A stretch of DNA of 64,000 nt, from positions 2,108,001 through 2,172,000 of the forward strand of contig JBHGNT010000007.1 in the NCBI GenBank assembly GCA_043228905.1. Reading direction: 5' to 3'. A program made the position numbers and the translations under genes. A model generated the notes under the pieces. That model was given only the letters and a program-made list of their open reading frames with translations, was not told the origin of the DNA and searched no databases. Shown piece after piece: positions 1-64,000 of this stretch (positions are counted from its first letter, which is position 1; every line of letters starts with the position of its first letter). The DNA comes from Azolla caroliniana. Lineage: Eukaryota > Plantae > Polypodiophyta.

Positions 1-130
1 GTCGTGAACAACATGCATCATATTGGTTCGAATGCGCTTGAGACTTACCATCAAGATGTGACCACTACCATTTCTGAAGCATTGTAGAACCAGTCTCATG
101 GGTTGAGAGTGTTCTTGTATGTCTGGTGTT
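1..130 (+). pseudogene. DUF599-like array member, 3' part of exon 2 (runs off window start), truncated
   Basis: Frame 1 reads VVNNMHHIGSNALETYHQDVTTTISEAL*NQSHGLRVFLYVWC, near-identical to 43804-43932. TAG at 85-87; coding similarity ends at a (TA)n tract. Confidence 0.85.
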
Positions 131-975
131 ATATATATATATATATATACATACACATATGAGTTTGTAAATAATAAGAAGATTTTAGGGTGTTATATAT
201 ATAAACCCTAAACCGGGTGTTAATTATATGCCCTTTTTCATTTATATAAATTTGCTCAAATACTGACATGTTTTTTGTTGTTAATGATGCTACGTGTATA
301 AGTGGTTTAAGCTTGTTCTTGTCATTTATAGAACTTAAGGGGTTTAGATTTGGTTGAGTTGGGGATTTACATTTGATCAACTAGTTTGTTGTGGCAGCAG
401 CTGTATAAAGGCTATATGCTTAGTAACTACTAGTTGTCTAAGAAGATTATTAGTATGTGTAGTATGTTATGTCCGAAATTGGTGAAAATTCACCTCGAAA
501 CTTATCTTGGCTATCTACAAAAAAGAAAATTAACAACAACATTAGGTCGTAATAGTCAATGAAGGTAGCAGACAAGGAGATGCACAAGAAATGCGTTGCA
601 TAATGATGTGTATTGTGATGCGTCAACATGGTGACATGCCTAACAAAGGCACCGTATAGTGATGCGTTTTTTTTCAATTTATTATTATTTTTTAGAATAT
701 AAGAGAAAGGGGACGCATAATCCACATAAGATGGAATCATCGAGCCCCTTGTGGGGTTTGTATATAACATTCACAACTATAATATTTTATAGCTAATAGG
801 AGTTTTTTGTTTTGGGAAAGAAAACATTGTTATAAATAAATTAGCAGTCACATATCCACAGTTATTAGAGTTTGGTTTAGGATTAGTATTAGGGCTAATT
901 GACGATAGAAACTCACTAACATTAGGAATTCACATACCTATACACTCTAGTTAACATTCAATGAAATTAACAATT

Positions 976-1040
<65 letters not shown>
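130..1040 (+). repeat. Shared 3'-flank block of the array, + orientation
   Basis: About 295-470 matches 47512-47690; 470-990 matches 48640-49350 and 17110-17650; reverse complements lie at 2760-3050, 11430-11840 and 52290-52590. Confidence 0.85.
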
Positions 1041-1044
<4 letters not shown>

Positions 1045-1192
1045 GTACATGCATTAATAGCGTCATTAATCATGATGAACATAGGGGTAAGTTCAATTAT
1101 TTTTAATATGATGAGCATATGCATCATCTAAATACAGATTTTAGGCAATATAAATCCTAAATCTTTGGTGTTCTTATTATTGATCATGATAG

Positions 1193-1240
1193 AGCTCAAT
1201 TATAATGGGCACTTTCAATGCCTGCATGTTCTACATTGTA
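1193..1240 (+). pseudogene. Relic of intron end and start of exon 2 of a DUF599-like copy
   Basis: tgatcatgatAG|AGC TCA ATT ATA ATG GGC ACT TTC AAT GCC TGC ATG TTC (SSIIMGTFNACMF) parallels RSIIMAAVNAWMF at 8911; similarity is then lost. Confidence 0.7.
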
Positions 1241-1494
1241 TGAAACTAACAGAAGTAGGCAATGTAATGTATGAAAGTCAAATATTCACCCAAAATCGCA
1301 ACCATATGAAAACTATTTTAATATGAAAACGTTTTTGAAGGTCAGAGAAAAGTTATGGTATTGTCTGTCCTTCCATTGTGCTATATTATAATTTCCTGTT
1401 CTTCATTCCATTGCATTCCTTCCTCCCTCTCGCCAGCTTGCAAATTTTTTCATAATCCAATCGTATATCTCGTAATCCCCTTAAATTGGGAACA

Positions 1495-1539
1495 ATGCTC
1501 CCCAGGAATATGGAGGATTCGGCATAATTCTTGATGTTG
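1495..1539 (+). pseudogene. Relic exon 1 with promoter of a DUF599-like copy
   Basis: MLPRNMEDSA*FLML followed by a GTAAT donor. Upstream 1400-1490 resembles 37910-38010, which precedes the intact copy at 38014. Confidence 0.7.
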
Positions 1540-1811
1540 GTAATAACTCCCAAATAACTGCAAACATTTGAAAGCTCTTAAGGGCTGGAAATTTGAGGAA
1601 TCTATTATCAATTATTAATTGATATAATAATCACAACTATACAATTGTATAACTAATAGAATGAGTTTTTTGTTTTGGAAAAAGAAAACATTCAAAGAAA
1701 TGAGCACTCCAAAGGACTAGAGAAACATACATGGCACAAACATTAGAAATCACTTTAGGATTTTCATATTTGGGCAATTATATCATATAATAATAAAGTG
1801 GCATAAGTCTG

Positions 1812-2330
1812 CCTAAGGTGATTACAAATAAAAAGTGAGAGAAACGTAAGGTGATTACAAACAAAAAGTGAGAGAAACCTAAGGCGATTACAAATAAAAA
1901 GAAAGAGAAACCTAAGGATATAATGGACATAATATGAAAATCCTGATATAATATGAATGTTATACCATGTTATTGATATTATAAAAAGCAAGAGAAACGT
2001 AAGGGGATTACAAACAAAAAGTGAGAGAAACCTAAGGCGATTACAAATAAAAAGAAAGAGAAACCTAAGGATATAAGAAAGAGAAACCTAAAGATATAAT
2101 GGTCGTAATACGAAAATCCTGATATAATATGAATGTTATACCATGTTATTGATATTATAAAAAGTAAGAGAAACCCACGGTGGTACTCACAAATAAAAAG
2201 AAAGAGAAACCTAAGGTTGAAGGATAAACCTCAGGATTATCATTGTCATATTATGAAAGTCCTGATATAATATGAATGTTATGCCATGTTATTCATATTA
2301 TAAAAAGTGAGACAACCCTAGGTGATTAAC
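1812..2330. repeat. Compound tandem repeat
   Basis: About 32-33 bp units (AAGGTGATTACAAATAAAAAGTGAGAGAAAC-like) interleaved with three copies of an ~80 bp block (ATCCTGATATAATATGAATGTTATACCATGTTATTGATATTATAAAAAG). Confidence 0.9.
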
Positions 2331-3120
2331 TCTTAGTTCCTTCTTGTTTCTAAGCCCCGTTGTTAATTTTCTTCTTGTAAATAGCCAAGATTAATTTCAA
2401 AATTTTCGCGAGTTAACAATTCAAAGGTCAAGGACTTGGCGATGATGGGGAGTTGGGAGTCATAGTTGCATGAAGTCCCTAGTAGGAAACAAGGGAGTGA
2501 ACTCATCTCAAGCCTCCTTTGTGGCTTGATCTTTGGCTTAAGCATACAAATCAACATTCTTAATGCTTTCGATGTTTGTACTAATAATTTGATTTGTCTA
2601 GGCGTCCGAGATGCCAGAATCTAATACCATTTTCATTTGATTTCTATTTCAATCCTCCCAAGAACCACATCCAAAATCTCCAATCCCTGTGTCATGGTGT
2701 ATGTGTATCATCGGCCTATCCGTGGATGTGTGTATGTGTATGTGTATGTGTATGTGGAGGAATGTTACTTTCATTGAACGTTAACTAGTGTGTATAGGTA
2801 TGTGATTCCTAATGTTTGTGCACTTTTATAGTCAATTAACACTAAAGTCTAATATTAACCCTACGCGTAGCTCTAATAATTGTGGATGTGTGAGTGCTCA
2901 TTTCTTTTGAATGGTTTTTTTCGAGAACAAAAAACTCTTTCTATTAATTATAAAATTTTATACTTGTGAATGTTATATACAAACCCTAGAAGGGGCTTGA
3001 TAGTTCTATCTCATGTGCATGCCCATTGCTTTGAATGTTAATTGTTGTGCATATGTGTGTGCAAGGACTTGGCGATGTGGGTAGTTGGGAGTCATTGTGC
3101 ATGAAGTTCCATGTACGAAG

Positions 3121-3154
3121 TGTTGGGAAAGAAGAGAAAGAGAGATAGAAAGAA

Positions 3155-3206
<52 letters not shown>

Positions 3207-6200
3207 GGGAAACAGAGAAAGCGTTTTATTATTATTATAATGCCACTTTTTTTTTTGCTTTGAATACAACGTTGGTGGTGGCTTTATAAGACCACCACCA
3301 ATAGGCTTACGGTTTCCTTCTCATGAAGGAAACCGATTTCATAAGAACTACATATTAATATATTTTATTTTATTTTGCTTATTATTTTCCTCACTCCCCC
3401 CTAAGCAAAATTTTCTAGAAGTGTAGGTTTTCATCTTTATCTTCGATTACATCAATTAATCCAACTTGCTTGCAACAAATAATGTGCTTAGAATGTTGAA
3501 GAGGCTTCGTTAGAAAATCAGCCCACATTTGATGAGTGGGAGCAAACTTTAACTCTATCTTCTTCGTTTCAATGAGATCACGAAGAAAGTGATGCTTCAA
3601 ATCCACATGACGAATATTGTCGCTCATCTTTGGATTGTTGGCTAACTTGATGCAAGATTGATTATCACAAAATAAAGTCACTGGTGGAATAGTAAATAAC
3701 TTAAATTCATCGAGCATAGCTTTAATCCATATGCCTTCTTTAGCCGCTAAAGCCGCGGCAACATATTCAGCTTCGGTGGATGACAATGCTACGGTAGTTT
3801 GTTTCTTTGACTTCCACGAAATTGCACCACCAGCTAGTGTGTAAACATATCCACCTGTTGACTTGCGATCGTCTACATCTCCCCCCCAGTCCGAGTCTGA
3901 CCAACCAATTAGTTGGCTAGAGGGATTTGTCCATCCTTGCACAAGTGTGGTTGACTCGGATTGTGTGGCGGAGTAAGTCAACGCATAATGTTGAGTGTGC
4001 CTCAAGTATCGTAGTAATCTTTTGAGCGCGATCCAATGCTTTGGTCCTGGATTAGACATGAAACGAGAAAGAAAACCGGCGGCAAAGCAAATATCGGGAC
4101 ATGTACAACTTACTAGATATCTTATACACCCAAGGATTTGCTTATAGGGTACATCCTTCATTTTGGAAATTTCTCGTTCATTTTTGGGAGAATCATCATT
4201 TGATAGTTTACATGGAGAGGTAAGAGGAGTATTAATAGGCTTACTATGGAGCATATCAAATTTTTGGAGGATAGAATTAATATAATTTGATTGTGATAAT
4301 GAGATAGTATGATTTGTTCTACTTTGAGATATTTTGATGCCTAGAAAATGGGTCATAGGGCCTAAATCGGTAATAGGAAAAACATATGCAAGTTCCTTCT
4401 TTGCAATAGCTAAATAAGATTTAGAGTTAGAGATCAAAGGCCAATCATCAACATAGACACCTATGATAACAAAATTGGATTTGGCTTTTCTAACATAGAT
4501 ATTTGGCTCATTGTTTAGACGATGATATCCAACTTTTATAAGAAAAGAGTGTAGTTTGTGATACCATATGCGTGGAGATTGCTTAAGGTCGTAAATAGAT
4601 TTACGAAGTCGACAAACATGTGTCGGATGACTTGGATCTTCAAAAAATTGTGGTTGTTGTAGATAAAGTTCTTCATCTAAATCTCCATGAAGAAAAGCCG
4701 TCTGTACATCCAAGTGATGCAATTCTAGATCATGTTGTGCGGCAAGAGCAACGAGCATTCGAAAACCACATATTTTTAGCGATGGACTAAATGTATCTTG
4801 AAAATCAATACCTGGTACTTGCGAAAATCCTCAAGCAACTACACGAGCCTTGAAGCAAATTGGATTGCCATTACTATCTCGCTTTATGCATAAGACCCAT
4901 TTAGACCCAATTATTTGTCAATCTTTTGGAGGCTCAACGAGGGTCCACGTACCATTTTTAAGTAAAGCCTTCATTTCTTCTTCCATAGCTTTTCTCCATT
5001 TGATAGAATCCGATCCGGAAAGTGCATCTTTGGCCGATAGATTTGTGTCATCACTAAGGGTTGGAATGTCTTCTTCTTGAATATAAGCTTCATGGTCCAA
5101 GTCCACGAAATGTGCTTCCATTTGATCAAGTTGTTCATAAATATTACTTAGAGATCTATACTTTGGAGGTGGAGAGTTTGGTGGAGAAGTTGGTGATGAC
5201 ACTTGGAATGAAGGATTAGGAGAGGGAATGGAGAAGATAACATTATTTGTATTATTAGAGGGAGTTAAGCAATGTATATTTAAAGGAGTATGAGGAAGAG
5301 AATCATCTAGAGATTGGAATGAGGGAAGATGAGAAGAAGAATTAGTTGGTTGAGTAGGATTGATCTTTGCCTTATGAATAGATAGAAGAGCAACACAAAT
5401 TGTGGAAGTAGAGGATGAGCCAATGTTGGCTCCTTCAATATGAGAGCTATTAATATTAGAGATGGTTGAGGAAGATGGATGTAAGTAGTTAGGGGTAGGT
5501 AATAAGGGAGGTAGATTAGAAGAGAGTGAAGAAGAAACCTTTGTAGAAGGCCCATTTTCTTGGAATATCACATTACGACTAAAGAATATTCTTCGTTTTT
5601 GTGGATCGTAGAGCTTGTACGCCTTGTATCCTGAAGCTTGTACATATCTGATGAAAGTTGATTTTGTAGCCCTTGGATCTAGCTTATTTCTTTGAACATT
5701 TGGCACAAAAGCATAAGCATCACAACCAAAAATACGAAGGTTACTTAAGTTAGGTTTGTGACCATGCCATAGTTCATAAGGGGTTTGGAGCCCCAAGGCT
5801 CTATGAAATCCTCGATTTTGAATATAGCACGCGGTGCCAACCGCTTCCTCCCAAAATTGAGGTGATAAGTGAGCAAATTGTAACATACTTCGAGCCATAT
5901 TGAGAAGTGATCTATTCTTCCTTTCGGATACACCATTTTGTTGTGGTGTGTGTGGTGTTGATATTCTATGATGTATGCCTTCATTTAGATATAAACTTTG
6001 AAATTCATGAGACATATACTCACCACCACCATCGGTTTGAAGACTTTTAATCTTTGATGATGTTTGCACTTCGACTCGAGCCTTGTATTCTTTGAATGCT
6101 CGATAAGCTTGACTTTTGTACTTGAGAAAATGCAAGATTGTAAATAGACTAAAGTCATCTATAAAGCTAATGAAATATTTGGCTCCACTAAGAGAAGGGG

Positions 6201-8023
6201 TTGGAAAAGGTCCACATAGATCACTATGTACTAATGCAAGAGGGGTAGTGGCTCTAGATCTATGCTTTGGGAATGGCTGTTGGGGCATTTTCCCAAGGAT
6301 ACAACTTTCACACAAAGAGATGGGATTGAAAGGTTCTTTTGGCAAACCATGGACTAGATTATTACATTGTAGTGTTTTAAGAGCATTGAAATGCATATGA
6401 CCTAGACGAAAGTGCCAAAGAGAAGAAGGAGAATGAAGATTGGTTAAAGATATGGAGGATTGTATTGGGGTAGTATGATGTGCTTCTAAAATAAGAGATG
6501 TAGGAATACATTTTATGGGATATAAGCCTCCTTCTCGTTTACAACATGTTCTAATAAGTTCTCCATTTGAGGCTTTATGTTTAATAATAGCATGGTTAGG
6601 ATGAAATTCAATGATAGTACCATTTGTCGTTGCTTGACTAACCGATAGCAAGTGTTTGGTAATGCCCGGGACATAGAGAACTTCATTGATTGTGAAATGT
6701 CTTCCTCCTGTGACTTCAAACGTAATATCACCCTTGCCAATAGCTTGTTTAGTCCCATTATTTCCAAATCTTACAATGATAGGAGGTTCAACATCCTTAT
6801 AGTTACATAACCAATCTTTTCTATTAGTTAAGTGGTTAGTAGCACCAGTGTCGAGATACCATATGTCATTTACATTACTTGAGTTTGGAATCGTCGCGGA
6901 AAGTGATTCAGCAATGAATGCTTGAAGGACGTCGTCATACTTGTCGCCATTTTGATATCCATCTCCTATGACTTTTTCATCATCCATCTCTTCTTCAACA
7001 AGATGGGCTTGTACACGCTTCCATGGTTGATAACTCTTGAAATTTGACTTTGCGCGACAATCTTTGGTTGCATGATTTGTACGTTTGCATATTTTACAAT
7101 AGGTATTGTTGAACCGCATTTCTCCTTGTTTAGTGTTTTGATCTTTCTTTATCCACGGCTTCGAGCTTTCTCCTCTTTGGGTGAACCTTTTGTTCTTGTA
7201 TGCTACCATTGCCATACTTGGAGTTGAATTTGAAGACCTTTGTGAACGCATTGTTTCCTCTTGTCTAATGTTTGCAAGAAGATCGATTAGCGTTGGACAA
7301 TTTATAGAGTTTTGGGTGGTTCTAAAAGTGGACCACGAGTGAGGAAGAGCACCAAGGAGGAGAATCTTTTGTAATTTATCATGGATTTCTAATCCCGAAG
7401 TTAACACATCATCTAATTTCTTTTGCCATATTAATAGAAATTCACCAACCGGTTGTTCGTCATTCATTTTGTAATTAACAAGCGCTTCAAGTGTATGCGC
7501 TTGTTGGGCATCATTTTTCGGCTCGTAGATAGTTTGTAAGTGCTTCCACATTTCATGAGCCGTCTCCATTTTTCGCAATGTTTCTCCGGTGCCATCACTT
7601 ACGTGCATTAGAATTTCCATTCTTGCACACAAATCTTTTTCTTCATATTCTTCAAGTTCTTTGCCTTTTTCAGGTTTTGTTGACGATCCTGAAATTATGT
7701 CCCATACTTTATTATATTTAAAAAGTAATTTTAATCTTGCCTTCCAAATTCGATAATTTGTGTCCGATAATTTCTCGATCGTGAATTTTCGCATGTTGAG
7801 TTGCGACGACGACATAGATTGCGCCATTATTGCAGAGGGCTGTCCGGATCAGCGCACGGCAAACACAAAATTGTCGTTTGTTATTTGACGATCTTGAACA
7901 CTATGAATATAATTTATAGGGCATGTGTTTTGTAATTTTTTAGAAAGGCATTGGCTATAAGGCTATTAGGACGTTTGGCTCTGATACCATGTTGGGAAAG
8001 AAGAGAAAGAGAGATAGAAAGAA

Positions 8024-8057
<34 letters not shown>

Positions 8058-8215
8058 GGGAAACAGAGAAAGCGCGTTTTATTATTATTATAATGCCACT
8101 TTTTTTTTTTTGCTTTGAATACAACGTTGGTGGTGGCTTTATAATACAACCGATTTCATAAGAACTACATATTAATATATTTTATTTTATTTTATTTTGC
8201 TTATTATTTTCCTCG
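3121..8215 (-). mobile_element. Full-length Ty1/Copia LTR retrotransposon
   Basis: LTRs 3121-3393 and 7990-8215; tRNA-Met PBS (GCTCTGATACCA on +, ending 7989); PPT next to 3394; TSD cgaag/ggaag; empty-site paralog near 52655. Confidence 0.96.
3415..7827 (-). pseudogene. Copia gag-pol with two in-frame stops
   Basis: CKICKRTNHATKDC knuckle, WYLDTGAT protease, LWHFRLGH, integrase VHSDLCGP...QQNGVSER, RT VYVDD, RNase H WSDSDWGGD. TGA at 4918-4920 and 4831-4833 sits where Arg (CGA) is expected. Confidence 0.95.
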
Positions 8216-8379
8216 GGAAGCAAGGGAGTCTGCCCATCTCGAGCCTCCCTCATTGCTTGATCTTTGGCTTAAGCGTACAATTTACAAATGATAAGGTCTA
8301 ACAACTATGTCGGATCATCTGGGAGTACTTTCACAACTTGACCTTTTGGACGTGGAGAGTATTCTATGTATATAAGTTT

Positions 8380-8512
8380 GAACAATGTAACTCTATCACG
8401 ATTCACTATCGATAAAGACATGATCAACGATTTAGGATTTAGACTGCACTATACAATCTGTACATACATATATGATTTGACAGATTCTGGTTGAAAGCAA
8501 TAAAGCCATAAA
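8380..8512 (-). pseudogene. Relic intron and acceptor of a minus-strand DUF599-like copy
   Basis: Matches 53940-54050 (gcactatacaatctgtacat...gatttgacagattctgg), the intron and acceptor of the intact minus copy; exon 2 is missing here. Confidence 0.75.
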
Positions 8513-8627
8513 AACAAATATGTATGTATCCGGATTCCGCATACATTCAAAATGAACATCGGCATGAATGGGATGTCCCCGCCAGGTTTGACAAAATCAT
8601 GGGCGATAGTATTCTGTTCAAGGGCCC

Positions 8628-8634
8628 TATTTAA
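8628..8634 (+). promoter_or_regulatory. TATA-like box of copy 1
   Basis: gggcccTATTTAAg about 48 nt before ATG 8676; the same motif is on the minus strand at 54261-54267, upstream of the minus copy. Confidence 0.6.
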
Positions 8635-8675
8635 GCTGCAGCGGAGTGTTCTGTTCCGGACAAAGGTTTTCGAAT

Positions 8676-9399
8676 ATGCCACTCTCTGCGCTCCACGTTC
8701 TCTGTTTCTCCATCGTCTTGATGATGGTAATCCTCCCTTGGTTTTACATCACTATAATTAATCAAAATCTTCCTTTAATAGCGTCATTACTCAGTATGAT
8801 CATAGGGAGTAAATCCAGTTACTCCCTATGAGCAGATGTGTCATATAATTACAAATTTTATGCAATATAAATTCTAAAATCTTTAATCATGTCTTTATTG
8901 ATCGTGGTAGAGGTCAATTATAATGGCCGCTGTCAATGCCTGGATGTTCCACTCCCTGATCAAGCTGCACATCCCAGAGCTCAGAGACTTGGGGGATGTT
9001 GCAGAGTACACTTCCTTCAAGTTGCTATGCGTATTGCTATGTTACATTGCGTCCTTCATCTGCAATTTGAATACCGCCAAGTATTGTTGCTATGTAATCT
9101 GCGTGAACAGCTCACGGCTTGGGAATGACCGTGAAGGTGTGAACATGGCCATTTCCAGGGCTTCCCAGTTCTGGTGGGTTGGGCTAAGAGCCTTTACTGT
9201 CTCCTTCCCCATCTACTTGTGGTTCTTATTTGGTCCTACCCCGGCCATACTCTTATTGACCTCTCTCATTCTCAGAGCTCTCTGGCTCCATTTCTTTGGC
9301 ACCGAGAGAGAGATTCCGAGCGGTAACATGGAGGCCCATCAAGACAACCAATCTAATAATTACCGCCCACAATCCGAATTACTCACCCATGTACTCTAA
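8676..9399 (+). CDS. DUF599-like multi-pass membrane protein, copy 1 (exons 8676-8726, 8911-9399; ~179 aa)
   Basis: KLLCVLLCYIASFICNL and RASQFWWVGLRAFTVSFPIYLWFLFGP match the plant DUF599 C-terminal pattern (RGSYFWSLGLRAFYFSFPLFLWIFGP-like). Phase-0 intron GTAATC...TAG joins the exons in frame. Confidence 0.85.
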
Positions 9400-9679
9400 A
9401 AGTCCGGGTGCAGCCAAAAGGATTTATCTTACTTAGTTATCCTTCGATTGTTTATTGTTTGGAGTTTCCCATTGGAAATACTGGTTGTGCCCAGACAAGT
9501 TCCCTATTAGGAGCGTTCCAATGAGTTTCCGTTTCTTTATTATTTTGGTATCGACTTGATCCTATTCTGGTTGTGCCAAGAGATGTTGTATACTTATATG
9601 TATCATAGAAAATCCAGTTACCCTTAAAAGTTGATGTATGGTACGGAAGCTCATCATGATCATGGCCTTTGTAGGTCTC

Positions 9680-11420
9680 TCAGGCAGCCTCATGTTCATG
9701 TTTCAGTGATTGATATATATATATATATATACATATACATATGTGTTTGTATACATAATATATAACTTGTGTCTCAAAGCTCTGTTTCTTTCATTGCTTA
9801 CCGACATGTATACATATTCTTATCACAAAACAACAAAAAATCTGCCACTTTGATCAGTACTTGATACGACGATGGAACAAAATTAATAATGAACGATCAT
9901 AGATAGAGGAAACAAGGACCCTAACTACTACTACACACGGATATGAAACACAGATCTGTGGAGTATTCCATTGACCATAAGTATATCTGTGTATGTCCAG
10001 ACCACCATAGCTATTATAGCTATGCATTCAGAGACCTCGGTCTTGATCAACGATTGCGTGATCTTTGAATCATAGGTATTGATTGGGGTAAAATAATTTG
10101 GGGGAATTTAAGATATAACGCACCAGGTGTACCTGTAATAATCATGTCATGAGCAAGGACAAGAGCTAGGGTGCTCTGTCGCTCCTTCTGCTTGGAATCA
10201 ATTGTCTCTGCGATGGCACTCTCGATACTCCGTATTTGGCTGTGGATTCATATAAATAGCTCATTAAAATTGGGAACTGTGTGCCGCCTATACCCTTAGA
10301 AAAAGCATTCCATCTACAAACAGAAATAATACAAAGAGACAGATTCTGTAATGGGGGATCTACGCTTAGATTCAAGATCCTTGCCAGTGTCGAGGATTGA
10401 AGAAAAGCATCTGATCTTCTCATCAACAGGCGCAACAGAAATAAATCAGTGGTCTGTCTTTTGGAAGAAAAAGCATCTTAATATCTTCTCCTGATCAAAA
10501 GTAACCAGCTCTTTTGTTGACCTTTTCCTTCCTTTTTTTATTATATTGATTTGATTTGTCCGGCTGCCCAAATGTGAAACCGAACATGTCTCTCCTTCTG
10601 TCTGCTCCTCCCAATGTCTGACAATTAGGCTTCATTTTCGTTTCATTTCTACGCATAATATTTGTCATTAATATGAGAACACGTTGGACAAAACCGAGAA
10701 GGACATAGTACATTCGTTGGAACGTGCCTCCTCATATTCAATTTCATCCTCTGGTGGACATACATATGTGTATCTTAGTATTTATAAGATGATTTATATA
10801 ACTTTTGTGTATTTGTTCAAATGTATTCAAGCATATGTTCATTTCCCCAATCATATATATATTATGATAATGGCAAAGCTACAAATGTTGTGATTTTGAA
10901 TTGGTTACAAAAGTTTAGAGGGACTGCACAGTCTCTTCATGTCATCTATGAAGCTGCCATATCAGTAAGGGTGTAGTTAATATTTTGGGTGTGAAACTTT
11001 GTTTAAGCTAAATTCATATCTCCACGTAAATCTATTAATCATCAAATTGTAGAGCTAGGACTTCAAAACTATAGTTGTCAAGCTTGTCTCTCATTCGGAA
11101 CGAAGTGAAGCAAAGGCATGTAAGGAGGTAAGAGGGAATGAAGAATGGTTTTTGCTGCCATAGCCATACTCTCAACATTCTTAATGCTTTCAATGTTTGT
11201 ACTAATAATTTGATTTGTCCAGGCGCCCAAGTGTGAAGCCGAGATGCCAGAATCTAATACCATTTTCATTTGATTTCTCTTTCAATCTTCCTAAGAACCA
11301 CATCCAAAATCTCCAATCCCTGTGTCATGGTGTATGTGTATCATCTGCCTATCTTCAATGTATGTATATCATGTATGTACTAGACATGCATGTGCATGTG
11401 ATTGTTAATTTGTGTGTGTG
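9680..11420 (+). repeat. Shared 3'-flank block, + orientation
   Basis: Direct match to 50480-52050; 9680-10978 is the reverse complement of 20558-22385; partial match to 38930-39620. Confidence 0.9.
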
Positions 11421-11429
11421 TGAATATGA

Positions 11430-12728
11430 CTTTCATTGAACCGTTAACTAGTGTATAGGTATGTGATTCCTAATGTTTGTGTACTTTTATAGTCAATTAA
11501 CACTAATACTAAACCTAAGCTTAGGTCTAATAATTGTGGATGTGTGAGTGCTCATTTCTTTGAATGTTTTTTTTCCAAAACAAAAAGTTGTTTCTATTAG
11601 TTATAAAATTTTATAGTTGTGAATGTTATATACAAACACTAGAGAAGGGGCGCCAATGTTAATTTTTGTGCATGTGCATATGTGTGCATTTTTATGTGTA
11701 AAAAATAAAATAACCCTAATCGTAACCCTAAACGTAACCGTAACCATTGATGGGTGAGGAGAGAAGCTTGGTGTTGGTTGTTGCTCGATGCCACTTTCTT
11801 GCTCTTCTTCGATGCTGAGAGGAAGGATCAATATGTGGAAAGAGGGACTATGCTAGTAGGAAGCAAGGGAATCAACTCATCTCAAGCCTCCCTTGTGGCT
11901 TGATCTTTGGCTTAAGCATACAAATCATAAGATCTAACAACTATGTTAGATCATCGGGGAGTACATTCACAAATTGACCTTTTGGGCATGGAGAGTATTC
12001 TAGTCAAATGCCTAGCAACTATGTATTGTCCTTGATCATAAATGGGTCTTTCCATACACTTTTATCTCACACAGATGGATTGCCTACAATGCCCATGAAT
12101 CAAGTAAGTTCCACACAATAATCATGTTCGATGCCAAATACTCATGCCAAGTATTTGTCCAACACTTTTTAAATTAATGAGAAATATATTATGCGTAGAA
12201 ATGAAAAGGAAACGAAGCCTAAGTGTGTGTCATTCGAAAGCGTAGAGACTAGAGAGAACGAGAGCGGGGAGGCATGTCAGTTTCACACTTGGGCGGCCAG
12301 ACAATCAAATCAATACAGAAATGGATAAGGTGAACTCAAAGATGATTCAATCAATGCGCAGATCTAGGTTATGGGCCCTGTTATACAGATACTTATGGTC
12401 AATGGAGTACTACTACTTCACAAATCTCGGGTTCATACATGACTGACAGGTGTGATTCAGGACAGAGGGTACCCTTGTGTAGTAGCAGGTACTGTGTTAC
12501 ATTTCTGTGCACAGAGAATGGAGATCTGCTGTAGACACCAGCACCATCATCAAGTACTGATTAGATCTATCTGCAAGCCGGTAGGTAGCCAATGCGTAAC
12601 TGATTGCTTGGTAGTTTCGTGATTAATAAGAATATGTGCATATAGTTGGAAACACATATAAAGAGTATGTACATTATACATCATCAATAAACAAAAAAGA
12701 AGTTAGCATTACCAAGCACACCCTGTTA
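11430..12728 (-). repeat. Shared 3'-flank block, - orientation (associated gene lost)
   Basis: Colinear with 52290-53360 and the reverse complement of parts of 15500-17650; ends abruptly at TGTAAG 12729. Confidence 0.85.
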
Positions 12729-13524
12729 TGTAAGACTGTCCCTCCTTGTGGGGGAGTCGGCCAAAAGTCAACTCTAGAGTCGGCTGGTCGAAATCGGCTG
12801 AGAAGCCGAAACGAGTTAGCTGACCGAAATCGGCTGAAAAGCCGAAACGAGAGTCGGCTAGCCGAAATCGGTCAGAAAGCCAAAACGAGAATCGGCTGGC
12901 CGAAATCAGTCAAAAAGCCGAAATGAGAGTCAGTTGGTCGAATTCGGTCAAAGAAACAAAATAGGAGTCAGTGAGGGGAGAGAGGGAAAAGGGGAATGGT
13001 GATAGTCAAAGGATTGATAAGTGTAAGGATTGATGGGGTTATAAGTATGTATATGTGTCATAAGTGGGGGATTATGATGAGTGATGAGTGGGGGTGGGAT
13101 TTAAGAAGAGGGGGATTATAGGGCTGGGATATAAAAAGAACATAGTATTAAGTGGGAGTATTTATGGATTTATGTTTAGTTTTGATAATAGGGGAATGAA
13201 TAGACATGGACTTAGTCCAACATATGAAGGGTCGCGATAGTTTAGATTGTTAGTTTAGATTGTTGGGGATCTGTGAGTAAATCTGTGTGTAGGTTTTCTA
13301 ACAAGTCATGAAATCCTAATCTAAGTGTATCTTTTGTATACCTAAGTTTGAAGATGCATAAGTGATAAGTGGGGGTGGGCTGTACGAAGAGGGGGATCAT
13401 AGAAGTGTGACATAAAAAGAATATAGTATTATGTGGACGTATTTAAGAGGGGGATTATAGGGGTGGGATTATCTTTTGCAATAGTTTAGATTGTTGGGAA
13501 CCGACAAGAAAAAAGAAAGAAATA

Positions 13525-13580
<56 letters not shown>
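12729..13580. mobile_element. Probable LTR-like or other TE-derived repeat
   Basis: Begins TGTAAG at the break in the shared block; contains a tandem array, an internal duplication (13080-13170 vs 13365-13450) and (GA)n; far end not defined. Confidence 0.45.
12777..12972. repeat. ~38-bp tandem repeat, about 5 copies
   Basis: GAGTCGGCTGGCCGAAATCGGTCAAAAAGCCGAAACGA-like units starting near 12777, 12813, 12851, 12889 and 12927. Confidence 0.9.
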
Positions 13581-14329
13581 CAGTGGCATCTTAGATTAAC
13601 AATGATTAGGGCCGTCAATGTTTATTCTATTTACGTATCAGTTTAGTGTGGATGTCTCTAATAGGAGTAAATCTATATCTTCCTTCAGTTGGGTTTTTGC
13701 ACATATAGAGAACAATGAATCAATGCCTCATTTTCAAATTATTTTTGAGTTCGTGAGGTATTAGGGGCTATGGTTCAATTGGAATATGCGGAATGCTTTC
13801 ATTTTTAATCGCAAGTTGGGGTAAGAAAATATGTTCTAAAGTTAAAAGGACTTCTTTTGTGGCAATTGGCAGTACTAGAGTATTAGAGAAGACACGAAAT
13901 CTCAACCAAGAAGAAAGAGAACTTTGTAAGGCGGCGCAAGGTCACATATCATCATTTGAATTGATGTGTAGGGTGACATTGACTTGATGTCATAGTATTC
14001 TTTGGATCATTCATGGTTTATTGTTCTTTATCATGTGTAGGGTGACATTGAGTTTGATGTCATAGTATTCTTTGGTTTCTCATGGTTTATTGTTCTTATC
14101 GTTCCTATGGCTAGAGAAAAATAAAGGTGATATTGACGTCTAAAATAAAATAAGAAAATGTAAGACAAAGTAAGGTTGGACCTAAAGTGTGAAATGTTAA
14201 AGGACAAACCACAACATAAAGAAAAAATCCAAGTCTAGTGCTTTCTCATGGTTTAAGCAGCCTATATATGCTTTGCCCACAGGGAACAATCCCCCAAGGG
14301 ATTAACTCTCAACTAAGCTCCCCAGAAAT

Positions 14330-14429
14330 ATGGCCCTCATCTCTTCCGCCATAGTCTTGATATTGGTACTTCATGCAAATATTCATTGCTATTCAATGTT
14401 GTGATTAAGCATGATGATCATATATGTGC

Positions 14430-14476
<47 letters not shown>

Positions 14477-15098
14477 TTACCGGATGAAGCATATCATATG
14501 TTTCATTATATAGATGTAATTGTATATTTGAATTTGGAATTATAAATCCTAAATCTTTTGATGATGTCTTTATTGATCATCATGATAGGGCTCCATTCTA
14601 ATGATGGCTCTCAATGTCTCCTCATTCTCCGCGGTATTGATCCTGCACAGCTCAACTTTCACAGATCAGGACACTCTTTCTACCATATTGCTATCTTGTG
14701 CCTTGTCATGGGACTTCCAGTCCTTCATCTTCAACTGTAAGGTCGCATACTACTGTTTGTATGTAATCTTTGTGAAAGGCATACAGCTTGGTTCGGATGC
14801 GCTTGGCACTCACAGTCGAGAAGATGTGGACATCGCCATTTCCAGAGCTTTGCGGAACCAATCCCGTGGGTTCAGAGCGCTCTTATATGTCTCCCTCCCT
14901 ATCTACTTATGCTTCTTAGTTGGTGTTGTTGCGGCCATATTAGTTTTGATCCCATTGATCATCACAACTTTGTGGCTCCATTTCTTTGGCAATGACAGAG
15001 ACTCCAACACGATTCTGAGTGGTATCATTGAGGCCCATCAAGACAACCAAAATTATAATCACCGTCCACAATCCGACATAATTGCTGATATAGTCTGA
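14330..15098 (+). CDS. DUF599-like membrane protein, copy 2 (exons 14330-14365, 14589-15098; ~181 aa)
   Basis: Exon 1 MALISSAIVLIL, donor GTACTT, acceptor catgatAG|GGC TCC ATT CTA ATG in frame; homologous to copy 1 including the EAHQDNQ...PQS tail; TATATA at about 14263. Confidence 0.85.
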
Positions 15099-15099
15099 A

Positions 15100-15791
15100 A
15101 AGAATGAGATGTTTTGAGGGTTTGTAAATGATGAGAAGTTTTTAGGGTTATATAAACCCCAAACCCTACACCGGCCATTCCAAGGTGTTCTTGATTGCAA
15201 GAATACAACTTGTATTATATATATATATATGAGTTTGTATAATATAACTTGTGTCTCTATGACATGCATTTTTCTGTATGCTTGCATGAGTTTGAAAAGC
15301 TGTCTTGCTATCTATTAATGTCTATACAAAAACTGTGTTTCTTTGGGTACCCACATGTTAATTCTCAACTATATACACATATTCTTAAATCACAAAGTTA
15401 TATAGATAGATAGATATAGATATAGATATAGATATAGATATAGATATATGTATATGTATGCCCTTTTTCATTTATATAAATTTGTTCAAATTTATATAGT
15501 GGCTAATGCTGACTTGTTTCTGTTGTTTTTGATGATGTACTACTACTCTTTATATTCGTTCCAATCTGTCATTGTAGATGATGCTGCGTGTATAAGTGGT
15601 TTAAGCTTGTTCTTGGAATTATATTTGAGTTTGGCTATTATACTTAGTAGTTTGGCTAAGAAGACGATCAACCACACCAGGAGCTACATGATTAGTATGA
15701 TTACTCACTCATCTACTGTAAAAGGCCGAGTGCAGCTCATTTTAATGGCCGGCTATTCCAAAGTTTTCTTGCTAAGGAAGTATACTATATG

Positions 15792-15826
<35 letters not shown>

Positions 15827-17654
15827 TGGGCTTGTATAATATAAACATATAATTCCCAACTATACACATATTCTTATCAGAAAACTGTAACCAAAATCTC
15901 GCTAATGCAATCAGTTAGACGTCGGCTACCTATCTACCGGGAAGTCACGGATAATTCTGTGTTCAGAGTACTTCATACGATATGAATTGACGGTGGCATC
16001 TCACAGCAGATCTCCATTCTCTGTGCATAGAAATAGACAGTACCTGCTAGCAGAACAAAGACTAAACAATAATATATATGTAGAAGAAACAAGAACCATC
16101 CATTGCCCATAAATATCATACTAATGTCTCCTCTGGCGTGATGACTATGTCATACTTCTGGCTTCATCAATGATTGCACGATATGTGAAATTGAGGCATT
16201 GATTCCAGGTGTAGTATAATTTGGGGAAATTAAGATATAACTACTCAGATCTACCTGTAAGATGTAGCTGCTTGATTAAATCAATTTGTCTCTTCATCAG
16301 GTCAATGGCACCTCTCTTCCTTCATATGCCATTCCATTTCGCTAGCGCTTGGATTTAGTGCCCCATCTCTGTATAAGACACCACTTTCGAATTGGGATCT
16401 GTATGTGTATACATACCCTGGAAAACACATAAACACAAGCAGAAATCTGTGCTTAAATCCAAGATATTTGCGAGAACGCCGAGGATAAAAGATGCGAAGC
16501 TATCTTCTTCTGATCATTTACTGATCTTTCAGTTGACCTTATCCATTGGTCTATTTCATTTGATTTGTCCGGCCGCCCAAGTGTGAAATCCAGATGCCTC
16601 CCGTTCTTGCTCCGTTGAGTCTCTACTTTTCTTCGTTTCCTTTTGATTTCAACACATAATATTTGTCATTAATAAGAAAGTGTCCGAAAAACCGAGAAGG
16701 ATGTTACATTCACTCGAAAAACCCATGAGTATTTGGCACCGATTGAAGGGTTACCTATTCGCGGCCATTCCAACCTCTCTCTGATAAACAAAGTGTATGG
16801 AAAGACCTTCGACTATACATAGTTCCTAGACATTTGACTAGAATACTCTCCACATCCAAAAGTTCAAGTTGTAAAAGTACTCCCCGATGATCCAACGCAA
16901 TTGTTAGACCTTATCATTTGTGGGCTTACGTTGAAGATCAAGCCACGAGGGAGGCTCGAGATGGGTTCACTCCCTTGCTTCCTACTTGGGCATTCATGCA
17001 CTATGACTCCCAACTCCCCTCACTGCCTAGTCCTTGACCTAGCAAAAGCCTTAGGAGGATCGTTAACGACACATCAGATTGTTGATGCACCATTACAATG
17101 AAAGGTTGATAAATCGAAATTGGTGAAAATTCACCTTGAAACTGATCTTGGCTACATAAAAAAGGAAAATTAACAACAAAATTTGGTCATAATAGCCAAT
17201 GAAGGTAGCAGAAAGGGACATCCACAAGAAACGTGTGGCATAATGATGTGTATTGCGATGCGCCGCATTGTGATGTGCTTAACAAAGGCATCGTATAATG
17301 ATGCGTTTTTCAAAAACAAATTAAAAAATAAGGAAAAAGGGATGCATAATCTCCCTTTTTCACATATCGATCCTTCATCTTGGCATCAAGGAAGAGCAAC
17401 AAAGAGACATTGAGAAACAAACCAACACCGAGCTTCTCCCCTCACCCATCAACATGTACATTTAGGGTTAGGGTTAGGATTATTTATTTATTTTACACAT
17501 AAAAATGCAGGCACAAACATGCACAATAAGATGGAATTATCGAGCCCCTTCTACAGTTTGTACATAATATGGATGCCTATAAAATTTTATAACTAAAGCA
17601 AAGAGTTTTTTGGTTTGGCAAAAAGAAAACATTCAAAGAAATGAGCAATCACAT
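15100..17654 (+). repeat. Shared 3'-flank block, + orientation
   Basis: Pieces match 170-470, 47900-49200 and the reverse complement of 11540-12720. Confidence 0.85.
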
Positions 17655-19860
17655 TGTTATCTGTGGGACAAAAGGCATGAGGTGTGAAACGAATCTTAAA
17701 AAAGGAGACGAGTAGGTCACTATGAAAAGGAGAATCAACCCGAGCACTGGCAGCCGAGGAAGGTAAAACGAATACAAACTGCGGTAAATAAAGGCTGAGA
17801 ATCAGGAGTAGGTTGTTAAAGCATGCCAAGAAAAGGAGAGGCTATATAAATCGACAAACAACGAAAAAATAGGGAATATACATATTTTTAAGCTATAGAA
17901 CAGAGGGAGAATATTGATATATGTATAGAGAGAAAGTAATCGATAGTTAATCGACTTCTATTATCTTTGTAACCGATATATGCAGTGATCAATACAATTA
18001 CCTTTTGGGTCACCTCTGAGTATGTTGCATCTTAATCTTTACTTTCAATCCTACTATTTATAAGCCGTAAGTGTAAATCAATCTTGATCGTCTATCGTAT
18101 AATTGTTCAGCCCTACTCGGCCCTATATTAAGTCCCCTACGCAACCACGATTCCTTGACCTAATTACTCATGGGAGTAATCAAAGCTCCATCTGCAAGGA
18201 GACAACACAATTTGGCACGCCTGGTTCATGTTGTGAGGTCACAACAAATAGTGTAGGAGGAAACCCTAGTCGCCATTAAGGTGCCCACCCGTAGCACACG
18301 TTCTCGAGTACAATCTCGCCGCGCTGAACTAGACGAGGGAACTTCCCACTTGATGCTCACGTAATAATCATCGTCAGAGCTATCTGAGTCACGCCACTCT
18401 CAACCGTTGGTGCCTCGCACCAGACACTCAATCAAACGTGGGCTCTGACCCCGTTTCGCCTCACAGTCCTCCCGAAGTCAACCAAGAAGAATACCACCCC
18501 TTTCCAGCGCTACCCGAAGACCCCAACTTTGATACCATGCCATATCCGTATCAGAATTACACGGATGGCGCTAATGCCGAATCGCACATTCGATCTTTTG
18601 TCGACTTGGCAAGCCAACCATTCAACGCATCATCTCACCGCTATTAAGGATGACGCATCGAAAATCGCGGAGTTCACACTACCCCTCGATGGACCCACCA
18701 TACAGTTGTATTTCCTCCACGATCTCGATGAATTTGCGACGTTTGAGGAAGTCCATAATCGATTCCTCAAACTTTTCCATCACGAGATATCGAAGCACGA
18801 ACTCCTCAGTCAGTTCTACGCCATTGCACAAGAACCACATGAAATGGTTTCACAGTTTACGATTAGCTTCCAGGATCTCTATCGGCAGGTAGGTCAAGAT
18901 GTGTCTACGAATTATTGTTAAGCGCTTGGATCACACCACAACCGGTAATGAAGAAGAGCCCATCGACAAGGACGTAGTATGGCTAAAGGACCTACGAAGA
19001 GGGAACGACAAGAGGAAAGAGGACTAAGGGACACCCAAGTGTGAAAGGTCCACACCCTAAATGTAAATGCTATGTAAACCACATAGTGGTGGCTTTGTAA
19101 GGGTTCTTCCATTTGTAAAGATCTCCCTATTGATTAAGAGCTACAACTTCCTCTCCTCCTGCTTGTAACCTTTAAGCTTAGGAGTTTTCAGATGTCTTTG
19201 AGAAGTGTTTAGTTAGAGAACACTAATCTCTCTTCCTTGTTGGTGCTAGACCTCTTAGCAAAGAGGGTTAATAACATATTCACTATTCTTATTGTTTACA
19301 TTCATTACCCTATTGTCTATGAGAGCGAGCTTGAGAGAGTGACAGAGATATCGTGCTTAATCATCTATTAATCGTTAAGTGAGTGAGAGAGTGACAGAGA
19401 CTCGGTGGTGTCTAACAACCATCTCCGCCCGATTCACCATCAAAAGGGTATATGCCGGTCTGAACTCCGCGAACGACATCGAGGACTTAACTCCATCGAT
19501 ACATAGATCCTACACAATCATCTATATTCCTCGCAGGATTACATGAGCATCTTCGCACAATGTTAGCCTTAACCGACTTCTCACAATAAACAATCGAGCA
19601 GGTGGTCGCCCGCGTCCTCGTTGTGGATACAACTTAGCATAATACCTCTTTCTCTGTGGGATTCCTCTAAAGTGTCTTCCCGACACATCAAGAAACCCAA
19701 TTTCGGCCGGCAATCCAATGCATGACATGCTCTAACTCCGGCTATTCGGCCGTCGAGTGCGCTCTAGTATGCCAAATCGAGCCCTGCCACGATCGTCCTC
19801 GATAGGATGATCGCGATCATCCGCCACTTAGAAATCAGGTTCCCCATTTTTGGTATTTTC
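17655..19860 (+). mobile_element. Truncated Ty3/Gypsy element: 5' LTR, PBS and gag relic
   Basis: TG start at the break in the shared block; LTR ends about 18209; PBS TGGCACGCC at 18213; retrotransposon-gag-like frames 18438-18921 (FATFEEVHNRFLKLF, QEPHEMVSQFTISF). The 3' boundary is approximate. Confidence 0.75.
18916..19417 (+). mobile_element. Solo LTR nested in the Gypsy gag
   Basis: TGTTAAG...CTAACA termini; flanks attat/accat look like a 5-bp TSD with two C/T changes. Confidence 0.65.
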
Positions 19861-19869
19861 CTCTCTCTC

Positions 19870-20557
19870 TCTCTCCTCATATGTATTCTAAGTATTCTAA
19901 CTTTTTTAAAAAAATACTTAGAATACGTAATTTATAGATAAAGTACGTTAAATACTTAGAATACGTTGTCGTAGTGTAATTTACACACTACGTGGAAATT
20001 GCATTTTGTCCATCCGGATAGAGAATGAAATACCCGGTGAGAACCGGACGAAGAGAAACCGGCAAGGAGGAATCGGCAAACCGGCAAGGAGAAAGGAGAT
20101 CGTGAGATAAAGATTAATTATGAGTAGATAACAATGAGAAAGATAAGAAACTCGTGAATCACACGAGTATCCTATATTAATTGGTACTTAGGTTGTTAAG
20201 AAAGAAGTAGATGCATAAATCGTGAATCTCACGAATAATTTTTATATTGATCAATACTTAATCCAAATTAACCCCAGCGGTTCCCACCCGACTCACGTAA
20301 CGATCCGGCGCCGAGAGGCACGACAACGTGTAGAATACTTGTAAAATACGTTAAATACTTTTTAAAATTGTAAGTTTTTTTTTTCAAAAAAAAGAAAATA
20401 TTTTTAGAAATGATAAATACTTGTTAAACATGTTGAATACGTAGAATACGTCAAATTTTTAGAAATGGCAATTCTAAAACGTAGAATACATTTAGAATAT
20501 TTCAAAGTATTCTAAAACGTACTCTAAACGTAGAATACGCGTATATTAACAACTATG
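19870..20557. mobile_element. One-ended hAT-like non-autonomous element
   Basis: Many TAGAATAC(G) subterminal repeats; right end TTAACAACTATG (reverse complement CATAGTTGTTAA) resembles hAT termini; no left TIR seen. Confidence 0.55.
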
Positions 20558-22385
20558 ACTACGCCCTTACTGATATGGTAGCTTCGTAGATGACATGAAG
20601 AGACTATGCAGTCCCAGTAAACTTTTGTAACCGATTCAAAATCACAATATTTGCAGCTTTGCCATTATCATAATATAATTGGGGAAGTGAACATATGCTT
20701 GAATACATTCGAACAAATACACAAAGAGTTATATAAAACATCCTATAAATCTAAGATACACATATGTATGTCCACCACAGGATGAAATTGAATATGAGGA
20801 GGCACGTTCCAACAAATGTACCATGTCCTTCTTGGTTTTGTCCAACGCGTTCTCTTTAATGACAAATATTATGCGTAGAAATGAAACAAAAATGAATCCT
20901 CATTGTCAGTCATTCGGAAGACTAGAAAGAAGAAAGAAAGAAAGATATATTAACGTCTTCTAAGGCCAAATTTGGCCCATGAGACAATTGGTTTACAACA
21001 AAAATGAGTGTTTATCCAATCATCAAAACTAAAATAAAAGAAAATAGCTTAAGTACAAAACTTTGCACTAAGCCTAATCTCATTTCCACCCAAGTCTCTC
21101 AAAAAGAAGTGGGAGGTCAAAAGTTTTTGATGTAGGTGTGACCCATGGTCCCGATGCATGGAGTGCCCTAGTCATGGCTTCTAGGTGGTGTAGTTCATGT
21201 TCCCTTATTTTCTTTATTGCTTCTACATCTCGTCGAGTTGCTTTGAAACCCGGCATCCAAGGGCGTTTGGTTCTTCTTTGATTTTCTGCTTCATCAAGGA
21301 AAAGCCCGAGTGGTGCAGGTGTGTCGACATTCATTGTCTCCCCCTATTCCTGAAAAACTTCATTTGTTACATGTTGGTAAACATTAGCAACACTATTATC
21401 AACGTTTTGTAACTTATTCTCTCTGTGTTGTTTCAATTCTAAGATGTATCTACCTAATTTCTTTATATCTAGTGTATCTAATAGTTTAGGGCAGCTGGAC
21501 ACTTGTCCGATTTTACACTTGGGCAGCTGGACAAATCAAATCAATACAAAAAAGAGGAAGGAAAAGGTCAACAAAAGAGATGGTTACCTTTTGATCAAAA
21601 GAAGATATTAAGATGCTTCATACCACTGATTTATTTCTGTTGCGCCTGTTGATGCGAAGACGAGATGCTTTCATTCAATCCTCAAAACTGGCAAGGATCT
21701 TGAATCTAAGCGTAGATCCCCCATTACAAAATCTGTCTCTTTGTATTATTTCTGTCTGTAGATGGGATGCTTTTTCTAAGGGTATACGCACAGAGTTCCC
21801 AAATTTAATGAGCTATTTATATGAATCCACAACCAAATATGGAATATCGAGAGTGCCATTGCATAGATAATTGATTCCATGCAGAATGAGCGACAGAGCA
21901 CCCCATCTCTTGTCCTTGTACCGGAGATGATTATTACAGGTGCACCTGGTGCGTTATATCTTAATTCCCCCAAATTACTCTACCCCAATCAATACCTACG
22001 ATTCAAAAATCACGCAATCGTTGTTGATGAAGACAGAGGTATCTGCATGCATAACTATCATGGTCTAAACATTACACAAATACTTATGGTCGATGGAATG
22101 CTCCGCAAATGTGGGTTTCATACACGAGTATCCGTGTATAGGTGTTAGGGTTCTTAGATTCATATCTATGATCATTCATTATTTGTTCCATAGTCGTATC
22201 AAGTATTGATCAAGTGGCAGATTTTTTTGTTTTTTTCTGATAAGAATCTGTATACATGTTGGTAACCAATGAAAGAAACAGAGCATTGAGTCACAAGTTA
22301 TATATTATGTATCTAAACCCATATGTGTGTGTGTATATATATATATCAATCATTGAAACATGAACATGAGGCTGCCTCAATGGCC
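20558..22385 (-). repeat. Shared 3'-flank block, - orientation
   Basis: Reverse complement of 9680-10978 and 50480-51610, interrupted at about 20935-21490. Confidence 0.9.
20935..21490 (-). mobile_element. Probable 5'-truncated non-LTR retroelement 3' end
   Basis: Absent from paralogous blocks; (AAAG)n tail at the left; short minus ORF 21080-21334; tail-proximal sequence aacgtcttctaag...caattggttta recurs near 54480-54530. Confidence 0.5.
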
Positions 22386-22393
22386 ATGATCCT

Positions 22394-22469
22394 GAGCCAC
22401 AGAGTTGTGATAATGAAGGCGCTCAATATCGAGATTGCCCCAAGAGGACCAACTAAGAACAAGAAGTAC
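22394..22469 (-). pseudogene. Relic exon-2 fragment of a minus-strand DUF599-like copy
   Basis: Reverse strand reads YFLFLVGPLGAISILSAFIITTLWL, compared with FLVGVVAAILVLIPLIITTLWL in copy 2. Confidence 0.8.
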
Positions 22470-25400
22470 ACACACACAAACTAACAATAACATCCACATG
22501 CACATGCACATGCACATACACATAGATAAATTTACAATGAGACACACGTGCAATCAATGACTATTTCAATCCTACGTCCGATGCCCCCAGAAAGAAACTC
22601 AATATCCAATCCATAAACTCTCCAATCTATATTCCTTTCGCTTTTTTGTATATGTATACATAGATTGTATATTGGAATATATGTCTATATTGGAATAAGA
22701 AAAAAGATGAGTTGTCGGTGGAATAGATAACTTTTCTTCACCTTCAATTTCATCGTTTCCGTTATCATGCACATAAACACACACACACACACATACAAGT
22801 TAATACAGGGCCTCAATTTGACAAGTTAGTATAAAAGTTTTTTGACGGCCATTTTTAAAAGATGTATGTCATATGACACAAGAGTGCAAAAAGTAACATG
22901 TCATTTGACATACAAATTTTAACAATGAAAGTTCTATATGATGCTTCATTGTTATATATATATATATATTTATTTATTTATTTATTTTCCAAAAAAAACT
23001 CCTTCCATTAGTTATAAAATTTTACAAATGAGGCGATTATGTACAAATCCCTAAAGGGACGCGATAGTTCCATCTAATGTGGAAGCCCACTGACTCAAGA
23101 AAGGGAGAGGACAACCATTGTTGGATGAAGGCTATGCGTTGTCTTTCAACTCCCTCGGAGCCACCTTTAAGGCCATCATATTGGCTCTTCAGAGTGGCTA
23201 CAATTTCACTCCATATCTCTTGCAGTAACCTTGTTGGATGGGTGGTTTGGTTGGAGAAGACTCGCCTACATCGTTGTTTCCATAGAATCCAAAGGGTTAT
23301 TGGGCTGACCAATTCCAACACCTCTTGAGATTTGTCATTAAGAGGAAAATAGTGGACATTGCCGCTAGAGGAGAAAAGAACCTCTTGTGCTTTTATCACC
23401 AAAGTCATCCCCTCCTCCGGATGCTCGTATTGGCCAATTGCAGCCTGCCATGATAGCCAACATATATTTCCCCACTTGATTGAACCTTGCACCTCGCATA
23501 ATTGCAACAAGCGGCCAACCCCCCACCATGTTCTATGGGACGTTGGGCAGTCCCACAGAGCGTGTCGTATGGATTCTACTGCATGTGGGCACTCTACACA
23601 ATTAGGAGAGCTAAGGTTCCCACGTTGCCATGCTCCCACCGGTAGGGACTTATGTATTAACAACCATTGGAAAGTGGTAATTCGCCTTGCGTGTTGTTGC
23701 TTCCAGATTTTCTGCCAAAACTTGGTGATTATTGCGGAGGGAACTTGAAATGTGTGCCAGACCTTCGCAGCAGCCGGTTCTCGGGTGGCTTGAGCAGTTA
23801 GAATTTGGCGACCCAATCTAGTTGTGAATTGGAAGAAAGGGATGGGTTTGCTTCCTTGCCCCGCATAGGGATCACGCCATGTCCATTGCAAATGGTCCCA
23901 ACTGATCTTACGTAGCCATGTGTTTTCATGAGTACATGTATGCCAATCGGGTTGTACTTTGATCGGATCAGGATCTACAATCCATTTATGACCAGTGTAC
24001 GCGAGTACTCGAATGGCGTTATTCTGTGTGGGTGTCTCAATGTCTCTCACTTCATGGCCTTCAAGCATGTTTGGTGATCCCCTACCTCTCGAGATTAGAG
24101 AGCCCTCCTCCTCGTGGCCTATACATTTCTCCATTGTCATCCTTTGAGTAGCAGATTCCCTAATCAATAACGCGTTAATGATTTCCGATCTCATAGTCCA
24201 TCCACCCCTGATTCCATGGAGTATGTTCGCTTGATCTTGTAGTGGCATTGACATAAACCGTCGCCAACATTCAGTACTTTTGCCTGGACCTTCTGCAATG
24301 TATCCCCATGACAACCCCTTACGTGATCCCAGTAGTTGATTAGATTCATCCTTGAGACATGGGTTCCATAGAATACGTTGACTGAGCCAGGCAGGTTCGG
24401 ATCTCGGTTGATCACACTGGAGCCCCCGACGAATGTCACACCATGCCTTCCACATGGATGCACTGAATCTGTCCTCCAATTGGCAGGAGAAACTAGGTTT
24501 GAGATCCATGTTTAGAATCCATCCCGTTTGGGGGGCCCAATTGACCCCTTTTCGTGGCCTAAAGTAAGCGAAACGTAACCTCAATAGCATTTTCCAACAA
24601 TCATTTCGTGGTTGGAGTCCTCGCACCACAAATTTGGCAAGTAAGGCTTTCGATTGTGAAAGGGGATCAATAAGACCCAATGCCCCTCTCGACTTAGGCG
24701 TTGTGAGTATAGGCCACGCCACCTTGGCGCGAGCTACATGGTCTTCCTTACCAGACCAAATGTAGTTGCGAACCAGTCGTTGAATTTGATGTATACTTTC
24801 CTTGGAGATTGTCCAGCATGATAGACTGTACCATGCTGTTGCGAGGAGTACCTGATTTGCCACTATGATGCGACCTGCTAGTGACAATTGTTTAGAGCTC
24901 CAATGTATCAACTTTTGTCGAATGGAGAGGATAACGGGTGCAATCATAGTCTCCGGTGGTATGTTGAAGCCAATTTGGAAGCCCAAATATTTGGTGCTCG
25001 CTCCTTGATTGATCCACTTGAAAGCAGGGTGAGGGTGCCACGCCGGATGTGTTTCCTGAGAAAGCCATATTGCACAAGATTTGTGCCAATTGATCATGGC
25101 GTTGGATCGCTTGCAAAATAAAACTAGCCCACTTTCTAGCTTTTGGAGGTTTTCCAGGTAGACTGTTGTGTCATATGCAAATTCTATATCCAGGATGCTT
25201 TGGTAAGAATGAGGTATGGGAAGACCACATAGGTTGAGATGCCGCGAGTTGAGAAAGCAAGAGAGTGCTTCGGCGTATAATAGAAATAAGGATGGAGCTA
25301 GTGGACATCCCTGTCGTACAGAGCGGGATATTCAGAAAAAGGGGCCCCTTTCACCTGCCAACGAAACACAACTGCTGCCATTCCTATAAAATCCTGCAAT

Positions 25401-27108
25401 GCCTTTGATCCATGTCTCTTGAAAGCAGAGTTTCCTCATCACACTTTCTAGAAAGTTCCAGCATACCCTGTCATAGGCTTTCTCAAAATCTAGTAGCACC
25501 ACCGCTACCTTCTTGTTGATCTGCTTGGCAAGGGCTATTGCTTCCCAAAATGAGAAGAGGTTGTCTAGGATGCTCCGATTTCTAACGAAACCTGTCTGTG
25601 ACGGATGAATGAGTTGAGGAAGAAGTGGAGTTAAACGGCGTGCCACGATTTTTGCGAGCAACTTATAGACAGTATTGAGAAGAGTAATGGGCCGCCACTT
25701 GTGAATGTCGTTGGCATTCCCACCACGTTTAGGAATGAGATGTATCATCCCCTGTCCAAATTCCTCCGGCATGCTTCTAGAGGTGATGATCTCCTCATAT
25801 GCCTAGAGGAGGTCTTCTTTAATAGTGCCCCAAAGGCATGTGAAAAAGTGCGGGGTGAGACCGTCAATTCCGGGGCAGCTCTCAACATCTAAATTAGTGA
25901 GGGCCTCCAAAATCTCAATGATTGATAGAGGACGCACAAGCCATGTATTCATTTCCGGTGTGACTTTCTCGGGTATGCTTTGGAGGATAATATCATCGCT
26001 TATGTCTTCCTCTGTAGCTATCATGTCTTCGGTAAGTAGGCGGCTATTATAATACCTTGTGGCAATATTCCTCATTTCGTCGCCATCCTCAGTGGTTGTT
26101 CCATCCTCCCGGTTGAGGCTACGCATCACAGTTCTAGCGTGCCTCGGGCCTTTGGAGCGGAAGAATTGCTTTGTGGTTTTGTCCCCTACTCGAATCCATC
26201 GTGCCATGCTGCCATGAAACTCCATGTCGTATATTGCCCCCGGGGACTCCACTATATATAAGACGGTTGTATCACGTGCGTTCATGACATCATTTATAAA
26301 CCCCTTATACGTATGGTTTTTACTATTTTAGTGACCCTTTTGTAGAAAAAAGATTAATAAAAATACCCCTTACTACCAATATATTTTTTGATAACCACCC
26401 ATTTTAAATACCCTTACATATAAAATATACATGCACACATAGTTTCCAATCCTAGCAAGGATCAATGACCGCTTGTACAATTGATGACTCGCAAAATTAT
26501 GAATGAACATTAAACATCATATGCAATTCCTAGAAATGCTTCATCAAGTGCCACATAGATTGAAAACACAATGTGTAAAGTACAAAGTAATGCACACACA
26601 ATTAGGAAACATTACCCAAAACACTAGAGGTATAACATACATAAGCTGCATATAAGTTTTTTTTTTAGTTTATTGAGACATATGAAGAATATAGCGTGAT
26701 AAAAAAAATGTAATTTAAAAGAAAACAATCTTGAACTTGATATATATATCTCAAAGAGAAGATGTGGAACAATCCAAAATGCATATCAATAATGAAATTA
26801 CTAACAAATTAACCTTATGTTTAGTTTCATGGATAGACTCATACGAAGCCGTAACATTATTTTTTCTCTTCTTGTTTCCCATTCAAAATATTATTTTTTG
26901 TGTACACAAAGGAAAATGGTTCATAAAATATACCATCCTCAATTATTTCGACTCGGATCTTTGCATATATAAGAGTTCCTCTCCACTTACAATGCCCAAA
27001 TGTTTATCTTCATCATCCCTCTCATGTTCAAACACTTCAATAATAGATTCTTCACCATTATCTACAAATAGAATGACCCACCTATCACTTTTCATATAAC
27101 CATACATC

Positions 27109-27148
<40 letters not shown>

Positions 27149-28474
27149 ATTGTGAATGTGGTATTCATGTGTGATTTGTGTGTATGTATGTTCCATACAT
27201 CATATATGTTTGTATGTGGTATGCATGTGTGTTGTTTGTTATGTTTGTGTGTGCGTATGTATATATGTTCCATACATCATATATGTTTATATGTGGTATG
27301 CGTGTCTGTTGTGTTTTATGTTTGTGTGTGTGTATGTATGTTCCATACATCATATATGTTTGTACGTGGTATGCATGTGTTTGTGTGTATGTGTATATAG
27401 GTATTGTATTGCATGTGTATATAGGTATTTGTGTAATATGTATGTACATATTGTATTGTATTCTATTGTATTTATTGTGTATGTATAGCATGTGTGATGT
27501 GTGTTATGTTTGTGTGTGTGTGTGTGTGTACATATTGTATTGTATGTACATATATGTTATGTGTAAATGTGTATGTATGTCAGTGTATATAGGTATGTGT
27601 GTATGTATGTACATATTGTATTGTATTGTATTAATTTTGTTTATTGTATGTATGGCATGTGTGTATGATTGTATACGTTATGTGTGTGGTGTGTGTGTGT
27701 GTGTGTGTGTGTGTGTTTATGTATGTATGTATGTACGTGAGTGTGTGTAAGTCTAAGAATTTATGTGTTGGTTTATGTATGATGTTTGTACTTATGTGTA
27801 CCTGTAAAATATTTGTAGAGTACTTGTGGCAGCCCCGACAGAGAATAACGGTGAGCAAAAGCGGCACGACAAGGCGAGCGGCGGCGGCAGCAAAACGAGA
27901 ACAAAGGCGGCAAAATGAGGACAGAAGCAACAAGGGGAGAAGAGGCGACAATAGCAATGAGGAGAGACGAGGAGGTAGAGCAAAGGAGGAGGCGGCAAAA
28001 ATCTAAATTTAAAAAAACATGAATGTTTGAATATCATGTTTAGTATGAACGAATGTATGTATGTATGTATGTATGTATGTATGTGCACGTAATGTATGCT
28101 TGCATGAATAAACATGAATGAATGTACATATGTGTATATATGTAATATGTAATGTATGTATATTTGTATGTGTATGTGTATGCATAATACATATATGTGT
28201 GTGTGGATGTTTGTTGTAATATGTATGTATGTGTATGTATAATATATATTGTTTGTAAGCATGAGACTACATTTAGTAGTGATGCATAGGGATCGGCAAC
28301 GGCTCGGCTCAAGCCTAAACCGTTTGGCTTAGCCGGCTTGAAAACGGCTTGGCGGCTTGGCGGCTCGGCTCGGCTCAGTTTAGGCTTGAGCCTGCCTTAA
28401 CGGTTTGAGCTTGGCTCGGCTTGGCTTGAGCCTCGCCAAACCGGCTCAAGCCGTTTAAGCCGTTTAAGTGATAT

Positions 28475-28720
28475 AATTAGTAATTAGTAATTAGGTAATA
28501 AGTATTACTAATTAATAATTAGGTAATAGGTATTACTAATTAATAATTAGGTAATAGGTATTACTAATTAATAATTAGGTAATAGGTATTACTAATTAAT
28601 AATTAGGTAATAGGTATTACTAATTAATAATTAGGTAATAGGTATTACTAATTGGTAATTAGGTAATAGGTAATAGGTATTACTAATAGTAATTACTAGT
28701 AATTAGTAATTAGGTAATAG
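28475..28720. repeat. 28-bp tandem repeat inside the hAT
   Basis: AGGTAATAGGTATTACTAATTAATAATT repeated with period 28 (e.g. 28521, 28549). Confidence 0.92.
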
Positions 28721-28761
28721 AATAGGACTCTTGACAGACAGAGTCCATCGACACTATACAC

Positions 28762-28815
<54 letters not shown>

Positions 28816-29230
28816 TACAGACAGACAGATAGAGAGAGATAGAGAGAGGTCAGCTCAGAGCTGCACTCTGAATAGTAGATACTACAAAGTGGAAGACGAG
28901 AACCTGCTGTTGCCGCCTGCGTGCATTGTGCAGCCCCGGGCCCCGACCCCCAAGCCTACAAATTGCATAACTCCATCTATTCTACAAAGGCCTATAGGTA
29001 AGATTCACATTGCACAATATAATTATGAACATATATAAATAATGATACAGTCAAAATTCAATTAAAAATTACTTTACCTCAAGGCTCATATGACATACAT
29101 TAGTAACAAATTTACCCACAATCATTGTAATTTGTCACTATAGTCTACAATGTAGACATATACGAAGTAAGATTCACAATAAAATTATACACATATATGA
29201 ATAATGGTATAGTCAAATACTTTACCTCAT

Positions 29231-30823
29231 ATGACATACATTGTGGCACAATGTAATAACTCACGATTAGACTTCCTAGATGTCTTTCCGGGAGATGGGG
29301 TAGGAAAACGTGTCGGAAAAGCTTTATTCTCCCGTCTAAAATCATTTGGTATCTCTTCACGTCTTCTATCTACAACTTCTGACGGTGCTAGTGAATCTCT
29401 AGTTGCATCAAAAGAATTAGCTAGGTTATTACTTAGTCATCATGGACAAGACATTTTACAATCATCACATATGTTAAGATGCATGGTGCATACATATCAA
29501 CTAGGTGTAAAGTCTGCATTAGAAGTTATTACTCCTTCTACTATGAAGTTAAGGAAGACATTACATTCTATACGCACAAGTAAAGTGAGTAGAGCTATAT
29601 TTAAAAAATATTCAAAAACCATGCATGAGAATGGAGAACATGAACCACCATGTGTAGATTGCATTACTAGATGGAATTCAACCCTAATAATGTATCAACA
29701 ATCCCTAAAATTAAGAGATGTCTTGATTTGTACCACAAGTGACAATGCCATTGCTAATGAGTTTGTGGACCATACACTCTCCATAGAAGATTGGAGTCAT
29801 ATACAAAGTATGGAACAATGGTTGCTTGTGCCTGCTAAAATTTGTAATTACTTGAGTGGGTCAAAGTATCCAACCCTCTCAATAGCCGCGCTTGCATTCA
29901 ACAACTTATTAGCGCATTGTAATAAATATATTTCTATGGATATGAACTCGGTTGATTCACCCTCCGAGAAGATTACCCTTCAAGTGCAACAAGAGGCTAG
30001 TACCAAATGCTTACAATATCTAATCAAGTACCAAGAATTCCTCAAATCTATTCCATCTCGAATCGCAATGTTTGTTGACCCGAGGTACTAATGTTTTTAA
30101 TTGAAATTTCCCCTTTTTTAATCTTTCTTTCTTACTAATATGTTCTTTTGTTTGAGTGTAGAGTTCCAAAACCACCTAATCCAATTGAGAGAGACCTCGA
30201 TATAGAATTGGTGCACAGTTTCTTGACAACCCAATATCATGATCCTAATGTCGAAGATTCTCTATCCGAAGATGCATGCGAAGGATCTCCGTTTGATTTT
30301 TTGGATGTTTGGGATATGAACAATGAGAAATCTCATGAATCATCAGCTCGGACAGAAATTGAAGGTTTCTTGAAGGTTCCACGAGTGAAGAGTACCGTAG
30401 ACCCTCTACATTGGTGGTCTACCAACAGGTTTCAAGCTATATTGCATCATGTTGTATTAAACAAATTTGTTATTGTTGGTAATTAATGAACACATTTTGA
30501 TAGTACCTCTTTTTATGATTTGAAATAGATCCATTTTTCCAAGGATGTATAAAATGGCATGCGATTATTTGGCTATTCCAGCTTCATCAATGCCTTCCGA
30601 GGAAGCTAACTCTGAAGCTCGTGATAACTTCGAAGATAGGCAACGGTTGCATTCATGCACTTTCAAGGCAGAGATGTGCATACGATCTTGGATAGATCTG
30701 CTTGATAGTATAAATATTCCAATTCCTCAAGATATTAATGATGCATATGAATCTTTAGAAATCAATTTAGAAGAGATTATTGTAGAGGATGATGTTATTG
30801 AATACTTGTACTTGGACAAGTGA
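29231..30823 (+). CDS. hAT transposase, N-terminally incomplete (exons to 30084, 30162-30428, 30529-30823)
   Basis: TTSDGAS, RCMVH, TRWNST, DPR and dimerisation-domain LHWW...YLAIPASSMPSE motifs; two GT-AG introns join the three ORFs in frame. Confidence 0.85.
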
Positions 30824-31840
30824 TTTTTTTTGGAATATTATGACTTGGGACAATTATGAGTATCAATTTTTGGAATAGATAACATTTTTGGAATAGACGA
30901 TCAATTTTGGGAATAGATAACATTTTTGGAATAGTCAATTTTTTCTCGTTGTTTTTCTTTAATTATCTATTAGTTAAATTTGCCTTGCATTAGTTAAATT
31001 TTATGTTTTCTTGTTGTTCTTCTCTAGGCCTTGTTATCATTCTTCATTTGGATTGTTCAATGATAAATTGTAGTGGAATTCTGTTATGAAGTTGAATGAT
31101 AAATTGTAACAATATTGTGTTATGAAGTTCACAAACCGGTTTACAAACTGGTTTACAAACCGTTTACCAAGCCGGTTCATAAACCGGTTTAGCCTAAACC
31201 GGTTTAGGGTTCGGTTCGGTTTAGGTTTGAAAATCCCTAAACGGTTTAGGCTTAGCCGGTTTGGCTTGGATAAGGCCAAACCGGCTAAGCCTAAACCGAA
31301 CCGTTACCGATCCCTAGCGATGCATTCCCTTTTATATCTCTTTCTTTCTCTTGTAGTTCATATGTCCGGGACTACACATGGTAGCCGGGATTTTGTATTT
31401 CATTTTTATTCATGTTATATCTCCAACCCTACACTCTATCGCATAGCACGGTGTTATATTTGTCACCGGCTTATGTACTCGCCCCTTGTAAAAATCTTAT
31501 ATTCTAAGCCCTGCCCCTCCCCAACTTTCTCCTATTTTCAGCCCTACCCCTCCCCTACTTTCTCCTATTTCTAGCCCTACCCCTTACCCATTTTTTCCTA
31601 TTCTCATTCAAACCCCTCTCCCACATTTATTTTATTTTTTCTTTAGAATGTTTTCACTTTTATAACTTATCGCTTTTATAGTTTAACTTAAACATTCATA
31701 CCCCTCATATATATGTACATTAATTTTACATACACATACATACATATTACAAACAAACATCCACACACATATATGCATACACATACAAATATACATACAT
31801 TACATATTACATATATACACATATGTACATTCATTCATGT

Positions 31841-31943
31841 TTTTTTTTTCTTTTTAAAGAAGATATCCTGTCATTAGTGTAACCATTTTTACAAGATTTA
31901 AATTCTATGTGATTTGGGGGGGGGGGGGGGGGGGGGGGACAAC
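31841..31943 (-). mobile_element. ~100-bp A-tailed retroposed fragment
   Basis: Reverse complement of 52061-52165; flanked by repeated cattcattcat(g/a)ttt. Confidence 0.6.
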
Positions 31944-34910
31944 CATTCATTCATATTTATTCATGCAAGCATACATATTTTATGCATACATTACATATAT
32001 ATATTCATTCATTCATACATGCATACATTACGTGCACATACATACATACTAAACATAACATTCAAACATTCATGTACAAATGTACATATGTGTATGCATA
32101 TATGTAATGTATGTATGTATGTATGTATGTATGTGTGTGTGTGTGTGTGTGTGTATGTGTGTGTGTGTGTGTGTGTGTGAGCGCGCGAGCACGCGCGCAT
32201 GTGTGTGTGTATGTGTGTAGGTGTATGCATATATCCATATGTCAATGTACATGACTCAATGTATGTGAATGTGTGATTGTAATATATGCATATGCAATGT
32301 ATGTATGTATATGCATGAATGTACATATGTGTATTATGTATATATGTAATATGTAATGTATGTATGTTTGTATATGTATAGTGTATGGCATATGCATATA
32401 TGCATACATGAGTGTGTGGATGTTTGTTCGTAATATTTATGTATATATGTATGTATTGTAGTTTGTGATGATATGTATGTACATATGTAACGTACGTATG
32501 TATGTGTATGTAACGTATTTATGTGTATGCATGTATGTAATGTATGTATATATGTATATATGTGTATGGATGTATGATTGTAAAACTTATGACATTGTAG
32601 GCATATGTATGTATATATATGGTGATATGTGGAATATGTATGTATGTATGTGTATGCATATATGCATTTGTCAATATACATGATTCAATGAGTATGAATG
32701 TGTTTGTAATATGTGCATAATATGTATGTATATGTCCAATGTATGTATGTGTATGTATATGTATGTGTGTATGTGGTCATATGTATGTAAATGTATGAAT
32801 GTATGTATGCGTATATATGTAAATTGTAATGTATTTATGTATGTATATTTTTGGGATATTTTCATGTTTAGTATGTATATGGTTCGTATATGGATGTATG
32901 TTTGTAATATGTACGTAATATGCATGTATATATCCAATGTATGTGTAAGTATACATATACCTAATGTGTGTGTGTATGTAAGTATTGTGGTTTGTATGGT
33001 CCAGTATAATCTATATATACGGTGATATGTGGAATATGTATTTACATATGTAATATATCTATATATGTATATATGTAATTTATGCATGTGTAAATTTGTA
33101 TATTGTGCAATAGGTATGGATTATATGCTATGTAATATCTAATTTATTTATGTGTGTGTGCACGTGTATATATATGTAATATATGTAACTTGTTTGTAAG
33201 TATGAAGATTTAATAACATATAATATGTAGCCTTAGGTATTAATATGTATGTGTATGTGTATATATATAATATGTAATTTATTTTTCTGTGTTTTGTATG
33301 TATATATGCATTTGTGTATGTATGTATGTCATATGTAATTTTATTGTATGTATTATGTTACATGTATATATGTATGTCAATATATATGGTTGAAACTTGA
33401 TTCTAATATGTATGTAGTATGTAATGCATGTATGTATGTGTATGTACATATTTACATATGGTAATACATATTTCGACATATATTTATGTTTAGTCAGTAT
33501 GCATGTATAAATGGGTGTAATGTATGTATATACATATTCATGGATGTAATGTTTGAATGTAGGTATGTATGTATGCTACTCCAAATTTGAGTATTGTTTG
33601 TATAGTATATTCTTTACTATCTCATTGAAATATCTAATATTTCATGGGCTTATGTATTTGTTTTTTCCAGCATAATTGATAATACCCTTATGTAAATATA
33701 TTTTCAAATCTTTATTAATACCCTTATATATATATATTCTGTATCTCACTGATTAAATTAAACCCCTTTTGATGAACTCACGTGCTATCATACAAGTTTT
33801 GACAGTGAAGCCCCCGGGATATTGCCTTTTCTGCCATGCTAAGCTCTTGTTTGGCCGTGGCGACTTGTCCTGCGATCCAACTATAGGATGGGTATCTCTG
33901 TTGGAGGTGTTGTAAGGCTATTAGTCCCCGTTTTGTCCTCTGTCGCTTCTCCTGAGCATCCTTGCGTTTGGTCTTGACAATCTCATGTAGGAGAGTAGAG
34001 GCTCTTGTTAATTTAGCTAAAAGTTTGTCCGATGCCGATGAGCCATTGACGGGTAATGACCATTGGTTGGATAGTTGGTCCTTCACGTCTATAAGTGTGT
34101 AAATAGTGTGTGGGATGCGAGTCGGGAATGGGCCCCATTTTCAGTGCAATTGAAAATGACCAGCTACCGGGTAATGGTCAGAGAAAGTCGTGCCTGGAGT
34201 TATGCGACACCACCCTCCCTTCGCTTCTAAAGCCTCCCCCACATAAATGCGGTCAATGCGAGATAGGGTGGGTCCACTATTCCCCCCGTCTGATCGGGAG
34301 AATAGGAGAGAGTCCCTTTTTCGTTGGAAGTTGGCAGAATGCCATATGTCTCGCAGGTTAAGGTGGACACATAGCTTCTCCCATTGTTTGCGTTCCCTTC
34401 CTTGTAGGACTATGGGGTTGTTGTTGGAACTATCATGAATGGATTCGATCATATTAAAATCCCCTCCAATGCACCACTCTTCCGCACCCACTACTTGTAG
34501 GCAGATGCGGTCCCAGAATGTTGCTCTTTCTGTTCTGTTGTTTGGAGCATAAACATTCATGAAGTTCTATCGTTGCCCTTGGATGGTCAGCGTGCAAAAA
34601 TGTGCCCTACCAGGTATAAGTGATTCTTGGTATATTAAGCCTTGGGCTAGATGTTTCCGAATCAAAGTGCAAATACCACCATGATTTCCATCCTCCCCAA
34701 TTGTTGGCTCCCAAATCGTTCGCCATGATCCTGGTAGAAGGTCTCCGACTTCCTTTAACTGTGTGCTATCGTGGTGGTGTTCCTACAACATGATGATGTC
34801 AGCACCACTCCCTAGTAAATGTTCTTCAAGATCCCTTCTTAGTTTCCATCTATTTTGTTGGTCTAGTCTACTTCTGAGTCCTTGAACGTTCCATGTTATA
34901 ATCTTCATAC

Positions 34911-36781
34911 TCATGGAATGGGGTGGGAGGTTGCCAATTGTGCCTGGTGCTTTGTACAACAGGTCGTGAGTGGGGAGCACTCACCATTTAGACATCCAGA
35001 CATTTCCAGGGATGGAATAGTGGTCCACATCCATGAGTGGAGTTTGTGGGCTATCTTGTGGGCTTCAATCGCCCCTTCATGCTTCTCATAGAAATAGACA
35101 AAGCTTGGAGTTAGTTGGGTGTTTATGATAGTCCGCAGGTGGATGTGGCAAAAATGGGGGTCCTCTTCATCCATGGTGCACCAGAATTCAGTGTTATGCC
35201 AATGTTGCTTTAGTTCATTCATGAGCGCTTCATCTCCTATTTGTGCTACAAAGCATGCTGCTTGGCTACATAACATATCTTTAATCTTGGATTTCGACCA
35301 ATCTTCCTGAGTCGAAAGCAAGAGTGGAAAGGAGATTGAGGTCGTCAGAACTCCGTTATTGTGCACCGCTGATACATGTACCCTTATTTTTTTCACTGCC
35401 TTGAGCCCTATACCTAGCCATTTCAAGGCGTTTTGTGGGTGTGGTTCAAGGTCTTGGCTAGAGGAAGCACACTCATTTGTGTCCGGGACGACTATGATTT
35501 GAGGCATGACATTCACACTTCTGCCTTGGGTTGCTTCTTCTGCATTGGGTGTCGTTCCACTCAAGCTCCTTATTAGGGTCTTTACATGACTTATTCGTTT
35601 GCGTTTCCCTATTTTGTAAGCTTTAACGAGAACTTTCTCTTGGGTGCTTGTGTCACCTTAGGTCATTCCTTGGGGCTTACGAAAGAACTAGGGGAATGCT
35701 CATCTGTGGGGGGGAGCTCTTGTAGTAGATCAAAGCAATTGGGGCTCATAGGCGATGGAGGATTTTGTGCCGGTGATGTTTTTCGAAGGACATGGATTTT
35801 TTCCACCACTCGACATTCCATCACAGCCTTGTCGGGTCGTGGTGGGGGAGGCTTTTGATGTCTTATGGTATCCTGACCTTCCAAAGTCTCCTTTGTAGGA
35901 TCTTTAATACGTCTTGTGGGGCAATTCTTTTTTAAATGACCAAGTTTTTTGCATGCAAAACATTGCCCCGATGCGCCAATCACTTCTATGCGTTGTTCAA
36001 TTCGCATTCCGTTTTTCCCGGGAATGAGGATCTTGGAGGGAAGTTTATTGATGTCCTGCACCAAGAGGCGGATAGAGGGAGGGCCTAGGTGCTTCTTTAG
36101 TCTGTCTGCTAGCGTTAGTTCCTCATCCAACATCATCCCAAAGGAGTTGCCAATAGTAGGAAGTAGCATGTTGTATTCTAAGGATAGTCCAAGAAACAAC
36201 ATTGTTACCTTTTTCATGGAGTCATCCTGTTGTGCGGCTTTCTCTGGGTTAAAACCATGTGTCCATTTACGCATGAACAACCATGTATTACGGACCTGGC
36301 AGGGGGAAAGTGCTATGAGGTTCGTTGCAGACTCCTTGTCTTCTAGTATGATTTGATAGAAGCCTTTACCAAGCGGTTGGACTTCTTTTATACCACGGAG
36401 TTATGAATGAAATTGAGCTTGCAACATATCTCGCAACAACCCTCTGTTTGGTCGTGATCCCATCACTCGGCATATGACCGCTATTCGCTCAAGGCACTCT
36501 ATCTCTTTCTCAAGTAGAAGCATCTCTTCGTTGTTGAAAATAATCTCAACAGGACCCCCGTTATCAGAGATGTTTTTTCTGTTATCGATCGAGGGGCCTG
36601 TTGGTGCAATGTGTTCGACAATGGTGATGTTTGAAGGTGCCATTAGTGATAAAATTGGACTGCGTCTCTTTCTCTTCTTCTTAATTTTTTTTTTTTGAAG
36701 GTTGGGTTCACTCCTCGAACAGTGAACCCCTCGAACTACGCTCCTCGAACACTGTTTTGGGGGGGGCGGTTCACTCCTCAA
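34911..36781 (-). pseudogene. LINE ORF1 (DUF4283-like region, CCHC knuckle, C-terminal extension)
   Basis: Broken ORFs 36401-36781, 35663-36280 and 34911-35564; its stop codon overlaps the ORF2 ATG (ATGA at 34914-34911). Confidence 0.8.
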
Positions 36782-38013
36782 AACCTGCTCCTCCTCGAAC
36801 AGTGGGGGAGGTGTGAGAGGAAACCCTAAATGACGGCCTCCTCACGAAACTGAGGAGGGTGATGCAGCAGCGGCAAGGAGGAGAGGCGCTCCGGCTCCAG
36901 CTCCAGCTCTTGCTCCTGCTCCTACTCCTGCTCTTGCGTTTGTGATCCTTTTGTGTCACAAAGAGGCGTCTCTCGGCCCCTGCTCCGGTTCTTGCTCCTA
37001 TTCCTGCTCCTACTCCACTGCCTACCGGCGCGAGTCAGCCCTCCTGCGCCACTGCTCTCCTATGCCGGGCGGGTCTCCTGGTGAGACGCCCACACCGCAG
37101 ACCTCCGCCGAGGATATACATTTCATTACTATAGAAAGTGCACAAATAAACATAACTACCTCACAAAGATAATGAAATACAAAATAAGTATGAAAAAAAA
37201 AGTTAGTAAAAATTTAGTTTTTAACTTAAAATTTTATGTAAGTAAAAAAATTTACTTTTAATTTAAAATTTAAAACATTAAAATCAAACCTAGAGTTATA
37301 AACTCTTGACGTATGTATTTAATAAAGGTTATTGTTTAAAATTTCAATCAAATTTCCAACTAATATTACTAGTAAAGAAATTAAGAATAAACATTTCAGA
37401 ACATAGTACGTAAAATTCGTGTTCGTCTAGTATAACATTCGTTTTCCTACGTTGGAAAACGAATGCGAATGTTATCCAAACATTCTTGTGTTGTTTTTTG
37501 TTTTTTCCCATTTCTTTAATGTTTTTTTTTTCATTTTTAAGCTTATCTACCTCATAATAAATAGTTAATCCAAAAGTATGGTATTTATCAATCTTTGAGG
37601 GTGTTTTTCTTTCGCGAATGATTGAACCATCAACGAATGCTTTGCACGTATGGTTCACACTATGTTTCAGAATATATATTATTTCAACATGAGAATGATA
37701 TTGTTTAAAATTTCAATCAAATTTCCAACTAATATTATTATTATTAGTAGGGGCCCTTTCCATGAAAAATGGATATTTAAATTTTTGTTTTGGCATTCTT
37801 ATTATGTGTATGACGGTCAAAATGGCACCAAAACAAAAATGGCGTACATGAACACTTGTGTGACACATCTGCTACATCTGCTTTTCGCCTTCCCTCCTTA
37901 AATTCCTTGAACCTTCATCATTCAAGTTTCTATTCCTTCCTTCATCATTCAAGCTGTTGCATATTAAATTCGTAATTCGATCATATATCTTGTAATCCCC
38001 TTGAATTCACACG

Positions 38014-38641
38014 ATGATGGTCCTGAGGAATATGGAGGTGATGGCTTACCCAATTGTCTTGACGCTGGTAAAGTATTTCATCAGTCTCATGATTAGCGGA
38101 TGAATGATGTGTATATGGTATATAATCTGTGATTTCTAACTAATACCTGCCTGAACAGACTTCCCTTTGTATGATCGGTGTCAATATGGAGGCTTTCATT
38201 CACAGCAGTGCAATATTGAAAGACCCGGGAACTCCTTCCACCATATTGCTTTCTTGTGGCTTTTCAGTGAACATTCTGTCGTTTATGTTTAATTTTCAGG
38301 CTGTATGCTACTGTTTGTATGTAATCTTTGTGAAAGCCATGCCTCTTCGATCTGATGTGCTTGAGGCTCACAGTCAAGAAAATGTGGACATTGCCATGTC
38401 CAGAGCTTGCCAGAACCAGTCCCGTGGCATCGGAGCGTTCTTTTATGTCTCCTTCCCTATCTACGTGTGCTTCTTCGTTGGTCCTGTTGCAGCCATACTG
38501 GTTTTGAGCTCCCTCATGATATGCCTCCATTGCTTTGGCAATGCGAGCGACGCGAACACCATTCCGAGTGGTAATCTGGAGGCCCATCAATACAATATTC
38601 ACCCGAGTCCACAATCCGAATTACTCGCTGAAGTAGTGTGA
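38014..38641 (+). CDS. DUF599-like membrane protein, copy 3 (exons 38014-38067, 38159-38641; ~178 aa)
   Basis: Exon 1 MMVLRNMEVMAYPIVLTL, donor GTAAAG, branch-like CTAAC, acceptor CAG|ACT TCC CTT TGT ATG in frame; tail EAHQ...PQSELLAEVV. Confidence 0.87.
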
Positions 38642-38859
38642 GAGATCGGACCTGAATTTTACTCACTTATTCTTGGATTCTTTATAATTTTGAGTTGCCC
38701 CATTGAAAATCAAAACTCGTTTTGGATCAGAATTTATCCAATTCTGCTTGTATATTTTGTACTTAAAAGATACATGATGAGGCCCATTCGGGCTGCTTGG
38801 GAGGATCATGTATTGTCTCCCAACCAGGCAGACTCATGTTACATATGTATATGGGTTTG

Positions 38860-39620
38860 TATAATATATCATTTGTTTTTGTATAATAAAATTTTTGAGT
38901 TTCTTTGTTAACTACCCACATCTTAATCATTCTCAACTATACATATTCCTCATCACAAAATACCACAGATCTGGCGTGACTTTAATATGTAGAAGAAACA
39001 AAGGACCCTAACTACTGCTACTACTACCACTACTACTACTACACACAGATATCGAACCCAGATCTGTAGTGTATTCCCATTCACCATAAGCAAATCTGTG
39101 TATGGCCAGACCACCATAGCTATTATAGCTATGCATTCAGATAACTCTGGCGTGATCATCATGCCCTCCTACCTCTGGCTTTATTAATGGCCTGCGTGAT
39201 CTGTGAATCCCAGGTAAAATAGTTCCGGGAAAATTAAGATAAATAGCTCACCTGTACTTGTACCTGTACCTGTACCTGTTAACAAACGTCATATGGCATC
39301 TTCCTTCCTTCATATGCCATGCCATTTCATTTACTGTCCCATCTCTGGATTAGAACTGGAATCTGTGTATGTATTTATGTACATATACAACAATACCCAG
39401 GGAAAAACATACAGAAGGGGGAACCTATCTTTATCTTATCTTCGAAGATTCTATATTGATTTAATTTGTCCGGACGCCTCATCATCCTTTGTATACGCTT
39501 AAGCTGAAGATCAAGCCACGAGATGGGTTGACTCCCTTGCTTCCTACTTGGGCCTTCATGCACTATGACTCCCTAACTCCCCGAACCACCGAGTCCTTCA
39601 CCAAGCACAATGCCTTAGGA
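38860..39620 (+). repeat. Shared 3'-flank block, + orientation, internally deleted
   Basis: 38990-39145 matches 9905-10040; 39500-39620 matches 16930-17060. Confidence 0.8.
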
Positions 39621-39629
39621 CACGTCATA

Positions 39630-40090
39630 TAGTTTTGCACTACCAACACAAGTTTCCAAATAGACGAAACCACAAGGCAAAAATGAGAGTACACCGAAAT
39701 TTAACGTGGAAAACCCAAAAATGGGAAAAACCATGGAACCTTAGGTTCCGAAACATATTCACTATTTTCTCAGTATACAAGGTGTTGACAACCTCTAGAG
39801 CTTACACTAGAGGTATGCACATATATTTCAAGGCTACAACCTTGGTTACAATATTCACCCCAACGGATGAAATGAACATCAAGAAGAAACCAAAAAAAAA
39901 ACATAAAACAAATAAACCTATTACAAATAGACAGAAGCGTTGTTGTCGACTCTTTGGGTAGTCCGAATAACACCTCGTGAGATCTCCATCTTCACTTCTA
40001 TAACAGGTTCTTGCTCTCTACTGCCCTTTCCTTGAGCTCTCTTACTTGTTTTGTTTTCTTGCAAAAGCTTCACAGCATTCTCACATACAC

Positions 40091-40121
<31 letters not shown>

Positions 40122-42925
40122 TCAGCCTTATTTCTGTTTTTCCATATGCTATTTTTCTCTGTATCATGCTCTGTTTTTCCTCTTTGTCTCTAAGCCTTTT
40201 TGTCTCGCTGTTTTGACTTAGAATGAAAGGAAGAGTTCTTGCTTAAATGTATAGCACTTTCGCTATCACAATACAAAATGTATGTTTCTTGAATTAGCCC
40301 CAACTCTTGTAGGAATTTCTTAAGCCATAGTAATTCCTTACTGGCTTCTATGGCAACAATATATTCAGTCTACATTGTGGATAATGCCACACACTTTTGC
40401 AGTCTCGACTGCCAAGAGACAACCCCCCCACAAAGATCATTAGGTACCCTGATGTAGATTTTCTAGAGTCAATATCACCAGCTAAATCTGCATCTGTATA
40501 CCTATCTAATATAGTTTGTTTTTCACCAAATTTTAGACAGACTCTTGTGGTACCTCTCAAATATCTCAGATTCATCCATTTCACTGCTTCCTAGTGATCT
40601 TTGCCAGGGTTCGTGAGAAAATGGCTCAGTACACCAACTGTATGAGCAATGTTCAGCCTTGTGCATACCATACCATACATTAAACTGCCGACTGTAGATG
40701 CATTTGGTATTTGTTTCATTCTCTCTTGCTCTTCCTCACTTGTGAGCATTGAACTAAACTGAGTTTAAAGTGGCCCACGAGTGGAGTGTTAACATGCTTA
40801 CACTTGAACATGTTAAATCTCTCAAGAACTTTCTCAATATACTGTTCTTGAGATAGCCATAACATTTTGCTCACTCTATCCCTAGTTATCTTCATCCCAA
40901 GGATTTGCTTGGCTGGTCCTAAGTCTTTCATAGCAAAAGATTGACTCAACTCTCTTTTTAGCTTTTCAATCTTGTTCATGTTTCGACCAACAATCAACAT
41001 ATCATCTACATATAGAAGTAGAATAACAAAGTCATTATTTGAGAACTTCTTAAAAAACACATAGTGACCTGTGTTTGTCCTGTTATAACTTATACTCATG
41101 GCTCAACATGAAGGAGTCAGACTTTTTATATTGGAGTCTATGAGCTTGTTTTAGGCCTTACAAGGTCTTCTTCAACTCACATATCAGGTTTTCCTTTCCT
41201 TTGACTCCAAATCCCTCGGGTTGCTCCATGTAGATTTCCTCTTCCTACTCACCATGAAGGAAGGCAATTTTTACATTGAGTTGTTCAATTTCTAGATTGA
41301 GATTGGTTGTGATCCCAAGCACAACGCTAATAGAGGACATCTTTACTACTGGTGAGAAAATATCCTTGAAATCAACGCTCTTTTCCTGGTTGAACCCCTT
41401 CACGACCAATCTTGCCTTGTATCTTGGTTGTAAGCAATGTTCCTCAACTTTGAGCCTAAAAACCCATTTGTTTTTCAGTGCTCTCTTTCCCTTAGGCAAC
41501 TTTACTAGATCATAGGCATGATTTTCTGGCAAAGACCTCATCTCATCATTCATGGCCTCAACCCATTTCTCCTTATGATCATGTGCCATAGCTTCTTGAA
41601 AGCTCTATGTCTCTCCTCCATATGTAAGCAATACACTCATGTGGATTGTATCTAGTTGAAGGTCGTCGTTGTCTTATAGACCTTCTCACCCCTTCCACTT
41701 CTGGTGGAGCTGCTGAAACATCATCAGTCTGCTCACCTACGGTCTGATGATCATGATCTTGTTCATTATCCTCATCAGGACCATCATCAACTGCATCATC
41801 AACCGTATCCTGATAGTCTTCTACGTTTCCACCTTGACCGTGTATGTCCTGGGCAGGAGTTGGATTGTTGGTGATTGTAGGATCAAGGGTGATCTTTGGC
41901 ATCTCCTTTGGCTCTGGATCCTGCAAGGTCTGATCCTCAAGGAATACCACATCCCTACTTTTAATAACCTTCTTCTCGACTGGGTCATAAAGTCTATAGC
42001 CAAATTCCTCATGACCATATCCTAAAAATATGCATGGTTTGCATTTTTCATCAAGTTTGGATCTTTCATCTTTTGGGATATGGACATAAGCCTTGCAACC
42101 AAACACTCTTAAGTGCTTGTATGACACCTCCTTACCTGTGCACGGCCTCTCGGGTACATCATCATCCAAAGGGACTCATGGGGATAGAATTATCTGGTCA
42201 ACGACAATCCTCATTGCTTCACCTCAAAAATATTTAGGCAATTTTGAGTGGGATAGCAATTTTGAGTGAGTTTGCAACCAGTGTTTGTGGTTAGAATTAT
42301 ATTTCCTATGCCAACAACCTTTGTTATGTCGTGGTTAGCCATTTTGACTTTGCCAAAGTCACCACTGACATATGTCGAGAACATCTCCCGATATGGAGTA
42401 ACGTGATACGAGGCTCCCGAGTCAATAATCCAATCAGTCTATTGGAATGCTAAGCTGACACAAGCATCATCACAAGCAATGACAATGTCGCCATCACAAG
42501 TGACTGTAGTGGGGTCATTGCTCTTATTGTCGGTGGTTCCTTTCTTTTGGTCTTTCTTTTTCTTCCAATAGTCTCTCTCATAATGGTATGGACCACCACA
42601 ATAACAACATGAAAAATCTTTCTTGAAGTCTTTTCTACTTCTAGATTTAGACCTCCCCTTAGAATCTATTTTTGTGATTTTGTGGACCCCTAGCATGGCT
42701 CCTTGCTCTAGAGGAGTTGTTTTCTATGACTAACACTTTATGGTCTAAGTTGAACTCATGCTCCTTTTATCGTGCTTCTTCATGTAGAAGACTCGACTTA
42801 AGCATGTCCAATGTTAGCTCCTTTTGTTGTGTTGTAGTCCCAAGCGTCACAACAAAGGTTTCCCAACTATCTAGGAGAGAGCCTAACAATAACAAGGTCA
42901 ACACATCATTTGCTAGAGGTATATC
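39630..42925 (-). mobile_element. Decayed Copia (Tnt1/Tork-like) with 3' LTR and internal deletions
   Basis: Gag LLLGSLLDSWETFVV, CCYCGGPYH, RVFGCKAYVHIPK, RYKARLVVKGF, LLYVDDMLI, YTDADLAGD; LTR-like sequence about 39630-40250. Confidence 0.9.
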
Positions 42926-43545
42926 TAGAGAGATAGTTTGAATTATTATTAACAGAAAACAGAGAGAGAGAGAGAGAAACAGAAATCGAAAGAGTGAGCA
43001 AGAGGAAGAGTGAACTACTGTCACAAATACAGACACCTACGAGGGGTTGTTCGTGCTATCGAAGAACCACGATTGAACAACACATGTCCTATCTACTTGT
43101 TTCAGGTTTCTTTGTTTTATGTTTTCCTAGTTTCTGTTTTCTTTGGTTTTCTATCCATCCAATTGGGTGAGGAATTATAATCTGGATCATTGTTGTATCC
43201 ACCCAATCGGGTGAAGATTGTAGCCAAGGCTGTTGTCTTGAGGCTAGGAAATTTTTCTCGTCAAAACCTAGAGAGTCCGTACTCCTTTGTACCCACTATT
43301 GTCTAGTCGGGGTTGTTGCCTTGAAGTAGATACATTCCTCTAGTGAGGTCGTATTTCATTGCACTCCAAATTATAGTGAAGTTGTTTGGAACCTACGGTT
43401 CCCGTGGTTTTTCCCTATTTTGGGTTTTCCACGTTAAAAATCTTGGTGTACTCTCATTTTCGTCTTGTGGTTTCATCTATTGTTTATCAAGTGTTAATTT
43501 TGTTTGAAATTTTAATTATCCCGATTCCGCTCCATATTCCCAACA
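42926..43545 (+). mobile_element. Related LTR in opposite orientation, fused to truncated gag
   Basis: 43385-43480 is the reverse complement of 39660-39755; ends CCCAACA at 43545. Confidence 0.75.
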
Positions 43546-43620
43546 AGTATATATATATATGGTTCTATATATAGATATTGTAGAAATCCTAAATCATTGA
43601 TGCCTCGAATGATCATATAG

Positions 43621-43932
43621 CGTTCAATTCTGATGATTACTCTCAACGTCTACTCATTCTCCGCCATGTTATTCTTTCATAGCTCGACATTCAAAGACCC
43701 GGGAACGCTTCCTACCATTTTGTTATCTTGTGTCTTGTTATCGAACTATCTGTCCATTACCTTCTATTTTGATGTTGGGCGCAATTGTCTGTATGTAATC
43801 TTTGTCATGAACAACATACATCGTAGTGGTTCGGATGCGCTTGAGACTTACCATCAATATGTGACCACTGCCATTTCTAAAGCATTGCAGAACTAGTCTC
43901 ATGGGTTGAGAGTGTTCTTGTATGTCTGGTGT
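43621..43932 (+). pseudogene. DUF599-like copy 4: exon 1 lost, premature stop, C-terminus deleted
   Basis: Acceptor catatAG|CGT TCA ATT CTG ATG; TAG at 43894-43896; similarity stops at (TA)n after YVWC. Confidence 0.87.
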
Positions 43933-43963
43933 TATATATATATATATATATATGAGTTTGTAA

Positions 43964-46900
43964 ATGAATGGGGGCCGGCACAGAACGTTAGTATTGGCGG
44001 GAGTCGATATTTCATCTCCTTCATCGACGACTATATGCGGCACACGTGGATCTATGTCATTGAGAAGAAGAGTGAAGTCTTTGACTATTTCTAGGACCTC
44101 AAGAGTTTCGTCGAAAGGGAAACAGGAAGAAAGATCAAGTGCCTATGGTCGGATGGTGGAAAAGAGTACTTTTCCAGTCAATTCAACGGGTATCTGCAAC
44201 ATACGGGAATTCGGCGCGAATTCAGTTTCAGATATACGCTGGAGCAAAACGGCGTGGCCGAAAGGAAGAATCGGTAGATTGTAGAAGCAGCGCGGGCAAT
44301 GCTGAAAGAAAAGAGCTTGCCCAAGTTTTATTGGGCCGAGGCGGTACGGACCGTGGTGTACATCCAGAATCGGATCGGAGAAAAAGTGTCGGCGCATGAG
44401 CTGTATTTCGGAAGGAAGCCGAATCTACGACACTTGAGAGTTTTCCGTAGCATTGCGTATGTGCATGTACCGAAGGAGAAGCAAAGGAAGCTGGACACAA
44501 AAGCTGAGAAGTGTATCCTAGTCGGCTATTCGGATGAACAGAAGGGTTATAAGTGCTATAACCCGCGAACCAAACAAGCTCGCGTGAGCCGCAACGTTGT
44601 GTTTGACGAGTTCGCGTCCTGGTACTTGCCTCCGACTCCGGACCTCAACTCCAATCCGAGTTCTGACAATGAGGTCAACGAGGCTGAAGTGCCTCCAGAT
44701 GAGGGTGAAATTGGGACCCTCGAAGAGAGTCCAATCTCGTTTCGATTAAGTGGACCAAAAGGAAGACTGAGTCGGTTTGACCAATCCGAAGAAGAGCCGG
44801 CGAGTAGTGGAGACTCGGTCGTGTATTCCTCGCGCAGGAAGCCGAGGAGATGGCTTATGCGCAAGGAAAAAGGGAAGAAGTAGGTGTCAGATTACGACAC
44901 GGATAGGAACGAGTTGGATCGACGCAAGTCCGACTCCGAGGGAAGTGATGATGGGTCTTCGAGAGCGAAGTCCGTGTCGGCCAAGAAAGCCTCAACATCG
45001 GCTAATGAGCAATTACGCCGATCTACCCGCCAGAAGAACCTTGTTGTGCGGTTCGGATACAATGAGTACATGGCGCATCACTATGCGTACATGACCCGTG
45101 TAGCGGAAGTGCGTGAGCCGGAGAGCTACGCAGAAGCGGCGAAGGACGCGAATTGGCGTGCCGCAATGGAGGAAGAGATGCACGCATTGGCAGAAAATGA
45201 AACCTGGAACCTAATTGATGCACCGAAAGGTGTGAAGCCGATCGGATGTAGGTGGGTGTACAAGGTCAAGTACAACATCAACGGCTCGGTCAACCGATAC
45301 AAGGCTCGGTTAGTAGCGAAAGACTACGCGCAGCAACATGCAACGATTGCATCGGATGGGTTTTGCAACGTCAAAATCAGACTCCTCACTGTTCATCCGG
45401 AAAGGTCGACTCGGGCCGATTAGTATTTTACTTTATGTTGATGACTTGGTCATCACAGGCGCCGACCTAGGTGAAATTAACCGCGTAAAGCTCCAGCTCG
45501 CAGTATCATTCGACATGAACAATCTAGGGGACCTTCATTACTTCCTCGGGATCGAAGTGATCCGTAACCCCGAAGGCATACTGATCAGCCAACGACATTA
45601 CGTGATGAGAATGCTCTTCAAATTCGGGATGGCCGACTGTAAGTCCGTCTCGACTCCTCTGAATACAACCGTCAAGCTTTGCCCCAATTCCGGAAAGGTA
45701 TGCGACCGACGAGGTTCCGACAGATAGTCGGAAGCCTTATATACATGACCATCACCCGACCAGATCTCAATTACCCGGTCGGGGTGATTAGTAAGTTCAT
45801 GGGGCGACCTATCGAGGAGCACCTTCAGTGTGCGCAACGCGTACTGCGGTACGTAAGCGGCACTAAGGATCGGGAGCTACTATATTGAACCGGTACATCC
45901 ACGCAGTTGGTCGGCTACACCGATGTCGATTGGGCCGGCAACGTCGCCGATCGCCGATCCACGTACGGCTTCGCGTTCTCTCTTGGGAGTGTCGCGATCG
46001 TGTGGAGTAGCAAGAAGCAGCCGACAGTTGCATTGTCGAGCACCGAAGCCGAGTATAGAGGAGTTGTTGTCGCGACATGCGAAGCGATATGGTTGAAGCG
46101 GCTACTTAAGGATCTGCAAGTGGAGGTATCCGATCCAACGACAATCTAGTGCGACAACCTCAGCAGCATCCAGCTAGCAAAGAACCCCGTCTTCCATGCC
46201 CAGACTAAGCACATTGAGGTGCACTACCATTTCGTCTGTGAGTGTGTCCTCTCCGTTGAAGTCGAACTTCAGTATGTTCCGACGGTTCGGCAGACCCCCG
46301 ACATCTTCACCAAGCCTCTTGGTCTAGACAAGTTACTACAATTCTCGGGTGTGCTTGGGTTGCGTCACCTCGACGTGCCGAACTTGAGGGGGAGAGACGT
46401 CCCAGATGACCACACAAGGCAGCAGGAAAAGAGCAGAAAAGACCATGACGTTGAGTCAGATGACGAATTCGACTTCGGATCGGTTGAAGAAACCGAGGGC
46501 GGATCCGCGAAAGAGTTCAAAAGCGGACGTGAGGGCAGCAGCCGAAAGAAAGACTCGATGCCAACCAAGCGTGGGGGCGACGAAGCCATCAAGGGCGAGA
46601 AGACCGAAGACGAGTTGGAGATAGCCAACTCAGACGAAAGTGAAAACTGATCGGAGGAAGCCGAGTCTGTTCGGATGTTTGATTCGGATACGCCGAATCA
46701 ACTGAGGGCCAAGTGGAAGAGAAGGCAGCAGAAGAAGTGCCAACACCACGACAACAACGGAGCCAAGAAGGGCCGCACAAGCACGCAAGCCGACCGGAAG
46801 GGTCGAGGCGCGTGGAATCGAACAAGTCGAGGAGCGCGAGCAAGGCGTGAAGCCTGAAGGAACCGGAGCGTAGATCCGGAAGAGCGGATGGAACCTCAAG

Positions 46901-47509
46901 TTGAGCTTGAGGGGGAGTGTTCAGATACAAGCTCAACATTGGCCGAATCGGCTGTGTAAGCCAAGAACTGGATCTGTTGGGATCGATTGGTTAGGCCAGA
47001 CCGGTGCGTAGACCGGTGCGCAACGAGAAGTCGTAGAGGTACGTAAACTGCGAGGCCGTAGGAAAGATATTCCGCGTAGGAATATAGTGTTGAGATACAA
47101 GCTCAACATTGGCCGAATCGGCTGTGTAAGCCAAGAACCGGATCGGTTGGGATCGATTGGTTAGGCCGGACCGGTGCGTAGACCGGTGCGCAACGAGAAG
47201 TTGTAGAGGTACGTAAACCGCGAGGCCGTTGGAAAGATATTCCACGTAGGAATATATTTTGGGAGTTAGTGTAGAGCTCACTTATGAGCATTGAAGTACG
47301 TGTAAGTACTTCTATTAGTCCGTATGGACTTGTATAAAAGTGCTCATTGAGCACATCCTATGTATAGACTGAGTATTTTTTTTTAATTGAGTTTGTGTGC
47401 ATTCTCTCTCTCTTTGTCTCTTCCACATACTGTGTATATTGAAGCTCTCCATTAAACCTTCGTTTCTGTGTTCGGTTTTCTATTGCTTCCGCACTCTATT
47501 CTTTTTACA
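43964..47509 (+). mobile_element. 5'-deleted Copia: integrase, RT, RNase H, 3' extension and 3' LTR 46918-47509
   Basis: [33 protein letters not shown]; PPT GAGGGGGAG ending 46917; LTR TGTT...TACA; host sequence resumes at 47510. Confidence 0.93.
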
Positions 47510-49360
47510 ATGTATAAGTGGTTTAAGCTTGTTCTTGTCATTTATAGAACTTAAGGGGTTTAGATTTGGTTGAGTTGGGGCTTTACATTTGATCAACTAG
47601 TTTGTTGTGGTAGCAGTTGTATAAAGGCTATATGCTTAGTAACTACTAGTTGCCTAAGAAGATGATTAGTATGTGTAGTATGTTATGTTTATGTATTGTA
47701 TTTATGTATGTATTGTATGTATGTATGTATGTTATGTATGTCTCAAGATAAAAAGCCAAAAAGTTTAGAAATCACTCCAGATTTCAAGTTGCAAGAATCA
47801 CTTCTTTCTTGAGGCTCTTTGGGTACCTACATTTTAATTCTTATTCTTAACACAAATCTAAAAATAAAATATGCCATTTGAATAGGTGTTGCAATCTCTC
47901 ACCCGTTGGGTACTGGCTCGCAGATAGTTCTTATCAGAGTGCTTGATACGATGGTAGCATATCAAGTACCCTGCTAGTAGAACAAATCATAAACAATCAT
48001 AGATAGAAGAAACAACCCTTTAGATGTAATGAATGGCGGAGGTATAATGCCAATCAAGATAGTCACTCACTGTTAGAGTTAGCCTTATCCATTGGTGTAT
48101 TGTCCGGCCGCCCATGTCTGAAACCAAGATGAGATGCCTCACGCTTCCTTTGCTCTTCCGAATGATTGTCAATTAGGCTTCCTTCGTCTCGTTTAAATTC
48201 ATTTCTACCCATAATATTTGTCATCAATGAGAAAGTGGCGGACAAAACCGAGTCGGACATGGTACATTCGCACTAAGAACCCATGGGTATCTCGTAGTTT
48301 TCAAGTGGCAGATTCGTGGGCAATGTGAGCAATCCCTTTCTCGTAGATTACAAGTGTATGGAATTTAGACTCTTTTACTAGATCACTCAGGGCTCACCAC
48401 AATAGCAATTACACATTGGTTGCTTCATGGGCATTAAAAGCAATCCCTCTACCCGAGATACAAGTGTTTGGGTAAAGATGGGTTGATAGAGGTCAACTTT
48501 TATAGTTCTTGCCAAGGCCTTCATGCACTACGACAACTAGCTTCCTCACCGTCAAGTTCTTACACCTACTAAAAGCCTTCGAGAGGGATCATTAACAACA
48601 CATCACATTGTTGATGCACCATTAAATGAAAGGTTGATTGGTCGAAATTGGCGAAAATTCACCTCGAAACTTATCTTGGCTATCTACAAAAAGAAAATTA
48701 ACAACATTAGGTCGTAATAGCTAATGAAGGTAGCAAAAAGGGACATGCACAAGAAATGCGTTGCATAATGATGTGTATTGTGATGCGTCAACATGGTGAC
48801 ATGCCTAACAAAGGCATCGTATAGTGATGCGATTTTTTTTCAATTTATTATTTATTTTAAAAATATAAGAGAAAGGGGACGCATAATCCCCCTTTCCACA
48901 TATCGACCATTCCTCTCGGCATTGATGAAGAGCAGCAAAGTGACATCGAGAGCAACACACCAACATCGAGCTTTTGTCGTTACCCATCAACGGTTAGGGT
49001 TAGGGTTAGGGTTGTTTACTTTTAACACATAAAAATGCACACACACACATGCACAAAAATTAACATTCAAATCGATGAGGTTCCACATTAGATGGAATCA
49101 TCGAGCCCCTTGTGGGGTTTGTATAGAATATTCACAACTATAAAATTTTATAGGTAATAGGAGTTTCTTGTTTTGGGAAAGAAAACATTGTTATAAATAA
49201 ATTAGCACTCACATATCCACAATTATTAGAGATTGTTTAGGATTAGTATTAAGGCTAATTGACCATAGAAACTCATAAATATTAGGAATTCACATACCTA
49301 TACAGTCTAGTTAACATTCAATGAAATTAACAATTCATACACATACACATACATATATGT
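47510..49360 (+). repeat. Shared 3'-flank block, + orientation
   Basis: Matches 295-1040 and 15880-17650; reverse complement of parts of 52290-53160. Confidence 0.85.
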
Positions 49361-49399
49361 ATATGCACATGCCATGATGGGGAAGGACGGGCGAGGCCA

Positions 49400-49464
49400 T
49401 AGAAACAAGGAGGGCGTGGGGCAACTAATTATGGAAAAATGATATTACTTTCACAACAATGTCT
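49400..49464 (-). other. Relic of the upstream region of a lost minus-strand array copy
   Basis: agggcgtggggcaactaattatggaaaaatgatatt...ttcacaac matches 54280-54345, just upstream of copy 5. Confidence 0.55.
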
Positions 49465-50284
49465 AGCAATGAGCACGGTTTTGACTCAAACCGAACTGAA
49501 TTGTTAAACCGTGGCTTATCGGCTTGTCAATTCAAATTTAAATAGATAGTTTGGTTTGGTTTAAAAAGTGAGTTCAGTTCGGTTCAGTTTTGATTTTAAT
49601 GGGTTACTGGTTTTGGTTTATGTGGTTCGGTTTGTAGGTTTAAACTGTTGAGTATGTGAGGAAGAGTGAGAAACACACAAGAGGCACACACAAGAAGCTC
49701 AAACAAAGAAGCACTCATACAAGGAAGACAATGGTTGGAATAGCTCTCTCTATTGATGAATGATACAAAAAATAATAGGAGCTGAAATATATATCCCTAA
49801 GTACTAAGTACCACCACATATGAGTGACTCATGTATGTGGTAACATGGGGAAAAACCTCTAGCCAGCACTAGAGTAAAAAGTGCCCATGTATAGGGAAAA
49901 ATGGTTCACATCAAAGCTACTCGAGGAACACGTAAGTGTAACATAAACATACCCCTAAAATTTCTCTTTAGTCTCCCTATTTTATGAACTTTGTAAGTTT
50001 CAATTTTAAAACCTACTATCGAACAGAAGGGAAGTGCATTGCGTAGGCAGTAGCGGCCACTTCATCGCTCTTCTAATCATTCTCTTTTCTTCACACCTCC
50101 ATTGTTACCGGCTTAAGGAAACACAATGTCGGATACTCATACGTCTGTATCCGACTCAAGGTTTTGTGGTTAGGGAAGGGTAGTATGGTTGCGTCGCTTA
50201 GGGAGATCCTATCCAAGTGATACATGTATGAATCGAATCGAGTGTGACTATGGTGACTGTGGAGATCGCCCCATGTGGGCTACA
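49465..50284. mobile_element. Patch of TE fragments (hAT-like end, then LTR-like sequence)
   Basis: TAGCAATGAGCACGG followed by AACCG/CGGTT repeats; TGTTGAG at 49646; GGGCTACA at about 50284; no TSD found. Confidence 0.4.
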
Positions 50285-50371
50285 ATCGACTGGTTACGAA
50301 CACGCTATACTCACTTGCCTTTGGAAATTATATTACCAAAACAATAAAGAATTTATGAATTCTTGTATGTC

Positions 50372-50477
50372 AATTTAGCTTGTTACTTTAGTATAAGGTC
50401 AAATATGACCAACTTTGCTTGTTACTTGAGTATAAGTTCAAACGTGACCAACTTTGCTTGTTACTTGAGTATAAGTG
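50372..50477. repeat. 39-bp tandem repeat, about 2.7 copies
   Basis: AACTTTGCTTGTTACTTGAGTATAAGTTCAAACGTGACC-like units. Confidence 0.9.
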
Positions 50478-52208
50478 TCTCAAAGCTCTGTTTCTTTCAT
50501 TGGTTACGACATGTATACATATTCTTATCACAAAACAACAAAAAATCTGCCACTTTGATCAGTACTTGATACGACGATGGAACAAAATTAATAACGAACG
50601 ATCATAGATATGAATCTAAGAAACCCTAATTACTATACACGGGTACTCGCGTATGAAACCCACATCTGTGGAGTATTCCATCGACCATAAGTATCTGTGT
50701 AATGTTTAGACCATGATAGCTATGCATGCAGATACCTCTGTCTTCATCAACAACGATCGCATGATCCTTTGAATCGTAGGTATTGATTGGGGTAGAATAA
50801 TTTGGGGGAATTTAGGATACTACGCACCAGGTGTACCTGTAATAATCATCTAGACTAGTGCAACGACAAGAGATGGAGTGGTCTGTCGCTCCATCTTCTT
50901 GGAATCAAATTGTCTCTGAAATGGCAGTCTCGATATTCTTTCTATATTTGGGTGAGGATTCATGTAAATAGCTCATTAAATTTGGGAACTGTGTGCGTAT
51001 ACCCTTAGAAAAAGCATCCCATCTACAAACAGAAATCATACAAAGAGACAGTTTCTGTAATGGGGGATCTATGCTTAGATTCAAGGTCCTTGCCAGCGTC
51101 GAGGATTGAAGGAAAGTATCCCATCTTCTCATCAACAGGTGCAACAGAAATAAATCAGTGGTATGAAGCATCTTGATATCTTCTTCTGATCAAAAGGTAA
51201 CCACCTCTTTTGTTGACCGTTTCCTTCCTTCTTCTTCTTTTGTATTGATTTGATTTGTCCGGCTGCCCAAGTGTGAAATGGGACATGTCTCTCGTCCTCT
51301 CTCTACTCTTCCAAATGACTGACAATCAGGCTTCATTTTCGTTTCATTTCTACGCATAATATTTGTCATTAATGAGAACTTGTTGGACAAAACCGAGAAG
51401 GACATGGTACCTTCGTTGGAACGTGCCTCCTCATATTCAAATGTTTTATATAACTTTTGTGTATTTGTTCCAATGTATTCGTGCATATGTTCACTTCCCT
51501 AATTATATTACGATAATGGCAAAGCTACAAATGTTGTGATTTTGAATCGGTTACAAAAGTTTACTTGAAGTGTACTACTGTCTCTTCATGTCGTATTAGT
51601 AAGGGTGTAGTTAATATTTTGGTTGTGAAACTTTGTTTAAACTAAATTCATATCTCCGCGTAAATTTAATAATCATCAAACTGTAGAGTCAGGACTTCCA
51701 AACTATAGCAATCAAGCTTGTCTCTCATTCGAGACGAATTGAAGCAGAGACATGTTACAAGGTAAGAGGGAATGAAGAATGGTTTCCCCCTGCCATAGCC
51801 ATACTCTCAACATTCTTAATGCTTTCGATGTTTGTACTAATAATTTGATTTGTCTAGGCGCCCGAGATGCCAGAATCTAATACCATTTTCATTTGATTTC
51901 TATTTCAATCCTCCCAAGAACTACATCCAAAATCTCCAATCCCTGTGTCATGGTGTATGTGTATCATCGGCCTATCCTCGGTGTATGTATATCATGTATG
52001 TGCTAGATGTGCATGTGGATGTGATTGTTAATTTGTGTATTTGATTGTAAATTTGTGTATTTGGTTGTTTCCCCCCACCAATTACATAGATTTTAAAATC
52101 TTGTAAAATGTTTACACTAATGACAGGATATCTTCTTTCAAATAATAATAACAAATAAATAAAAATTGTGCATGTGGATGTGTGTCTATGTGTGTATGTG
52201 TATGTGTA

Positions 52209-52287
<79 letters not shown>

Positions 52288-53420
52288 GAATGTTACTTTC
52301 ATTGAACCGTTAACTAGTGTGTATAGGTATGTGATTCCTAATGTTTGTGCACTTTTATAGTCAATTAACACTAAAGTCTAATACTAACCCTACGCGTAGC
52401 TCTAATAATTGTGGATGTGTGAGTGCTCATTTCCTTTGAATGTTTTTTTTCGACAACAAAAAACTCTTTCTATTAGTTATAAAATTTTATACTTGTGAAT
52501 GTTATATACAAACCCTAGAAGGGGCTTGATAGTTCTATCTTATGTGCATGCCCATTGCTTTGAATGTTAATTGTTGTGCATATGTGTGTGCAAGGACTTG
52601 GCGATGTGGGTAGTTGGTAGTCACCGTGCATGAAGTTCCACGTACGAAGGAAGGGAGTCTACCCATCTCGAGCCTCCCTCATTGCTTGATCTTTGGCTTA
52701 AGCGTACAATTTACAAATGATAAGGTCTAACCACTGTGTTGGATCATCTGGGAGTACTTTCACAACTTGACCTTTTGGACGTGGAGAGTATTCTTTCTAG
52801 TCAAATGTCTAGCAACTATGTATCGTCCCCGATCAGAAATGGGTCTTTCCATACACTTTTATCTTGGACGGACGGATTGCCTGCAATGCCCATGAATCGG
52901 GTAAATTCCTCTCACTATAACCGTGTTCGGTGCCAAATACTCATGCCCGGGTTTTGGTCCGACACTTTCCTCATTAATGAGAAATATTATGCATAGAAAT
53001 GGAAAGGAAAGGAAGCCTAATTGTGTGTCATTCCAAAGAGTAGAGACTAGAGAGAGCGCAAGAGCGGGAGGCATGTCCGTTTCACACTTGGGCGGCCGGA
53101 CAAATCAAATCAATACAGTACAGCAATGGATTAAGGTGAACTCAAAGATCAATCAATGCTGAGAAGATGGGATAGAAGATTCCCCCAAGTATCTCTGATG
53201 AGCTGCTCTTCTTCTATCCCCGGCACACTCTCGCACGTATGTATCTTTGGATCTCAACCACAGATTTTCTGTTCGTATTAATGCTTTCTTGGAACGAATA
53301 TAACTTAGAGTACATACATCATCGACAAACACAAAAGAAGTCAGCATTACCCACTCTGTATATCAATTTGAACATTTCAAATTTATATACATGAATAATG
53401 GCAAATATATAATATGTGAA
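50478..53420. repeat. Tail-to-tail pair of shared 3'-flank blocks (+ 50478-51420, - 52290-53420)
   Basis: Colinear with 9770-12730; 51245-51400 and 52950-53115 are mutual reverse complements. Confidence 0.85.
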
Positions 53421-54199
53421 TCAGACTACATCAGTGATCAATTCGGATTGTGGAGGGTAATTATTATATTGGTTGTCTTGATGGACCTCTAGGATACTAC
53501 CACTCGGAATCATCATCGTATTTGAGTATCTCTGGGTGCCAATGAAATGGAGCCACAGAGACCTGATGATTAATGGGCTCAAAAACAATATGGCCGCAAT
53601 AGGACCAACTAAGAACCACAAATACATAGGCCATGAGACATAAAAGTAGGCTCTGAAGCCACAGGACTGGTTCTGCGAAGCTCTGGACATGGCAATGTTC
53701 ACATCGGATTGACGGTAATTCTCGATCGCATCCGAACCACCACCACGTATGCTGTTCACGACAAAGATTACATACAAACAATAGTATGCGACCTTAGAAT
53801 TGAAGACAAAGGACTGAACATTCCATGACAAGGCACAAGATAGCAAAATCATTATGGTAGAAGGAGTTCCCGGGTCTCTGAATGTTGCGCTGTGCAGGAT
53901 CAACACGGCGTAGAACGAGCAGACATTGAGAGCCATCATTACAATGGAACTCTATCACAATCCATAAAGACATGATCGAAGATTTAGGATTTAGATTTGC
54001 ACTATACAATCTGTACATATATAAACATGTATGATTTGACAGATTCTGGTAAATTATGTATATATACATGCACGCATATGATCATCATGATTAATTAATC
54101 ACAGGATTAGATAATAAAAATGGATATTGTGTAGGAATTACGTACCAGCATCAAGACTATGGCGGAAGAGATCAGCCCCATCATATTCGTGGGGAGCAT
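53421..54199 (-). CDS. DUF599-like membrane protein, copy 5 (exons 54199-54146, 53951-53421; ~194 aa)
   Basis: Exon 1 MLPTNMMGLISSAIVLML, donor GTACGT, acceptor gtgatAG|AGT TCC ATT GTA ATG in frame; tail EVHQDNQ...PQSELITDVV; TATTTAA at 54267-54261. Confidence 0.87.
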
Positions 54200-55369
54200 T
54201 TGTTGAGATGTGGGGAGCATTTGTTTAGAAGCGACTCCTTTCTTTGAAACTGGGAGGAACTTAAATAGGGCCCAAGGGCAAGGGCGAGGGGCAACTTAAA
54301 TTATGAAAAAATGATTTTAATTATTATTTTTCACAACGAATGTCCAACATTATTTTTCACAACGAATGTGCATGAAAGCAAAAGTATGTCAACTTCATCG
54401 CTTCATCGAGTCCGAATCCGAAGACGTATTAACAAAAGCATGAAATTGAAAGAGTTTTTCAGAAAGGACGAAACATGTATAAACGTCTTCTAAGAACAAA
54501 AACTGGTCAATCACACAATTGGTTTATAACCAAATGAAAATAAAAATAAAATAAAATAAGACTTCGATAAAAGAGAACAAGACAAGCAAGGCTTGTTAAA
54601 AGGTTTTAGTTTTTTCTGTTCTAAAACTTTTGACTTTCATAGGACTACATATAATACATGCATTATACATATAGAACTTCAAAGGCCATCCTCTCAATCT
54701 CCCAACACACATCCTTTCCATTTTTTTCTTTTTTCTTTATGACTATTCTCCAAAGGGATCATGTGTGTGCTGCCTCATATAATTAGATGATTAGACGTTC
54801 CATGTGCACGTGTACACGTGTAATCATGTTCCAATACACCTTACAAAATTTAAATCTTTTCATACTCAATTTCCAATCTTCTTGGGGGCAATTTGAAATT
54901 TGTTTCTCTCTCTCCCTCCCTCCCTCTCTCTCTAGGGTTTAGGGTTAGTATCTAAAAGTTACTTTTTTATATATATTCTTGCTAGCTCTTGAATATTATG
55001 TTTTCCATAAAGGGGTAGCATCTAAAAGTTGTGTAATATATATTCTTTGATAACTGTTGAATATGGTGTTTTTACATAAATAAATTAGGGTATTAAGCAC
55101 AAAGTTAAGTTTGTCATGTGGATTTTAGAATAGTATTATAGTAGTATGTTATCTTTTATTGTCTTCATAGATGCAATACCTTTCTAGTCTTCAAGGTCCT
55201 CTTTCATGCTACACAAGAACGTGGTTACTAGTGTTATGTAATGGTTTTGGGAGGTACTCATGTGCATTGATTAATGACGAAGAATGTATTTAAGGAGAAT
55301 GCAAATATTTTTATTATGAGTATGAGAAATGTTTATGAGAAAGATGTTATTATCATGAATACATCAATT

Positions 55370-55700
55370 CTATGTGGAAATCACTCTGTTGAAAATATTC
55401 AAAGCAGAAAAGCATTGATCTTGCTCAAGAAGGCCAAAGATCGACGTATTACAACCTATAATACTCATATTTGGAGTTTTATATACATGTCTTTGCGATG
55501 CATGAGTAGACAAATTTGTTGGGCTGTAAATTCTCCTTTTGCGTTCGGTGAAACAACTCAAGCACATTCTTGCTCTATCCTAGCACACTGTGCAACGTGA
55601 AACAACTAGGCTTCTTCACATTGCAGAAGATTAAAGAAGCCTCTAACAAGTGCCCATAACGTGCAAAAACCCTCACCAAATGATCTCCCAAGGCAAACAG
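55370..55700 (-). pseudogene. PLS-class PPR gene relic
   Basis: Minus strand reads ALGDHLVRVFARYGHLLEASLIFCNVKKPSCFT-HSVLG*SKNVLELFHRTQKENLQPNKFVYSCIAKTC, a PPR S/P motif pattern with a stop and deletions. Confidence 0.75.
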
Positions 55701-56818
55701 GTGTGTCTAGTGCTGATCAACAGAAGGTGCAAATATCCATAGGATGTTGAATCTGAGTCTTTGTTTCCATGGCTATTACACAAAGGGTTATACAGACCAA
55801 CACCATGTCACTGTTTCTGCTCCACGTCACCAACCCAGATGCACTTGTTGAACTTTAGCATGGCGTGTTCTTCTGCACCAACGAACCTTGGATACGATAT
55901 CCAATCACCTTATTCAGTGTTAGGAAATAGGACCCTCCGGATGGGAAGTAAGCACAAACAGGATTGGAGTTCGGAGAACCATCCATGGATAAGGAGTCAA
56001 AACTGGATGGAGGTGCACATGTGTTATCGGTTAGGAACACAGGCCACCCTCAGTCCTTCGAGGTAGCTTACAAGGTGATCGTGGTGCAAGGGAATAGAGA
56101 TGCATAGTGCGTGATCGGTAGGGCGTAAGGAGGAGACAACTACAACCTAGCCTCCTTAGGGCGTAGCACCCAACGCGTCCTTACCTTGTGTTTACTGTAA
56201 CACAGTCTTGTACAGAGAACGAGACACCAATAGGCCAATGGACAGGACACCAAGATCAAAGAAGATAAACTATATTAAAACAACACTCTTAGAATATGCT
56301 GGCTTTTTACAATAGTCTCTCGCCCTTTATATATACATGGCCTCTCATCGGTTACGCTCCTTGCATACAACCGTTACATGTGTTACTTTAACGCTCCTAA
56401 TATAATACTCTATTCCCCATGTGTTATGTCATGCGGTTACAATTCTGGCGGACAATAGCGCGTCGAATCGTGTGTCTCTGCATTTAGTCCTCTGTTATTC
56501 CCTCTTGTGCTTGAAGTTCAGTGGTGGCCGAATCCATTGATCTAACAAACTGGTATCAAAGCAAAGGAATCTGGACGACTCATTTGGTGGAATGTTCAAG
56601 CTAATCGGCTCCAACTATTCTATCTGGAAGTCGAAGATGAGGGACCTCACACCCTCTAGCTTTTATTCCCCCTACTTTTCATAGTTAACCTTAAGAAGCC
56701 ACTCTCCACCACTATCCATGACCCCACTAACTCCTATCAAAACCTCTCTTTCGCCCCCTATCTCTCCATCTCTTTGTCTAATCCTCTCTCCCACCCTATA
56801 TAATCCATCCCACTCCCT

Positions 56819-56880
56819 ATATGGTCATTTAGCACTGATGAGCCCCTTTAGGGACAAAACTAGTTTGCTCATGACCATAT
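56819..56880 (+). ncRNA. Degenerate minimal type I hammerhead ribozyme
   Basis: ATATGGTCAT-tt-AGCA CTGATGA GCCCC ttta GGGAC AAAAC TA GTT TGCT-c-ATGACCATAT: 14-bp stem I, CUGAUGA core, stem II and short palindromic stem III; GAAA has mutated to AAAA. Confidence 0.65.
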
Positions 56881-57826
56881 CCCCATGTACTTTTTTTCCA
56901 ATCTTAATGATAATTAGATATAGATTTGCACTTAACCATCTCTCTCTCTCTCTCTCTCTCCCATTTAACATGTTAGTAATGTTTGCTTTAAGTGTTTTTA
57001 ATTAATACTTAATGACTAGCCCTCTCTCTCTTTCTTATTATGTTTTTAGGTTTTTTAGGTATATTTAAGTTTTAATCCATATAGTAATTTAAGTTATAAA
57101 GTCTTAATCTATCTCTCTCTCTCTCCCTCGTTTTCTCCAAGCCATGCACCGATGACACACCATTCACACTCCTTGTCGACGACCGTATGGTCAACAAAAC
57201 CTAGAATCGGGAGAAGTCGGGGACGAGGTCGAAGTCAAGGGGGAGGCCCACCTGCTTCTACTGTGGAAAGCCAAGGCACTTCCAAAAGAATTGTCGGCAC
57301 TTCCGGAAAGAGAAACGGATAGGTGATGGTGTAGAGCTGAAGAAGATTCTGGACAGAAAAGGCACCTCAATGATCGCGATAAGTGAGGAGGAGTTGTTGC
57401 TAATTAGCGAGCAAAACGAAGTGAACCTTGTCAGCGACAAAATGATGTGGGTGATCAATTCCAGAACATCGTTCCACGTGAACCCTGACCGGAAATGTTT
57501 CTCATCATACAAGGCCGAAGACCATGGTTTTGTGAAGATGGGAAAGGAAGGAGCATGTTGAATTGATGGTATAGGAGACATGTGCTTGTTAACTTGAACT
57601 GGGTGTAGACTTGTGTTGAAAGATGTGCATCACGTTTCGGAGGTCAGAGTGAATCTAATATCAACCGGTTGTCATGAACACATGACCATTATGACGTCAC
57701 CCGGACTCGAACCTTGAACCTTGTAATCTATACTTGAAAACCTCAACCATTAAGATAGCTTATTTTTATATGAAACAATAAAAGCTACTTCTTGTATTAC
57801 ATTGATTATTGTAAAACCTGTAGATT

Positions 57827-57924
57827 ATTCTAGAATGTTCTAGAATGTCCTAGAGCATTCTAGGTCTAGAACATTTTAGAACATTCTAGAAATCTCTAAG
57901 TTATTCTATAGGAACCTATAAATA
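57827..57924 (+). promoter_or_regulatory. Heat-shock-element array plus TATA box in the LTR (repeated at 63147-63244)
   Basis: TTCtaGAAtgTTCtaGAA and GAAcaTT(C/T)taGAAcaTTCtaGAA upstream of TATAAATA 57917-57924. Confidence 0.7.
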
Positions 57925-58185
57925 ATGGCATACATGTATTCTCAAATCAATTCGAATCAACACCAGTCTTTAGCTCTCATTACATATCTTGTATCCATTC
58001 TCTTTCTTTCTCTATCTTATACATCCATTCTTCTCTTAGTATTTCGTTCCTTTCTTCTCGTGTTCTCTAATATCCTTCTTCCATCACTCTATCTTTTATC
58101 CTTGGTTCTGACAGTTTGATTCGAATTCTCTCTCTGTCTCTCTTTGTCTCTCTCTCTTATCCTCCTTTGTAACCATCCTGAAACC

Positions 58186-61100
58186 ATGGTTGCCATTAAC
58201 TCAGAAGAATATCTTGCCCTTGTTGCAAAAATGGAGAACCTTAAATCCAAGGTCGCATCTCTTGAAGTAGAGAATCAACGTCTACTTGGGGATCTACAAA
58301 AGGTTACTATAGAGAAGCAACAACAACAAGAGGAGTTCACGCGACGAGTGCAACAGTTAGAGTTCACAATCGTAGTGTTACAACAACAAAGGGTTGAAGG
58401 TCAAGGACTTATCAAGGAGCCCAAAATTAGCCTCCCAGCTAAATTTGATGGGTTGAGGGCGCATTTCCGAGGTTTCTTGAATCAAGTACGGTTGGTGATT
58501 CAAATGCATCCCGTGCGTTATCCAACAGATGCGTCACGAGTCGGGCTAGTGGGCACCTTATTGACTGGCATAACGTTGTCGTGGTTTGCTCCATTGCTAG
58601 AGACCAATTCTCCTCTACTGAATAATTTCGAGGAATTTGTCAAGGAATTTAAGGCTTGTTTCGGAGATACTGATGGGGCGAGAACAACTATCAACAAGAT
58701 TCGTACACTTCGTCAAGGTGATCAACCAGCTTTGACATATGCTACCAATTTCCGTCTCATCGCAAGCGATATTCCTTGGGATGAACAAGCCCTAATGGAG
58801 CAATTCCGTTCAGGCCTTCGTAGTAATGTCAAAGACTTACTTCTTACCTTCCCCGAGGATCCAAGGTCACTTACAGAAGCTATTAGTCGAGCAATACGGT
58901 GTGATAATCGCCTTTTTGAGCGTCGATGTGAGCGACAACAACAAATAACAAGATCAAGATTCACACCAACTTATGCATCAGTAACGACGCAATCATCCCC
59001 AAGGCAAATGTATAGCCCTGCTCCAACTCCAAGGCAAACACGTAGTCTAGTCCCAATGGATAGTCCTGCACCCATGGAGATCGATATGACCTAACGACGA
59101 GGACCGTTGTCAAACGAAGAGAAGCAATGTCGTTGAGCAAACCATCTATGCTTATATTGCGGAGGTCCAGGACATATAGCCATTCATTGCTCCCATAGGC
59201 CGAGACGTCAGGTAAATCAAATTCACTATGACAATAAAAATGAGTCCAACATTTTAGAAGCAGTTAGTGAATCTTATATTATGAATAATCCACCCTTGCC
59301 CAATAAATTTGAAGTCCTAAGCCAATTAGAAGAGGAGTCAAACGAATAAGTCTGGCCAAAATAGGAGCCATTTGGTTGGACAACCCTAGATATGTACAAC
59401 CTAGTGTGGGTTCCATTTCTTCCAAGCATGTTAGTAGAGTCTTCTCAGCCCTAGTACAAGTTAGGACACCCACTTGTCAACTTCAAGTCCAAGCCCTCTT
59501 AGATACCGGAGCCAATTCTTGTTTCATGGATAGAGATTTTGCCCGAAAACACCAAATATCCTTGCATACACTTCCTTGTCCAGTTTCCGTAGTAGTGATT
59601 GATGGATGCCCCATTGCTTCCGGGAAGATATTTGAAGAGTCTGAGCCAATACACATACTCTTGGGTGATTTAGGATGTGTAGTTTCCTTTAACATAATCC
59701 GTAGTCCTGAGCATCCAATTGTCCTCGGTTTGCCATGGTTCGAGCTACATAACCCTAGAATCGATTGGAGGAAGCGAGAAATTAGGTGCCCTTTAGTAGA
59801 AAATATCATTGTCAAGGATCGAACTCGGGATTATCCTCCTAAAGTATATAGTTCTACCGATGCACCATATCCTTCTCATCAAATTTCAGCCATCACAATG
59901 CAACAATTGTGCCAAGTGGGAGGCAAGGAGGAGCTTTTCTTATTTGCAATATCAGTGACACCTTCTAGTGTCACTCAAGGGAATTGAGACATCCAAATTC
60001 CCAAAAAATATCAAGACTATGCTGATGTTTTCGACAAAGTCAAATCTAGTGTTCTTCCAAAGCATCAGTCGTACGACTGTCCTATTGATCTCCAACCAGG
60101 AAAAGAGCCACCGTGGGGTCGGATTTACAATTTATCACCCACTGAGCTTGAGGTTCTTCGAGAATACATCGAGGAAAATCTTGCACATGGGTTTATTCGA
60201 CATTCAAAGTCTCCAGCTGGTGCTCCTATCTTTTTTGTGAAGAAAAAGGACGGCTCCCTTTGTTTGGTCGTGGACTATCGAGGCTTAAATAAAGTCACCA
60301 TAAGGAATAGGTATGCTTTACCTTTAATCTCCAATCTCTTAGAACGCATTAGTGGGGCAAAGCATTTTACCAAAATTGATCTAAGGGGTGCATATAATCT
60401 TGTTCAAATTCGGCCGGGAGATGAGTGAAAAACAACATTTCATACTCGATATGGTCATTTCAAGTATACAATCATGCCTTTCGGGCTCACAAATGCACCT
60501 GCAATATTCCAACATATGGCAAATGACATCTTCCGGGATTTCTTGGATATTTTTCTAATCATCTACCTAGATGATCTGTTGATTTACTCTAAAACACAAG
60601 GGGAGCATGATATACATGTGCGGCAAGTACTTGAACGCCTAAGGAAGTATGGTCTTTATGCCAAACTTGAGAAATGCAGTTTTGATTGCAAACAAGTCGA
60701 ATTTTTGGGATACACTATTTCGTCCTAGGGTGTTTTCATGGACCAGGCAAAAGTCCAAACAATATTGGAATGGAAACCCCCATGCTCAGTTCGGGATGTC
60801 CAGTGTTTCCTCAGATTTGCGAACTTCTATCGCAAATTCGTACATAATTATTCAAGCATTGTGTTGCCCCTTACTCAACTCACCAAGAAAAATCAAGCAT
60901 TGTTTTGGAGTATTGAAGCGGACAAGGCTTTTACGCAGTTGAAAGAGGCATTCACATCAACACCCATCCTAGCACATATTGATCCTGAAAAGCCATTTAC
61001 TATTGAGGCAGATGCATCGGACTTTGCATTGGGGAGTATCCTATCGCAACCAGGCGAGGATGGGTAGACACAACCAGTCGCGTTTCACTCGAGAAAATTT

Positions 61101-63005
61101 ACTGTTTCGGAGATAAACTATGAGGTGCATGACAAGGAGTTACTAGCTGTGGTTGACTCATTCGAGCAATGTCGTCATTTTCTAGAAGGATCACCTCATC
61201 AGATTATCATTTATAGTGATCACAAAAATCTCACATATTTTCAAACAGCTCGAGTATTAAATAGACGCCAAGCTCGGTGGGCCCAATTTCTAACGTGTTT
61301 CGATTTCAAGATCATTTTTCGCTCCGGAAAACAACAAGGGAAAGTAGATGCTTTGTCTTGGCGTTCATATCTAGCACTTCGACCTGGCGATCCGGCCTTT
61401 GACAATGAAAAACAAATTCTCCTCGGGCCATCAAAGCTACAGGTAACAACAATTTATGCCATGCCACTTGATTCTACCCTTCTTGACACTATTCGGCAAC
61501 AACTTCATTCAGATGATTTTGCTAAGGATGTCTTAGCCCACTATGGTTCAAGTCGTCCATCTTGCTCCACATTGCCAGGGTCATCTCAACATTATCAGGA
61601 CTTCAAGTGACAAGATGGCTTACTCTTCTACAAGAATCTCCTTTACGTCCCCGACGGATCACCCCGACTTCAAGTGTTGGAACATTGTCATGATGCCCCC
61701 ATGGCTGGACATTTTGGTATTTCCAAGACCCTTGAGTTGGTGAAACGTTCGTTTTGGTGGCCTCACTTGCAAAAATTTGTCGAAGATTATGTTCTCACTT
61801 GTGACACTTGCTGTCGCGCAAAAATACCTCGGCATCACCCTTATGGCTTACTACAACCATTACCCCCTCCCAACAAGCCATGACAGTCTATTTCTATGGA
61901 TTTCATTACGGATCTGCCACCTTCCAAAGGCTTTGATACTATTTTAACAGTACTGGATCGGTTCACCAAGATGGCACATTTTGTACCATGTGTAAAGACC
62001 ATCAATAGTGAAGAAATTGTAGATCTCATTATGCGTGAAGTGTTTCGCCATCATGGTCTCCTGAATGATATTATTAGCAATCGAGGTCCTCAATTTATCT
62101 CACACTTTTGGAAGCACCTATGGGCAGGCCTCAAAATCTCTTGCAAACTCTCTTAAGCTTATCATCCACAAACTGACGGACAAACAGAGCGCACAAATCA
62201 AACACTCGAGCAATATCTTCGATGTTCCATTAGTTATCAACAAGATGATTGGAGTAATATTTTACATCTTGCCGAGTTTGCATACAACAACATGGTCCAC
62301 TCTTCTACCAAAGTTACACCTTTCTTTGCCTACACTAGCAACCACCCTCGATGGTGTATACTGGATCTTCCTGAGGTGTCACGAAACCCTAGTGCGGCGC
62401 ATCACCTCCACCGCCTACAACAAATCTTGTTCGAGTTATCGTCACATCTTCAGAAAGCGCAAGCACACCATAAGACCAATGCCGATCGACATCGTCCTAA
62501 GTCTCCGTTTAAGGTTGGTGACCGTGTATGGTTGCTTCGTCGTCACATCAAGACTACCCGACCGTGTGCTAAGCTTGACTATCAACGCTTAGGTCCTTTT
62601 GTCATCACGACGCAGATTAATGATGCAACATTTCGTCTTAACCTTCCTGCACATATGCGGCTTCACCCTATCTTTCATAGCTCTCTTTTGGAACCTTGCC
62701 GCACCTCTTTAATTCCTAATCGTGTTGTGCCACCACCTCCTTCTGTACAACTTGTGGACGGCCCCGAATACGAGGTAGTTGCTATTCTCGATTCTAAGAT
62801 TGTGCGCAATAAGCTTTATTGTCTAGTTGATTGGCTTGGCTATCCTCCGAGTGATCGCACTTGGGAACCCATTGATAACGTTTGTAATGCTGAAGCTCTG
62901 GACAATGACTTCCATCGTCACTATCCAAACAAGCCCGGCCCAACAATGTTAACGCCGACTTCCACTCGGCGTTCTCGAAGGAGGGATATTGTCATGAACA
63001 CATGA
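58186..63005 (+). pseudogene. Chromovirus gag and pol with nonsense and frameshift lesions
   Basis: Gag EPKISLPAKFDG, CLYCGGPGHIAIHC; protease LLDTGA; RT YLDD; RNase H EADASDF; integrase HCHD...GH...CDTC; chromodomain. Confidence 0.93.
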
Positions 63006-64000
63006 CTAGTATGGCGTCACCCGGACTTGAACCTCGAACCTTGTAATCCATACTTGAAAACCTCAACCATTAAGATAGCTTATTGTTATATGAAACAATA
63101 AAAGCTACTTCTTGTATTACATTGATTATTGTAAAACCTCTAGATTATTCTAGAATGTTCTAGAATGTCCTAGAGCATTCTAGGTCTAGAACATTCTAGA
63201 ACATTCTAGAAATCTCTAAGCTATTCTATAGGAACCTATAAATAAGGGCATACATGTATTCTCAAATCAATTCGAATCAACACCAGTCTTTAGCTCTCAT
63301 TACATATCGTGTATCCATTCTCTTTCTTTCTCTATCTTATACATCCATTCTTCTCTTAGTATTTCGTTCCTTTCTTCTCGTGTTCTCTAGTATCCTTCTT
63401 CCATTGCTCTATCTTTTATCCTTGGTTCTGACACCGGTTGGCTAGATGATGAAGGCTACACAAGTAGCATCCAGAACCACACTCTAAAGTTTTGCAAGGG
63501 AAACCTGATTGTGGCCTAAGTCCGGAATACAAACACACTATACCTAATGCATGCTCGGCTGATTCGAGACGAAATGAATGTGGTAACTTACATAGCCAGT
63601 GAGTTGTGGCACAAGAGGCTATGCCACATGAGTGAGAAGGGGATACATAAGCTTGCCGAGAATAATCTCATACCGGAGATAAAGAATGTGCATTTTGACA
63701 AATGCATTGATTGCTTGGCTAGCAAGCAAAATAGGGCCTTTTTCCGTCTCAGGCCCCCGATGAGAAAGAAGGCACCATTAGAACTTAGGCATACAAACAT
63801 ATGCTACATGGATACGAAGTCACATGCTGGCTCACAATAGTTTGTCACCGTAATTGATGACTACATCCGGAAGTTGTGGGCTTCCATACTGAAGACGAAG
63901 GGCCAAGTGTTGTCCATCTTCAAGGAGTTCCAAGCAAGAGCAAAGAGAGAAACTAATCGGAAGTTGAAATCTGTTCCAGTGGATAACAGGGGAAGAATAC

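What the first reader, a model, noticed from the sequence alone, without database searches (positions are those of the whole stretch)
8676..54199. Expanded, fast-diverging array of N-terminally truncated DUF599-derived membrane proteins
Seen: four open two-exon genes (178-194 aa) with one phase-0 intron at the same position, four codons before the exon-2 Met. They are missed in full by the ORF track because exon 1 is only 12-18 codons. They differ at many residues and carry in-frame indels, yet keep frame and splice sites, while flanking DNA is full of indels. Known: plant DUF599 proteins are uncharacterised membrane proteins with an N-terminal YHxWL helix ahead of the LRN motif. These copies start at about that LRN/PRN motif, so the first helix appears lost. 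Inference: a lineage-specific subfamily under birth-and-death evolution, the pattern typical of defence, reproduction or recognition loci. This is the best candidate for an undescribed system in the window.
Basis: partly seen in the sequence, partly recalled or inferred. Interest (0 to 1): 0.8.

Follow-up and report, generated by a model that had tools for sequence, protein, structure and literature searches.

The report
Splice-rewired DUF599 gene cluster in fern
A fern carries a cluster of duplicated genes descended from a neighbouring membrane-protein gene of unknown function (DUF599); the copies lack the family's most conserved block, likely through shifted splice sites and a deletion, keep open reading frames under weak selection, and likely act as non-transporting membrane partners rather than as defence genes.

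Summary
The four two-exon reading frames are there and descend from DUF599. They belong to a ~210-kb cluster of 7 open and 5 broken copies next to two full-length DUF599 genes 34-39 kb upstream of the window. The host is a fern.

The copies do not start at the LRN motif; that block is missing. Exon 1 best matches the start of the ancestral first helix. The acceptor matches a site inside the ancestral intron (E=4e-4). About 60 residues are gone, including 7 of 31 invariant positions. So this is most likely an internal deletion with new splice sites, not an N-terminal truncation.

All 13 coding indel blocks keep frame. dN/dS is 0.6-0.7, against 0.09-0.16 in full-length genes, and is significantly below 1. 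Positive selection is not significant (p=0.10-0.29). Many relatives in other samples are broken.

Birth-and-death evolution is supported; a defence or recognition role is not shown. Expression is untested. A fold resemblance of full-length DUF599 to the Orai and WeiTsing channels is inconclusive.

Verdict: a new, lineage-restricted variant of a known family, with a traceable origin and an inferred function.

The parts
8628..8634 (+). TATA-like motif of copy A, 99 nt before the donor
   Evidence: 5% background before a random GT; function inferred
8676..8726 (+). Copy A exon 1, 17 codons; likely the 5' part of ancestral DUF599 helix 1
8911..9399 (+). Copy A exon 2; DUF599 core, the window copy closest to full-length genes
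   Evidence: Pfam 43.1 bits
14263..14269 (+). TATA-like motif of copy B, 103 nt before the donor
14330..14365 (+). Copy B exon 1, 12 codons; appears to have lost the upstream ATG and to use the next one
14589..15098 (+). Copy B exon 2
   Evidence: no Pfam hit alone; E=2.5e-6 to a plant DUF599 profile in a 15-protein search
37962..37968 (+). TATA-like motif of copy C, 106 nt before the donor
38014..38067 (+). Copy C exon 1, 18 codons
38159..38641 (+). Copy C exon 2 (intron shortened to 91 nt)
   Evidence: Pfam 29.0 bits
43621..43896 (+). Broken copy D: exon-2 frame ends at a TAG, 3' part missing, no exon 1 found; repeat DNA abuts the remaining intron end
53421..53951 (-). Copy E exon 2
   Evidence: Pfam 25.0 bits; identical copy E2 at G000:C7:2270287
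54146..54220 (-). Copy E exon 1, 25 codons including a 21-nt tandem duplication (18 codons from the second ATG)
54261..54267 (-). TATA-like motif of copy E, 122 nt before the donor (101 without the duplication)
1..130 (+). 3' end of broken copy Y (begins before the window at G000:C7:~2107.6 kb; TAG at 85-87; acceptor altered; sister of D)

Best explanation
These are duplicated DUF599-derived genes that lack the family's most conserved block, likely through a new splice donor, a cryptic acceptor and a deletion, and whose predicted ~180-aa membrane proteins likely act as non-transporting partners of the full-length protein. Shown: homology, gene structures, absence of the block, weak purifying selection, many dead copies. 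Inferred origin: a tandem copy of the adjacent full-length gene (K1/K2 type) began splicing at the GT of the Val22 codon in helix 1 and at an AG about 265 nt inside the old intron; a deletion joined a few intron-derived codons to old exon 2 near residues 82-86. This removed the YxxQL motif, the cytosolic helix and the QTLRNxIM block. The stump of helix 1 and the stump of helix 2 would form one hydrophobic N-terminal segment ahead of the three downstream helices. The rebuilt gene then spread by tandem and inverted duplication among retroelements. Inferred function (weakest step, about 0.3 on its own): selection keeps membrane insertion and helix packing but not the conserved polar residues, as expected for a scaffold or dampening subunit that no longer conducts a substrate.
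For: Two full-length DUF599 genes lie at G000:C7:2068615 and 2072531, and all derived copies found lie within C7:2.076-2.284 Mb. In a 98-column protein tree the derived clade has support 100 and groups with K1 (support 100); K1 versus (K1,K2) as sister is not resolved by codon likelihood. A profile of the derived acceptors hits the K1 intron on the right strand at E=4.4e-4 among 9 full-length genes; 6 of 7 copies align there singly in a window chosen afterwards. Exon 1 matches the helix-1 anchor best in DNA (rank 1 in K2, 2-4 in K1) and in protein (rank 1 in both). The broken copy L10 carries the new acceptor region and aligns to K1 exon 2 from base 79 at about 72% identity. 34 of 100 highly conserved and 7 of 31 invariant plant columns fall in the missing block; the QxLRN motif is also in 7 of 7 bacterial loci (partly circular, as one search pattern used it). 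The invariant Arg143 is lost in 6 of 6 copies. dN/dS: 0.715 over 6 copies (below 1, p=0.012); branch model 0.094 full-length, 0.29 stem, 0.61 derived (below 1, p=0.0065); about 0.5 in the helices, 1.1-1.9 in the N-terminus and loop.
Against: No transcript or protein was seen, so splicing and expression are predictions. The exon-1 origin is not settled: the end of ancestral exon 1 is a close second (z 1.9-3.0 against 3.1-4.0), copy Z fits it well, and the TATA-to-donor distance (96-106 nt, E 122) also equals the ancestral Tyr-to-donor distance of 102 nt. With gap flanks masked, dN/dS<1 is only borderline (0.71, p=0.058), and the A-Z pair is indistinguishable from neutral (0.91, p=0.77). Only 1 of 9 metagenome loci is fully intact, and the 3 members of the E-type cluster end early. 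Divergent full-length paralogs keep only 24-32 of the 53 downstream conserved columns, close to the 18-28 of the derived copies, so loss of those columns alone does not show loss of activity. The activity of full-length DUF599 is itself unknown.
Confidence: 0.5

Rival explanations
1. The copies are small executor or recognition proteins of defence or symbiosis: removing the cytosolic helices would leave a WeiTsing-sized four-helix unit that forms an inducible pore and diversifies under positive selection.
For: Full-length DUF599 model residues 72-222 align with 118 of 120 residues of WeiTsing (Z 7.0, rmsd 3.6) and residues 58-236 with 130 of 165 of Orai (Z 8.9, rmsd 7.3); this is roughly the part the copies keep. 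WeiTsing lies in a tandem array that is absent from some accessions (PMC10441888). The N-terminus and loop have dN/dS 1.1-1.9. Open copies are further from K1 than the broken copy L10 is (5 of 5, p=0.03 to 1e-4). One ENA protein is an E/C/E mosaic.
Against: All Z-scores are below the tool's caution level of about 13 for helical bundles, and a soluble bundle ranks first. M1a/M2a p=0.29, M8a/M8 p=0.097, M7/M8 p=0.11. No partition is significantly above 1. No immune-receptor family was found among the ORFs scanned inside the cluster; the nearest LRR kinase is about 60 kb beyond it. Reported cues for plant DUF599 genes are sulfate and iron starvation.
Confidence: 0.2
2. The copies are slowly decaying duplicates with little or no current function; open frames are survivors of earlier selection.
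For: 5 of 12 copies in this genome are broken; 8 of 9 metagenome loci carry a stop, an early end or a lost 5' half; A-Z dN/dS 0.91, branch Z 1.19; coding identity is close to intron identity.
Against: 13 of 13 coding indel blocks keep frame and the chance of no stop is about 1e-6 or lower; B/G/C/E dN/dS 0.62, p=0.008; the stop position and tail are kept in all 6 aligned copies; a Z copy in another sample is intact at 98.7%, and 5 of 5 members of the B/G-type cluster run to the same stop.
Confidence: 0.2
3. True N-terminal truncation (origin only): exon 1 is the 3' half of ancestral exon 1, the donor is the old one, and a new TATA box arose from the codons of the YxxQL motif, so helix 1 is lost, though the LRN block is deleted too.
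For: The old donor ranks in the top 2-6 of about 1,600-1,800 ungapped anchors; copy Z aligns at z=3.2; TATA spacing fits; the 5' part of the derived introns fits the K2 intron start better in this register.
Against: The helix-1 register scores higher in gapped DNA tests (7.0 and 9.3 against 4.3 and 5.1) and far higher in protein (86 against 11-12, which favours hydrophobic matches); it needs no new promoter or start region.
Confidence: 0.25

Closest known systems
Plant DUF599 proteins (Pfam PF04654), e.g. Arabidopsis At4g31330 and At5g46060; fern homologs P0015, P0017-P0019
   Same: Homologous from about residue 85 to the C-terminus; two-exon gene with a phase-0 intron; predicted membrane helices.
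   Different: About 60 residues missing (YxxQL, cytosolic helix, QTLRNxIM); different donor and acceptor; invariant Arg143 lost; dN/dS 0.6-0.7 against 0.09-0.16; longer conserved tail; 12-copy local cluster. At4g31330 is reported as sulfate-starvation induced and predicted at the plasma membrane (PMC13349389, PMC5902692, passages), At5g46060 as FIT-induced (PMC5048462, passages); no such data exist here.
WeiTsing/RPB1 (PDB 8hf2), pentameric ER cation channel of Arabidopsis
   Same: Small helical membrane protein in a tandem, presence-absence cluster (PMC10441888); fold match to the part of DUF599 that the copies keep (Z 7.0, rmsd 3.6, 118 of 120 aligned).
   Different: Z is in the range of unrelated helical bundles; 14% identity; oligomer, channel activity and pathogen induction are unknown for these genes.
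Orai (PDB 4hkr), four-helix calcium channel subunit
   Same: Similar helix order over model residues 58-236 (Z 8.9, 130 of 165 aligned).
   Different: rmsd 7.3, 10% identity; the long helix that would match Orai's first helix is largely deleted in the copies.
Intronization and exonization through cryptic splice sites (PMC9612004, abstract and outline)
   Same: Coding sequence turned into intron by a cryptic donor near the 5' end; intron sequence likely turned into coding sequence.
   Different: Here both changes come with a deletion and found a multi-copy family next to its intact ancestor.

Membership tests
DUF599 (PF04654) | Score over the Pfam cut-off of 27 bits | tested here: met
   2 of 4 open window copies on exon 2 alone (A 43.1, C 29.0); E 25.0; B none. 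Profile-profile probability 99%.
DUF599 (PF04654) | N-terminal helix with the YHxxL-type motif and following cytosolic helix | tested here: not met
   No remnant of profile positions 22-85 in six frames of 364 kb outside K1 and K2; only the 5' part of helix 1 is likely kept.
DUF599 (PF04654) | QTLRNxIM block, invariant in 70 plant proteins and present in 7 bacterial loci | tested here: not met
DUF599 (PF04654) | Invariant Arg143 of the SVRYY motif | tested here: not met
   Lost in 6 of 6 open copies aligned.
DUF599 (PF04654) | Ancestral intron position seen in the 9 full-length genes of this genome | tested here: not met
   The acceptor lies inside the old intron; the donor is likely new.
WeiTsing / Orai-like channels | Shared fold | tested here: inconclusive
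   Z 7.0 and 8.9, below the caution level for helical bundles; the model of a derived copy is poor (pTM 0.41).
WeiTsing / Orai-like channels | Homo-oligomer with a central pore and cation conductance | not testable with these tools
   Needs cryo-EM and electrophysiology.
Birth-and-death multigene family | Coexisting intact, duplicated and dead paralogs that differ between samples | tested here: met
   7 open and 5 broken copies; paralog types in ENA records not found in this assembly.
Defence or recognition locus | Diversifying selection on protein sites | tested here: inconclusive
   p=0.29, 0.097 and 0.11 with only 6 sequences.
Defence or recognition locus | Induction by pathogen, symbiont or reproductive stage | not testable with these tools

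The most novel reading that the evidence does not exclude
DUF599 proteins are oligomeric channels of Orai/WeiTsing-like build, possibly for sulfur compounds, and this fern lineage has spliced out their conserved cytosolic gate to make a diversifying family of small pore-forming or pore-blocking subunits used at a microbe or symbiont interface: a new immune or symbiosis gene family caught next to its intact ancestor.
Probability: 0.12. Interest if true: 0.75.

Novelty: new variant of a known kind. Interest (0 to 1): 0.42.

Why it matters
It is a traceable case of a new gene family made from an old gene by moving both splice sites and deleting the conserved core, with the ancestor and a broken intermediate still in the same cluster. 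It also gives natural deletion variants of DUF599, a bacteria-to-plants family with no known activity, and so a direct way to test which part does the work. Without expression or function data it remains a lineage-restricted expansion under relaxed selection, which is common in plant genomes (own knowledge).

Tried and rejected
Expression: no RNA holder listed. The two runs added by species label were uninformative: X2 laid nothing; X1 has a contig of a B-like paralog that keeps about 98 letters across the intron, and no joint at a predicted intron was listed. These are not evidence either way.

Oligomer prediction for four copies of full-length fern DUF599: no verdict (0.28 against a mark of 0.32).

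Solved relatives: none by sequence at E<=10; no Foldseek match at E<=0.001. The derived-copy model (pLDDT 71, pTM 0.41) matched only generic helical hairpins, and neither WeiTsing nor Orai was in its top 50. ESM Atlas gave no usable hit for either protein.

A DNA profile of exon 1 and its upstream region found nothing in the full-length genes, so the exon-1 origin rests on anchored tests. The LRN-start register was rejected. An extra upstream DUF599 exon was sought and not found.

A general sulfur context for bacterial DUF599 was not upheld: among 21 further loci only three had a sulfur-related neighbour (TauE, SBP56, homocysteine S-methyltransferase) and the rest were mixed (68 of 116 candidate ORFs scanned).

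Literature: 'DUF599' gave 26 papers, 24 listed, none by title on ferns or shortened forms (listing only); 'PF04654' 1 listed; YeeE/DUF6691/DUF599 together 0; two fern-oriented searches showed nothing on this family by title. No supplements were read; genome annotation tables may already list these genes as hypothetical. Earlier scan notes: nothing relevant.
Full report
OBSERVATION. The window is G000:C7:2108001-2172000 in a 523-Mb assembly. Four open two-exon genes are present as described: A (179 aa), B (181), C (178) and E (201, or 194 from the second ATG), each with a GT..AG phase-0 intron four codons before an exon-2 Met. Exon 2 hits Pfam DUF599 over the cut-off in A and C, just under it in E, and not in B. 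A profile of the copies matches a 70-protein DUF599 profile from about residue 85 onward (probability 99%, E=9e-18).

THE CLUSTER. The genome has 9 full-length two-exon DUF599 genes. Two of them, K1 and K2, lie 34-39 kb upstream of the window. In 364 kb around the window I found 7 open derived copies (Z, A, B, C, E, G, E2) and 5 broken ones (X1, Y, D, F, L10), all within C7:2.076-2.284 Mb. A genome-wide search with E exon 2 gave 13 matches, with no derived copy elsewhere; such counts are lower bounds. E2 has the same coding sequence as E inside a 7,057-nt inverted duplication at 99.1%. G is 96% identical to B in protein, also in an inverted block. Among 58 long ORFs scanned (of 208 candidates in the flanks, plus 8 in the window), those inside the cluster gave retroelement families or nothing, apart from stray NIF-phosphatase and weak HTH hits; the cluster is bounded by a xyloglucan fucosyltransferase and a WRKY gene.

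RELATIVES ELSEWHERE. Searches with E and A exon 2 returned 9 and 4 proteins, all unnamed ENA records. A profile search of 1.84 billion representatives gave 21 hits; the top 7 are such records and the rest look like ordinary DUF599 proteins (4 of those inspected). A metagenome scan gave 9 loci: 1 fully intact (a Z copy, 98.7%), 1 with intact exon 1 but an early end, and 7 with stops or a lost 5' half. That scan may leave out records very near this genome. The B/G-type protein cluster has 5 of 5 members running to the normal stop; the E-type cluster ends early in 3 of 3. Some paralog types there are not found in this assembly.

HOW THE COPIES WERE BUILT. Tests say otherwise. (1) A profile of the derived acceptor and first codons of exon 2 hits the K1 intron about 265 nt in, on the right strand, at E=4.4e-4 among 9 full-length genes. 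(2) The broken copy L10 carries this acceptor region and aligns to K1 exon 2 from base 79, near residues 82-86, at about 72% identity. (3) Nothing resembling residues 22-85 exists in six frames or in DNA of the 364 kb outside K1 and K2. (4) For exon 1, a gapped scan over 1,500-1,700 anchors ranks the end of helix-1 codon 20 first in K2 (z 4.0, 3.8) and second to fourth in K1 (z 3.1). The old donor scores z 1.9-3.0 and the LRN register at most 1.9. Protein scans also rank residues 20-21 first. The copies are related, so these scores are not independent. I put the helix-1 origin at about 0.7, the old-donor origin at 0.25 and the LRN start at 0.05. A TATA-like motif lies 96-122 nt before the donor in 6 of 6 copies examined, against 5% background; shared descent weakens this.

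WHAT IS LOST. A confident model of a full-length fern protein (pLDDT 87.6, pTM 0.82) has helices 7-35, 41-58, 60-101, 117-153, 165-197 and 199-217. The copies lack the end of the first, all of the second and most of the third. That stretch holds 34 of 100 highly conserved and 7 of 31 invariant columns. Its QxLRN motif is also in 7 of 7 bacterial loci. Downstream, the copies keep 18-28 of 53 conserved columns against 50-51 in K1/K2; divergent full-length paralogs keep 24-32. Hydropathy gives one N-terminal segment and one or two more above threshold, against four in K1/K2.

SELECTION. 13 of 13 coding gap blocks are multiples of 3, and the simulated chance of no stop under neutrality is about 1e-6 to 2e-7, before allowing for the choice of open copies. 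With my own codon-model code, dN/dS is 0.715 for six copies (below 1, p=0.012) and 0.155 for five full-length genes; M1a/M2a p=0.29, M8a/M8 p=0.097, M7/M8 p=0.11. A branch model on the core gives 0.094, 0.29 (stem) and 0.61 (derived; below 1, p=0.0065). Helices are near 0.5; the N-terminus and loop are 1.1-1.9, none significantly above 1. With gap flanks masked the overall test is borderline (p=0.058); B/G/C/E give 0.62 (p=0.008; masked p=0.069); A-Z give 0.91. E2 was left out as identical to E, and broken copies were left out of codon models. Gene conversion was not modelled.

HOW IT LIKELY WORKS. The activity of DUF599 is unknown. Arabidopsis At4g31330 is induced by sulfate starvation in four species and predicted at the plasma membrane (PMC13349389, passages); amino-acid or sulfur-compound transport was suggested from co-expression (PMC5902692, passages); At5g46060 is FIT-induced (PMC5048462, passages). 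Three related betaproteobacterial loci place DUF599 after a metallo-beta-lactamase gene, an ArsR regulator (2 of 3 checked) and two sulfur-transport genes. This resembles the bigR sulfide operon (PMC5823870, listing and start of abstract; the membrane-gene layout is recalled), but 21 further loci show mixed neighbours. The full-length fold resembles PBI1 (Z 9.9, rmsd 2.9, 139 aligned), Orai (Z 8.9, rmsd 7.3, 130) and WeiTsing (Z 7.0, rmsd 3.6, 118 of 120), all under the caution level for helical bundles. I infer that the parent is a small transporter or channel whose conserved polar residues do the work. The copies have lost those residues but keep the packing helices under weak selection. The most likely role is therefore a non-conducting membrane partner or dampener, with a narrow expression pattern. 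This last step is inferred and untested (about 0.3); the origin and turnover are far better supported (about 0.8).

RIVALS. A WeiTsing-like executor (PMC10441888, whole text: a pentameric ER cation channel in a tandem, presence-absence cluster) is not excluded, and the copies keep roughly the matching part of the fold; but positive selection is not significant and no induction data exist (0.2). Slow decay fits the many dead copies and the A-Z pair but not the frame record (0.2). A small, newly built transmembrane resistance gene is known in wheat (PMC13627085, passages), so novelty of structure does not rule defence out.

NOVELTY. The searches showed no description of a shortened DUF599 subfamily (listings only; no supplements read). 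The copies fail three defining features of DUF599, so they are DUF599-derived rather than ordinary members: a new variant of a known kind. Interest is moderate: a clear origin story and useful natural deletion variants, but no evidence yet of expression or of a new function.

Noticed in passing
L082, L087, L088 (betaproteobacterial genomes): DUF599 genes with the plant-like SxRYYSH motif follow a metallo-beta-lactamase gene, an ArsR regulator, a sulfur-transport (PF04143) gene and a DUF6691 gene; L082 also has a rhodanese and L088 a sodium:sulfate symporter. This echoes sulfate-starvation induction of the plant gene. Not general in 21 other loci.
   Followed up: partly
G000:C7:2283010-2283385 (L10): A frameshifted relic with the new acceptor region is closer to K1 than any of five open copies (p=0.03 to 1e-4, mostly at codon positions 1-2). 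It may have kept constraint longer or been converted; or the open copies sped up.
   Followed up: partly
P0002 (unnamed ENA protein): Reads as an E/C/E mosaic: gene conversion between paralogs or an assembly chimera.
   Followed up: no
G000:C7:2158639-2165671 and 2266558-2273607: A 7-kb inverted duplication at 99.1% that carries E and E2; several more inverted blocks link 2.08-2.21 Mb with 2.24-2.28 Mb. Recent duplication or retained haplotype.
   Followed up: partly
N2 intron (G000:C9:~1043.0 kb): The derived-acceptor profile also hits the intron of a distant full-length gene weakly (E=0.021); possibly an old intronic element or chance.
   Followed up: no
window 3108-8109: Copia-type retroelement with long open frames of 976 and 471 aa.
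   Followed up: no
window 57669-63433: Gypsy-type retroelement with 445-nt terminal repeats at 96.6% and several in-frame stops.
   Followed up: no
window 9654-11415, 20558-22395, 50475-52038: Three copies of a ~1.7-kb repeat at 83-90% identity, in both orientations, downstream of copies A, B and E; may be part of the duplicated unit.
   Followed up: no
window 28448-28715 and 29213-30823: A 28-nt tandem repeat, and broken frames that look like a hAT-type transposase (recalled likeness; no Pfam hit at 1e-4).
   Followed up: no
window 23037-26327 and 33778-36841: LINE-type remnants on the minus strand (RT and zf-RVT hits for the first).
   Followed up: no
G000:C7:2039.6 kb, 2285.7 kb, 2344.4 kb: Nearest ordinary genes found: xyloglucan fucosyltransferase upstream; WRKY, then aspartyl/lysyl-tRNA-synthetase-like, GATA, RING and an LRR receptor kinase downstream.
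   Followed up: no
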